Source: Lingula anatina (Eukaryota > Animalia > Brachiopoda). Taken from it: a stretch of DNA of 64,000 bases. Position numbers and translations under genes: made by a program. Below the pieces are notes generated by a model. That model ran no database searches. It saw nothing but the letters and a program-made list of their open reading frames with translations, and was not told the DNA's origin. The stretch is taken from contig CM120648.1 of the NCBI GenBank assembly GCA_051362555.1, positions 9,854,587 through 9,918,586 on the forward strand, in the 5' to 3' direction. Below, piece by piece: positions 1 to 64,000 of this stretch. Each line of letters starts with the position of its first letter. Within the stretch, counting starts at the first letter, position 1.

Positions 1-72
1 TTGGAGAATTGAAAAAGGAGAATAAATGAGGTGTTAGAAAATATAAGTAGTAACCGTACGCGAAAAAAGATT

Positions 73-110
73 TATAAACGAATCAGCAGATAGAGAGTCA
101 TCAGAAACGT
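73..110 (+). promoter_or_regulatory. TATA box and probable initiator of the Cys-rich peptide gene
   Basis: TATAAA at 73-78; TCAG initiator-like sequence about 30 nt downstream (~102); ATG at 166. Confidence 0.5.
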
Positions 111-165
111 CAGGAGAGACTGGAGAGGAAGGACATCACAAGATACCAAGCACCATATTGTCAAG

Positions 166-2028
166 ATGATCAAGTTTTGCTTTATTGCTGCACTGCTCAT
201 CTTTGCTGGCTTCCCAGGTAGGGCGGGCTCGAAGTTAACAATATTAAAATTTAATGAGCTGAATGCAATAAAAATATTTTATTATAGTACTATTATTCTA
301 AGAGAATAATACGGAGATGCAAAATTAGCAATAAGTACTTGGAGACAACTCCAAAGTTCCAAAAAATTATACCTGAGCAGCTAATTTTTTTTTGAGATTT
401 TTTCCATGTGATACATGCCTTTTCCAATGGTACGTTTATTAATTTAATTTTCAAAGAAGAGCCACCAAAAAGGTTTATTTGGCATCTTATGTGCTGGCTG
501 GAAAATATCGAGAAGCATTCAGTTTTTTAAGGTTTAATCATGTACAGGATGGCAAGTAAGCAGCCACAAAGTTACCTTGAGAGAGTTTGAAGTGGCCTTA
601 AGCCCCCTTTACACTGGATGGCGTCCTTTTTGCGTCCTGTAGTATGGCCCTGTTTGAGAGTAAAAAAAAAAAAAAATCTTATGTGCTGACAACTGGCCAA
701 TCACTGAGCATTCATTCTGCAACCAAAGAATGCAGACAGGACGCGGTCCAGTGTAAAAGGAGTTTAAGTGGGAGAAAATTTTGAAGTGATCTTAGCAAGT
801 GCAAAGCACATTCAGCTGAACCAGTTCAGGCCAGATGAAGAGTCAGCTGCTCTAATTATAAAATGAAAAAAAAAAAAAAAAAAAAACCTTCACCAAGCTG
901 TAAACTGAAAATTTTGTTATTTTATGCATGGTTTACTTATTAAATAGTTATTTATATGTTGAGGGTTTCAAGCTTTTGTATTTTTTTTTACAATTTAGTT
1001 GAAGTAAAATCACATACTTCCTGATAATGTCATTTACAATTATGGGGAGACATATAAGGAAGGTCTGCTTTCATGAAAAATGGTTATTTTTATTAAGAAG
1101 CTGGTTAAATCTGTCTATTTTATGCAGCCACCTAAAAGTTGCAGTGCAATATTATTATATAACTATTTTTCAAAGTCGTGAAACAGATTATACACATGTC
1201 CAAGCCTGCAGGCATCATGGCGTCGTTCTCTGTTTGTCTATCCAGTGTTTCAGAACAGAAAGTTGACCTAACTTTTAACATAAAAGATAACAAGGCAGAT
1301 ACATTTTTGGTCTTCACCGTTGCTAGTAAAGCAGGGGCAGATACAGAGATATTGTCTGACAGTTTTCCAAATTATCTTTGTAGATCCATCCTCCATTTTT
1401 GAGCATCTTCCAACAGAAAAAAAGGTGATACTCGTCAAACTTTAAAATCCAGCAGACCTAGAAGACGACCTCAATCTACCCCTGTCAAGCGTATATTGAA
1501 ATTTTAAAAAATATTTGATCCTAGTCATGACTGACAAGTGTAATTCTGTGCTGTTGCTTACCTTAAAAATATTATCTTAAAATGTTATTTCCTAAAGTGC
1601 AGGTTAAATGTAACTGACCAACACAATTACTCATTTTGAGAGAATTTTCCAGGTAATACGAATATTCTACCATGCAGTAAATCTTCTACATAGTTGCTTT
1701 TTCCACCAGTATAATTATTTGGAACTTCAGAGTACATATTTATAAGGAATTTTTTAGGGGTTATTAAGAATATCCTTTGCCTTCGAAAATACCTCACAGT
1801 CATTTTTTTCAGCGATTCAGCTTATTTAACCCAAATAAGTAAAAACAAACAAAATGAATAAAAAAATTGATATAAATATTTTTCTTCTTCTTCAAATCAC
1901 ATACAGAGAGTACTAGTGAGTGCAGCCAAGATTCGGACTGCAGTTGCTCTTACTGTACCTACGGAGGCAACCCTCACTGTACCCAAACATGCACTGGAAC
2001 ATGCTCGTGTAGTGGGTGCGTCATTTAG
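166..2028 (+). CDS. Small secreted cysteine-rich peptide precursor (57 aa), two coding exons
   Basis: Exon 166-217 (ATG...CCA G|gtaggg) joins in phase 1 to 1907-2028 (ttcttcttcttcaaatcacatacag|AG AGT...ATT TAG), giving MIKFCFIAALLIFAGFPESTSECSQDSDCSCSYCTYGGNPHCTQTCTGTCSCSGCVI*. Hydrophobic signal-like N-terminus; 9 Cys in the last 36 aa. TATAAA at 73-78. Further donor GTGAGT at 2037 and acceptor tatatttcag| at 2460 define a likely 3'UTR exon with ATTAAA near 2555. Confidence 0.75.
601..764. mobile_element. Short MITE-like element (possibly PIF/Harbinger-derived)
   Basis: Imperfect terminal inverted repeats AGCCCCCTTTACACTGGA ... TCCAGTGTAAAAGGAGTT with TTA/TAA flanks; no coding capacity. Confidence 0.5.
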
Positions 2029-2936
2029 ACACTCTGGTGAGTTTTCACCTGCATCACACCTCCATAAGTCATAAACTAAATCTTGTTCTTCTTTTTTATC
2101 CTCGTTTCCAACCATTAACTATTTAAGTCTGGATCTTAAGCTTTTAATATTTAATACCACCATGGATGTGATTTGTATAGTTCATGAGGGATTTTTAAAA
2201 ACTAATCAACAAAGGGATACTGTCAAAAGAGTGCACTAAAAAAATTGGGGGATGGAGGTGGGGTGAAATGCTCTTTAATTGTACCAATTCAGTTTTTAAG
2301 ACCAAAACTGATCTAAATCACAGTGAGAAAGACTATACTAGTCTAGTAATTAGACTGACTTCCACTTAAACAGTTAACCAATCATCTCCCCTCATACATT
2401 CAGTCCAAATGTATTAATTGATTTGTTTTCAATATTAATTTTTTTATTTGTATATTTCAGATATGGCCCAACAAGACTTCCAAGCTAAACAGATCATGGG
2501 ATGCTGTGCAAATTTTCATAATTTTTGCAATAGCTTGGAAAGAAAATCAATAATTAAAATTAAAAGATGAAAATGTATCTGAAACTGCTTTTGTTGATTT
2601 CCTCTTGAACTCTTTTACCTCAAGACAGAATAACAACTTACAGTTATCATTCGCCAAATTTGATCAAAACGTTATTTTGTCTCACTGTCAGCAATAACTT
2701 ATCATCTTATTCAGGATCCACGAAATAAAAAAAAAAATTTTTTTTTTCAAAGTGTATGAAAGTTTTTGATATCCAGTTTGGGACAAACCAGAAAAATATT
2801 TTCAAGCTGTAACTTATAATCATCAATCTTGAAATAATGTAATGAGAAAGGAAGTTAAAATTGCCACTATATATTGGAGGGTGGGTACGTGCATATAAAA
2901 TTTTTTTTTCAAAAAGGTGAATTAGAAAGTACTTAC

Positions 2937-4811
2937 CATTTCTGTATCAATATTCAGGTCTTGTTGTGCTAAACTCTGGAATATTTACAAGCAACATGTT
3001 AAAAAAATTATTTCTGAGGCACAGAGTGCTAAGTTAATACCAAAACAAAGCAAGGTCGATAACTACAGTAAAAACTTGAAAACTCAGTCATTCTTGGAAA
3101 ATTGAGTTTGAAGATGATTCTCTGCTGACAGTATTTTTCACTTTGAAAAACTTGCCAAACTTGAAAATGGGCCTCTCAATAGTTTTGAAAAGTTTGTCAT
3201 CTACTATAGTATGGTCATGTCAGATTCGTGCATTTTAAGTTATTAATTAATTTTTAAGTAATGAAATTTTGAAGTTTTTACCATCTTATTTGAGTTTACT
3301 GTGTTCCATTGAATATCTAACCTTATGAAAAAAATGAAATAAAAAAAAAAATGAAAAGTACTTAAGATGGCTGGCTTAATGGAAGTGAACTTCTGACATC
3401 ATCCTTTCTTATTAAAACGAAGAAGGATAAAAAATCTGACTCAAAATCAAATGATTTTGAATTAATAAAAATGCTCTACTTTTTTATCAATTTACCTGAA
3501 ATATCTGTTTATCAAACACTTGATTAAGTGGGGTAGCTTTCCCTGTGTGAGCATTGAGACCCGTCTTTCCCACTACAGCTACTACACAAACTTTCTGAGA
3601 GCTGGCAGAATGTCCTTGTCCTCGAGTTCTGTAATGGAAAAAGTAGTACTAAAATATAATCTAATGTTACTCAGTACAATACAATATAATACAATACAAT
3701 GCAATACATCAAAATACAATGCAATTCATTACAAAACATTACAGTGCAGCGCAATGCGGAGGAAAAAAAAAAAAAAAACAATGCAAATTCATTTCAACTT
3801 TAATTCTAGCCATTGCAAATTCATTAGGGGATCAGTGACTTTTCAAAAACAACAGTATAGTACAGGTATTCTCAAGAATACCAAGCACAGGAGAACTGGC
3901 GCAGTGTGAATTGAAGTCCCATATTGGAATATAAAAACTTGGTGCCAACTGAAGTCCTATCTCCCACTAATACAAAATCACAGTGTGAACTGAAGTCCCA
4001 TCTCCGAATATAAAATCTCTGAGTGAAATGAAGTCACATCTCGGAAAAGTTCTGAAACTGCTGACTGCCAAAGACCCCAACTTGCATTAAACAAAACTCT
4101 ATTCTTACCATCTTCTTTTTTAATATAGCTAAGCACCCAGACCAAAGACCATATTCTTTTGAAAAAAAAAAAAAAAAAAAAAGACTGCAAATTGATGTGA
4201 AATAGCAGTTATTAATATATCCAGAACTACACCATATCATACAGTTTGGAACGGTTATATAAGGCAAGCCCATACGTTGCTAGATATGACTGGTCCAAGT
4301 CGAAAAAAGAATGAGAAAAAACTATTTGTTCATTTGTCTGTGCATACTACTGTACTTGTTATGGTTAAAGTATTTTTCCCCCACTTATGATAGATGCATA
4401 ACCAGTACAGACAGTACTGTCAGTAGACAACCAGATCACCCTTCGATTGACTAAAAAAAAAAAAAAAAAAAAAAAATCCACACGACGTGCACCTCAGGTG
4501 TGATAGTAGAACATATTTAAGCACCTGGTACATGTGTGCTCAAGCATGAGTTTGAGTGCTAAGCATGCATCAGATTTAAAACGTGCAGTCTAGTCTGGAC
4601 TAGCTTCAGTTAACTTTTACATTGGGTGGGAGAATTTTACAAATGATTCCGGAAAACCACAGTTGTCAACACCTCGAATGCAATCATAGTGATCTGAATC
4701 ATGTGTTACTGGCTACAAATTAACTTTGATATATCGATTCAGAAAACCATACCCAATATATTGTAAATCTTGTGGGAAACAAAATTTTTCAAGTTTCCTG
4801 GGCGCAGCCAT
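2937..4811 (-). CDS. SMG8: SMG8 nonsense-mediated decay factor, first three coding exons (gene continues left of the window)
   Basis: Exons 4811-4753 (AAG ATG GCT GCG...ATT GG|gtatgg), 3628-3496 (cattacag|A ACT...TTT CAG|gtaaat) and 2975-2937 (ttccag|AGT...ATG|gtaagt) are phase-compatible: MAAPRKLEKFCFPQDLQYIGTRGQGHSASSQKVCVVAVVGKTGLNAHTGKATPLNQVFDKQIFQSLAQQDLNIDTEM. KVCVVAVVGKT...LNQVFDKQIF matches my recollection of the SMG8 N-terminal G-domain motif (ICVVGIFGKT...VNTVCDRQVF). Only 77 aa are visible. Confidence 0.72.
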
Positions 4812-5168
4812 CTTGTTACTCTCAAACCCCATCAGAGATATTTTTCAATCAAGCAAAATTATGAGCCAGTAAGTCAAAGCATGCTTATAATATTCGAAGC
4901 CAATAATAGTGATGTAATATTCCATATAAACAATTCTACAATGTGTGCATAAGTAAAAACGACACATGCCAAAAATCAGATGTAAATATTAGAGCGCCAT
5001 CTTTTGAGTAAAAAATATACTAAAGTTGTCAACAAACCAGCATGCGCGGACAAAGACTAAGCAGAAAGACGTGGACAAAGTGTACAAAGATTTCCAACTT
5101 ATGTCCGTCAAATACTTGGGATTATCAAAGAGTCTCATTATAAGAACAAAGGATTGCATAGACACACG
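4800..5168. promoter_or_regulatory. Bidirectional promoter of SMG8 (-) and KLHL17 (+), including a probable non-coding first exon of KLHL17
   Basis: YY1-type GCCATCTT motifs at 4807-4814 (overlapping the SMG8 ATG) and 4996-5003; NRF1-like GCATGCGC at 5040-5047; strong + strand donor ACG|GTAAGT at 5168/5169 that can join the acceptor taacag| at 7726, 19 nt before the KLHL17 ATG. Confidence 0.6.
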
Positions 5169-6916
5169 GTAAGTGTCCTATATTAAAATCATACGCGGTG
5201 TGGAAAACATTTTTGTTGTAGAGAAAAAGATGACGTTCTGTGTGCTATTTTTAGAAATCAGCTGTTTCAATGTTTGTATAATAGACCTGTACAACTTAAC
5301 GACCTTTACCTGTCTGACACTTGCGTTACCTGAATTTTAGAATATCTGCAAGGCAGGGTGTGTATACAGTCGAAATATTTCGTGTTCATTTAAATTGTTT
5401 GTGACAACGATGTCAATTAATTAAATATCACTTCCCACCTCTGTTGCAAATCCCTGACATGTCAAATGCAGTTCCAGTCACCTAACAAACAAACAAACAA
5501 CAAAGGTCGCTACTATTGATTACTGTCCTGGTTAAGGACACATTTGTCCTCTAAGTATGTAGCTGAAAGTTTTTGCTGTGTTGAATTGTGTTGATTTAAT
5601 TAAGCTACTATAGACTCTGGAAACAATTTAAACCGTGTACGTGTCTCTAACTTGATTGTCAAATTCAATAATGTGCTTTGAATTGCATAACAAAACGTTT
5701 ACCATGGTCACAAAGGGATGGAGATTTGGTCTTTCAGCCTGAAACTCTTCCACCCAGTCTTTTAAAGCGATCTCAAAAATTCAAAGCATCCCCAGCCCTT
5801 TTACAGTACAAGTTTTGATATGAGGAAATTCATTCTCCCTATTAAAATTTTTAATGCCCCCCCCCCAGACAAATTTGTCATTCCCCCTGACAAATACATA
5901 TAAGAGTGCAATAACTTGGATTTATTCAGATGACATGTTTCATGTTTTTTGTCTGTGTCTTTTATATCTAAACCATGGACTTGCGTGTTCGACGTTACAC
6001 TTTCTCTTTGTGTGTATGCTGACATATCCGCAATTATAAAGATTTAACATGGTAGTCATGACAGAAAAGGAGGTTAATGTTCTTTCTCATGCAATTGCTG
6101 CAGTATGTAAGTAATCACTAGAATTTAAAAAAGATAAATGGCTTTAATTCCTTTTTTTTTTAAATTAATTGTGACATTTTCGTACCCATAGCTGCCAGAA
6201 GGAAGAGATGATAAAGTCAAGTAGAAGGCATGGATACAGTCAAATATGGAGAATGAAACTAATAAGTACATGACAGGTGCCCCCCCCCCCCCCATTCCCA
6301 TCATAAAATACCCCCCCCCAAAAAAAAAAAAAAAGCTCAAATTATCGTATGTATTCCATATATTTAAATTACTTAGTATTAGTATATATATATATATATT
6401 ATTTTTTGTTGTGTGTGTGTGTTGGGGGTGGGGGAGGGGGGGGGGAGAAAAATTGGAAGGTGACCTTTGGTGCCCCATTTCTTAATTGAAATCATAGATC
6501 TGCCAGTGGGATAACTATATTTACCTGTAAGCGATATCACCTTGGTTCAACTAAAAATAACTGATGGAGTCTAAACAAAATTGAGCTAGTCTATGGACAA
6601 GATGATCTCTGGCACCTATACCTGAAAGTTATAGCTGAAATTTCACTTAAAATAGTTGTGATTTAACTCTAAATCAGTGGGAATATGCATTTGCAGATGG
6701 TTCGTTGTCCAGTTGTGATGGCTCAGCTAAGGGCTAATTCCCAATGAAAATATCCTTCAAGGGAGATCGCTCTAACTCTGCAGAAACAATGGGACTCTCA
6801 TTGGCATTGAATAAAATACAGAAAAGCTGGTGATTATATGAGTACCTTGGAAACAAGAGAAGGCATATGTGTTATCTGTACCTCTCAAAAATAGACACAA
6901 AATAACAAGCATGGAG

Positions 6917-6917
<1 letters not shown>

Positions 6918-6956
<39 letters not shown>

Positions 6957-6967
6957 TAATAATAATT
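6918..6967. repeat. (AAT)n microsatellite
   Basis: About 16 AAT units with one GAT interruption; source of the poly-Ile spurious ORF 6772-7128. Confidence 0.9.
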
Positions 6968-7745
6968 AGATCATGCATACTATGTAATAAAAGAATTCTA
7001 TACTTGAGTGTATCAGCAACAGAGCAGAGAAAATATTTACTATAGTAATGCCATGGAGTCAAGGCGTCAGTCATGGTTGTTGTAGGATTTTCAGTATTGG
7101 CAACACAGTTTTTACTTTTATACATCACTTAAAATACATAGACCTTATATTATATGAAATGAATAACTAAGTGGCAGCTAGAAAGGTATCAAAAAATTTG
7201 CAAGGCATTTTTTTCAGCCAGTGGCAGTTAATCACTGACATTAAAAAAATCTTTCTTTTCCACTTCTGTTATTGAAGGAGTAACAAAAATAAATGCATTA
7301 GTGCTCTTGGGCATATATATTTTTTTCTTTTAAGATACAACAGGTGCACTGAAAAAAAATAATGGGCCAATTTCCAGGAACTGATGCCAGTTTGCACTCC
7401 ATAATATAAATACTCACATTCCCAATACATGGGTTGGTCCAGGTTTTTACTACGGGGTGGGCACAAGGGTAAAATATAATATTTGACTTGCCACAATTGG
7501 CAAAAATATAAATCCTAAAATCTGAGTAAGTCTCTTATATAGTCCCCCACCAAAGAGAAAAAAATATGAAAAAGGAAAGAAAAACTGGAAATTAAGGGGA
7601 ATTGAGGTTTACTGTCATGGTGGTTAAAAGATAGCTGCTAAAATATATAAATATTCATTTGATTCAATAAAAGTAATAATTATAGTAGAGTCAATAAAAT
7701 GTTTATTAATAATTTGAATTTAACAGGTCACAAAATTTATAAACC

Positions 7746-10700
7746 ATGATGGAAGTGGACCCTCAGTTAACCCCTCCGTCGCCTTTGAAATCCCCAACCA
7801 GCAAGACAACTGGTGAATCCACGCTGAAGTACACTGCAAATCTCCACCACCAGGGGGCGTTCCAGATGATGCATCATCTCCAGAGGACAAAACAGATGTG
7901 CGATGTCATCCTCGATGTTGGCGATCTCAGTTTACATGTTCACAAGATTGTCTTGGCTTCCTGTAGTTCATATTTCCATGCCATGTTCACAAGTAAGTTT
8001 ATAGAATAATTTGAATAAAAAAAATTGACTGAAGAGATCAATACAATGGAATTTTAATGTCGAGGGTTTCATTTGAATAAAGGGTAAATTGATGTGTAGA
8101 AAGTCGGGCAGGGGGATTGACAATATTCCATGACCCCTCTGACCTTGACTTCTGACCCACTGGTATGATATATGAGATTTGAATTGAAGAAGTTGAAATA
8201 TGTAAGGCTATCACTTATTTTAACATTGCATTCCCTTTGCAGAAGATACGGTAGAAAAAAGAAGATTTTGAAATGAATTTTATTCTATTTGTTCTTTTTG
8301 CAGATGACATGGTCGAAAAAGATTCCAAAAATGTCCGCCTGCATGATGTGGACCCCACCGCCATGGAGTTGCTGATCGAATTCATGTATACCTCAGAGAT
8401 CACAGTCACAGAAAGTAATGTACAGGTATACTTAGTTGTTGACTGTCTCAGCTTGCTTGCTGTCCAGTAAACATCTAGTCATCTAGCTGCAAAGGGCCCA
8501 TTAATTGCCCAAGTATAGATGGGACTGTCCCAGTTGATGTGGAACAGTCCCATGAATACTTCAGAAGTGCTGGTCACAGAAAATTATGTTACATACATTG
8601 CTTTGGTGATCAAGGGATAAAATGGGATAAATTGCAAAAATTTACAGGAAAATAAAATTCAAGAGTAAAATTCAATGTTCTTCTCTGAGGAAGCAATAGG
8701 AAAAATTTTGCTAATTAAAAGTAAAAAGCAATAGTTGAAATAATCTGTTTTGCAAATGCAAAAATTTACAAGAAAATCTAAAATTTTGCTGTATAAACAT
8801 CTAACGCCTCATTCTGTGACTTCTGTCTCTTTTTCATTTTCAGATTTTATTGCCAGCTGCCAGTCTGCTCCAACTTCAGAGCGTACGCGAGGCGTGCTGC
8901 AAATTCCTCATCAAACAGCTACATCCAACCAATGTCCTGGGCATTAGGAATTTTGCCGACACACATTCATGCGAAGAGTTGCTGACACTTTCGCACACTT
9001 TTACCCTGCATAACTTTGTGGAAGTGTGCGAGACGGAGGAGTTTCTTCTTCTGCCATTTACTGAGGTTTGCTTGATACAAATAGATGAATAAAAATGATA
9101 AATTATAAATTAGTCAATTAATCAAAACAGAAAAGTAAAATTCAATGTTCTGCCCAAAGGAAGCAATAATATACTTTTTTTGCTAAAGAAAATAGGCAAT
9201 TGTTGAAATAATGTGATATAATGGTATAATCATTAACACAGAATTTTTTCTGCAAGATTCTCCAGTTTGTTAAAAAAAAAAAAGAAATTTGCCTAGGATC
9301 AGAAATAACATTTTGTTGTTAAGTAAAGGATTGATCAACTTGAAAAAATGGCCAAAATACGTGTGGTTTGTAAATTGGAAATTCAAAGTTTTAATGGCAT
9401 GATTATAAATTAAAATAACTTGTTTCCTCTAGATTTTATTGTTTTTAAAATTTGATAACCTCAGCTTAATGCTTGAAGGGTAATCCTTTTGTACTGGTGA
9501 TTATTTGCATTTTTTCCTCCAGATTTGAACTGATTATTATTTGTATATCCTTCAGATTCTCCAGTTTGTCAAAAGTGAAGACTTGTGTATTGTGTCGGAA
9601 GAGCAGGTGTTCCGTAGCGTGGTCAAGTGGGTCAAACACGACTTAGATGCAAGAGGGCCGTATATAAGTCAGGTAAATGAATTTCTTTTAATTTATTATT
9701 TAAAATAAATAAATAAATAAACAATTGGGATATTTACAGTGGCCAGAACTGAGAATAAGAATAAAGCTTTTTTCAGATTAAATTGAAATTATACAGTGTG
9801 AAAAATTTTTTTTTGTTCCATTGTGATTCTTTCAACAAGTGTTTGAAATTAGACAAATAATCACAGAGTCAGATATATCGCTGGGTATTGAAATTAAGCT
9901 TAATGACATATTATGACTATTTTGATGTTATGGGTGTTATAAAAATGATAATAATATTTCAGTGATTTTATATCTAGACTTGTAAAGCCTCAAAGTTTGC
10001 TTTTATATTATTGCAAACCTTATTCAGCACATTTTACTTTCAGCTTCTCAGTCATGTGAAGCTCCCTCTATTGTCGAGAGATTTTCTTATGAACAGCGTA
10101 GAGTCAGAAGAGTTTATACGGTCTAACAGCGAATGCAAGGATTTGTTACTGGAGGCCATGAAGTACCACTTGATGCCAAACCACAGAGATGGACTTCAAA
10201 CACAGAGGACTAGGCTGAGACGGAGTAAAGACCTAAAGCCAGTTTTAGTAGCTGTGGGTGAGTCATGAAAAGGATTTTGAATCTAACAGATGTGCAATTT
10301 GCATGAATTAAATAACCTTTGTTTGGTATGCTTAAAAAAATTGAAAATGATTGCTATGATATTGAAGTACACTATTTTGTATAATGAGATACAGAAATAA
10401 AAATACTAGTAATAAGACTGAAAAAAAAAATGGATGAACAGAGTTCACATATTTATGTATCATATTCCTCTTATTCATATGTAACAAATATTGATACATT
10501 TTCTCCAAGGTGGTGGTAGCCTATTTTCCATCCACAGCGAGGTCGAGTTCTACGACACGATGACTGACACTTGGACCATAGTGGCCTCCATGTTGAGTAG
10601 GAGGGCGCGTGCGGGGGTGGTGTCCGTGAACAGAATGCTGTACGCCATAGGAGGGTACGATGGTGCCATGGACCTCTGCACTGCAGAGTGCTATAATCCT

Positions 10701-12900
10701 TTGGTAAACTCCTGGACTATGATAAGTTGTATGGGGACCAGGAGAAGCTGTTTAGGTAATTGTATATAAGTATATGGTCTGAATGGAATAAAATTTAGAC
10801 CTTTGTTTTTAGTAAGATTAAAAGTCTTGAAAACCTGATTATACAAACAGCACAAAGTCCTATAGAAGCTATCTAAGTGAAAATGGTATATATGGTGCAT
10901 CTATCAAAGAGACCATTCCCACAGATATTTAGATCCATCTATCCCCCTGGGGAGTCTCACTAGATTGCTATCAGCTTAATCAGCTTAAATGTCTGTTCTA
11001 CCTACTTAAGGGGGTACTTAACTTTTGTGCTCACTCGGCTCACAGAAGCTGGCAGCAATTTAGGGTGAACCCCAGGGGGTAAGGTCGATCCAGATGAATC
11101 GATCTTAATCTGTGGGAACCCTGTCATAGCCTGTAAAATTTTCAGTCTTACAGTTAATCTTCTTTGTTGCACAGGTGTGTGTGAGTGGAATAGCCTGGTG
11201 TATGCTGTGGGTGGTTACGATGGAGCCTCTTGCCTGAGCAATGCTGAACGTTACGACCCGCTGACCGAGCAGTGGACGTCCATAGCTGCCATGACATACA
11301 AGAGAAGATATCTGAAGCTCGTAGTATTAGGTATGCAGATAGAAAGTGGTCTTGTTGAAATTTGTTTCATATATTAAAACAGTTTTAATCAATAACTAAA
11401 TGTGGAAATAGCCCCTTGGCTGTACTCCTGTCTTCTCTCTTTTAATCCTTCCATAATTCTAAACTCATGTGATCCAGCACTATCAGCAGTTTTTCTGCTT
11501 TCTCAATGTGCCAATCACTTGAGTAACCCAGCAACACTAAGCAGGGAGGAGCTCTCTTGAAGTGCACATGTACACTGCATTGTGCCAATCACTTGAGTAA
11601 CCTAGCAACACAGTGAGATGGGAGGAGCTCTCTTGAAGTGCACATGTACACTACATTTTGCCAATCACTTGAGTAACCTAGCAACACAGTGAGCAGGGAG
11701 GAGCTACAAACATCGGTTAATCTTGTAGGTCATTTGACCTGCAGTGGGGGAATTGCAAAAGGCTTACAAGGGGAGAGGGGGGGGGGGTTTACAAAAAAGA
11801 GTATGTTAGAAATAAAGGTTAGTTTTCACCTCTCCAGATACATGATTTCATGTTTTATGAGTAAATGACTAGCAGAAAAACATCGATTCTGTATATTTTG
11901 TAAGTATGTTAAATTATAATTTTCCATGTTTTGAGTGAGTAAATCACTTGATTTGAAAAAAAAATTTTCTTTTATAATAATTGTCCTCATGTTCCAGACA
12001 ATCATATCTATGCAGTGGGTGGATATGATGGCTGTTCACATCTTCCAAGTGTGGAAAAATACAACCCACATGTGAGTGTTATTCAGGCGAGAGGTTTCTG
12101 TATTTCAAATGTCTAGAGAACAGCTTTGAAGTTGTATCTACAGGGGTATGTGAATGACCTAGCTATATGTACCTGTTGTTCTGGTTCGAGATATCTGTTT
12201 TCAGAGACAAAAAAAGTTTCTGTTATTTTACTGCATTAGATGTCACCCAAAATGACTGAAAAGTTGAAAAGTTCAAGATACACATTGTGCTAGGCTGAGT
12301 CCTAGATATTTCTATTTTCCTCCTTCAGACAAACCGTTGGGTCACCATTCCAAACATGTTGAGTCGCCGTAGCAATTGCGGAGCTGCTGTGTTGGACAGG
12401 ATGATTTACGTCTGCGGAGGAAATGACGGGTCCACGGTGCTGAGTAGTGTAGAGAGGTACAGTCCACGTAGGGGAGTTTGGGAGACAGTAGCGCCAATGC
12501 ATTCAAGAAGGTGGGTGTTGTTTGTAGAAATTTTGTTTGGTAGGGAAAAACTGCTGGGACATTGCGTTAGGTGAGACTCTCTGGAACATTGTGCTAGGTG
12601 AGACTTTCTTGAGTTTTTGTTTGGTGTCTGTAATTTATGTCACATCTTCGATGTTAAGTTTTCTTATTTTTTTTCTCCAGGAGTACCCACGACGCCATAG
12701 TGATGGATGGAATGTTGTACGCTGTTGGAGGAAACGACGGTAGTTCGAGCCTTAACACCATAGAACGCTACGACCCTAAGCTAAACCGCTGGACGGTTAT
12801 TCTTCCGATGAATCTACGACGGAGCGGCGTAGGGGCTGCCGTGGTCGAAATAACGAGTAATCTGCGCAAAAAACTACAGGGAACTGTTGGCACGTTTTAA
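7746..12900 (+). CDS. KLHL17: Kelch-like protein 17 (actinfilin) orthologue: BTB-BACK-6xKelch, 599 aa
   Basis: Ten coding exons 7746-7992, 8304-8425, 8844-9065, 9556-9672, 10044-10257, 10510-10755, 11175-11330, 11998-12071, 12329-12510, 12681-12900; all GT-AG, phases consistent, total 1800 nt. BTB (CDVILDVG...[18 protein letters not shown]), BACK, and Kelch repeats with KLHL17-typical strings [54 protein letters not shown]. Confidence 0.92.
10914..11124. mobile_element. ~210-bp MITE family, copy 1 (KLHL17 intron)
   Basis: Inverted ends TTCCCACAGATATTTAGATC ... GATCTTAATCTGTGGGAA; closely similar copies at 50608-50825 and 60052-60262. Confidence 0.75.
11507..11705. repeat. Minisatellite, ~75-bp unit x2.6, in a KLHL17 intron
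   Basis: GCCAATCACTTGAGTAACC recurs at 11510, 11584 and 11661. Confidence 0.85.
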
Positions 12901-13119
12901 AAGAAAACTTCGATGTTAGAGACTTAAGTATACATGTTTTGTGTGTGTAACGTCAAATACGGCGAACTTTACCCGACCGGCCAAATAGTCCGTGTGACAA
13001 AGTCGGACCTTCATTATATCCGTATAGGTCATGATATCGTGATGTAAGTGAAACAAAATCAAGGATGAGGAATCAGAGCCCTGTTCTACAAGGAATCTCT
13101 TGTGCATGATAACGGAATA

Positions 13120-13320
13120 TGGAAGGGGAGGGGGAGAGGAGGTTAGGAGGGGGTGCAGGGGGTGGTTGGGAGGGGGTGCAGGGGGTGGGGGAGGGGCGGA
13201 TTGAAGGGGGTGCCGGGGGGAGGGGAATACGGAAAGGAGGGGGACGAGGGGGCGGATTGGAGGGGGTGCCGGGGGTGATTGAAAGGGTAAATTGGAGGGG
13301 GGGGGGGAGGAGGAGGGGCA
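13120..13320 (+). repeat. G-rich low-complexity tract in the probable KLHL17 3'UTR
   Basis: Many runs of 3-10 G within 200 bp starting 220 nt after the stop codon. Confidence 0.8.
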
Positions 13321-14386
13321 TCGGCAGATTGAAATGGGTGCTGACCCTTGGCTACATGTATGCTTACGTGGTTTACTTAGGAAAGTGATGAATGCAGTTG
13401 CGATTCCAAAGGAATGTGATGTATGTTATGATGTAACGTGCAATATATGTTAAATTATGCTACAGCAATGTTTCATGTTATTTACAAATATATGTTGTAT
13501 TTTGAGTAGCAATTAACTGTCATTATATGAATGAACACAATATAACACCCTGCCTTTTAGTCTTACACAGGATTTATAGAATAGATTAAAAGGTTTGAAA
13601 TAAAATATAGATTAAAAGATGGGTTTGTTTTTATTGTGTGTCTGTGCATGCCAGGTACAGCAGTGTCAGATTCAGGGGGAGGGACAGCGGGCAAGTTCTC
13701 TCATCCCAATTAGATTCGGAGTTATCCCTTCAACCTTCTAAAAATAAGGGATTGTTTCTTTGCGCTACACGCATAAAATTGTCCTCCCCTACCGTGCTAT
13801 ATTTACCAAGCGGATCGAAGCAAATAGAGAACGGATATTGCCCAGCCAATCGAGCGATCAATGCAGCGCCCCCCCCCCCCCCCAGCAAAAACCAGTGTTT
13901 TATAACTGTATTTAGACTTGTGGTGTATGGATTACACATTTGAGGTCGAACGAGTAGAATAATCAACGTTGCTGACGGTCGATCTCATTGCAACTCTACA
14001 ATGATAGGCAATTCTAATTTTATTGCTACTCACGCAACGATTTCGTGATTGTTCTGTATTTGCTCGAAGCTTTTTAATATTATATCAAAACGTCCACGGG
14101 GATAAAAAGCGAAATACATTGTATGTGACTGGGCCTCGAGGTGTATAGTACTAGGTTTATGAGTGCATTTGAATATTTCTAGATTTCATGATTGTATTTG
14201 AATATAACTAGATTTTTTCAGTGCATTAAAAGCAATTATAAAGCAAGATGAATTAAAAAAGACTACGACTGATCCAAAATACTACGGTGGGCATGGCAGT
14301 ACCGTTGTGACAATAATGGTAGTCCTCAGTGAACAGTAGTCTGTTCCCCATGCTTTCTTTAATCATCCGCCCCTTATACTAGCCTA

Positions 14387-14603
14387 GTGGCAGATTTACA
14401 GTGGTGGGGGTGGGGGTGGGGGGTGGGGGGTGTCCTGCCCCCCCCCCTTCGATTTCTAGTCCCCTCTTGATATTAGAATTTTGACTAGATAAATCATAGT
14501 TCTAAACCGTACCAAATGGTATCATTCGCTTTCAGCGGGCCCCCATCCCCACGGCTTCGCATCCATTGACCCCCCCCTTCAAATAATCCTGGATCCGCCC
14601 CTG
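14387..14603 (-). mobile_element. Short interspersed TIR element; inverted sister copy at 16448-16712
   Basis: Ends AGTGGCAGATTTA ... TTCAAATAATCCTGGATCCGCCCCTG are the reverse complement of CAGAGGCGGATCCAGGATTATTTGAA ... TAAATCCGCCACT at 16448-16712; internal segments also align. Confidence 0.65.
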
Positions 14604-15474
14604 TTACTACAATACTCTGACTAACTTTAACCTGTTCTAATCATATGGGAGCCCGGGCTTTCATCTCTAGGACTGCTTATCCTGTCACACCAGGATCCAA
14701 TATGGTGGCTCGATGGAACCACGCTGGTTTTTACGGGTGAACCTGGATATTTCAAATTTGTTATTTTTCCGTGGTGGGCTTGAGCAGATGTGTTGACTTG
14801 TAGGAGGTAGTTGTTACGTAGGGTAGTCGACAGATTATGAGTGGAAGGTGATGGATCAATACAAGCTGGGGGTTTCTTTTGAACCAACGGGTAAAGTCAT
14901 TGGTTTGTTTTATTGTGAGAAAACGTCTCCATTGTAATCGTCTCATCTAGAAACATGAAAAACTGTTCACTCTAATAACGCACCAGCCTTTAAACCTTTT
15001 CAGGGGGTATTAAAAGTAAGTGAACACACAAATTAAAAAAAATCTATTGCGGACAAAAAGTATACCCTACGTACAAAACGATTTCCAGAAAATTGAATGG
15101 ATTAAATCCAAATGAATTAATACTCAGTCGGTTACATTTTAAAGAATCTAGTCCTGACTTATACGAAAGCTCTAACGGGAAAAATATATTTAATCACCTA
15201 GTAAAAATGTGCCATTTGTTAAACCTCAGTTGTGAGCCATGAATAATCAGACACATCGCTCCTAGCTGGGGATTTTTTTTTACAAAGGAACGTGTTATAA
15301 AGGTTGATATAAAACCGCCGCCAGGTAAAAATTAGCGTCCTGGTAACTTCATTGTAAGGCCTGTTTGGGGTTTTGTTGATGCAAAATACATGCAAAACGT
15401 CGGTAGGATCTCAAACGTTTCCTATTTCAATATATACAGAGGTCTGCAACACGTTTAATCATTGACACAGAGGA

Positions 15475-18400
15475 ATGGCCCTTTTCTCAAATAGAAGAAG
15501 TTTCCCATCATGGAAGACCTTGTTTTCGGTTGGTGCCCTTGTTGCAATATTGTTGACAGCGGCGTATTGGTACCGAACCTTCCAGGAGGTGACACGCGGC
15601 AAGGTAAAGCTCTCTGCCTTTTGTTGACAAATTACAGATAGCAAGCCGCCATTGGCCCCACGTCGGCAAGCCACTCTGTTGATTTTGGCTCTTTGTCGTT
15701 TGCCCAACCATGAAAAACGAACCTACGTTTCCCATTGAAAAGGTCGAGATAGAAAATATACAAATTATTATAACTTCCTTATAGTCTAGTGAGATTTTTG
15801 AAAAAAGGCTCTGCATAAGAGGCAAGGGGCATTTTGGGGTAAAAGTTGGGAACCAGGCTTATTAGCATAATTTTGGGATGCCGATTCCGATTAACCCGGT
15901 TCCCAAGCGAAATTTTGCGTTTTTAACGGTTTAATTGCAAAAAAACAAAATGGCCGCCAGATTTCCTATTTTCTGCAATATCTCTGGAACTAGACAGGCA
16001 AATATGACAAATGAAGTGTCTTTACCTATATTTTCAGGGTCGAGGAACATTATTAAGATGTTTCTGTTAAAATTAGAGTTACGCAATTTTCCTAAATATG
16101 CAAATTAGGATCGCCATTACTGAAAAACCGTTTTACTTCTGTATCTCTGCAACTACAAGCAAACATGACAAATGAAGTGTCTACACCTATGTTCTCAGGG
16201 TCAGTGAATGTGACAAATCAGGTGTCTTGTCTGATGGGTAGCACTGACTTTGTGAATCGTGTCCGAGTAGCACCTTTTACTGTTTCTTCCCTGTATCTGT
16301 CAAACACTAGTCAATCTGCTGATAGTTAGAACCTGCCTACAGAACTGCTCTTACGTACGTGTCAGCCAAACTACCAAAGGCCACTGCATTGTCAGGCTTT
16401 CCCAGTGAAATTGCCAGTGCTTGCCAATCAATTATAAGGCAAGGTGAGCAGAGGCGGATCCAGGATTATTTGAAGGGGGGAGTCCGCGGATGCAAAGCCC
16501 CCCCCCCCCCCCCCCCCCCCCAACTGGCAACGGGTTAGGGGCCTGTTGAAGGGCCATGAACAATTTTGGTATTTAAGAGGGCGAACGGTGCCATTTGGTA
16601 TGGTTTACAACTATGATTCAGCTAGTCAAAATTATAATTTCAAGTGGGGGACAAGAATTCGAAGGGGGGGGGGGTCAGGGCCCCCTTGAGCCCCCCTCTA
16701 AATCCGCCACTTGGTTAGGAGTCATTCACTTTAATTTCATCAGGGCAGAATACGTCTTCTGTTAACCTTTCTGTTACAGATTTGGTCTCAACGAAATCGT
16801 TTAGAAGCTTGAGAAACTGCTCAGACTTGCTATTAACACAGAAATGTTTTCTGTATCGTCAATCATTTAATTGGATTCAATAGAATATCAGAAGATTAAA
16901 GTTAAAATTCAAGAAATTTTGTAAATTAAAATGAAACGATACCAACGGGTAACCAGTAATAGGCTAATGGAAATATCGCTGAAATGGATGAGGTGAGATG
17001 TCATCGTGTACTTAAAGTATACACATACATAATGACATTTAATATGGAATATTTTAGTTCAAAAGCAAAGTGTTGATAATAAATTAACTTTTTTAGAAAA
17101 ATTGATCACATACGACAATTGTGATCAGGTATATGTGTAGCCAGGTGTGTTGGTTATTGTTCATTAGGCTGCTTTCTCTGAAGCGCGGTTATATTACGTA
17201 ATATGTGGCAGTTTCTCTGAGCAGTCCTCTTTGGCTGGTTACAGAATGCGTATAAAAGGGCAGCAGTGCTGCAGAATAAGTCTCTATATTTCGGCAATGT
17301 CCAGTCAAATAGTTTGATATTTTGCAGACTGTTAGCTGATCTTACGGTATGTGAACTTACGGCAGCAACTTGCCACACTATTGTTGCATTATGCCACAAT
17401 GGACTGAAGCAAACTGCTATTGCCAGACAACTGCATGTGTCCCAGGGTGCAGTTTCTAACGTCTTACAAAAACACGCCCAGACTGGTACATTAACACAGA
17501 GACCACGGCCAGGAGGTCCTAAAGTCACCACCAGAAGGGTAGACCGCATGCTTCTGCGGTTATGTCGCAACAACCGGACAAAGACAACTCTTGCTGTAAA
17601 AAAATGAGTGGCAAATTACCATTCAAAAGCATGTTTCTAGAACTCTAGTGAATGCAAGGCTACTTTAAGTTGGCTACCTCTATTAACAGAGCAACACCAA
17701 CATCTGCGTCTGGGGTGGGCTAGACACCATTTGCGGTTCCAGGCACAACACTGGGTTCATGTAGATTTTTACAGATGAGGCAGGGTTTGCGTTCCACCAC
17801 CGTGATGGCTGAATCAGTCAGTAGGCTTCCAGACGAGTTACTGCACGAGGATTGTGTCACACTACAGTGACTTGTGGCCGTGGCAGTATCTGTGTATGGG
17901 CCGGTTTCAAAAACACTATTGGTGGCAATTGATGGAGACCTCAACCAGATAAAATAAAAGGACATTTTAGAGAATACTTGCTTGCAATTTGCAAGAAGGT
18001 GCTTCCAGGACAACTTCATCCTGCAAGATGACAATGCCCGACCACACCGTGCCCATGCAATAGCTGCTTTTCTGCAAAACCAAGAGGTAAACCAGTTGCC
18101 TTGGCCGACGGAATTCCCCTGACATGAATTCTATAGAAAACCTGTGGGCATAAATAGCTAGCAGAATCAAGAGCTAACCCGTCCAGCCTACAAATCAGCA
18201 CAAGCCTAGGCAAGCTCTGACTAATGCGTGTAACACAATACTGGATCAAACTCTCAGAAACCTCTCTGCATGGATCCCTGGCCGAGTGAGGGCTCTGGTT
18301 GCAGCTAGAAGAGGCTGCATGCGTTCTTATCAGTTCCCATTTTCACATTTGTCTTGATGATTCTGTTGTGAAAGAGAAAATCCTTACAAACTGATATTCT

Positions 18401-20259
18401 TGATAATATCGAGTTCATAAGTATTTAATACCTTGTTGTTATCAGCTATAAAATTATCCGTGCGCTGTTTATAACGCTGATTTGAATACGTATTTAAATT
18501 AAATTTTTGATGATGTATTCACATGGATTGATTTATTAAAGCCATATCGAACATGATAACAAGTGTTTTTTCATCCATTACTAATATATGGGAAAAAATC
18601 AAAGAAAATATGTTTGAAAAAATCTATTTAAATGTCAAGTCCGTACATTGCATCACATGAATTACTTGATTCAGCAAATCCCTCCATTGCATAAATAAGG
18701 AAACCTTTTTTAAATCTAGGTAAAAGGGGCAGTTGTGTGATCCAATATGTTTACATCCCAATGGCAGCGCAGTGTTTAATTGCAAAATTCAATTCAGATT
18801 TGAATAATCGCTACAGTGTGACAGTGAGGCACTCATTGCTGATTTGATTATAGTGAAAATGTCTTAACCACTTTCCCTAACGCTGAAAACATAGGTGTGG
18901 GCACTTCATATGTCATGTCTGCTTGCCTAGTTAACATATGAGCAGTTCTGAAGACAGGTTCTAACTATCAGCAGATTGACTTGTGTTTGACGGATACAGG
19001 GAAGAAACAATAAAAGGTGCTACTCGGGCACGATTCACAAAGTCAGTGCTACCCATCAGACAAGACATCTGATTTATCACATTCCCTGACCCTGAGAACA
19101 TAGGTGTAGACACTTCATTTGTCATATTTGCCTGTCTAGTTCCAGAGATATTGCAGAAAATAGGAAATCTGGCGGTCATTTTGTTTTTTGCAAATTAGAC
19201 CGTTAAAAACACAAAATTTCGCTTGGGAACCGGGTTAATCGGATTCAGCATCCCAAAATTATGCTAATAAACCTGGTTCCCAACTTTTACCCCAAAATGC
19301 CCCTACTATTCATCTTTTGTGGAAATCCCACTAGACTATTATTTCAGATTGTTGCAGAGGTTTCGAAACAGACCACGGTTGGCAATATCACTATGGCTGA
19401 ATATACTTTGAAATTAACCTGTGGCCAGGTCTGTGACTACAATATACAGAAGAGGGAAGGAGATGCTTTTCTGAAAAAGGAATTTAACTGTCACTCTCTC
19501 CTCGTGAGGATGAAGGTACCTCCTGGAAAAGTGTACGACCCTCCTCTACGAACACCACCAGCGGGCCTCATGTCCGCGTTTACTCAAAATGGCGCACTAC
19601 AGCTAAAGCATTTCTACTTTAAGTATGCCAAGAAGGCCTTCCAGACGAGTTTTAGTAGTAAATTAATGGCCAACATGATCGATATGGACAAACGCAATGT
19701 GATGTTGGGTTCCTATGAGTATATGAGTGCAGGGTTCAAGCACGTTTTGAAGGCGTTTGAGAATGAACTGAAAGGGAAACGCGTTACGGTTATTGGGACT
19801 CAGGTACCATGGGTAGAAGTCATGCTCTTGAATACCGGAGTGACCAATGTGACCGCTGTTGATTATAATGAAATAAACATAGAACATCCGAGTATCTCTT
19901 TTAAATTGGTGACACAGTTGGCTGAGGAACATATCAAGAAGGAAAACGAGCAACTGGACGTTGTAGTATCTTTTTCCTCCATTGAACACGCCGGACTGGG
20001 GCGTTATGGCGACCCTCTTAACCCATACGGCGATCTCGAAGCTGCGGCACAAGTGTGGTGCATGCTGAAACCCGGCGGACTGTTTTTCCTCGGAGTTCCT
20101 GCCGAGTGCGGGAAGGAGAAAGGAACGCTGGTTTTTAATGGCCATCGCATATACGGTGAAGCTCGGCTACAGCATCTGACGGCTAACTTCATTCAGCTGC
20201 AGCGAATATTTGTTGGCGATCACGCCATTATGGTTTTGAGGAAACCACTGGCAAATTGA
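15475..20259 (+). CDS. DUF268-family SAM-dependent methyltransferase-like protein with N-terminal membrane anchor (346 aa, two coding exons)
   Basis: Exon 15475-15603 (MALFSNRRSFPSWKTLFSVGALVAILLTAAYWYRTFQEVTRGK|gtaaag) joins in phase 0 to 19348-20259 (tttcag|IVAEVSKQ...). The second exon carries DUF268-type motifs VIGTQVPWVE, SFSSIEHAGLGRYGDPLNPYGDL, LKPGGLFFLGVP and FNGHRIYG. The first 29 aa of track ORF 19261 are intronic/transposon-derived. Confidence 0.85.
15782..19338. mobile_element. 3.56-kb non-autonomous DNA transposon with long TIRs (TAG...CTA termini, TTA target duplication; possibly Academ-like)
   Basis: Left arm from 15782 (TAGTCTAGTGAGATTT...) to ~16340 is the reverse complement of the right arm ~18955-19338 (...AAATCCCACTAGACTA). 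TTA at 15779-15781 and 19339-19341. The superfamily is guessed only from termini and TSD length. Confidence 0.8.
17030..18647 (+). mobile_element. Degenerate Tc1/mariner transposon nested in the long-TIR element
   Basis: HTH region (IVALCHNGLKQTAIARQLHVSQGAVSNVL...RPRPGGPKVTT) then frameshifted DDE remnants (FILQDDNARPHRA, SPDMNSIENLWA); TIR remnants GACATTTAATATGGAATA (~17034) and TTAAATGTCAAGTCCG-TA (~18628-18646). Confidence 0.85.
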
Positions 20260-20291
20260 TATTGAGAGAACAGTTTCATTAGCTCTGTATG

Positions 20292-20473
20292 TATCAATTT
20301 AAATTATTGTTTTTCTTTTTATCAAGAGCTTATAAAATATTGATATTTTATATTATCTTATATTATATTATATCATAAAAAATTATAAATTATAAAATAC
20401 AGAAATATTGAAGGTAAAACCTACATATTTTATAAGCTCTTGATAAAAAGAAAAACAATAATTTAAATTGATA
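20292..20473. repeat. Perfect 49-bp inverted repeat with 84-nt spacer in the DUF268 3'UTR
   Basis: 20292-20340 is the exact reverse complement of 20425-20473. Confidence 0.9.
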
Positions 20474-20629
20474 TTGGTTTAGATTTCATAAATTGTTTGT
20501 CATGGTAAAGCCAATTAAAAGATCCAGCTCTAAGACCTCAAAGAGTCATCTTATATTAAAGAAAATGATAGCCTCCGGACAGTGATATGTTACACAGTCA
20601 AAGAACTCACTACAGTAAATCATGAAAAG

Positions 20630-21971
20630 TCAGTAATTGCGGGTATGACCTCCAGCAGCCGCTTGCAGCGCCCTCATCCTACATGGCATACCCTGTGACA
20701 TGTTTTTTTAGAGTTTGGGTGGGGATATCATTCCAGGCAGTGGTATTTAACTGTCGCAGTTCATCACTATTTAACGGCCGATGACCATAGCTATTAATTC
20801 TATGAGTTACTTTTGCCCAAAGCTTTTCAATTGGGTACATCTTGAGAGTTTGCAGGCCAGGGCAGTTGCTGAACCCATTGGTTTTGAAGAAAAAAGTGAT
20901 TCTGCGGCCTAGATGTGGGGTTGCGCAGTCGTCTTGGTACACAAAGTTGTTCCTTAAGATGACTCTTACCAATCGAAGCATTGTTTGCTGTAGAATGTCT
21001 CTGTAGGAATCCTGGATGAGGTTGCCTCCTAAAAAAACCAACTGGTTCTGGGCACCGACATGAAATGCTCCCCAAACAGAGACGTAACCATCCCCTGCTT
21101 GCACCCTAGGCAGTACACAATCATCGTTTTATGCCCCTCGTGCACGTCGGTGGACACGGATTCGACCATCAACCCTAAAAAATCCATATCTGGCCTCATC
21201 ACTGAAAACGACGTGATTCCAGTGTTTTGGCTGCAAATGCACGTGGTCCCCAGCCCATTGCAGACGTCGCTGTATGTTACCTGCTGTTAACAGTGGTTTC
21301 CCTACTGGCCTTTGTGCAAAATAACCGGCTTGCAGTAACCTCTTGTTCACGAGGGACCTTGAAACGGGCGTTTGAATGACATTCTGCCTCTCTTTTCTGA
21401 GGACACTGGTTGTCTTTGCACGACCAGCACGGCGTCCTCTAAGGAGAAGGCGATCCTGTCTTCTTGGTGTGATACGCGGACACCTTGGTCGAGGTATTGG
21501 AGTAGGTGCCCCTGTTGCAGCATTTCTTTGGAGGACTTTACTAACGGTTCCTGATAAATGTTGAATTACCTTGCAATGGCTATCCGTTTCTGACCATTTT
21601 CTCTGAGAGCAAGAATCCCATAGTAAGCTGCGTTGCTTAGCTGTCGAACCATATCTTCACTAAGGTACCTGTCAAGTTTCAGAGCGATCCCTTTGTTGCT
21701 TCTTTAAACACACTCCAAAGATTGACCAAACCCATGCGTTTTTAAACAAGGGCAGAAATTGCCGAAAACACCACCCCTCACATTTCTGACCACAGAACAT
21801 GCAACTGCATGCATCAATTGTTATGAGAGTTGTGTGGTAATTAGGTAACACACCTGGCTACACATGGAGTGACACCTTAGCTTTGGATTTAAAATAGTTA
21901 GAGAGAAATTAGATATTTTGTAGAAAATTTACTTGCCAAAAAGTAATATTCCACATTAAGTGGTAACCCTG
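20630..21971 (-). mobile_element. Degenerate Tc1/mariner transposon
   Basis: Minus-strand fragments VNKRLLQAGYFAQRPVGKPLLT...WNHVVFSDEARY and VSVWGAF...FVYQDDCATPH...PIEKLWA; one terminus TA-CAGGGTTACCACTTAATGTGGAATA at 21973-21947; shares ATGTGTAGCCAGGTGTG with the 17-kb element. Confidence 0.85.
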
Positions 21972-24181
21972 TATATACTTTAGCTCAATAACAACTTTTT
22001 CTCAACTAAAAGCAGTAAAATAGAAACCTGGCTGTACTCATTTGATATGTAATGTTTTAAAATTCGGGCTGGTGCGTTTTATTGTTTTCCAATATAGGAA
22101 AGGGAATGATATCGTTGTGGTTATTTTTTTTCTTTTGTGCTAATATTTTGTGCATCACTTTTTAAAAGTCAATTCAACAATAAAGCTGTACGACCTCAAA
22201 GAGTCATGTTAGGCCCCATTCAGAATAGGGGACTAATTAGTCCGAGGGTCAAATATGGCGACCCACTACAAAGCTTGCCGTCTAACCCGCTGATAGACAC
22301 TGAATAGATATCCCGTGGGGAAGTATTTAAGTGGGTCGGTCATATATGACTACATTTAAAACAAATGACGACACGGAATTGTAGCTTATACACTTGTGGT
22401 CAACTCTGCCAATTTTCGTGATAAAATCTTGTTCAGGGATAAAGTTTCGCCCCATACCGATTGCTACCTCACGTCAAAATAAAAAGGTGTTAAATTGGCG
22501 ATGAAAGCTTTGAGTTGCCTATGCTTATACATTGCAACAAGAAATATAAACGCCTATATTTTATATTTTTGAAGCGTTTTTATTGTATTAAATCAGCACA
22601 AAGATAGATGCAATATTGAATAATAAGACGCTGGAATACCTCAAAGGGTTACAATATTCTTGAGCATAATGTATTATTTTGTATCAAAATTGACAGTAGC
22701 CTTCCTTGTGCATCATTATTTTTTTGCTTTTTGTCTGTAAATTCAAGAGCTTTGCTGCATCGTGTTATTCCAAATTTACTGTCCACGGCAGTTTGAATAG
22801 GAAGATTTAGGCCCGTTGGCCAAAAAAATCTGCAGGCAAGTTTAAAGGCGACTCGGCGGTTCAAATCGCAGCATGGCTTGCACTCGTTGACGTGGTGGCA
22901 GTTGTAAACCTGAAAGAATAAACAATCGGAATATTTTAGAGACTGCATAAAACGTTGAAACTCAGTGTCAGGAGTCTGTGGAAATTCCGCTTCCTAGGGC
23001 CAGTTTCACAACGGTAAAGATTGTCTTTATTCTGATGCAAATTTTTAAAATCAGTTGTGATTCGAGATTAATATGACGAGGTCTAAGAAAGTGGTAGTGT
23101 TTGTCTTTTTACCATGACGAATGAAATTCACAAGTCTCTCTATATAAAAGTGTCTTTAACACAAGAAACTACAGGACTCAAAAACCCGTTTCACTGAAAA
23201 AGTCTCTTGCATATATTTATCACCTTTGTAACGATTGGGAAATGTTACGATAGCTAGGAAAATGATTAGATTTTTGCTGTACATGTATAATGGTCTAACG
23301 CTGATTGTGTGCCTCCAAGTTCTTTCGTTAAACTGCGCTCTTGTTAACCTACCTGCTGTCTCTTGCTACAGTCTGGAACAATCTTTCCTTCCTTGACAGA
23401 AGTCTGGCACATGACGATGAATTGGCAATGGCGGGTCTGGACGGCACACACTGGCTTCATGCATATGTTGCATGGATCACCTTCGACAATAGCCACAGTT
23501 GGGGCTTCTCTCTTCCTGCGGCTGCCGTCTGCAATCAAAATTGAGAAAGAATTAAATTAGATTTGCATGTTTGAGTTTTGTTGCAGGCATCACTTTCAGT
23601 GATGGTCACCCCACTACGTATATTCTGAATAAAAATGCATATGATTCTAGTAAATGCGGAGATTATCTACCGAAAAAAGGCAACCCTGTCTAATTGTGTT
23701 TTCATTTCCTCTGTGCAGTGTCATCGGTATCAAAACTCCTTTTTGGATATCAAAATAACTATAAACTGTTTAGTTTTTACAAAAATAAACCAGTTATTTC
23801 ACTTATTTCACTTATTTCACCAGTGATATGTCCTACCTTTTTCGTCAGCCCTTAAGCTCTCCATCATCTTCTTAGCTCTGAAGGTGGCGAAGTTCCTGCA
23901 CTTGGGGATGAGATCCTCTGGCAGGAGGCTCTCTGGCTTCTGTGGGGTTCCCTCAATGTTGTAGTCGCTGGTCTGAATGCTGGTAACTGGCATATCTCCC
24001 TAAAAAGGAAAGAAACGGAAAATTCAAACACCTGATTTCTAAACGCTTAGATTTCTGGGTTGTTTTCACCACGGGAATATTTTTCTTTATGAGCATTTTA
24101 TTTTTTTTCAAAACTACGTAGTGACACAACGGAGAGATGCAAGTGATATAATTTGCAGCATGTTTAAGTAGATATGACACG

Positions 24182-24260
24182 CCAAGCAAACATAGAACGT
24201 TATTAGAGGGTTACCATAACGTTGGGATAACGCTCTGATAACGTTCTGTGTTTGCTGGGC
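24182..24260. mobile_element. Very short palindromic element CCAGCAAACA...TGTTTGCTGGG (related copies at ~32483-32578 and ~52424-52513)
   Basis: Inverted ends with internal AACGTT repeats; three related copies in introns of the BRICHOS array. Confidence 0.55.
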
Positions 24261-24803
24261 AGATGTTCATGTTACATATGTATCCTCCGATTGTACAAAA
24301 GCAATGCTGGTTTGGGGTACAGTGGGTCATTTTGAAATCTGAGAACCCCCTTCTCTTATCCAAGTACAGTTTAACAATCGAAATAGACAAAAACAAGCTA
24401 CTGTGCAATCCCATTGCTTTATAAAAATGTTATCTTCGTCTACCACTTCACATTTGCCGAATCTTATTTGTTAACCTTTGCCCTCCCTTCATAAGCAAAA
24501 TCCTGGAACTGTAATTCTTAATTTTCTGAAAGAAGGACTTTCATAAGTCTTTGCGCTTGTTCTCTAAAGTGACAAGGTTTGCTTTTCTTAGGGCATCAAC
24601 ACGAGATAAACCAGGAATTATGATATTTAAAAACTTCAGGAATTTTTACATATAAACTGTTAATACGAACTTAATGAAAATCAAAAGATTTCACCCTAGA
24701 AGTATTACAAATGTGCAAAAAAGTGTAACATAAAATCACAGATTGTGGCCTCTAACGTGAAACGACGACGTGACCACAAACGTGCATACCAATATACTTG
24801 TAA

Positions 24804-24834
<31 letters not shown>

Positions 24835-25757
24835 ACCTACGTCCTTCTCAGCCTCCCTTAGGGCGGTGATGGTGGTGTCTGGATCCTGGACCTCGGTCTT
24901 GTCAAGAGAAACCACAAAGCAAGCCTTCTGCTTGGGGAAGATCATCACAGTCAGGTTCTGAAAAGAGTTAAAATAGGCAAGTTTGTAAGCAAAAGAATTT
25001 CATCACTTTGTTATCCCTTGAATTGACAATGATATGTTCTTCGAATTTACCTAGGCATGGTTCTTGTTAGATTATGACAATTGGAGTCATAATTTAAGAG
25101 TCACTATTTGAAGTTTGAAGTATTGCCGTAAAACACATTTGCAGTTTAACAATAAATAAAAAATATTATTCTCTTAGAGTATATTTTAGAAACAATACAA
25201 GTAAAAATGTGAGTACTTATTCATTTATAACTTACACAGTCATCATTGTTATTACTTTGGGTTCAGTGAACTCTAAATAAATAAATTCAACTTACGTTCT
25301 TGAAATCATGGATGAATTCGGACTCGTTCACATGGTTCTGTTGAGGGACGTAGTAACTGACCAGTTTCCTGCCCTGGTCAACCTTGACCTTTTTCTGGAC
25401 CAAGACGCCTTCCTCATGAGCGTGAACAATGAAATGCTGACGGAAAAAGTATTTATTTCATTGTACATGTTCTTGAAGCATTTGCAGAAATAGGAAAGGC
25501 ATTGAGGGTAGAGCTTAAGTGTGCTTGCTTAAGAACAACGAGACCGATTTTCTTTGACATTGCTTATAGAACTACCTGTATGACTGGCGCCATATAACAG
25601 CTAAATCTCCCGTGATATTTTGTTTACATTCATGCCATATCTGTATGTATCTGTAATAAGGTAATTCACGCAGTTGGATTTCCATTTGCAAGCGCGTAAC
25701 TACGAGCTTAGTATAGCTGACACCCGAAAGAGGGCAGGAACGTCTCGATGGTGATTA

Positions 25758-26510
25758 AGGCTCAGTCACAATGTCGGCCATCTGTCGGGGATTAGTTTTG
25801 GCCGGGGGTCGTCGTAGAAAATAAAGAATCCTTGAACAATCCTAGCAATAATCCTAATAAAAGTGGAGCAGTCACATTGTCTGAGATTTTTTCAAGGATT
25901 TTGACCCGGTTTTGTCGACAAATCGTGGGATTAGCCTCATGCAATCGGAGGCGATCGGAGACGATATCTGCGAGCGTCTTTTCTTGTAATTCCCCCCCCC
26001 CCTCCCTTTTCTCAAACTTTTAGCGATCCGGTCTGAGGCGCCCTTTGATACACGGCGATTTACTACGATTCCACCGTATGATTGGTCGGAGACGATCTCA
26101 TAAAGCGTACGAATCGTCGCACGGCGCCTCCGATTCAGTCGGAGGGCGCCGGAGACTACTCCAGATATTGAATCTCAACCTGATTTTTCAATCCCACACA
26201 GAATCTTACGACTAGTCTCAGATTATTTGGAGGACGCCTCCGATTAATCGGAGGGCATCGTAGGTCATCGGAGATTGTGTCTGGGATGCCCAAAATGGGT
26301 GAAAAATCTTACGAGCAATCTTAAAATTTTAAGTTCAAAGTTGGGGACCGCGACGGGTGTGGCGATTTCTAAAAAATCTGCGACAACCCGCAGGCGTCCG
26401 GAGAGCGCCTCTGACGGGTGCAAAATCGTGAGATCTGTCTCAGGATTTTGTTAACATTTCCCGGGTTTTACCCATCCCCGACGCATCGCAACTGATTTGT
26501 GACTGAGCCT
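25758..26510. mobile_element. PIF/Harbinger (Tourist-like) MITE, 753 bp
   Basis: TIR AGGCTCAGTCACA ... TGTGACTGAGCCT; TTA duplication at 25755-25757 and 26511-26513; empty site GATGGTGATTACTCAC in copy C (~39794-39809) and equivalent in copy E. Confidence 0.9.
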
Positions 26511-27049
26511 TTACTCACTTGCTTTCCAACGACTTGTTTCACTTTCATGGGTTTACTCTGCTTGTGCGGTGGTGTCACCGCGAACGCTGCGAAGACGCAA
26601 AGAGCAAGGACGATCAGAGACTTCATCTGAAAATAAGGGAGAGATTGTCTGTATAATACACTCTTGCTACAAATGATGGAATATTTAAAAAGATATGGAT
26701 ATATTCATTATTTCAAAGTTCACTGTGATAATTGTCACAAAACCTTTTATCTAGCACGTGTGACAGGAATGGAAATCCTAGAAATGGAAGTCCCTTATGT
26801 TCCATATGATTAGAATAAATTAGTATAAGTCGGAGTATTGGGATCAGAACATGCGAATGTCACCTGTACAAAGTAATGGGGGCGGCCTACGGTTTCTAGT
26901 TAACAACCAATCCTGTCACACCGGATGTAGTATGTACCAATAAACAATTTTCAAGTTACATCAGTCAAAAACAAATTCTTTAAATATGCAAGTCAGTTGC
27001 TTAGAGTTCTCCTCTCTGTATAACAGGTTTGAATTATCACTTGGACTCT

Positions 27050-27560
27050 TGTGACGCAGTCCATGGTGTTTGCCGTTGCAAATAAATTTTGTTTGCATGA
27101 AGCACACTTGAAGGGTGGTAATGCCTGATCCTTAAGCCCGAAGAACTCCATGTTTTATCTCAAGTTCGGAAAAGATTGAATTATGGGATTTTAGACCATG
27201 AGGTCAGTACCGTTGTCCCTGGTAGTGGTTCTGTCAAACTTTGGGTGGTCATTGCTTATGGAGGTGGTACGAATGGATGTTCCCCAGAGAAATCGTAGCT
27301 GCAGACGCATACGTCATGCAAGTTCTGGTGTCATATGTTGTCATATTCCGCAACCAATTTTGGTCGTAAGGTTCTGTTGCAACATGACAATGCTCCAGCT
27401 GATCGTGCTCGCAGAACACAGCAAATTGCTTAAAGGTACATACGAACCGAGCATCGGTGGAGTGTGGATTCCCAGTAACACATGTAAACCACTTCTACTA
27501 GATTCTTATATGACTCAAATAAATTCGACATGCCAAGGGAAAAACTGAATAGATCACTCC
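27050..27560 (+). mobile_element. Tc1/mariner transposase fragment (highly degenerate)
   Basis: Remnant motifs GSVKLW and LLQHDNAPADRARRT read in frames other than track ORF 27198-27548. Confidence 0.6.
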
Positions 27561-30073
27561 ATCAGCCATAAAAGACCTTTAGACTGCTCCTTTCTTTAAA
27601 TTTATGGTTGTAAATTTAACCTACTTCCGTGACCTACTTTCCTGCCCCATTGACATACAGCTTAAAATGCCAGCAGAAAAATCTGTTCAAACATCATTTT
27701 CGGGTAAAATTATACAATGCCTTTTGGCAATTCTCTTAGTTATACTACTTGAAACGATATGCTGGCATTTGGTTGGTTTTTGTGACAAAAAATTGACTTT
27801 GTATGCATCTTTAAAGTTCTCCGGCTTTTTCTCCTGATTTGAATCCCATAGAGCACTGCTGTGAGGAGGAGAAAGGCCCAGCTGACTACACTTGATAAGC
27901 TGAGTCAGGCTTTTGAAGAGAGGTGGGTTTAAATCAGCAAACGCTTTATCAAGAAGCTGCCAAAATTGGTTTATTCAATACTCGAAAAAGAGATGACGGC
28001 CCATGACGTCATCGTTTCGTTATATAGCTACGAGAGGTACTTACCTGTTCACTACATGTACAAGCACACAATCATCAAACATCAAAAGAAAATAATAAAA
28101 TAACGATATTCCAAGAAAGAATTACGAGGCGAATTTAAAAAAAAAAAAAAAAAAAGTACATTCTTCAATGATTGGAGTACTGGTGTCTTGAAATGGCCAC
28201 ATTGTTAAGGTGGGTAGAAAATCGGTATAGTTGAACTATCTCGTTTTCTTCAGCACATTATAATGTCCAAATATAAACATGAGCATGTGGGAATATTTAG
28301 TGTCTAAAAGCTCTCACGACAAAAATTAGTAACGTGATTTCGTCTTAACTTCCGTTTTTTCGTCTGTCACATGGTAACGCGGTGACACTGTATTCATGTT
28401 CTCTTGTCCTCGAAAACTCAATCATCGAAATCGAATGACATTTTTAGGTTCATCTTAAATTAAGATGCTACACTGTATTCGGTGCGTTTAAAAATTAACC
28501 GTCTGTAAAAAACGGCAATAATGGATTTCTCGCAACACTAACGTTATGTAACGTACAGAGACACAATGAAGCACCGAAAATAGGTGAAGAAAATGTGTCC
28601 CAGCAATTAGTGTTTGCCACTCATAATGCACTGTACTTTGTTTGAATAAGAAATAAACTATTTGTAATCTTAGGTTTCCCATTGCTCGTTATCAGAGTAA
28701 ACAGATTCCTTGTATGATTTTTTTCAGAATTCCAAAAGTGGATGCCTTGGTAGAGCACAGAGCAGATATCACCAGTGGTCCACAGATGTCAGAAAGAATG
28801 TTATAATATTGAACTTTGTGTTACACTGAACTTCATTTTGTTAAATTTTGTATTTAACTAAACTATTGTGTTAAAATAATAAAAAAGAATGATTGTAATC
28901 TGGAACATTCTTTAGATCAACTTTGTTCAGTGTGTGCCCCATGTAACAGAGTTACAGTAAACAAAATATGTGCATTATTCCTCTGTGTTTGTCAATTCCA
29001 ATTTAAAAGCATGTGAGAGTGATGTTCCCCTCATGACTGAAGTGTGTGTGGATAATAGCAAAAATATTGTTAACATTTACATGATTATCAAATTTTTTTG
29101 TTCCCGCGTCACTAGCGTTACCATGTCCCACATGTTCACTATTTTTATTAATTATGAAATGTGGATTGAATTCTTCAAAACCATTTTTAAAGCTTTGAGA
29201 TAACACCCCTTATGATTTAAACTAAAACTAAAAACATTCCATTAGACTTTCATTAGTTTGTGCAAAATATCTTACACAGGGTGACGCGTCTTGGATTTGG
29301 TGGGTATACAGGGTAGCTGTTCAACTTTCCTGTGTGCCCTAAAAAGGGCATCTGCTGTTTCCCTTTTCATGAAATGATAAACTGTGATGGTGTAGCTATC
29401 ACAATGCAAAATTACAGCTTCCCAGAGAACGTTTGAAATTTTTGGTCAAATTCAACATTTTGTAACCACTAGCAAAGACTGACAGATGTAGGTAATTAGT
29501 GTTCTCTGACCACCGGGTTTGTTGTAGTCTAGTCGGTTACAAATTGAAAAAAAGAAAATTAGTTTGAAAGTCATGAAATTTTGGATTTTTTGTGTTCCCC
29601 TTTCTAAGAACGATAACACAATTTTGAGTTACAAGAATATATGGGATTAGTACCTTTCGTTCATGAAGATACGTCTAACAAACTAAGAACTTTAGAGCGG
29701 GTTTATAGGTTGAAAAGTCATCAGTTTAGGATAGGGTATACATTAATGACAGCGCAGTTAAATTATTAAAATGATTAGAAAATTTTATTTTTTTTTTTGT
29801 TTTTGTGGCGGTCCAACGCGAATAAATAAATTAAAGAAGACACCGTCTGCAAAACAAAACGTTTTATTATTTGAAAAGAACAGGTCAAAATCAGGAATAA
29901 CGACATCATTGTTAGTAGATCGCTAACGAATTATTATCACATTCATTGGCTTATTTTGAAAGAAATGTTTGGATAACTACCGCAGAGTTTCTTTCCTAAA
30001 CAATTAAGATTCATCGAAGAGAATATATTTGAAGAAAACTACGTCTGAGTCTTTTATTTTATTGGTTCCAAAT

Positions 30074-33000
30074 TTACAGTCCACGGCAGTTTGGATAGGA
30101 AGATTTTGGCAGTGTGGCAAGGGCTTCGCTGCATTTGACGTGTCCGCCGGGAAATTTCATTGCTGGCAATGGAGGGTAGTACAGCTGGTGGTTCATGTCA
30201 CAGCATGGCTTGCATTGGTTGACGTTGACAAACTTGTGAACCTGGGGTGATAAACGATCGGAATAATTTTTAGAGAATGCATAAAATGTTGAAACAAATT
30301 TTGCAATTTTTCAGTGCCAAGAGTCTGTGGAAATTCTGTCCGCTACAGCACTTGAATTTCACATCTCTATGGCCCGTTTGTTTATTTAAATGCAATTTCT
30401 AAAATCTGTTTAAGTCCTGGATAAATGTACTGAAGTCCACCAATTTATTAGCGCCATCCGGTTTCTTTCCTTACGAATGAAATTCTTCACGCAGCATTTA
30501 TCTCAAAAAGTGACTAAAACCACAAGAGACCAACATGTAAAATCATGTTTCCCTAAAGTTTTTAGATATGAAAATCATGATTCTAGGACAATTCTCCCCC
30601 CACCCCGGACAATTACCCCCAAGACAACCCCCGGACGATTCCCAAGAAATATATATTAAAATACAAATATAAAGTTAATTAATATTAAATTCAAAACATT
30701 TCATCCAATTTATTAATATTTTTAGTGTGATAATACAGCTTCATCATTAAACAAATTACTTTATAAAAAATTCCTTTTTCGTTGAGTACAAGTGCAGAAA
30801 GTATTATTTAAAATCTAGTAAAAGTATAACTACCTTTCCTACAGGTATAGGTGGGGATATTTTATGAATATTTTCAGTGTGATTGGTAGTAGGTAGGTAA
30901 GTTGTAGTAAAGCAGTTAGGTGACAGATAATCAAAGGGATACCTAGATAAGCAGGAGTCTGTTTACCCCACCTCTCCCAGGAGATGCACCTTGATTCAAT
31001 GCTTAGGGGGTGGGGGGTAATGAAGCAATTAAACGTAACAATTAATTCATCGAAGGGTTACCTGAGAGGGAGATTATCTGTTTACTCCACTTTACCTGGA
31101 TATACAGCATTGGTCAAAAAAGTTGTCCCACCCCCATTTCCATGTACTTTTATTTACAAATGATCACCTCACAGCTGTAAATTGTTAGAAATAGTGCTTT
31201 TTATTACAGATACCGTGTCTAACATGATTAATGGTTTAAAAAATACAAAATAGTCGTGAAAATATACATATTTTATACCATTTAGTCAAATTTATAAGAG
31301 GTACCCCCTCACATCCACTGTTTCACTGTGACTTCTGTAGATGTAAAGAAATGTCTATAAAATTGAAAAGACGCCATCAAATGTCCCCAAATTCACAGAC
31401 AATTAGCATTAGGGTGTGCTCGTTAAAGATCGCGTGCCTAACAGCGTGTGCGTCTACCGCGTATGATTAGTTTTTGTTGGTGATCCGAATCAATAATCAA
31501 TCAATAATCAATAATAAAAAATATCGAAAATTTAGGAGTGAAACGGCATTGGATGGAGACTTTGCTGCCTTGGCGGAGGTCTGCACTCTCTGAGTGCTTT
31601 TCTAGTTTGTTTAATGGAATATTATATATTCTTCGGGGGGGGGGGGGGGGGGGGGGGTCGTCCGGGGGGAGAATTGTCCGTGAGGGATTGTTGGGGGGGG
31701 GTGTTGTCCTGATACCGAAAATCATCCCTTAATGATTAAGAGCCAAATGTTGCAATTTCCAGGATAAAGTTTAGATTTCTGCTATATAAGAGCCTGAAAG
31801 GCTGCTCGTGTGCCCTTAAATTCTTAACAAAAATAAAAAAGGTCCTCTTAACCTACCTCCATTTTCTTGCTACAGTCTGGCACGATCTCGTCAAATTTGT
31901 TGGTGGCAGTCTGGCACATGACTATGAACTGGCAGTGGCGGTTCCGGACAACACACTCTGGCTTCATGCACATGTTGCAAGAATCTTCCTGAATAATGGT
32001 CATGGCGGGGATTTCTCTCTTCTTACGGTTACCCTCTGCAAACAGAATTGACACAGTATTTAGTAAGAGACAAATGCATGTATAGGGGTGACCGGGGCTA
32101 GTTGCACCCCGGGGTAAGTTGGTCCCCCATCAATTTATGACAAAGTTACTATGGGGTAAATTTATTGATCACATCATTTTGTAAAGTGACCGTATCCAAT
32201 AGTGCTAAGAAAGCGTCGGCAGTGAGTCTAAATGAAATAATTTAGCATCTTAAAGTAAGTTTATTAAAGAGACTTGATGGGGGGCCAATTTACCCCCGGG
32301 GTCCAACTAGACCCGGTCTCCCCTATGCTTTGTTGCAGGGATCACATTTATCGTTGCTCAACCTACAACTGTCAGTTACAAAAAATGGCACTTGTAATAT
32401 ACAAACTGAAATGTAACAGATTTTGGTTAAAGAAAAGCTAGGAGGCGAATATTCACATGGCTCGACTGGTTCCATACGTTATCCCAGCAAACACATAACG
32501 TTATTATAACATTACCATAGTGTTAAATGGGTAAATTAACGTTATGATAACGTAATAATAGCGTTTTGTGTTTGTTGGAATTGTCTCAGTGCAGTGTCAA
32601 CTGTGTGATCACCCTTTTAGATATCAAAATATATAGTTTGGTTCTTACACATTTACACGTATGATAACTGATTCCACCGGTACTGTCATACCTCTTTCGT
32701 CAACGCTGAAGCTCTCCATCATCTTTTTAGCTCTGAATGTGGCGAAGTTCCTGCACTTGGGGATGAGATCCTCTGGCAGGAGGCTGTCTGGCTTCTGTGG
32801 GGTTCCCTCAATGCTGTAGTCGCTGGCCTGAATGCTGGCAACTGGCATGTCTCCCTGAAAAGAATATGGGAGGATAATCCAAACTTCTGATTTCTTAAAA
32901 CTTCTTAACACTATTTTAAAATAACCTTTGAAATGATTTTCAATGAGCATTTTGTTGCTTTTCTTTCAAAAATACAGTTTAAATGGCGAAATAGACAATT

Positions 33001-34113
33001 TTTCAATCCCTTTGCCTTCTTTTTGGAATAAAAATCTGTCCTTGGCCACGATTACTTATTTGTAGAGACAAATGTGCTTATATTTATGCCGTTCCTCCTC
33101 CAGGCCATTCTGTAACAGTCATTTCAATACCAGCAAACTGACGATAAATAGGCAAACAAACAAACAAACAGATAAAATAAATAAATAAATAAAAATTAAA
33201 CCTACGTCTTTCTCGGCCTCTTTGAGGGCGGTGACGGTGGTGTCTGGGTCCTGAACCTCGGTCTTGTCAAGAGGAGCCACATAGCAAGCCTTCTGCTCGG
33301 GGAAGATCATCACGGTCAGTTTCTGCAAGAAGCAAAAATTAAGTTTGTCAGCAAAAGAATTTCATCAGCTGTGTTATATTCTCACGGTAATAACAACCGT
33401 ATCTCCCCGAGAAAGTGTCTTATTAGGCTCTGACATATTGCACTGTTAATTGGAGTTTCGTTGTTGTTGGAAGAAACTACAATCGTTACTATACATTTGT
33501 CAATATAAAATGAATAAAAAAGTGTATTCTTTGTTGTGACATGAATATAATGAAGATAATGGAAACTCTACATAAATAAATAAATAAATAAATAAAAAGA
33601 AAATTTAAACTTACGTTCTTGAAGTCGTGGATAAATTCGGACTCGTCCACCTGATTGTGTTGAGGGACGTAGTAACTGACCAGTTTCCTGCCCTGATCTA
33701 CGTTGACCTTCTCTTGAACCAAGACGCCCTTTTCATGGGCGTGAACATTGAAATGCTGTCCAGAAAAATATACATGTGACTATACATTTGTAGCTGTTCC
33801 TTAAGCATTTGTAGAATAGAAAAGCTATAATTTAAGTTGACCTGCATTACAGAAACACTGAATTTTATTTGGTAGTGTTAATAAAACACTGGAGCACAGA
33901 GAACGTAGTGTCTCCTTTTTACAGTTTCACAATTTCCTTTCACAAGCGCGTTACCAAAGGCTAAGTACATCTGACAGCAGATACGCCTCAATGTCGATTA
34001 CTTACCTGCCTTCCAGGGATTTGATTCACTTTCATAGGTTTGCCCGGGGCCTTCGGTGGTGGAACGGCAACCGCCGCGACGAAAAAAAGAGCAAGAACAA
34101 CCACAGTCTTCAT
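30074..34113 (-). CDS. BRICHOS-furin-Cys-rich secreted precursor, copy B (291 aa)
   Basis: Exons 34113-34006, 33755-33615, 33322-33206, 32854-32692, 32035-31857, 30241-30074; all GT-AG, 876 nt, no internal stop. Signal MKTVVVLALFFVAAVA; BRICHOS hallmarks (IHDFKN, KACYV, PKCRNFATF); EGNRKKR; C-terminal domain with 11 Cys ending YPNCRGL*. Non-coding exon donor at 34677. Confidence 0.88.
30579..31716. mobile_element. Mutator-like (MULE) non-autonomous insertion, 1138 bp
   Basis: 9-bp direct repeat GAAAATCAT at 30570-30578 and 31717-31725; subterminal inverted GGACAATTCTCCCCC / GGGGGAGAATTGTCC; the homologous intron of copy E (~51910-51935) is empty. Confidence 0.75.
32085..32323. mobile_element. 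TA-flanked MITE (Tc1/pogo-type), 239 bp
   Basis: TA-GGGGTGACCGGGGCTAGTTG ... CAACTAGACCCGGTCTCCCC-TA; absent from the homologous intron of copy E (~52275-52290). Confidence 0.75.
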
Positions 34114-34676
34114 CTGGAATAAAATTAATCGAAATTTACCCAGTATATTTTCCTAAAATAGAAAATGGATAAAATTGATCTATTATATTTACTATCTTCC
34201 AAATATTCCATCATTATGGTATTTTGCTAAGGGATTGTAAACGATACCGTTATGTCTTTGAATGACTTTAAGATTCTTTTCTATATTACTTTAACACGTC
34301 ATTCGTTTTCAGCCATAAATTGTCATTAATTTTCCAAATATAATTACGAATGCTTTGGGTTTACAGCTAATTTTATTATTTTGAAGCAACTGATCTTTAA
34401 ATCTAATTTAATTTTGACATGCGCAAAGCTGCCAAAAACAAAAACACATTTTATAAGATTAAGTTCTTACAATAATTCTCTCTCCAAATTTAACAAATTC
34501 CTCTTGTGATGGCGTATATTGCAATGGCCACATAGTTAACATGTTTAAAAATAGAAAATTGCATAGTCTTTTTTATTAAGCACATTTATGACGTTCAAAA
34601 ATACACACAAGTATACCGGACTCTTCACTACTACCTATTTTCAAATGTATACACCCATGACAAAAATGATACCTAC

Positions 34677-35150
34677 CTCGGCACTCTGATTTAAGTCTTT
34701 TTAGTTTTACGCTTGGGTAGCAGTTGCTGAAGAAAGATCAATGGATGCCGTAGATTGAACGCCGAAAGTTTAAATATATACCTTGTACCAGGAAGACTTT
34801 TTAACCAACCAGATTCAAGTCCGGAACTACTCACCAAGGTTATCATAGGTGACATAACAAATGTTCTTGATATTGCGGTCTTATCGTCTCTTTTCTGAGA
34901 ATAGCTTCTATATCTGAATGACCAAATGTTTAAGCAAACGAAACGCACCTGGTGGGTAATAAAGTAAAGATAACGTCCCTTTATTTCTGTTGCAATACCT
35001 GTATACCAGGAAGCTTTAAGTTCAGCACCATGTTGATTTTCTAAAATTATACATGCGGTTAGTCGTCAATCACTTACGGGACACATGTACTAGTACCTCA
35101 CTGTATCTGGGTCGTTCGTACTCTTTGATCACAGGGGAAGCTGTAGTTTA
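34677..35150 (-). promoter_or_regulatory. Non-coding exon 1 and conserved promoter of BRICHOS copy B
   Basis: Donor GAG|GTAGGT at 34677; TATTTAAA on - at 34776-34769; upstream block alignable to those of copies C, D and E. Confidence 0.7.
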
Positions 35151-35877
35151 GCTTGTAATTTTATAAATGAAAGGAAACCGGCCAGTTTGTTCCTAAAATT
35201 TTGAAAATTGTCTCAGTTGTAAACGTTTCATAATCGACAATCAATGGCAAAACGCGAGAGTGCGCCGTGAACACGCCTTTTACACATCTGGCGTGGGCAC
35301 TTGCTCCTTCATTGCTTGCGACAAGCGTCTAAGATCACGTTTTTATTTTACGGCACCTTAAAATGGCACGTCTCACTTGCAAACTCAATGCAAACTCCTT
35401 GTGAGGGGAGCAAGTTACTGTGCACTTGCGGTTTCGCTGTTCGCCGAGAATTCTAGAGATTGTCGGGCATGTCCAACATCCTCCGTAACTACTTAATGTC
35501 GCAAGAAGGAATTACGTGGCACGTGCGTTTCTGCACACAGGGACCGTTGGAACTGAATATAAGTCGTATATGTGAAACAGAATATTCGTCATGTAAAAGC
35601 TTTTGACATCTGTAGAACGCATCCCGAAACAACAACCATCAAATACAATCAAGAACTGTTCAGATCGTGTCTAAAAGGAAATCGTGTTCTCTTTAATTAA
35701 CAGTGCGAATAAAAATGAACTTCATTATGGTAAATCGCTAACGATGTATTATCGTATCCATAGGCTCATTTTGATAGAAATGTCTACATAACTACCGTAG
35801 TGTTGTTTTTCCTTAACAGGATTTACTAAAGAGGATATTTGAAGAAAAGTATGTCTGAGACTTTTTTGGTTCCTAAT

Positions 35878-38800
35878 TTACAGTCCACGGCAGTTTGGAT
35901 AGGAAGATGTGGCCCTGTTAGCCATCATTTTGCTGCAGGTGATGTTTCCACCGGAATATCCAATTTGTGGCACTGGCGGGATATATACCTGGTGGTTCAT
36001 ATCGCAACATAGCTTACACCCGTTGACGTTGTAAAACTTGTGAACCTGGTATAATAAACAGTTGGAATAATTTTTAGAGAATGCATTAAATGTTGAAACA
36101 TATCTTGCAATTTATCAGTGCCATGAGTCTGTGGAAAATCTGCCCGCTGTAGCGCTTGAATTTCACACATACAATTATTAAGATCAATTTAGGTCCTAGA
36201 TGAATATACTTAAGTCCCACAGTTTATTAGCGGCATCATTTAAAACAGTATCTGATTTTTTTGGTAATGAATGAACTTCACCTTGCAATATCTATCTCAA
36301 AAAGTGACTCAAACCACAAGATACTCAAAATCGTGTGTCTCTGAAAAGGGTTTTGGATATGATAGTCACTCTTTGATTATTAAGAGCCAAAGGTAGCAAT
36401 TTCCACGAAAAATATAACAGTTATGCTATAGAAGTGCCCTAAATTTTGATAGTGGGCCTTTAAATTATTTTTACAATCGTCCTCTTAACCTACCTCCTGT
36501 TTTTTGGTACAATCTGGCACGGTCTCTCCCAAACTGTTGGTGGCAGTCTGGCAAATGACGGTGAACTGGCAATGGCGAGTCTGGACAACACACTCAGGCT
36601 TCATGCACATGTTGCAGGAATCATCCTCGATGACAGGTAAAGCGGGGATTTCTCTCTTCTTACGGCTGCCGTCTGCAAATTGAACTGACCATGGCCAGAA
36701 ATGTGCAGCATTTACGCGATACGCGAGGGCGCAACAGTAGGGCTTCACGTGACTCAACTAACCAATCACAGCATAAGAATGGCAACGCACACAGACTGTG
36801 ATAAGTGCTCAGCCCATTGTCAAGTAGTGTTACTTCATGGTAACAAGCGTCTGATATGTGCAGAGAAGTTTATTATTATAATATATATTGTTCTTATTGT
36901 TACATTATTAAATCTAACTCTGTATCCAAGTAGTAACTATACTGTACCAAGTCAGGTACTGATGATGTACAGAGGTCATATATTCCAGAATAAGCCATTA
37001 CCACTGATTTAAAACTTTCATTTTTGTTTAATATGTTATTCATGAAAGAGTTCATGAAAGATTATTTTATCTTGTTAAATCGTGATCTTATTCTTTTTAT
37101 ATTCAAATAATTGAATACTGTGGGTAAAATTGGTCTTCCACTTCTTATTTGCTTTTTTCCTTTACTACAAGATTATTTTGGAACAGTTGCAGCATTAAAA
37201 TGTTAAATAAATAGCAATCTGAAAGAAGAATTTTGCATAATTATTAAATGATGATAGGAATTTTGGATTAAGAGATTAGTTAAATACTGAGTAGTGATAT
37301 GGTCAGTCAATTAATGTAGAATCTGATAATATGATTGAAAATACTGATTGAATTCTTGGCCTTGCACTGGGCAGTTTTACATTTGTGCCAAGTGCTCTTT
37401 TTGGACTCCATTGTACAGTGGTAAAAAATCTTCAATTGCCATGAAATTTTTTAATCAGACTCTGTATGTTACTGCTATCAGCTGGTGCTATCGGCAACGA
37501 ATTAATTTCCCTTTGTTTCTGAGTGAATCTACCGTCTAAAATCACTATTACTGAAAATATTTGCGTTTTGCTGAGGGTAGTCTAGGCAATATACGGCAAA
37601 CTTCTTAGTACGTGTGTACAACAGAATTTTTTTAAAAACCCTAGCGATATTTGGTCAGGAGTTGCTTAAAGCATAGCACAACGTTGCTGTCTATCGGCAT
37701 CAGGCCGTTAGTTTGTCAATTCTCACGAATTACCCACGAATCGCGAACCCATTCATTTTTCTATGGCAATCTAGCAACTCATTAAAAATGCACGCATGCG
37801 CAGTGGGCTAGGCGTGACGCCATGCAGTGCATTTCTGGGGATGCAGAAAATAAAACCACAGCCATGTGGTGTGTGTGATACATGTGTGTGATATGATGCA
37901 GGATACACTTTAAACAATACTCACCTTACAGCTGCCGACAAAATAATGGTACATAAATACTAAATAAAAAAGTTTTTTTAAAAGGCGGGGATTTCCTACA
38001 GGAAACAAGCAGCCGGCGGGGCCGATCTAATGTGTTTTCCATACGCCATTTTCTCTGTGCAGTGTCATCGGTATTAAAACTCCTTTTGGATATCAAAATA
38101 AATATATAAATATAAACTGTTTGTTTCCCACAAAAAATTATTTTGCTGATTTCACCGGTGATATGTCCTACCTTTTTTGTCAACGCTGAAGCTCTCCATC
38201 ATCTTCTTAGCTCTGAAGGTGGCGAAGTTCCTGCACTTGGGGATAAGATCCTCAGGCAGGAGGCTGTCTGGCTTCTGTGGGGTTCCCTCAATGCTGTAGT
38301 CGCTGGTCTGAATGCCAGCAACTGGCATATCTCCCTGAAAATGTAAGTTTTGGGTAATTCAAAGGGTCGTCATTTCAGTCGATCTGATTACCCTGTAGGG
38401 TATTCAGCGCGTTATGTCGCCATACGCAGTAAATGCACAGAGTGTAAAATGCAAAGACCAACTGTTTTTGTAGATTTTAATTAGAAGCGACACAGATATA
38501 CTTGTTACATGTACATGTAACAACAGATATTTCTCTAAAGGCAAAGGCGAAGCAAGGGGTGGTAAATTGCCCGCTAGACAAAGAGTAGCCCATTCCCTAT
38601 TCTAGCTCATTCCCAAAATACAAGCGAAAATAGACAAAACCAAGCAAGTGCTCAACCGTCGTACGTTATATGTTATAATTATTACCCTTGTCATTTTATT
38701 GCAGGTTTATGGGGTCAACCATGTTTATCTTTTTGGCCCTACTACATTCGCATATTACTGGATCCACAAGCACTTACTGTGCGGAGAACAGTAATAATTA

Positions 38801-39887
38801 ACAATTTCTTCTTTCGCCATATGGGGACCCCTAAAATGCTCACTAAAAACCATAAAAAATCTATAAAGAATTTAAACCTACGCCCTCGGCTTCCTTGAGG
38901 ACGGCGACAGTGGTGTCTGGGTCCTGGACCTCGGTCTTGTCAAGAGAATCCACATAGCAAACCTTCTGCTTGGGGAATATCATCACGGTCAGGTTCTGCA
39001 AGAATTTAGATTAGGCAATTTTGTAAAGAAAATAATTTCATCACCTGGGATATGGGGCCATTGTTACAGTAAACGTTTTTTTTTTTTTAATCTCCCCGAA
39101 GAAAGTGTATTTTTAGATACTGACAGATTGGAGTTGTACTTATTGATTCGCTGTTGTTTGAAAACAGCAATTTCGTATAGTAGCATTAACCATTATAGAA
39201 TAAATAAAAGGGAGCGTTTTCAGATAGGTATTAGAAAATATGGCTTGGTCGTGAATTAAAACAATTGCCGGTCAGAAGCGAAAAATAATCAATTAGTTCA
39301 TTTATTCATCCCTTAGTACGTAGTGTTGTTTTCACTTACATTTTTGACGTCGTGGATAAATTTGGACTTGTCCACAAAGTTATTATTGTTATTGCTTTAC
39401 AGAAAATTAAACTTACGTTCTTGAAGTCATGGATGAATTCGGATTCGTCCACCTGGTTGTGTTGAGGGACGTAGTAACTGACCAGTTTCCTGCTCTGGTC
39501 AACGTTAACCTTCTCCTGGACCAAGACGCCTTTCTCATGAGCGTGAACATTGAAATGCTGTCGAAAATATTTTTATTATTCTTTTGCAGCTTTTACTTAA
39601 CCATTTCATAAAATAATAATAAAAAACTATGATTTAAGTTGACCTGACTAAAAGAATCATATTTCATTTTCTTTAGCAGAATTAATAAAGCACGAAGAAC
39701 GCAGTGTCTTATTTTAATAGCTTATTTTTCCTTTGAAATCAAGTAACCAAAGACTAATTATGTCTGATGCCCAAAAGAGAGGAGGAACGTTTCGATGGTG
39801 ATTACTCACGTGCTTTCCGGGGACTTGTTTCACCTTCATGGGTTTACCCTGGGCGTGCGGTGGTGGTACCACGAACGCAGCGACGAC

Positions 39888-39941
<54 letters not shown>

Positions 39942-39962
39942 AAGAACAATCATAGTCTTCAT
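35878..39962 (-). CDS. BRICHOS-furin-Cys-rich secreted precursor, copy C (305 aa as assembled; poly-Phe expansion in signal peptide)
   Basis: Exons 39962-39810, 39557-39417, 38995-38882, 38334-38172, 36672-36494, 36045-35878; in frame. DGSRKKR-EIPALPVIEDDSCNMC...VHKFYNVNGCKLCCDMNHQVYIPPVPQIGYSGGNITCSKMMANRATSSYPNCRGL*. A 52-nt T run (39889-39940) lies in coding exon 1. Confidence 0.82.
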
Positions 39963-40337
39963 CTAGAATAAAAATAGTTGTAAATAATTGATATCTTGCA
40001 AAAAGATAGAAAATGGATGGAATACCCAATACGTTCAGCAAAGCTGCCAAAAACTAAAATATTTTTTAGAAAATTAACCTCTAACAATAAACTTCAAGAA
40101 GGAATTACTGGACAAACTTCAAAAATGCGCTGGTGATCAAAGTATGTCGAAATGACATCTTTGTTATTTACTGTATAAAATTGGAAATGTTAATAGTTGC
40201 GCTGTCTTGTTTATTTAAGCACATCGGGGCCTACTGACGTTCAAATTATAAACACAATACAGTGCAGCGGACTATTTATCATTATTATGTTCGAACTTTT
40301 TTAAAAATGTCCTTACCCATGAGAAAATAATCCCTAC

Positions 40338-40820
40338 GTCTGTACTCTGTTTTAAGTCTTCTTAGTTTTACGCTTGGGTAGCAGTCGATAAGTTAAGATC
40401 AATAGATGCCGTGGATCGAACGCCGAAGGTTTAAATATATGTATGCTTTATATCAGGAAGACTCAACCAATCAGATTCAAGTCTAGGATAACTCACCAAG
40501 GTCTTATTTTGGGACATGTTAAATGCTATTGGCATTGCGGTCTTATCATATCTTTTTTTTTCTGAAAATAGCTTCTATATCTGAATGACATGAGTGTTTT
40601 TATCAAACGAAACGTCCAGGAAAGGTGGAAGTTACTGGACGAAATGACCCCCTGGTTGAAAGTAAAGATAATGCCTCTTTATATTTGTTGCAGTACCTGT
40701 ATACCAGGAAGCGTAAAGTTCATCACCATGTTGATTTTCTAAAATTATATAAAACGGTTTGTCTTCAGTGACTTAGGGGACACATGCACTAGTACCTCCC
40801 TGTATCTGTGTCGTTCGTAA
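40338..40820 (-). promoter_or_regulatory. Non-coding exon 1 and conserved promoter of BRICHOS copy C
   Basis: Donor GAC|GTAGGG at 40338; TATTTAAA at 40437-40430; CCAATCAGA, CCAAGGTC and CTTATC motifs at positions shared with the other copies. Confidence 0.7.
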
Positions 40821-41213
40821 AAACAGTGTTATATATAGCCTTTCACATGTAGCACACGTATAGCTTTTCAAGGTTCTCACAGAAGAAAATGTAAGACATT
40901 TTTAGCACTAGTGTTACAGATTTAGCGATGTGTTAAGCTTCACCGACATAAGACTAAGTTTATCATAAGGCTATACACATTGGCTAAGCTCTTCCCTTGC
41001 TAAGCGCGTGGAGCTGCTAAACGCGTGGAACTGCTTAACGCTGGAAGCAGCCTGCTCGGACACTTAGTGGACTTCCTTGCAACAACTTGTTACTATTCTA
41101 AATATACATTGTAGCAGGGAAGCAATGGCTAAAACCCCCATACGAGCCTAGGCCTGGGCCACGTGTTCGGTCTACTGTGGTATAAAGGTGTATTTCTATT
41201 CTGATTCCTTATT

Positions 41214-41369
41214 CAGGCCTACCCAACTAACAGACTCGGCACCTACGGATCCAGAAATGATCCCTACCTCTGAAATGATCTTGAAACACCTTGAAAACGG
41301 GTAGTGTGGTCTGATATACCGGTTCTTTCTGGATCCGTAGGTGCCGAGTCTGGTAGTTGGTTAGGCCTG
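41214..41369. mobile_element. 156-bp hairpin MITE with 5-bp target duplication
   Basis: ~44-bp TIR CAGGCCTACCCAACTAACAGACTCGGCACCTACGGATCCAGAAA and its near-perfect complement; TTATT at 41209-41213 and 41370-41374. Confidence 0.8.
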
Positions 41370-41949
41370 TTATTAATGTCTTCAACTATATGTTTTTACT
41401 TTAGACCATGATAACTGGTAAGTAGAAAGCATTACATTCATAGGCAGATATATAGGATTTTGGAAAGGGTGGGTTCCAACCTCCAGAAATTAGAATAACA
41501 ACTTAAAAGAGGTCCTCACTTCCAAAATTTAGATAAACTTGAGAAGCCATTCATTTTTGAAGATGTGGTCGCCAGCATCCACCTTTATCGGATGACCTTG
41601 TGGTTATGCCCCTATTTCACACAGACCACGATTCCCACGAATCGCCAGGAATTGACAAATTTCAGGATTCATGAGGATTCGTGAGATTTAGCAAATTTTC
41701 TGGCCTAATTCGATACGCTCTACGATTCAGTTACGGTACAGGTGCGATAGTGTTACGAATATTCATGGGATTCGGCTGGAATCGCAGGAATATTGTCAAG
41801 AATTCACTACGAATAATTGAAGAAAGAAGAGGCAGAACTATTGACCAGGGCACACTAAGACGAGTTTCTGAGGAAAAGTTTTATCCGTTTTATTATAGAT
41901 CCTTCATAGCCGAAGAATTCAAAGTTTTTTTTGTGATAAAACCCTAAGC

Positions 41950-43265
41950 GATTGAATCGAAGCATTAGCCAAACCGATTTGTATTAAGAGGCGAGTATTC
42001 ATGTGTGTCACAGTATTCAAGTAAATCGAAAATGTGTATTCTCCCCTATTAATCTGCCCGCCACAAATCAATTTTGGTCTTCATTTATTAATATTGGCAG
42101 TTCTTTTTTATGCGATTCGTTATACATGCTAAGGAAAATTAATACACAACATTAAGAAGGGATAATGGCTAACAATTTTTAATGAATTGGTAGTTTTTTT
42201 GTTGTTGTTTTGGTAGAAGAACAATAATACTATAACACCGCAGTGTTATACAATTTGTTTCAGCCTTTAAATCACATTTACAATCACGGAAGAGAAGCTT
42301 CCTCGCGATCGAGAATCGCGTTTTGTTTTTCAGTAACAATTTGACCGTTAATCTGTAACCAGCTCAGTTACTGACTTATTTGTAAAGCTGTGATTCTCCA
42401 ATGCAAAAGGGTATTTTGATGGTTTATCTCCATATTCAATCCACCTTGCTTTTGATATCTTTTATACCATGCGTACTTTTATTTTTCTTATATTTTCCAA
42501 TTTCATCTTTTCTTGTTTATCATTTCAAGAATTTCTTTTTGCCTAATTTTTAAGATCATTTTCTAGGTCATGTATGATAGTTTCTAATTGTATTTTCTCG
42601 GACTTTCTTTTCTTTTTTTTTTATCCTAGCACCAAGGGCAATCGTTTCCCCCTAATGCTTATAACAATAGCTTCCAGAAATACCCCATACCCCATCACTT
42701 ATAGTTAATTGAAGAGTACATGTATGTCTGTCAATAGTCAGTATATTTCCTCTATTATAGGGCTCTGCTGCGCAATCTAATATATTTTCTTTTATCTCTT
42801 TTAGCATTCCGGCATACTCTCTTTCACATAAGTAGGAGTTATTGAATTTCTAAAGCCCCTTTCCATGATAAAATTTTCTTTTGAGCTGTTAGACCAAAGT
42901 AATTATTGAGTAGTCGCTCTTACACTCTGGAATAATCTGACAATATATTCTTGGTCAAGTTTGTAATTGTTGTAAAAACAATAAAATGATCTATCTTGTA
43001 TGTTTGAAAGGAGTAGGATGCCGTCATGTATATTTTATTGCCTAACGTCCTTATGCATTTCCCTCCAAATGCCATACCAGTTATGTATGTCCATTAGGGC
43101 GTAAAGCTGATTAAAGGTTTTATGCTTATATTAAAATGTATCATTTTCTTGTTTTATACTAAATTAAGGTCCCCGCATATAATACGATCATGATTTCCAA
43201 AATTCATTATTATCTCACGTATTAAAAAAAAAAACTCAGGAGAATCATTATTAGGGCCATACAGG
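41950..43265 (-). mobile_element. Degenerate L1/Tx1-like LINE ORF2 fragment (APE endonuclease region)
   Basis: Minus strand reads YGPNNDSP (~43261-43238) and IICGDLNLV (~43183-43157), typical endonuclease motifs, followed by stop-riddled A-rich sequence. The left boundary is approximate. Confidence 0.65.
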
Positions 43266-43676
43266 TTTACGGATGAAATGTTTTTGTCTTCTGTTATCAT
43301 AATGATTCATATAAGGAGCAATGAAATTTCTACCAGTTGGAAAAACGTTTATTTTGTTTTGGCAAATATCCAAATCAGCACAGGTCACACTTGTACGACA
43401 AAAATTCATTTTAATTGTATTTACCTTTGAGTTCGGCTCACTCATCAAAAATTAGAAAGACGCTATCTGCAATACTAAATTAACGTTTTGTTACGTTAAA
43501 AGAACGCCAACGACATTATGATTATAGTGCAGTAGAATAGGTTGCTAAAGATGTATCGTCACATTCACTGGTTAATTTTGAAGTAATGCCAGTGCTCTTT
43601 TCTAAACAATTCTTCATTATATCGTATGTGGTAATTAGAGAAAATTTTGAGGCTTATTTCCCCAAGTTTACTGTCC

Positions 43677-46600
43677 TCAGCAGTTTGGATAGGCAGATTT
43701 TGGCAGTGTGGCAATGGCTTCGCTGCATTTGATGTGTCCACCGGGAAATCCTGGCATTGGTGGGTAGTACAGCTGGTGGTTCATATCGCAACATGTCGTG
43801 CATTTAAGGACGTCGGAGAATTTATGTATCTGGAGCAATAAACAATTGGAACGTTATCAAGAGAATGTATACAAATGTTTACTGCTGGTTTACCATATAA
43901 ATGTGACTGGGGGGATTGAATGGGATTGACTGGAGGGGATTTCGATCCGCAAAGTTTTTGGATTGGACTCCAAAATAAATGGGTTCAGGTCAAAGCAAGT
44001 ATTAGCGCCCTCGGTTAATAAGTTTCTATTTTTCTCTTACGAATAACAACCACCCGTCATTATCTCACAAATGTGCCCAAAAATCTCGGAACTTAGAACC
44101 CAAATCGTGCTGCTGTACAGTTTTAGATATGAAAAAATTAATGATGACGAGAAAATGTTGCAAAATACAGGAAAATAAACAATTGCGTATTTTTGTTTTG
44201 TAAATATGACATTTTTTATGGTGGCTGATTCGGGACGTCGTAATATCGATTCGTTTAATGGGACGCGATTTTGCGATACCACGATAGCAGGATGCGATAT
44301 CAGGATAGCAGGATGCGATACCACGATAGCACGATGCGATATCACGATAGCACGATGCGAAATCACGACAGCACGATGCGATACCACGATAGCACGATGC
44401 GATACCACGCTTTCACGATGCGATATCACGATGGGATACTACGATAGCACGATGTCCCGAATCAGCCACCATTCATTTTAGCCTACCTCTTGTTTCTTTG
44501 AACAGTCTGGAATTTGACCTCCATATTTGCTGTCAACCATATCGCACATAACAATGAATTGACAGCTGCGACCCGAGACGACACACTGTACCTTTCTGCA
44601 CGGTTCGCAGGAATCGCCCTCGATGATGCTCATGGCGGTGGGTTTACTAGATCTCTTCTTACGGTTTTTGTCTACAAATTGAATGGACAAAACTAAATTA
44701 CAGACATAAACATGTGTATATATACTATACTTTGTTTGCAGGAAACACTGCCACCAATGCTCACCCCAGATGTCAATGAAGGCACCTATAAGTCACCTAA
44801 CAAAGGTTCTTCTATTATAAGCAGAAATTAACTAAGTTCAGATATTGTGAATTCACAATTTAGTTTTAATCAGACAGAAAAAAGACAAGAGATGCATTCT
44901 TTGTCACCCGAATTCAAATGGAAAGATCAGTAGAAGCCCAGAGAGATCTATAAACGTGTTTCATAGATTATTCAAAGGTATTTGAGTAAAACACGAAGAA
45001 TTTTTCAAAATATCAGCACAGTTGAACCAAGATGGCAAAGGCCTAAGGGATTCTTTAACTCCAGGAACATGAAGCAGCAATCAGATAGACGGTGAAAGCA
45101 GTGAATTCAAACCAATCTGTACACGAGTGATATAGAAATGAGCGTTGTCACCCGATCTCTTTAACATCTACACTGAAATGATTCTCCGCATCATTTATGA
45201 TCATGATCTATGATCATAATTGGCAGAATATCAACAACAGATCGGCTAAAATAAGGTCCTATATAAGTCCGATGTGGGATAATGCAGCGGGGTTTGCTGA
45301 TAGTAGGCCACAAAATGGGCAACGTTTTTAGAGATTAAAAGTTTCGAAAATTAAAATCCAGCCAATCTTCATAAGCACTAAATTTATTCCAAATAGGGTA
45401 AAATATTACAGGTGTATATAGGCTCAAATATGTAGATTCAACAACAGACCGCTATGTACACAAAGTACCCATGAAATAGACTAGCCAATATGAAACCAAT
45501 CAGGGACCCAGATTAGACCACAGATTGCAACCTCTTCCCAGATCTGCCCAGCAAGCCCACTAGTGAATTGTACATGTACAGGCATCAATTAACATATTTG
45601 CGGCGAAATGTGTCCAGTAATAATAAATATATTTATGTGTGTGTTTGTGGGTGTGGTTGGAATATTTCCAATAAATGCAGATGTAACCTTATCACTGTAA
45701 CGAAAAAAATGTGCTACACGTGCATATTGCTTTAAGAGAAGATATGCTGTGCTGAACATTATTTTGCTACTCTCTGAATACCTTTTCTCTAGAAAAATGT
45801 AACAAGTTTCTTAGTTTTGCAAAGTTCATACACGACAATTCTGAAGAGCGCATTTCATATTAAATGTCAAGTCTGTAAAATGCCAAAAGTGTTTTCCATA
45901 CGTAATTGTCTTTGTGTTGTGTCAACCGTGTAAAACTCTTTTTTAGATATCAAAATAAACACGAAAACCAGGCATAGCCTACCTAACTAATTTCACCGGT
46001 TCTGTCATACCTTTTTCGTCAACGCTGAAGCTCTCCATCATCTTCTTAGCTCTGAAGGTGGCAAAGTTCCTGCACTTGGGGATAAGATCCTCTGGCAGGA
46101 GGCTCTCTGGCTTCTGCGGGGTTCCCTCAATGCTGTAATCGCTGGCCTGAATGCCTGCAACTGGCATATCTCCCTTAAAAGGAAAGTTTTTGGTAATTCA
46201 CGTATAATTTTGATTTCTTAGTACTTGGTGTAATTTTGACCACACATAGCGCCTCTATAAAAACGTATGTATTGAATGTAAAGCTAGCAGAATGCGATTA
46301 TCTGTCACTTTTGTACTGTAGATATAATGCAAGGCTGACACTTGCACGACTTTTATCCCCGATTTTGTCGTGGCAAGGCGTGCCATTTTGGGGCACGAAG
46401 TGGGAGGCTCCCGCACTGTTCCCGACTAGTTCACGCATAGTTCACGACGAGTTCACGGCGAGCTAACGAATAGTTTACAAATACGTGCCCACATTGACAC
46501 GAACTGCCACGTCAAGTACGCGCATAGTTTGCGCATGGTTTACGCACTTCCCGCATTGGCACGACGGGTTTGAGCAATTTGGACGGTGCCGTGCCGACTT

Positions 46601-48012
46601 CGGTACGCAATATACGTGAACTGATCGTGAACTATGCGTGGCAGTTCGTATCAGTCGTGGCATGCCTCGTACTGCCACGTACTGGCACACATCCTCCCGC
46701 ATCGTCCCGTCGTGTTCACGACGAGTCACGAACAGTTTGCGCATAGTTCACGACTCTGTCGCGAAATTATGTCGTGGCCAAACATTTCAAAATTCTCGTC
46801 CCGACATGGCACGTAGTCACGACGGGTTTACGCACACTTCTGTCTCTAAAGCAATTGTATGTTTACGAGCCAAATATGTTTATTTTTTTTGGCTTCACTC
46901 GATTCGCAAAATACCGGATCCACCATCGGAAGATTGGCTTGGGGAAGACTATTACTCACTTCTTCCTTCCCCATGTGGTCACCCCTGAAAAACGCTCGTC
47001 TACAACGAAAAAATACAAACTTAAAGACTTTAAACCTACGTCTTTCTCTGCCTCTTTAAAGGCGCTGACGGTTGTGTCTGGGTCTTGGACATCGGTCATG
47101 TCAAGAGGGGTGACGTAGCAAGCCTTCTGCTTGTAGAAGATCATCACAGTCAGTTTCTGCAAGATGTCAAAAAAGGCAAGTCTGTGAGCTGTTTTATGAT
47201 CCCACATTTACAATGTGTCTGAAATCTCCCCGGAAAAAAGTTTTTTGTTAGATTCTGATTCTGATTCTGGGTGTGGTAACTGCTGAATTGCTATTGTATG
47301 GAGAAAGCATGGTCGAAGCATTTGTTATTATACAACGGATACTACTCTTAGATAAAGTGAATTGCATTGTGAATTGAAGCAGTTGCTGACCGAAAACCAA
47401 CTAAAAAACTATAACTACAAAAACAATGCGGTTCTTTACTTATTTATTCAGCCTTAAGTCATAACGTAGTGTTGTTCTTAAAGTCGATGTTTGATGACTC
47501 CAAATAAATATACAAAAAGTTAATGCTTACGTTCTTGAAGTCATGGATGAATTCGGACTCGTCTACCTGGTTGTGTTGAGGGACGTAGTAACTGACCAGT
47601 TTCCTGTTCTGGTCAACATTAACCTTCTCCTGGACCAAGACGCCTTTCTCATGAGCGTGAACATTGAAATGCTGTCAAGAAAAAAAGTACATTGCAGCTG
47701 TTCCTTAACCATTTTAACAATAGAAAAGCTATTATTTAAGTTGGCCTGCCTTAGGGAAACATTGAATTGTATTTGCTGCTGTTAATAAAACACTGGAGCA
47801 CAGAAAACGTCTTTTTGTCACAGTTTCACCATTTTCTTTCACAAGCGAATAACAAATAGCCTAGTATATCTGACGATAGGAACGCCTAAATATCGACTAC
47901 TTACCTGTCTTCCGGGTACTTGGTTCACTTTCATGGGTTTACCCTGGGCGTTCGGTGGTGGAACGGCAACCGCAGCGACGACAAAAAGTGCAAGAACAAC
48001 CACAGTCTTCAT
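43677..48012 (-). CDS. BRICHOS-furin-Cys-rich secreted precursor, copy D (288 aa; most divergent mature domain among intact copies)
   Basis: Exons 48012-47905, 47671-47531, 47156-47040, 46173-46011, 44671-44487, 43829-43677; in frame. DKNRKKR-SSKPTAMSIIEGDSCEPCRKVQCVVSGRSCQFIVMCDMVDSKYGGQIPDCSKKQE-IHKFSDVLKCTTCCDMNHQLYYPPMPGFPGGHIKCSEAIATLPKSAYPNC*. Confidence 0.88.
44218..44472. mobile_element. TIR element with internal 21-bp tandem repeats
   Basis: ATGGTGGCTGATTCGGGAC ... GTCCCGAATCAGCCACCAT enclosing about 8 copies of GCACGATGCGATA(C/T)CACGATA; explains the repetitive ORFs 44037-44429 and 44206-44481. Confidence 0.8.
44880..45240 (+). mobile_element. Non-LTR retrotransposon reverse-transcriptase fragment (RTE-like)
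   Basis: DYSKVF (~44967) and LSPDLFNIYTEMILR (45145-45189) resemble non-LTR RT motifs; frame is broken. Confidence 0.55.
46330..46835. mobile_element. GC-rich repeat insertion, probably a truncated MITE, in an intron of copy D
   Basis: CpG-rich block with repeated CACGAC/GTCGTG motifs; absent from homologous introns of the other copies. Confidence 0.5.
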
Positions 48013-48820
48013 CTGAAATAAAAAGTAATCGAAAATATGATTAACCCATTATATCTTGCTAAAAATAGAAAATGGATAGAATTTTATTATATTTATTATC
48101 TTCCAAATATTCTATCATTATGATGAAATTTTTAAAATATCTGTCAAGATAATATTTGATGTTTTTTTCAGTAATTCGATCCATATACATTTAGTTGGCT
48201 AGAGTTGTGTACTTTGAGCAGCTCATCTGAGCACAATGACAGGCCATGTGTACAGACGCAGCGCATGCGCTGTAGCAAAACAAATTGCAAATTGCAACAA
48301 ACTGCAAAAACTAGTTGAATCAGTGCCTCGAAAAAATGATGAAAAAATGATTGTAAACGACCCAGCAGTGCCTTCGGATGACTGTCATTCTACGTTGTTC
48401 CTTTAACATGACATTTGTTTTCACCCATAAGTTGTCATTCATTTGCCAAATATAAATTCGAATACAATGAGTGTACAGCTATTGATTTTTTTTATCATTT
48501 TGAAGCAATATATCTTACGATTTAATTTGGACACGAGCAAAACTGCCAAATATAAAAAGACATTTAATTAATTTTATAACTTCTTACAATAATTATCAAG
48601 AAAGAATTACTCGCCAAATAAAAAATATGCTTTGGCGATGAGGATGTCGGAATAGCCACATTGTTAATTATTGTATAAAAACGGAAAACTCTATAGTTGA
48701 GCTCTCTTTTTTATTAAGCACATTTATGACGTTCAAATATACCCACAAGTATACCGGACTCTTACAATTAACTATTACCTATTTTCAAATGTATACACCA
48801 ATGACAAAAATGATCCCTAC

Positions 48821-49320
48821 CTCTGCACTCTGTTTTAAGTCTTCTTAGTTTTACGCTTGCGTAGCAGTCAATAATTAAATATCAATAGATGTCGTGGAAC
48901 GAACACCAGGGGTTTACATTTATACCTTGTATCGGGAAGTCTTTCAACCAATCAGATTCAAGTCCGGAAAAACTCACCAAGATCATGATAGGTGACATGA
49001 TAAATGCTGTTGGCATTGCAGCCTTATCGTCTCTCTCTTCTAAGAAAAGCGTCTATATCTGAATGACATGAATGTTTAAGCAAACAAAATGCACCTGGTG
49101 GGTAATAGTTACCGGACAAACTGGCCCCTGGTTGAAAGTAAAGATATTGCCCCTTTATGTTTGTTGCAGTACCTGTATACCAGGAAGCTTAAAGTTCAAG
49201 ACCATGTTGATTTTCTAAAATTATAGAAACGGTTAGTCTGAAATGACTTACGGGACACATGCACTAGTGTCCCCTGTATCTGGGTCGTTCGTACTCTCCG
49301 ATCACAGGAGAAGCTGTTGT
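48821..49320 (-). promoter_or_regulatory. Non-coding exon 1 and conserved promoter of BRICHOS copy D
   Basis: Donor GAG|GTAGGG at 48821; TATAAAT on - near 48924-48918; CCAATCAGA, CCAAGATCA and CTTATC motifs aligned with copies B and C. Confidence 0.7.
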
Positions 49321-50607
49321 CTTGTTAGATATAAAATTTGAAAAAGTGTTAGATGATAATTATTAAATTGGAAAGCGATAGATCTGTATTTTTAACTTAA
49401 TTATGCAAAGGAAATGATTTTTCTGGATATTTCAAGTTGTTTGCCTTCACACCCCGCAAATACATGTGTAAGAAAATAAAAAAATAAAATAAAATAATAA
49501 AAATGAAAATAAAAAATATATTCAAAAGCGACATTAGTACATTGTATCAGAGATATTCGTACTCTCTGACCACAGGAGTCGCTGTTTCAGCCAGTTACAA
49601 GAAAATGCTAGAATATATATTGCAAAGTAATAGTGATCTACAGACTTAAAATTTTACAGGGTTCTAAATTTTAAGCACTCCTGTAATCTATGTATATAGG
49701 GCCTACTCACTTGGGAAATAAGTGTCACCAGTAATGCAATGCGTAAAATGATATAGAAAATCACGTTTTTTATTTAATGTTTTTTATTTAATTTTTAAAA
49801 GCATTTTCCATAAAAATTTTACTGATAACATGAATAAGCTTACGATAAAAAATTTAGGATCGTACGTCCCCTGCGAATGCTGGGTGCAGTAGAGGCCGTG
49901 GAGGTCATAAAGGTAGAGGCAAGGCATTGGTCGCAATCAGTCGTATGGTCTGTTTGTGCCCAAATATATGAAAATTGAGCTGTTCAAGTTGTACAATCGA
50001 CAATCACTGCCAAAACTCGAGCGTTCGCCTTGAGTACGCCTTTTATACTCCTGGCATGGGGGCTAGACCCCCCCACCCGGTGTGTTCGATTACGTGCGTA
50101 AGTTATGCGGGCATTCCCCGTTCTCAACATACAAAGGGTACTTGCTACTTCATTGCTTGGTACGAGCGTCTTATAATAATTATTTATTGAGCACGAAGAA
50201 ATGGTTCACATTTACAGGCTTTCTAACTAATACTAATATAAAATAATAATTTAAGTAGTTAACTATGCTCATCCACGCAGGGATACACGCTTTTTAATTG
50301 CACGGTTTACAAATTTACATATGGCGCTCACACTCTGAGCAGAGAGTGGATTGAGTAAAATAGGCGCATGTAGTTTACTGTCTGTAGGACCCTGCAAGTT
50401 CATATCTGGTATGCAGGCGAACAGTATTTCCTGTTATGTAACGTTTTTTTCACGGAACCTTTAAAAATAGCACGCCTCACTTGTGAACTCCTTTCAAACT
50501 CCTTGCGTGAGGAGCAAGGTAACTGTACACCTGCGGCCTCGTTGTTCGCCGGGCATGCCCAACATCCTCTGTACACGCTTACGGGCTGTCTGCGAACTCA
50601 AAGAAAC

Positions 50608-50825
50608 CATTCCCACAGATATTTAGATCGATCTATCCCCCTGGGGAGTCTCACTAGATTGCTGTCAGCTAAACTGGCTTAAATGTCTGTCCCGGCTTCT
50701 AAAAGCTGTAAGGGGTAATTAACTTTGTGTGCGCTCGGCTCCCGGAAGCTGGCAGCAATTTAGCGTGAAACCCCAGGGAGTTAGGTTGATCCCGATGGAT
50801 CGATCTAAATCTGTGAAAACCCAGT
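50608..50825. mobile_element. ~210-bp MITE family, copy 2
   Basis: Near-identical to 10914-11124; the paralogous spacer at ~35480-35510 lacks it. Confidence 0.75.
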
Positions 50826-51441
50826 CAAAATGTCGCAAGAAGGACTTTCGTGGCACGTGCGATTCTGCACTGCCGGTTGAGACCGAGACTTAATTCACAT
50901 ATGTGAAATAGAAAATTTGTCGTGTGGTAGCTTTTGAAATGTGCAGAAGGTATCCCAAAAATTGAAATCAAACAAATATTTTTGTCAAAGCTGTTCAAAT
51001 CTTGCCCAAAAGGAAACCTTGTTCTCTTTTATTAACAGTGCAAATGAAAATGGCCTTCAGTGCAGGAACAGTATATAGACGATTATATGACGAGCTACTA
51101 GACTGGTATTTCTTTTGTTTTGTTTCCCGTTGGGTCACGTCAGTTTTTGGCTGAAATTATAAGTTTAAATGATCTTTACATAGTAAAATAAAATAAAAGT
51201 CTGCAAAACTAAACGTTTTATTGTTTGAAAAGAACAGGTCAAAATCAGGAATAATGACATTGTTGTACAATATAGTAGATCGCTAACGATGTATAATCAC
51301 ATTCATTAGCTTATTTTAATGTCCAGATAACTCATAGGGTTTCTTTCCTAAATAATTAAGTTTCATCGAAGACAATATTTGAAGAAAAGTACGTCTCAGT
51401 CTTTAATTATTATTATTAATTTTTTTTTTTTGTTTCCAAAT

Positions 51442-53871
51442 TTACTGTCCACGGCAGTTTGGATAAGAAGATTTGGCCTTGTTTGCCATCATTTTGCTGC
51501 AGACGATGTTTCCGCCGGGATATCCGATTTCTGGCATTGGCGGGAAATACACCTGGTGGTTCATGTCGCAGCATGGCTTACACTGGTTGACGTTGTAGAA
51601 CTTGTGAACCTGGTAAAATAAACAGTGGGAATAGTTTCTATAGAATGCATAAAATGTTATCTTGGAACTTATCAGTGCCATGAGACTGTGGATATCCTGT
51701 ACTCTAAAGCGATTAAAAATCACACCTCTAGGGGCTCCGTTTGTCTTTATTTTGAAAATAATTTCTGGACAGCGCCCTCCATTTAAAACAGTTTCCATTT
51801 TTTCGTAACGAATGGAATTCACCATGCAGTATCTATCCCAAAGAGTGACTCAAACAACTAGATACTTGGAACTTCAAAATCGTGTCTCTTTGAGAAGTTT
51901 TTTTTAAAGATATGATTATCATGCTTTAATGATTAAGGGTTAAATGTCGCAATTTCCAGGGGAAAAAATATACCTTTCCTACTATGCAAATGCCCTAAAG
52001 ATTGAACAGGTGCCTCTAAATTCTTTACAAAAAGAAAAAAAACGTCCTCTCAACCTACCTCCTGTTTCTTGCTACAGTCTGGCACGATCTCGCCAAATTT
52101 GTTGGTGGCAGTCTGGCACATAACGATGAACTGGCAATGGCGGGTCTGGACAACACACTCTGGCTTCATGCACATGTTGCAGGAATCATCCTCAATTATG
52201 GTCATAGCGGGGGTTTCTCTCTTCTTGCGGCTGCCGTCTACAAGCAGAATTGACAGAAAATTAAGTCACAGACAAGCGTGTAAGTATGCTTTTTTTTGCT
52301 GGAATCACATTCCTCAGTGTTCAACCTACAGCTGTCAATTACTAAAATGGCACTTATATATTAACTGAAATGTAACAGGTAATGGTTTTAGAAAAGGAAG
52401 GGGGAATATTTACACGAAATTGGCCCAGCAAACATAGAGCGTTATCATAACGTTACCACAGCGTTTAATGGTTGAATTAACGTTGTGGTAACGCTTTTTT
52501 GTTTGTTTGTTGGGATTGTCCCAGTGCAGTGTCAACTGTGTTATCACCTTTTTAGATATCAAAAATAGTTTGGTTCTTACTAAACTACATTACTGATTTC
52601 ACCGGTGATATGTGTTACCTTTTTCGTCAACGCTGAAGCTCTCCATCATCTTCTTAGCTCTGAAGGTGGCGAAGTTCCTGCACTTGGGAATGAGATCCTC
52701 TGGCAGGAGGCTGTCTGGCTTCTGTGGGGTTCCCTCAATGCTGTAGTCACTGGTCTGAATGCCGGCAACTGGCATGTCTCCCTAAAGAGGACATGGGCGA
52801 TAGATTCACACATCTGATTTCTTAAAACTTCTCGATACGGCTGAGTAATTTTAAATTTATCTTTGAAGTTATTTTCAATGAGCATTTGTTTTTGTTTTGA
52901 AAACTACCTGGTGATGACATAGAGTAGAAATGTGATAATCTGAAACGTTTAAAAGATTTGAAAAGATTTTGATTTTGATTTGATTTAGATTGGTTGGCAC
53001 AGAAGTGCACTGTTTACGTGTAATGTATAACTAATTTTTTTCGCTGTACACATATACCTGTAGATGTAATGGGTAAATTTAATGGCGGAACGAGTCCAGG
53101 AAAGAGGGTAACACTCTCACCAACTTACTTTCTTACTACTTCTTCCCGACTTCTTTCCAAAATTACAGATTAAAAGGCGAAAATAGACAGTTTTTTAATC
53201 CCTGTGCAAATGTTTTATAAAAAAATGTGTCCTTGTCCACGAATTTTTTATCTGTATTTTTATCTGAATTTGTTTATCTCTATGCCATTCCTCCTCTACG
53301 CCATTCTAAAACAGTAAAATACCAGCAAAATGTCGAAAAATAAAAAAAAAATTAATAAAAATAGATAGATACATAGATAGATAAAAAAGAAACCTACGTC
53401 CTTCTCGGCCTCCTTGAGGGCGGCAACGGTGGTGTCTGGGTCCTGGACCTCGGTCTTGTCAAGAGGAGCCACATAGCAAGCCTTCTGCTTGGGGAAGATC
53501 ATCACCATCAATTTCTAAAAGAAAAAAATAATAAATAAAAAATTAGAAATAAATAAAAATGCAAGTTTGTGAACAAAAGAAATTCATCAGCTGTGAAAGT
53601 TTTTTTGGTAGATACTGAAAAATTGGAGAGGTAATTAGAGATTCGGTGTTGTTTGGAGAATGCATTATCTTAACTTTAAAATACATTCGTCATTATACCA
53701 TGACTGACCGGTATTAACCTTAAATTATTGATACATTGCTGACCAAAGACTAGGAAAAAAACGCCATAGCTACAACAACAATAATACCAATGTTACTATT
53801 TATTCGTTTGCCCAACCATAAGTTATCACTTAGAACTACATGTATTATTTTGGATTGGCGAGAACTCTTAA

Positions 53872-53914
<43 letters not shown>

Positions 53915-54532
53915 AAAAGAAAGTTTAAACTTACGTTCTTGAAGTCATGGATGAATTCGGACTCGTCGACCTGGTTGTGTTGAGGAACGTAGTAACTGAC
54001 CAGTTTCCTGCCCTGGTCAACGTTGACCTTCTCCTGGACCAAGATTCCCTTCTCATGAGCGTGAACATTGAAATGCTAGAGAGAAAAAAAAATATCTGAT
54101 TATGCACTTGCATGTGTTCCTTTATCATTTAAAGAAACAGAAAAGTCATTGAAAGTAGAGCCTTAGTTTGCCTGCGTTAATAGGTGATCGATTGCTTTGG
54201 CAAAGGCAATAAATCACTGGATAATTTTCATGTGTAGTATTCATGTCTGCCATGAGATGTCAGCTTAATCTCAAGTGATATTTTGTTTACATTAATGCCA
54301 TATCTAAACTTATCTGTAAAGGGGTCATTCACGCAGTTAAATTTCCTTTGTAGGCGCGTAACCAATGGCTTAGTAAAGCGGACTCCCGAAAAAGGGCAGT
54401 AACGTCTCGATGGTTATTACTCACGTGCTTTCCAGGGACTTGTTTCACCTTCATGGGTTTACCCTGAGCGTGCGGTGGTGGTACCGCGAACGCCGCGACG
54501 ACACAAAGAGCAAGGACGATCAGAGTCTTCAT
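51442..54532 (-). CDS. BRICHOS-furin-Cys-rich secreted precursor, copy E (291 aa)
   Basis: Exons 54532-54425, 54075-53935, 53514-53398, 52781-52619, 52237-52059, 51609-51442; 876 nt, intact. MKTLIVLALCVVAAFA...DGSRKKR-ETPAMTIIEDDSCNMCMKPECVVQTRHCQFIVMCQTATNKFGEIVPDCSKKQEVHKFYNVNQCKPCCDMNHQVYFPPMPEIGYPGGNIVCSKMMANKAKSSYPNCRGQ*. Confidence 0.9.
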
Positions 54533-55065
54533 CTGGAAATGAGGGAAAGATTGTCTGTATAATACTTAATGGACGATAACAATATCTTTATCTTTATCTA
54601 ATATCTAGTCTTAATCAATTAAAGGGATAATAACTCTTTGTTTTGGCCAAAAAATGAATTTTCCTGGAGTAAACAACAATTTTCCCATACTTACCAATGG
54701 TTAATAAATCCATTTTTACATTCAAAGTTAGTCCCTGTTTTTTTTTTTTTTTCTAAAAACTTTGTTTTTTTGTTATGATCTCTTAAGAGATTATAACAGA
54801 ATATAGCCATCAATGGAGGTCACGTGGTCTAAAGACAAGCTCAGATATCAGAATAATAGCTATAACTGCCGTTTTTGTGGGAAAACAGGATATATCACAT
54901 TTCTGTGAGTTGTTCACAATGTTTTTATTGTGAAATATAGATAGAGTTATTATTCCTTTAAACGGTCCATCCCATAATTGATAAACAGGTTGGTTATTTC
55001 AGACACAAGTCCACCCTCTCATGGAGGGCATCCCCAATAACTCCATGTAATCAAGCTCTAACAGA

Positions 55066-55230
55066 CATGGGCGTCTGCAGGGGGGGGGGGGGGGGGGGGG
55101 TCAATGGGGTCACTTGACACCCCCTGGAATTTTGGCAGGCACGTTGATAGCGGGTATCCAGCCAATCATTATCTCCCCCTTCAATTACATTGACCCCCCC
55201 CCCCCGGAAAATTTTCTGCGGACGCCAGTG
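55066..55230. mobile_element. Short TIR element
   Basis: CATGGGCGTCTGCAG ... CTGCGGACGCCAGTG inverted ends around G/C runs. Confidence 0.45.
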
Positions 55231-55582
55231 CTTAAAGATTACTAGCTTGAAACAAAGGACATTAAATTTTGAACTGGTAGGTGTGAAATATTATCTTGAG
55301 CTACTTATACACATTGGCTTCCTGTGTGCAAATTTTATCAAACAATGGCTTCCTCTTATTGAACTAATACTGCTTCATGTATGAAAGTTTTAAAAGTACT
55401 AATTACAGTTTTGTTTCTTTACTGTGGTTGCTGGCAGATTGATGTTTTTTTTTTTCAATATAACATGAATGATTTGGTAAATTTGAAAGAGGACAATTGC
55501 ACCTCAATAATGCATTAAAATGAATTTTGAAAAATCTCTGTTTAGTAAATTTCAAGAAAGAATTACTCAGATAATTTTCACA

Positions 55583-55616
<34 letters not shown>

Positions 55617-55809
55617 GATAAACATTTACAGGGAACTCGATGTGAGAAGTTCCTAAGAAATATGAAAAATATCTGTATAGTCAAACTACAGAGTATCTTG
55701 TTCTTAAGCACATTACTGACACTCAAATATAGACACAGAACCGGTAAATTATCTAAATTCTTCTATTTGTTCATAAGCTCTAAACAGCCAAGATCAAAAA
55801 CTTTCCTAC

Positions 55810-56120
55810 CTCGGCACTTCGTAAAGTCTCCTTAATTTCACGCTTCTGCAGCAGTCGAAGAATAAAAGTTCAAAGTTGCCGTGGATCGAACGCCGTAGGT
55901 TTAAATACCTTTTATCAGGGAAGAACTTTTCAACCAATCAGGTTCGAGTCCGGAATTCGTCACCAAGGTCATATTGGTGACTTGATAAATGTGGTTGGCA
56001 AGACGGCCTGTCATCTTTATTTCTGAAAAGCTTCTATATCTGTAAACATGAGTGTTTTAATCAAACGAAACGTTTGGGATGGGTGATAGTTACCCGGCAA
56101 ACCGACCCCCGGGTTGGGAG
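55810..56120 (-). promoter_or_regulatory. Non-coding exon 1 and conserved promoter of BRICHOS copy E
   Basis: Donor GAG|GTAGGA at 55810; TATTTAAA at 55907-55900; CCAATCAG and CCAAGGTCA motifs; aligns to the B/C/D promoters up to ~56115. Confidence 0.7.
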
Positions 56121-57858
56121 TTGAAATTGTGCCCAGGGTGAAAATGCTGTATTCCGGGACATCACGAGTGAGACAAATTGCCAATATAGAAATGAAATAT
56201 GAAAGAAGTCAAGAAAAAAATTTCCTCATTTTTATTCGACCTCGTAAAAAAGGCATGAAAAAAAAAACTCCATTTCGTCATTTATGGGTTCCATAGGATT
56301 TGAAAGATTTTGTTGCTGCATGTATTATCAGCTGTATTAAATTGTTTTTCTGTGGTTTTCATTGTTTTTCTTTAGAAGTGTATATATGGTTTTTAGTTTG
56401 AACCCATAGAAATCCGGGTTTAATATATTTACACGGTGAAAAATATCCTCTTAATTTCAAGAGTTCACAAACTCCCACTTCATTCCTCTCTCATCCTTTC
56501 TCTCTTTCTCTCTCTCTCTCATTTGATAATCATACTCCATTTTTATTGAAGTTGACATTTTATAGAGCTTGTCTCATTGCATAAGTAGTTCAATTTAATC
56601 TTCAGAATTTGAGAATTGAAATGTCTTTGAATCAATCCATGTTATCCTTCTGGCGAGGGTGAAATTCACCATTCTCTTTTTCTTTGGAGAAATGACCCAA
56701 ATAGTAGAAACTTACAACTCAAAAAAAAAAAAAAAAAAAAAAGGATTTATGAAGAGCCATTCTGTGAACAGTTTTATATATGGTATCCCTATGGTGACTA
56801 AGTGAAAAGTGTTGAAATATTCAGGGAATTTATAGCGCAATAAAAAGTAAAAAACTTATTTTGTTGCTATATGTATATCTAGGGGCCTATATAGAAAAAT
56901 GTATTTAACTCATTGTGTTGTTATATATATATATATATAGGGGCCTGTCTACCTCGTTTACCTGGGCGCTTTGCGTTGTACATAAACTATTCTATCTACC
57001 CCACAAGCAAAGTAAATTTAATTTGAAGGCGCAGTTAAATTCAGTAACCCAGCGTCATGTAAGTATTCAGATATCATTTTAAAGTAAAGAAAGTTTTGTT
57101 GATAAAACATACAAATACGACTTGGACCAATATAACCCAGCTCGCAATAAGTCTTCAGATAGCCTTGCGATATCAAATGCAAGGGTTACTACCCCGGAAC
57201 GTTTGTTGACAAAACGCGTCGCTCTCTCTTATCATTCTCCCTCACCGGTGGCGTATTGTAAACGAGAAAGAAAATTAAAAATTACATTTACGTAATTTAC
57301 AGAATCAATCTGAATGGTTTCTACGACTTTGTATGTGGTCACGATTACAGAGAAAACATATTGTACCCTCTACCATTGCCACAGAGAGACTTTTCACAAT
57401 ACATGTAGTTTCACAGATATATATATATATATTTTTTGCGGGGGATGTCAGGAAGACACGGCAGGTCTTAATAAAGTGTTAGCCTTTTGCTCGAACAGTT
57501 GTCTCCAAAGGTTTCTCTCAGCCCTGTGCTTGAACTTTGCAGGTTTTCTAATGACACGAGGTAATTTGTATTAATATTTGTCTTTCGAGAGCAAACAAAA
57601 TTGATGAGCAAAGGAGCCGGATTAAAAACGGGTAAACTTGGTCACAGATAATAAATATTTACAGAGAACTCGTCCGTATTGGCCTTGCACGCCCCAAGAC
57701 CTTTGTTTGTGTATTTTAAGATTAAAACGCAGCCGAAAGTTACATCTGCTTGTCCCAAGATGTCACATAAGTGTCTATGCGTGAGAAAGATTTTTGAGCT
57801 TAAAATCTAGTCACCCAATATAGCAGTGTCACGACATCGACATCAAGTGCTTCAATAT

Positions 57859-57889
<31 letters not shown>

Positions 57890-60051
57890 AGAGAACGGGT
57901 TGGGGATTGATTTGGATGGGAATTTGTATGAGTGCGTCTGTGAGACCGAGTGCGTTTGTTTTAGTATGTAAGTGTGTGCATGTGGGGTAAATAAATAAAT
58001 AATAAAATAAATAAATAAATAACTAAATAAATAAATAAAGAGCATCTAAGCATCTAGAAACAATGAGATGAGAGAAACCCCTAGGAATTCGATTGCTTCT
58101 GTTTGACAAGCCTACAAAATTACGAAAAAGTCTTATTTTCTAGAAGTGATGTCATTAGCTATTTTGAAATATTCTTTTCATCCACTTGTAAAAGTTTCCA
58201 CAAATTCATGGTAAAAGTAACACGTGCTATCGGCAGAAAAAAAAGACATGGCTAAATTCAATGAGAAATTCCTTCATAGGAAAGCAATAATATTTAACCC
58301 ACCCACGGATGAAAATTTCACTGAAATACCAAGTCTCCGAGCCATCCCACTTCTCAAGAAGCATGGCTTTTTAGGAACTTGACACCAGGATGCGGAACCT
58401 TTTTTATTTGTTTCAAGTGTCTGCGGTTATTTTTTGATAGGGTCAGACAGCTGATTGAAATGACAAAAGAAGTGCTAATAGCGGCTACACGTGTATGCAT
58501 ATTTTGCACCCTGTAGCAGTACTGCGCCACCTGCAACTAAAAAGCATCTCCAACCAGGATCTACAGGGGTAGCCTTCTAGTCATTATAGCGCGTTGGATC
58601 CAATTATTGCAATTTAATCTTTTTCCAACTGTTTCCTTGTAGGCGCACACATGGAAAATTCACACACACACACACACACACATAGTAATACAGGTCAGAC
58701 AGGGAAGAAAACTTTGATGCCAAGAGCAATGCAGCAATTAATAGCAAACATTAGGAAGAACTGCAACACAATAACAACAATAATAATAGTAGGAACAAAA
58801 GTAAAAAATAAATAAATAAATAAAATAAAATAAAATAAAAATAAAGATAAACCGCGCAGAAACAATGTCTCCTACAGCAGCCACAACGATAACAAGGGAT
58901 GAACAGATAAACCGTAGGAACAACAGTAGTATCAATAAAGCAACAACGGCAATAGAAAAAAAAATTTCAACAGCTAGAACCAAATACACTGAATTAATAA
59001 CTCCAATGCAATAAAAAAAATCACAAGGATCAACAACCCTCACAACAGTGTCCTTTCTTCTTGCTTAATCTCTACCAGTGCCGCCGTATTTTTATCTAAA
59101 TAAACATGTCAGACTACCTGTGTACATAAAATGCTATCTAACATCATTACCAGACAGATATATGAGGCAAATATGGCCCGGGTCCTACCCTGAAATCTCG
59201 GGGATAAAAACATTCTAAATGCTTATCAAGTTTATGATGTTGCTTCTTATTTCTAAGGTCAGAAATTTAATTTCGTCGAACTAGGTCTAATTTATAACCC
59301 CGATTACTTAATTTCGGTTTATTCTGGCTTCATACACACAGAACAAATGTTCACAGCAACAAAGAAGCGGCTCAGCGAACAGTGCAAAAAAAAAAAAAAA
59401 AAAAAAAAAAAAACGCACCGGAGAGAAATTAAATAAAAGGGTGTAATGTTGAGCGTACATGAGGTGTTCAAAATACTTCTTTATTGACAATTCAGTGTAG
59501 TAGGCTGAGAAATGCGTGGGAGTTTGTGTGTGTGTGTGTGGGGGGGGGGACGGAGGGGGAGAGGGGCAGCTGTTGCAGGTCTACAATACATGCAAGCAGG
59601 TTGTCTGTACCGCTTGTGGTTTTCTCTTCAATGGCCTGGCCTGATGGCCTGGGAAAAAGTAAAAGGCAGCCCTCAAAATATGTCTTTTTTTTATCATTAC
59701 AGGACTGGAGTTCAGATGGCAAATGATACGCTATATAAAGCTTTTAAAGGCTGCTTCTGTGCCGAATTGTTATTACATTTAGACTAATATCGGCACCGCG
59801 GCAAAAAGTATCAAATGAGAGGTGGCAAATACAAGATCGTGTGGGGCTTGGCTTTGCCTGTCTGGCCCTAGCTCGCCCTTCCCCAGAACTATCAAGCTGT
59901 TTTAGAGCCCATTCATAATAGCGGACTGACAGATCCGCCGACTTACTTGAATGCTTGTTGAGTAATCCCCGCAGAGAATCTATTCAGGGTCTAATCGGGA
60001 AGTAAGCGGCAAGCCTTTCAGTGAGATGCCATATTTGATCTGTTACACCCC

Positions 60052-60262
60052 ATTTCCATAGATTTTTAGATCGATCTATCCATGTGGGGAGTCTCTAGAT
60101 TACTGTCAGCTTGGCCGGCTTAAGCGTCTGTCCCGCCTACTAAAAGCTGTAAGGGGGTAATTAACTATGGTGCCCGCTTGGCTGACTGCAATTTAGCGTG
60201 AACCCCCAGGGAGTTAGGTCGATCTAAATCTTAATCTTTAGATCGATCTAAATCTCTGGAAA
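60052..60262. mobile_element. ~210-bp MITE family, copy 3
   Basis: TTTCCATAGATTTTTAGATCGATCTATCC ... GATCGATCTAAATCTCTGGAAA; internal sequence aligns to copies 1 and 2. Confidence 0.7.
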
Positions 60263-62498
60263 AGCACCCTTAGTCCACTGTTCTGAATGCACTTTCACTG
60301 CTTTCTAGAGTGCAAAGAGAAGAAGCACACTAAGGCAGAGTTAGAGGCTTGGTGTGTGAGATTGGAACTGCGAAATCATTTTTCAGGTTCCCAAATTGCA
60401 AATTTTTCAAACATTTTATTCGCTAGATAGAAAGTTTGGGAAGAAGTCGCCCCAGCAGTTGTATAGGAACACTGTATCCTGGATCCGCCTATAGAAATAC
60501 AAACAGAGAAAAACCGCAGCAACTATGTTATGTTCCAAGAAAGGAAGTGGTCATTTTTTTTCCAAATCAGCAGCCAATATTATTTTAGGCAATGCACCCG
60601 AATTTTCTTATGCTCAATAGAGACATGGAAACATGGGGTGGGGGGGGGGGGGGGGAACAGCATTTTAAACTTCAGCTGTTAAATTAAAAAATAAAGAGAA
60701 GGAGAAGAAAAGAACGGAGCTTTATTTACTAAAAACAAGTTCGCAAGTATTTTCTTCATCTTGCATGGAGGTCTTGTATGGCTGCACGTAAATACACTGT
60801 AACTAAAGAGACCCGCGTTATCTGGCCGTGTTACTAGACACCTGGCTGCTATCAGTGCCATGTTTGCTGGGTCAAGCAGGGCCTGGCGACCGCCATGAAA
60901 ACATGACGTAAACTTGCCGTGTGCACTTCTAAGGCCAAAATAGGATGTGAATTGTTCTTGAACTCAACAACACTCCCATAAGACCTATTGTTTCTCGGTA
61001 AGTGTATGTTTTTGTTCGATAAGGGTGAATTTTGGGAAAGGCTTTGGCTAACTGCCAGTCTTAATTTATAAATTTTTTTTCTCGCTCCTACTCATGTAGC
61101 ACGTGATGTTGCTGTTGCCTGCCTCCTAAGTCTTTCAGACGTAAAAGAAGTATCATTGCATTTAATGGACCGTGTCCCTTTTCCTTGTTACAGTGTACAA
61201 GGAAGCTCAACGTTTAACACCCAACTGACTTTCTGAAATTATACCAAAAATTTCAGTCTGCTCAACGGCCTTCAGGGTACACGTATCTGGGTCATTAGTA
61301 TGTGGTTGAATTATTTACCACAAACGGCGGGATCAATATTACGTCAGTGAGACACGCTGCAAAGAAAATCATTGTAGTCCATATCCTGAAAGTCACATTT
61401 ACCCCCGTAAGCCATATCAAAGGCCCCCGTATAAACATAAATAGAGATGTGTGTAAAAGCTTCTCCCTTTCACTTTGGATACTACTTGTACTGCGATTGC
61501 CATAGGACCGAAAAAAGTGTGGTAGTTATTCTTTGGTAAATTAAGGATAACATATATCTGTTCATTTTTGCTCAATTTTGATGTAATTGATCACCTTTAA
61601 TATTTGACTTTCAGGGTAAAAAGGAAGTTTTAAGTTCCATGAATAAGTACCGAGTACTAGTATGATACTGCGTATAGATAAGTTTGCATAATAGGGTCTA
61701 ATACTTAACATGTTATGTGTTATGTCCATTTGGTCATTCAGAAATGACATGAGATAAATGACGTATAATCTTAAGAATTTTATTGTTGTTTTATTTTGCC
61801 TCTCGAGTTACAAAGTCACTTAGCTCCATTGATGCCCGTCTCAAAACAAAATGTTAACGGAAAGTAGATGCATTTGTCGACTTCAGAAGTAAAAAAAAAT
61901 ATTACAAAACAAGATAGCTTTTGTTTTTTGTTTGTATAAACTGTCATTGGCATTGGTTTATGACAGAACCATGTAACTTTTTTTTTTACTTCTGCAATTT
62001 ACCGAGCTTGACTTTTAAAGAAGCGGAAGGGCCACTAGGAACTTACGTTTGCCTGGCACTTTCAACATTAAGTTGTCACGTTATTCTAATTTCCTTTTCA
62101 GATATAATCTATTTCCCATTACTTTTTATCTTTAGAATTCTTTGAACTATATAAGTGAAACCGGGGACTAGGGACAAATATGACGACAGCGGCAATCGTC
62201 GCTATACTGTGGTGAGTTGATACACTTATAGTAGGCTATCTCAGTGAATGTTATATTGTTTCTATGTAATTATATCTTATTTGAATACAGATACGGTGAT
62301 GACGCGATCATTTCAACCCGGAAAATTGTGAATTCTACAGATAATTTATTTTTTTTGAGTAATAAATTCTTAAAATAAGAATATTCATATTGAGTGGTAG
62401 CAACACAATTGAAAAGCAGACTATATATGTATCTTTATTATCTTATATATAGCTCTATTCTTTATAGTAAAAGCACCAAAATGTTACATAGAAATGTA

Positions 62499-64000
62499 CA
62501 GACTTGACATTTAATATGGAATATTTTTTTCCAAATCATTTTTCATCAATTTTTTTCTATTTTGCTGACTGATAAATGAAAATAAATATTAAAATCGTGT
62601 TTTAATAACTTTCAATTATCTCTTTGATATCATTTTGACATCAGTCCATTAATGGAATTCGCCAGAGAAGCAAACAAAAACACATTGCCTATTCTATGTC
62701 ATACGACAACAATTAAAGGAGATATTTTGGATCTCCATATTTTCCAAATAATTTTCTGTAAAAGAGATACACGCCTCACAAAGAACCCCCATGTCAGTGT
62801 CTAGTCACAGTAACGGTCGCTGTTACGCTTGACCTCTTCTGTTTGCTACCAGCGCTCTTAAGTGGCAAGGCATTCCTTGGGTTAGGTTTTTAGAGTTCAA
62901 TCTGGAATAACATTCCAGGCATCGGTCAAAATCTGTCCAATTTGGTCCAGTTTTGTTGTAGGACATGTAGGCCATTGATTCGGCGAGTAATGGCCTACCC
63001 ACATATTGTCTATGTGGTTCAAATATGGCGATTTTGATTACCAAGGTAGCTGCTCATTCCCTTGGTTTTGTAAGTAATCTGCTATTAAAAGTGCTATGTG
63101 TGTACCGGGAATTCCACCGTGCAACCTAAAATTGTTCCTAAGGTGCCCCCTATCAAATGATAGTCAAGTGGTTCTCAGATTATTCCTTTATTTGATCTGG
63201 TTCAGGTTTTCGTGGATGACCATCATTGGTGTTTTGGCACCAATGTGGTATCCACTCCAATTACTGAAGCTGTTAATGACCTTAGTCACTTTAGACGCGG
63301 CACACGCTTAGTCGTTGGCCTCTTCTGGATGTCTGTAAACTCTGTTTTGACTGGTTGAGCGGTACAGGTGAAAGCTGACCTCAATAAAGAAAGTCACGAG
63401 GTTTCAGTGTTCAACTCAGAAACGATCAGGGTCCCCAATTCATTAGAGAAACATACAACGATGTTTTGCTGTTTACAGTGGGTTTCCCTGAGGTCGTCTG
63501 GTATTCTAACCAGCTAAAACCAGTTTGGTATTCGCTAAGGGCCTTGAAAAATGCGTTTTGGTGGCAATTTACCCCTCATTCTGAACGGACTGGGTGGTTT
63601 TTGTTTAGTTGCAATAGCATATCCCGACAGACAGTGGGTCCTGTACCCTGGTGGTAAGATTTCAATACGTTGGTTGTGGCCTCTGTGTAGGTACATCAGT
63701 CTGGGCATTACTCTATAAAACTGTGCGGACCGTTTCGTTTGGCGCAATTTTCTGTCTGGCAATGTCTGTCTTTTTCGCGGCATTCTGCCACAGATAAACA
63801 AATATGCAGAGCACTGCATAGCTCATTTTACACCTTGCAAAACCGACCACCTGCATGCAAAATTTCAAATTCTTCTATGCAGTAGTTGCCGACATATGGA
63901 TACTTTTTTGACAGAACCATGCTTTGCCAAAGCAAAGCTTTGACCTGCCCAAAGGAGCACTACCCAATTAAATCACTGCATATTACATAATGCAGCAGCG
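62499..64000 (-). mobile_element. Degenerate Tc1/mariner transposon (runs off the window end)
   Basis: Terminus TA-CAGACTTGACATTTAATATGGAATA at 62497, same TIR family as the 17-18.6 kb element; minus-strand remnants such as L.QGMPCHLRALVANRRG (Tc1 C-terminus) and an HTH-like region near 63550-63800. Confidence 0.75.

Follow-up and report, generated by a model that had tools for sequence, protein, structure and literature searches.

We find that a 64-kb stretch of Lingula anatina DNA (the window; all positions are counted from its first nucleotide) carries an array of five genes for BRICHOS precursors, of which four are intact and one is broken. In the explanation that we think best, and hold to be somewhat better than an even proposition, each precursor would use its BRICHOS domain to chaperone a disulfide-stapled hairpin of ~50 residues, a furin-type protease would release a tail of ~108 residues, and a spare cysteine would link the tails to one another.

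Five paralogues, four of them intact

The initial annotation described a five-gene tandem array with a shared layout of six coding exons. Both the layout and the local amplification hold up: five minus-strand paralogues, which we name A-E from high to low coordinates, each have six coding exons, with GT-AG at all 25 introns, and the distance from ATG to ATG between neighbors is 5.8-8.1 kb. Only A-D are intact, however; E is broken. This count refers to the copies within the 64-kb window. The genes and their upstream elements are the following:

55900-55907, minus strand: TATA-like box 5' of the gene A leader exon
~55810-55860, minus strand: gene A non-coding leader exon
51442-55863, minus strand: gene A, intact, expressed, 291 aa; coding exons 54425-54532, 53935-54075, 53398-53514, 52619-52781, 52059-52237, 51442-51609
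48814-48939: block homologous to the gene A promoter/leader, gene B
43677-48012, minus strand: gene B, intact, tail most divergent, 288 aa; exons 47905-48012, 47531-47671, 47040-47156, 46011-46173, 44487-44671, 43677-43829
40331-40461: block homologous to the gene A promoter/leader, gene C
35878-39962, minus strand: gene C, open frame, 305 aa as assembled; exons 39810-39962, 39417-39557, 38882-38995, 38172-38334, 36494-36672, 35878-36045
34670-34796: block homologous to the gene A promoter/leader, gene D
30074-34113, minus strand: gene D, intact, mosaic, 291 aa; exons 34006-34113, 33615-33755, 33206-33322, 32692-32854, 31857-32035, 30074-30241
22649-26626, minus strand: gene E, degenerate, with a deletion and frameshift in the last exon; exons 26519-26626, 25296-25436, 24841-24957, 23837-23999, 23353-23528, 22649-22909

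The exons measure 108/141/117/163/179/168 nt in genes A and D, 108/141/117/163/185/153 nt in B, 153/141/114/163/179/168 nt in C, and 108/141/117/163/176/261 nt in E. The signal-peptide exon of gene C contains an in-frame run of 52 T (39889-39940), possibly a homopolymer artefact. Measured to the homologous stop, the last exon of gene E has 34 nt less than that of gene A; its frame is shifted and it encodes a different 138-aa end. Upstream of gene E we found no homologue of the promoter and leader (score 62 vs 142-146 for B-D).

We mapped raw RNA reads from four runs of the same species over 42000-58500, the region of genes A and B. There is minus-strand RNA from gene A in runs X4 and X7 and almost none in X1 and X3; the transcript is spliced in those two of the four runs, and its depth is high in one. 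Among the matches listed, at least four of the six introns of gene A appear as direct read joints (449, 381, 349, and 1277 nt), the 1277-nt intron joining onto the non-coding leader exon. Gene B has low-level reads in run X4. These reads show that gene A is transcribed and spliced in a sample-restricted manner. The initial annotation mentions neither this leader exon nor the odd cysteine count described below.

The precursors belong to the BRICHOS superfamily

All five products begin with a hydrophobic stretch, starting at about residue 4, whose peak 11-residue Kyte-Doolittle mean is 3.2-3.35; nowhere later does this value exceed 1.5. Judging from this hydropathy, the products of A-D are likely secreted via a cleaved signal peptide. 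The rest of the proposed pre-pro-protein anatomy is also present in A-E, namely the Asp of the IHDFKN motif, two BRICHOS cysteines, and an R-K/R-K-R site. In gene A these elements lie as follows:

53944-53946, minus strand: D80, the conserved BRICHOS Asp
53476-53478, minus strand: C96, first of the BRICHOS Cys pair
52680-52682, minus strand: C156, second of the BRICHOS Cys pair
52218-52229, minus strand: furin-type site R-K-K-R, predicted cleavage after R183

D80, C96, and C156 occur in all five genes and are at least 90% conserved across 41 aligned relatives. For the HMMER check with Pfam BRICHOS (PF04089) that the initial annotation had called for, we used the Lingula anatina database protein P0001, which equals the gene A product at 289 of 291 residues and departs from it at the other two; it matches with an E-value of 1.1e-9 and 38.8 bits, above the cut-off of 25. 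Exon 3 alone matches BRICHOS (E 1-3e-4) in all three copies tested, and a family profile run against the PDB finds the human Bri2 BRICHOS domain (8rnu) at E 2.7e-11. The BRICHOS assignment is thus confirmed, and with the Asp and Cys pair, the N-terminal hydrophobic stretch, the convertase motif, and the predicted hairpin, the profile match places these proteins in the BRICHOS superfamily.

A predicted long hairpin with a likely spare cysteine

The tails of A-D are 105-108 aa long and contain 11 cysteines with spacing 2,4,6,5,13,14,2,0,20-22,14. A cysteine framework had been assigned to all five genes; it stands for A-D and falls away for E, whose last exon is frameshifted. An AF2 model of the precursor, built with 41 sequences, has a mean pLDDT of 85.4 and a pTM of 0.76, with block pLDDT of 84-94 over residues 201-260; it pairs residues 200-221 with 227-250 in a hairpin of ~50 residues. 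The segment CVVQTRHCQFIVMC, which had been put forward as the strand-prone client of the BRICHOS domain, is indeed the first strand of this predicted hairpin, which makes the hairpin as a whole, and not the 14-mer, the likely client. Foldseek with the full model returned nothing at E<=0.001 (the Bri2 BRICHOS domain had a TM of 0.46); its top rows are LolA and ependymin-related sheets, and the best VIA-align Z of 5.7 is within the range of common arrangements. In both searches the rows fall on the BRICHOS sheet rather than on the tail.

The cysteine count is odd in 35 of 40 tails having at least seven cysteines (31 of 36 when the Lingula tails count as one), as well as in 18 of the 22 tails of a tail-independent set; the corresponding binomial p of 1e-5 is overstated because related sequences are not independent. 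Given that the BRICHOS core has two cysteines in 39 of 40 cases, it offers no partner for the spare cysteine of the tail. Two positions in gene A stand out:

52134-52136, minus strand: C211, likely unpaired, first hairpin strand; 31 of 35 family tails have Cys in this column
51604-51606, minus strand: H238, second hairpin strand; the strand register sets it roughly across from C211, and 33 of 35 tails have His here

In the exact register (448) the residue facing C211 is V237, directly adjacent to H238. Over 27 rows, the spacing of Cys to C211 is 7.1+/-0.65 and that of His to Cys 8.3+/-0.47, while the hairpin loop is variable (14+/-6). P0005, P0020, and P0045 have each lost both the C204 and the C246 column. 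Loss of C211 is weakly linked to an even cysteine count (29/2 against 2/2, Fisher p 0.056). Based on the odd count and on the position of C211 about opposite a conserved His, the alignment suggests covalent or metal-bridged self-assembly of the tails. Their net charge (K+R minus D+E) is +1, +1, 0, and +2 in A-D, with a pI of 7.0-8.1 and a mass of ~12 kDa; this near-neutral charge speaks against a cationic peptide of the classical antimicrobial or lytic kind.

Coral and amphioxus proteins share the tail

Word-seeded homologue searches returned two Lingula proteins, or these plus two amphioxus proteins. These near-blank results reflect low sensitivity, given that phmmer, run exhaustively, found 62 proteins. 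Proteins of Pocillopora (a coral) and Branchiostoma (amphioxus) and further database proteins have the tail as well. From 22 tails outside Lingula, taken from proteins in which the phmmer match stopped short of the tail, we built a tail HMM; it scores A-D at 20.7-26.8 bits, a level reached in each case by 0-2 of 500 shuffles with fixed cysteines, so that the homology of the tails exceeds cysteine spacing alone. Pocillopora XP_027035563 and Branchiostoma XP_019638129 and XP_035699535 likewise have a signal peptide, a BRICHOS domain, and a basic site, and their tail core is homologous to that of Lingula, with the spare Cys and the His. Whereas these relatives mostly have 7-9 cysteines and end soon after the hairpin, the Lingula-type tail has an extra C-terminal extension with two more cysteines, also seen in P0011, P0013, P0022, and P0026.

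Because the tail is common to coral and amphioxus proteins, it is no Lingula novelty, and the array represents an old family that has expanded locally. The initial annotation did not recognize the tail as a characterized family, which agrees with our finding that none of 41 members has a Pfam match in its tail. A search of the ESM Atlas with the tail alone gave no usable match, a result that informs on neither novelty nor absence. In a mostly open-access literature we found no description of this family, in Lingula or brachiopods included. By its sequence features, the tail family is an uncharacterized group of putative secretory proteins with a signal peptide, a BRICHOS domain, and a predicted long hairpin.

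Across the family, tail net charge runs from -8 to +15, and the same search recovered sibling proteins whose short tails are cationic: that of P0008 has a net charge of +8 over 34 aa, and that of P0015 a net charge of +6. P0017, a Lingula relative that lacks BRICHOS, keeps the His and has no spare Cys; if its gene model is right, the tail may be made without a chaperone. A tail-only model of P0017 is poor, with a pLDDT of 62.9 and a pTM of 0.29, and has no structural match at Z>=2; as sequence and alignment differ from those of the precursor, it is not a clean control for dependence on BRICHOS.

Evolution of the array

Synonymous divergence (dS) ranges from 0.19 to 0.48 across the pro/BRICHOS exons, vs 0.25-1.35 for exon 5. 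Gene D has a mosaic make-up: its exons 1 and 6 are closest to B and its exon 5 is closest to A. Unequal crossing-over and conversion have likely homogenized the BRICHOS exons and reshuffled the tail exons. Pairwise dN/dS in the tail is 0.23-0.43 and gives no sign of positive selection; these are pairwise Nei-Gojobori ratios among copies. The panel of effectors proposed earlier, if read as diversifying, therefore finds no support in these ratios.

Discussion

How might these precursors work? Other BRICHOS proteins and the confidence of the model point to chaperoning of the hairpin by the BRICHOS domain, and cleavage at RKKR by a furin-type protease would free the tail. Strand register and paired losses argue for nested disulfides, C217-C231 and C204-C246, with further pairs among the outer cysteines. 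C211 would be left unpaired near H238, where it could join chains into dimers or oligomers, through a disulfide between them or through a Cys/His metal bridge. A review lists such use of an unpaired Cys between chains for polaricin, a BRICHOS-related peptide with one Cys in an intermolecular disulfide (PMC10608444). The most likely role would be that of a protective surface or mucus protein acting through binding or self-assembly, not through cationic membrane lysis; this is the weakest step.

A more ambitious version, possible but on the doubtful side, sees an ancient secreted BRICHOS branch reaching from corals through brachiopods to amphioxus, in which furin-freed long hairpins, each with a conserved unpaired Cys beside a His, would lock into covalent or zinc-bridged dimers and polymers; Lingula would have amplified this system into a mosaic array and given rise to a chaperone-free derivative without the spare cysteine. 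Such assemblies would be a protease-triggered, self-assembling extracellular material or a defence net.

The polychaete peptides arenicin, alvinellacin, nicomicin, capitellacin, and polaricin also come from marine lophotrochozoans as secreted BRICHOS pre-pro-peptides with a β-rich C-terminal client. The released Lingula tails could be a larger version of these, antimicrobial or defence effectors acting directly on microbes: arenicin, alvinellacin, and nicomicin share the precursor design (PMC9714404), P0008 and P0015 have short cationic tails, short-tailed coral BRICHOS proteins are predicted antimicrobials in settling larvae (PMC12960093), and expression of gene A is high and sample-restricted. 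However, the Lingula client is 3-5 times as long as polaricin or nicomicin (19-33 aa), with five predicted disulfides, and at 105-108 aa, net 0 to +2, and pI 7.0-8.1 it is not the short cationic client of the polychaete type. With the wide range of charge in the family and pairwise dN/dS ratios free of any sign of positive selection, we consider direct action on microbes unlikely.

It is more doubtful still that the tails are structural, their hairpins polymerizing as cross-linked β-sheet fibres in shell, periostracum, pedicle cuticle, chaetae, or adhesive mucus. BRICHOS chaperones are known for amyloid-prone clients (PMC9714404), and the long predicted hairpin, the conserved spare Cys, and the high transcript depth in one run would fit; but the Lingula shell proteome supplement (PMC13425148) contains no BRICHOS terms, none of four Lingula accessions, and none of six peptide motifs, and the supplement of the 2015 genome paper contains no BRICHOS terms. 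These blanks are weak evidence because the files may use other identifiers. Relatives also occur in amphioxus, an animal without a shell.

Among other BRICHOS systems, OAF (Out at first) is like the Lingula family in its signal peptide, BRICHOS-type domain with Asp and disulfide, and convertase site, and its mature part is a long disulfide-nested β-hairpin, as predicted for the Lingula tails (PMC9714404). In human OAF this part has 70 aa and four disulfides (PMC9714404), so long BRICHOS clients have precedent. In contrast, the Lingula tail has 105-108 aa, its 11 cysteines in A-D depart from the full pairing of OAF, and the genes are tandemly amplified; in 41 of 41 members the OAF profiles PF14941 and PF22873 are unmatched at E<=1, and the family scores as PF04089. 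Chondromodulin-1/tenomodulin and BRICD5 (group C) have long Cys-rich C-terminal regions behind BRICHOS (29-149 aa among the regions surveyed), a likeness to Lingula in general layout, together with a membrane-type hydrophobic region (PMC2751770). None of these proteins came up in our homologue searches.

ITM2/Bri2 shares with Lingula a homologous BRICHOS domain (the 8rnu match above) and a furin-type site before the C-terminal client, but its client is 23 aa with one disulfide. The ITM2 label that P0001 carries in UniRef is an automatic misnomer: the Lingula protein lacks both a type II membrane anchor and a cytoplasmic N-terminus, and the membrane-anchored homologues form a separate (starred) clade of four.

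A pro-domain, a furin site, and an odd-Cys pattern are typical of TGF-beta-type dimeric ligands. That the tails are growth-factor-like receptor ligands, possibly disulfide-linked dimers, and resemble OAF or chondromodulin more closely than they do defence peptides, would fit these features as well as the neutral charge, the purifying selection, and the language-model features of P0007, which are closest to OAF-containing clusters (0.92-0.94); we nonetheless think it the least probable reading, since the Atlas recognition of 2196 for P0007, below the 2300 mark, makes that match weak, OAF_N and OAF_C are unmatched in every member, and an array in which copies turn over rapidly, genes are mosaic, and one copy has decayed would be less usual for dose-sensitive ligands.

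We return to the proposed chaperoned hairpin with its likely spare cysteine. BRICHOS has been studied as an anti-amyloid chaperone, and the natural clients examined so far are mostly short peptides. The Lingula family offers a much longer natural client and a testable Cys-His feature kept across cnidarians, brachiopods, and chordates, with P0017, free of BRICHOS and of the spare Cys, as a natural control. Should the released hairpins self-assemble, the BRICHOS domain would serve to deliver functional polymers, beyond its role as a guard against aggregation; if they do not, this is still a defined, unnamed invertebrate family that is currently mislabelled ITM2.

Structure of the array and its BRICHOS domain

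Six-frame motif scans, self-BLAST, and exon mapping revealed five minus-strand paralogues spaced 5.8-8.1 kb apart, from gene A (ATG at 54532) to gene E (ATG at 26626). Each has six coding exons, and 25/25 introns are GT-AG, bearing out the initial annotation, whose exon sizes match exactly in genes A and D. The window holds no sixth copy detectable by tblastn. The products of A-D (288-305 aa) share one order: hydrophobic N-terminus, BRICHOS region, R-K-K-R site, and a 105-108-aa tail with 11 Cys. This tail had been proposed for all five genes; the proposal holds for A-D and fails for E, where the last exon, measured to the homologous stop, falls 34 nt short of that of A and shifts the frame. 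The promoter/leader block common to A-D was not found upstream of E. Gene E is damaged. In gene C, a 52-nt T run inside the signal-peptide exon (window 39889-39940, minus strand) adds 15 codons and keeps the frame; it is either a real expansion or an assembly artefact.

The proposed BRICHOS domain was confirmed by Pfam PF04089 (E 1.1e-9; 38.8 bits against a cut-off of 25). The family profile also matches the Bri2 BRICHOS domain (E 2.7e-11), and D80, C96, and C156 (gene A numbering) are conserved. Judged by sequence, the N-terminal domain is BRICHOS, with the sequence-level features that excerpts of PMC9714404 and PMC2751770 list for the superfamily.

Expression of genes A and B

An exon-5 profile search yielded two Lingula anatina proteins: P0001, identical to the gene A product at 289/291 residues, and P0002, which has 70-86% identity to A-E and clusters with gene E in the BRICHOS tree (support 100/99). 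We mapped four same-species RNA runs (X1, X3, X4, X7) onto 42000-58500, a region spanning genes A and B only. Hundreds of junction reads support gene A in X4 and in X7, with about two reads in X1 and X3; X4 is stranded and places the gene A RNA on the minus strand. Junction reads also support a non-coding leader exon with its end near 55860. Coverage of gene B is low in X4, and its tail exons are almost readless in X7. The many fixed differences in the X7 reads suggest that their source may be another haplotype or paralogue. In the intron after the gene A leader exon lies a high-copy element (54619-54942) on which reads accumulate in each of the four runs; at its ends they form opposite-strand joints, a pattern like that of a MITE-like repeat.

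The tail belongs to a wider family

An exhaustive phmmer search returned 62 proteins at E<=0.001, most of them composed of a signal peptide, BRICHOS, a basic site, and a Cys-rich tail; the named sources among the 20 matches looked up are Lingula, Pocillopora, and Branchiostoma. In a first HMM test, with 32 tails, 0/300 shuffles reached the scores of A-D. To avoid circularity, we limited a second HMM to 22 non-Lingula tails whose phmmer match stopped before the tail. A-D score 20.7-26.8 bits against it, values reached by 0-2/500 shuffles with Cys positions fixed; gene E is weaker, its score being reached by 14/500 such shuffles. The 11-Cys extended form also occurs in the relatives P0011, P0013, P0022, and P0026 (pairwise E 6e-9 to 1e-3). 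None of the 41 members scanned (41/41) has a Pfam match to the tail. On these profile comparisons, the Lingula tail is part of a family, not an orphan. Two amphioxus relatives, P0085 and P0091 (Branchiostoma belcheri Bbelb_022780 and Bbelb_022770), have consecutive locus tags, which suggests that they too are tandem.

A Lingula protein encoded outside the window, P0017 (LOC106150908, 130 aa), has the tail (at 35% identity, E 5e-20), a signal peptide, and RTKR, but lacks BRICHOS. Its tail has an even 10 Cys and no spare cysteine; its model folds poorly (pTM 0.29), and a fold search gave no matches.

A predicted hairpin with a likely spare cysteine

The AF2 model of P0001, built with 41 sequences (mean pLDDT 85.4, pTM 0.76), places the BRICHOS sheet at residues 35-166 and joins strands 200-221 and 227-250 in a long hairpin. 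From the pTM and published models of other members, we infer that the hairpin docks on the sheet. Fold searches gave weak matches, to the BRICHOS sheet only; the top matches of residues 31-166 are LolA/LolB and ependymin-related lipid-binding proteins (VIA Z up to 5.7; Foldseek E 0.01-0.1), possibly reflecting just a common curved sheet.

We counted cysteines in 53 aligned rows. Leaving aside gene E and 12 rows whose tails have fewer gives 40 tails of at least 7 Cys. An earlier step had removed 15 phmmer matches, comprising fragments, models with repeated domains, a single unrelated repeat protein, P0017, and P0057, which is truncated at its N-terminus. The tail count is odd in 35/40 (31/36 with Lingula counted once), and 39/40 BRICHOS cores contain two Cys. 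By strand register, C217 partners C231 and, if a bulge is allowed, C204 partners C246; the C204 and C246 columns are lost jointly in three relatives. These pairings leave C211 over, within one residue of facing H238. C211 is kept in 31/35 tails and H238 in 33/35, with tight placement spacings and a variable loop; the parity link is weak (Fisher p 0.056, among related rows). The BRICHOS client polaricin, with one inter-chain Cys in a review table (PMC10608444), is a precedent for such a cysteine.

Array evolution

Pro-region identity among the array genes is 77-92%, and tail identity among A-D is 52-82%. dN/dS is below 0.45 everywhere. Exon 5 has the higher dS (0.25-1.35, against 0.19-0.48 in the pro/BRICHOS exons). 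Gene D is a mosaic, with exons 1 and 6 nearest B and exon 5 nearest A. Together, these data make 'constant chaperone, varied cargo' look like conversion plus exon reshuffling; at these rates, positive selection behind the varied tails is not demonstrable. Other features of the window are:

10904-11126, 50598-50827, and 60050-60262: dispersed ~220-nt repeat in three copies (73-83% identity), one of them between genes A and B
15825-16356 and 18869-19304: a pair of long inverted repeats (~93% identity over ~220 nt) flanking 2.5 kb, probably the termini of another DNA transposon; neither of two enclosed ORFs matches Pfam on the strand scanned
19207-20259 (+): ORF of 350 aa stop-to-stop, Pfam DUF268 (E 5.6e-34), also a weak methyltransferase match
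20679-21656 (-): remnant of a disrupted Tc1/mariner transposase (HTH_Tnp_Tc3_2, E 7.5e-12), lying ~1 kb past gene E

Possible functions

We found no description in the open literature of this family joining BRICHOS to a hairpin tail, or of its spare Cys-His feature; term searches in the Lingula supplements PMC13425148 and PMC4595640 gave no matches. Membership tests placed the array proteins outside OAF, ITM2, and the short cationic peptides.

Direct antimicrobial action of the tails is the main rival reading: the phmmer matches include siblings whose tails are short and cationic, and coral proteins of this short type are predicted antimicrobials in the portion of PMC12960093 consulted. The A-D tails, however, are near-neutral (pI 7.0-8.1, about 12 kDa), unlike classical cationic peptides. 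A structural fibre and a signalling ligand are the other rivals. Coral BRICHOS transcripts, which may belong to another subfamily, increase by as much as 380-fold in response to heat and acidification, according to an excerpt of PMC5299404.

The array proteins are BRICHOS superfamily members and, by analogy, would work like the OAF and polychaete precursors. The precursor anatomy taken alone is much firmer than the full chain of steps, at the end of which we lean slightly towards the Lingula tail being a secreted, cross-linking protective protein.

Follow-up and report, generated by a model that had tools for sequence, protein, structure and literature searches.

Looser constraint and exon exchange as probable sources of tail divergence in a tandem BRICHOS gene cluster of Lingula anatina

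In conotoxins and cathelicidins, the pro-region is conserved and the mature region varies. For cathelicidins, this pattern is described in PMC10745061. A similar arrangement is found in Lingula anatina, where a 64,000 bp stretch of DNA (the window) contains five tandem minus-strand paralogues, A to E, of which four have an open frame. Each encodes a signal peptide, a BRICHOS domain (PF04089), an R-[KR]-K-R site and then a tail of 105-108 residues with 11 cysteines (intact in B-E). A sequence-only reading of this locus proposed that divergence is concentrated past the furin site and that diversifying selection might be the cause. The question raised by the cluster is whether its tails have diverged in this way or by another route.

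Layout of the cluster and its precursors

The proposed architecture of BRICHOS pro-region, convertase motif and Cys-rich cargo is supported, and all of the motifs quoted for it were found on the minus strand. The Pfam match to PF04089 scores 38.8 bits against a cut-off of 25 (E-value: 1.1e-9) and the BRICHOS chain of ITM2B was matched at an E-value of 0.0017. According to PMC9714404, BRICHOS domains feature two conserved cysteines and a conserved Asp after strand 2; C96 and C156 are both present in all five copies and, for the Asp, the HDF motif aligns with the HDF of ITM2B. The first 16 residues of every copy are hydrophobic as judged by eye and form a predicted signal or anchor. In the Atlas, the L. 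anatina protein P0001 is placed near the BRICHOS and OAF clusters (0.92-0.93). The BRICHOS domain is likely a folding chaperone for its own Cys-rich tail.

Copy E (51442-54532, minus strand, like all features below) is intact and encodes 291 aa, based on a GT-AG exon model and spliced RNA. Its coding exons 1-6 are located at 54532-54425, 54075-53935, 53514-53398, 52781-52619, 52237-52059 and 51609-51442, with RNA splice joints at 54075/54425, 52237/52619 and 51607/52057 (runs X16 and X19), and P0001 is identical to it at 289 of 291 residues. A non-coding 5' exon (55810-55890, start approximate) is joined by splicing directly to the ATG: loose-end reads at 54534 (91 in X16 and 1003 in X19) match bp 55810-55830. 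In BLAST comparisons, B, C and D are each preceded by a homologous non-coding 5' exon with its promoter stretch, and copy A gave no match to this exon. The BRICHOS region of E, delimited by the Pfam and ITM2B matches, spans exons 2-4 (52619-54075) and includes Asp80, Cys96 and Cys156. Downstream, residues 180-183 (52218-52229) are RKKR, a motif at which a proprotein convertase of the furin type is predicted to cleave; this motif is RKKR in B, C, D and E and RRKR in A. The cargo of E (51445-52217) is 108 aa in length with a net charge of +1 and is encoded by part of exon 5 (6 Cys) and by exon 6 (5 Cys).

Copy D (43677-48012) is intact and encodes 288 aa in exons at 48012-47905, 47671-47531, 47156-47040, 46173-46011, 44671-44487 and 43829-43677, a model supported by spliced reads with joints in X16 at 43829/44487 (11 reads) and 46172/47039 (14 reads). 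Relative to B, C and E, its reading frame ends three codons early. Copy C (35878-39962; exons at 39962-39810, 39557-39417, 38995-38882, 38334-38172, 36672-36494 and 36045-35878) has an open frame in the exon model, with an in-frame run of 52 T in exon 1. Copy B (30074-34113; exons at 34113-34006, 33755-33615, 33322-33206, 32854-32692, 32035-31857 and 30241-30074) is intact in its exon model and encodes 291 aa. The sequence-only reading referred to five coding sequences for the interval 30074-54532, in which only these four lie. The fifth, copy A (22776-26626; modelled exons at 26626-26519, 25436-25296, 24957-24841, 23999-23837, 23528-23353 and 22909-22776), is outside this interval. Exon 6 of A lacks 34 nt and loses its frame past the CC motif, and this copy is likely a pseudogene; the claim that every Cys is kept thus holds for B-E and fails for A.

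D and E each have their own spliced reads, and expression of E ranges from strong in some samples to none in another. Reads resembling exon 6 of B are present in X16 and X19, the bin depth over exon 6 of C is only about 1 and there is almost no RNA on exon 1 or exon 6 of A. Because reads on A-C include cross-mapped E reads, depth over exons 2-5 of these copies was not counted as their expression.

Could assembly error have produced the copies, through haplotypes left uncollapsed or contigs joined wrongly? In favour of this, the run of 52 T in C could stem from a homopolymer error, and the protein collection has just two genes of this kind from the RefSeq annotation. Against such an artefact, the proteins of the copies are only 68-88% identical and the introns are diverged. 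Furthermore, X2 contigs from another study span the introns of D and E with 0-3 differences, copy-specific stretches of A, B and C are represented in X1 and X3 (although X1 may be the window's own source) and D and E are each spliced in their own right. An assembly artefact is largely refuted by these data and we consider it highly improbable.

Divergence and selection

The contrast between the two parts of the precursor is real: among B-E, exons 5-6 vary at 57 of 109 columns and exons 2-4 at 21 of 140 (Fisher p=3e-10). However, the description of exons 2-4 as nearly invariant applies to exon 2 (2/47 columns variable) and exon 4 (6/55) and not to exon 3, which lies within BRICHOS and varies at 13/38 columns, not significantly below the tail (p=0.06). 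Of the segments quoted, QGRKLVS...FKN differs from that of E by three residues in A, none in B and one each in C and D, and LLPEDL...KMMES is the same in all five copies. Exon 1 is also variable (14/36 columns, p=0.18 versus the tail; B-E). As exons 1 and 3 vary as well, divergence is not restricted to the region after the furin site. Much of the contrast reported for exon 5 is due to D alone, in which this exon is the most divergent of the copies; CNMCMKPEC is common to B, C and E.

Partitioned analysis of B-E confirmed that dN/dS is higher in exons 5-6 (0.31-0.33) than in exons 2-4 (0.12-0.14). Codon models with a separate tree for each exon favoured two dN/dS values over a single one (0.124 versus 0.331, p=0.0024), also when D was removed (p=0.008), and tail dN/dS was still 0.37 with the cysteine codons removed. 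With only four intact copies, these estimates are noisy. Silent divergence differs in parallel, with a dS tree length of 0.66 in exons 2-4 and 1.64 in exons 5-6, an excess that is not significant without D (p=0.08). The 6.3-fold ratio of amino acid divergence (dN) between exons 5-6 and 2-4 is therefore the product of a 2.5-fold difference in dN/dS and a 2.5-fold difference in dS. Conversion or age, the alternative offered in the sequence-only reading, accounts for about half of the contrast, given this dS difference and the conflicting exon trees described below.

An alternative explanation is positive selection on a defence or toxin-like effector after duplication, in the style of conotoxins, cathelicidins or mussel MgCRP-I, with adaptive bursts fixing the tail of each copy, which is now conserved. 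The raised dN/dS of the tail and its fixed cysteine frame would fit such a history, as would variation in E. Among the variants listed (40 of 133), the tail exons of E carry 12 changes, all silent and none a replacement, whereas E and C differ in exons 5-6 by 23 replacement and 19 silent changes (p=0.0005), and P0001 shows no differences from E in exons 5-6 (0/114). This polymorphism contrast rests on those 40 of 133 variants, however, with at least one replacement allele (K117T, in the BRICHOS of E) beyond them, and a relaxed phase following duplication would yield the same result.

The tests of selection themselves argue against diversification. First, tail dN/dS is well below 1: all six pairwise ratios among B-E fall between 0.29 and 0.50 and a value of 1 is rejected (2dL=30). 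Second, M1a assigns 37% of tail sites to the neutral class and none above it, and neither M2a nor M8 adds anything in the M1a/M2a, M7/M8 and M8a/M8 comparisons (2dL=0.0 in all three), despite simulated power to detect 15% of sites at dN/dS 4 in 23/27 replicates and 25% of sites at 2.5 in 13/21. Third, no branch is significantly above 1 in free-ratio models. Positive selection as the cause of tail divergence is thus unlikely.

Exon mosaics and the proposed history

A single tree with exon-specific rates was rejected (2dL=101, df 20), and the difference for exons 5 and 6 sharing one tree (2dL=41.6) was reached by none of 207 null simulations. As these two exons reject a common tree, the copies are likely exon mosaics. 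B and D are strongly grouped by exon 1 (9/11 informative sites) and exon 6 (18/22), whereas exon 5 has 46 changes private to D and places B beside E. Specifically, exon 5 of B has a dS of 0.29 to E and 0.86 to D; its exon 6 is about equidistant from D and E at silent sites, with 18 informative sites in common with D. From its sequence, B is likely a mosaic with an E-like exon 5 and D-like exons 1 and 6. Synonymous differences between C and D number 3 at 27 sites in exon 2 and 20 at 36 sites in exon 5 (p=0.0004), and introns 2, 3 and 5 of D are mostly unalignable to the other copies. The RefSeq-derived P0003 is another mosaic, with exon 2 nearest to A and exon 6 nearest to E. No long identical conversion tracts were identified (the longest is 63 nt), so exchange would be old and is deduced from tree conflict.

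The lack of long tracts is also what would be expected if there had been no exchange. In that case exons 2 and 4 would mutate more slowly or be constrained at silent sites by codon use or splicing signals, which would account for the dS gap, and relaxed constraint would account for the dN gap. GC3 is 0.63-0.78 in exons 2-4 and slightly lower, 0.50-0.67 (B-E), in exons 5-6. Synonymous changes among the E alleles lean in the same direction, with 12 at ~69 sites in exons 5-6 and 4 at ~60 sites in exons 2-4 among the variants listed (p=0.11), so part of the dS gap could have this origin. As a full account it has little to recommend it, since it requires the single rate-scaled tree that was rejected and leaves the conflicting affinities of exons 5 and 6 of B in place.

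We therefore favour a history in which these tandem BRICHOS-cargo genes probably owe the roughly 6-fold greater divergence of their tails to looser purifying selection combined with uneven, exon-sized exchange, and not to arms-race selection. BRICHOS would fold the Cys-rich tail of a predicted secreted precursor, and a furin-type protease would then free it. The tail would be under looser purifying selection than the BRICHOS exons, while gene conversion or unequal crossing-over would homogenise exons 2 and 4, which may stay alike because they are still similar enough for pairing. The diverged tail exons would mostly escape homogenisation but occasionally be swapped whole, as suggested by B, and the tail of a copy, once set, would be maintained by purifying selection. 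A polymorphism-versus-divergence contrast like that among the listed variants of the E tail is also expected under adaptive divergence between copies. Conservation of the pro-region alongside variation of the mature region does not have to imply positive selection, as synonymous age makes up half of the contrast in this cluster.

The released tail and related precursors

In B-E all 11 tail cysteines are kept with a spacing of 2-4-6-5-13-14-2-0-22(20)-14, and the tail (105-108 aa) has a net charge of 0 to +2, a pI of 7.0-8.1 and a GRAVY of -0.25 to -0.45. An unfiltered search of 1.84 billion proteins with an exon-5 profile matched only P0002, leaving the first half of the tail without a relative outside Lingula in that collection. 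Word-filtered homologue searches, which have limited sensitivity to remote relatives, gave no proteins other than P0001 and P0002. An Atlas search with the tail gave no usable match, the exon-5 and exon-6 profiles found nothing useful among PDB sequences and the two profiles do not resemble each other. Strands are predicted in both the full-length AlphaFold model and the exon-5 model, at low confidence (mean pLDDT of 35.5 and 61.7, respectively). The exon-5 model had no Foldseek match at E≤0.001 (0/132) and no chain at Z≥2 (0/48,161), which is not evidence for a new fold.

Once released, the domain is probably an extracellular effector that is rich in beta structure and stabilised by disulphides, and its unpaired eleventh cysteine could in principle form a disulphide between chains. 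Its function is likely that of a secreted defence or mucus effector; our tentative best guess is a host defence or mucus role through binding and not cationic membrane lysis. A structural or cross-linking protein ranks below this as a doubtful option, and a signalling ligand lower still. One supplement of the Lingula genome paper contains no BRICHOS, PF04089, ITM2, tenomodulin, chondromodulin or gastrokine entry, which is neutral with respect to a shell-matrix role. Given that the cargo has no detected relative and that expression of E differs so markedly between samples, the E tail is a clean target for functional tests.

Several known families share parts of this organization. The annelid BRICHOS antimicrobial peptides (arenicin, alvinellacin, capitellacin and nicomicin) have the same precursor layout as the Lingula copies. 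Preproalvinellacin is also a tandem multigene family with five introns in the coding gene and intergenic recombinants (PMC5431198), and is the only other BRICHOS precursor family that we found to have been studied in this way. However, Alvinella has a monomorphic mature peptide and a diversifying pro-region (PMC5431198), opposite to what is observed between the copies in Lingula. The annelid peptides are moreover short (18-54 aa in other HfBRI peptides) and cationic (PMC10745061), while the Lingula tail is neither; its length and charge make the suggested likeness to antimicrobial peptides weak and separate it from short cationic amphipathic peptides of the arenicin/alvinellacin type.

The OAF (Out at First) BRICHOS subfamily likewise has a signal peptide, BRICHOS, a convertase site and a long disulphide-rich mature domain, but this domain, 70 aa in length, contains four disulphides and shows conservation between fly and human (PMC9714404), whereas the Lingula tail has 11 cysteines and is duplicated and lineage-restricted. 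Neither OAF_N nor OAF_C of Pfam was matched at E-values up to 10, and with a tail of 108 aa and 11 cysteines membership of OAF was rejected. Mussel MgCRP-I resembles the cluster in its conserved pro-region, variable mature region, fixed cysteine frame and duplication, but lacks BRICHOS, comprises dozens of loci as opposed to five in the window and shows significant positive selection (nine sites, M1 versus M2; PMC4558851), a type of test that was null in Lingula.

Judged by description and not by sequence, the nearest described look-alikes of the Lingula tail are HfBRI-75 and HfBRI-91 of the polychaete Heteromastus filiformis (PMC10745061). No HfBRI-75/-91-type protein was matched in the exon-5 profile search. 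As described, their precursors also contain a signal peptide, BRICHOS and a basic cleavage motif, and the mature parts have exactly 11 cysteines, are long and non-cationic and have low AlphaFold confidence, at lengths of 75 and 91 aa compared with 105-108 aa in Lingula (PMC10745061). We found no paper on brachiopod BRICHOS precursors in the literature searched. It is conceivable, though speculative, that the Lingula genes represent, for the first time in brachiopods, a so far unrecognised class of lophotrochozoan effectors, shared with HfBRI-75/-91, that are BRICHOS-chaperoned and non-cationic and have 11 cysteines. The two cargo exons would then be modules reshuffled between tandem copies, in combinations that differ among animals, giving a small combinatorial repertoire by exon exchange and not by a point-mutation arms race. 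Were the tail and HfBRI-75/-91 to prove homologous, they would form a family for which specialists have so far offered no explanation. The Lingula cluster extends to brachiopods those BRICHOS precursor families whose cargo is long and rich in disulphides.

Structure and expression of the BRICHOS gene cluster

The cluster of BRICHOS precursors is real and is expressed in the brachiopod. Comparison of the window with itself identified one gene in five tandem copies on the minus strand: A (26626-22776), B (34113-30074), C (39962-35878), D (48012-43677) and E (54532-51442), each with a GT-AG exon model of six coding exons whose phases are identical across A-E. The sequence-only reading had placed five coding sequences within 30074-54532; five copies do exist, but that range covers only B-E, and A lies outside it. 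Copies B, D and E are intact and C has an open frame, while exon 6 of A is 34 nt short and frameshifted past the CC motif. Exon 1 of C carries an in-frame homopolymer of 52 T (39889-39940), giving a poly-Phe signal region, and could be either a genuine expansion or a misassembly. The stop codon of D (43679-43677) lies three codons before that of B, C and E, directly past the last cysteine, with the former C-terminal end still readable downstream; intron 5 of this copy contains a 21-nt tandem repeat (7.7 copies, 44272-44432).

The N-terminus is hydrophobic in every copy, and a signal peptide was assigned by eye. The BRICHOS domain (PF04089), encoded by exons 2-4, scores 38.8 bits (cut-off 25) and matches the ITM2B BRICHOS chain (E=0.0017); both cysteines and the HDF aspartate are present. 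An R-[KR]-K-R motif, a predicted furin-type site, opens exon 5. The tail that follows is 105-108 residues long and carries a net charge of 0 to +2; the spacing of its 11 cysteines, six of them encoded by exon 5 and five by exon 6, is fixed.

RNA reads were aligned from three sequencing runs (X13, X16 and X19) to D-E and from two to A-C. Splicing of copy E agrees with its exon model. Its coverage at exon-6 sites is deep in X19 (~1,650 reads) and X16 (~280), and X13 has essentially no E reads; X16 alone contains spliced reads specific to D, at two joints (11 and 14 reads). The reads also revealed an additional non-coding first exon (~55810-55890), with homologues found upstream of B, C and D and none before A. 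In the two runs aligned to A-C, reads were mostly cross-mapped from E, and A exons 1 and 6 and C exon 6 had next to no reads. Both runs contain reads of a B-like exon 6 (~65 in X16, 120-150 in X19) and almost none with the bases unique to exon 5 of the window's B copy, which indirectly suggests that in these animals the B-like exon 6 is spliced to an exon 5 closer to that of E.

Several other elements were observed. Inverted arms (15825-16356 and 18934-19304; 232 nt, 92%) flank a paired-box/HTH-like ORF (17221-17607, plus strand), likely a Tc1/mariner-type transposon remnant. An unbroken 350-codon frame (19207-20259, plus strand) begins within its right arm and matches DUF268 (E=6e-34), with a weaker match to a methyltransferase domain. 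A broken Tc3-type transposase (PF01498, E=7.5e-12) occupies 20679-21656 on the minus strand, and the upstream part of the window has a 76-nt tandem repeat and a G-rich 90-nt repeat (11507-11705 and 13141-13313). Very high-copy interspersed repeats lie at ~27250-27850, 50600-50820 and 54620-54800, where DNA runs reach contig depths of 1e4 to 1e5. A repeat piece (27194-27434) is translated as the C-terminal extension of P0003, a RefSeq-derived L. anatina protein of this family; the extension is likely a gene-model error.

Divergence and probable exchange between copies

The sequence-only reading had described a conserved chaperone and a variable cargo, and the motifs it quoted behave as claimed. 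Its contrast holds in outline, with 21/140 columns variable among B-E in exons 2-4 versus 57/109 in exons 5-6 (p=3e-10), but exon 3 (13/38) and exon 1 (14/36) are almost as variable as the tail, so that near-invariance is limited to exons 2 and 4.

Different exons have different histories. B groups with D in exon 1 (9/11 informative sites) and exon 6 (18/22); in exon 5, 46 changes are private to D and B stands beside E. A single tree was rejected even when each exon could take its own rate (2dL=101, df 20), and the value observed for exon 5 against exon 6 (41.6) exceeded those of all 207 null simulations (largest 23.3). C and D differ at 3/27 synonymous sites in exon 2 versus 20/36 in exon 5, and introns 2, 3 and 5 of D are barely alignable to the other copies, the pattern expected of an old copy whose conserved exons have been homogenised. 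Counting against exchange, the longest identical tracts are 63 nt, the informative-site table is by itself borderline (p=0.07-0.08) and the dS excess is not significant once D is removed (p=0.08).

The database protein P0002/P0003, from the RefSeq individual, is nearest to A in exon 2 (4/47 differences, versus 11-12 for B-E) and to E in exon 6 (1/55). Relative to the window it forms another mosaic, either genuine or an artefact of the gene model. Among the X19 reads, 183 link a C-like exon 1 (joint at 39810) to an A-like exon 2 (25296-25436), and 331 link this exon 2 to a B-like exon 3 (joint at 33322). These joined reads point to a further variant, or a sixth copy outside the window, resembling P0002/P0003.

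Selection on the cargo

Codon tests used a Goldman-Yang model (F3x4, one tree per exon) written for the purpose and applied to the four open frames, B-E; A entered one per-exon check only. As the sequence-only reading had anticipated, dN/dS is higher in exons 5-6 (0.31-0.33) than in exons 2-4 (0.12-0.14; p=0.0024 when kappa is shared, and p=0.008 when D is left out). Synonymous divergence is also higher, and the 6.3-fold excess of tail dN is the product of a 2.5-fold higher dS and a 2.5-fold higher dN/dS. The diversifying selection proposed for the cargo was not found. A tail dN/dS of 1 was rejected (2dL=30); M2a, M8 and M8a gave no gain on the tail of the four copies (2dL=0.0), M1a placing 63% of sites at 0.13 and 37% at 1; and the three branch estimates above 1 each derive from near-zero dS, none being significant (p=0.15-0.43). 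In simulations on the same trees, M1a/M2a reached significance in 23/27 runs when 15% of sites had a dN/dS of 4 and in 13/21 when 25% had 2.5, so that strong recurrent positive selection would probably have been detected; weak or episodic selection would have escaped.

Among the 40 variants listed of 133, 22 fall in E coding exons (12 of them in exons 5-6), and all 22 are silent. The database protein P0001 differs from E at 2/291 residues, both in BRICHOS, and at none of 114 tail residues, which assigns the window to L. anatina or a very close lineage. A K117T allele, carried by P0001 and by loose-end reads of X16, is absent among those 40 listed variants. In exons 5-6, E and C differ by 23 replacement and 19 silent changes (p=0.0005 against the 12 silent E variants listed there). 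This contrast argues against balancing selection on the E tail. Adaptive divergence between copies draws its strongest remaining support from it, but a relaxed phase after duplication yields the same contrast. The difference between chaperone and cargo is best explained by looser constraint together with uneven exchange between copies.

Relation to known BRICHOS systems

A conserved pro-region with a variable mature region is familiar from conotoxins. An exon-5 profile retrieved two proteins among 354 candidates, both from L. anatina, and P0002 as the sole match among 1,835,955,588 representatives. In the Atlas the whole protein was placed near BRICHOS and OAF clusters and the tail alone had no match; structure models were too poor for a fold to be named. 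A literature search, with subscription papers mostly outside its reach, found no paper on this family, and for BRICHOS with Lingula only one unrelated lung review; the accessible part of the supplement of PMC4595640 lacks the string BRICHOS. A BRICHOS cluster with this orphan 11-cysteine cargo is apparently undescribed so far.

PMC9714404 describes BRICHOS family features and OAF, and PMC4558851 reports positive selection on mature MgCRP-I peptides of mussel. HfBRI-75 and HfBRI-91, described in PMC10745061 as non-cationic BRICHOS cargoes with 11 cysteines and no known function, resemble the Lingula tail by that description. A tandem BRICHOS family with recombinants is reported to have a monomorphic peptide and a diversifying pro-region (PMC5431198), the reverse of the conserved BRICHOS and variable tail of the Lingula cluster.
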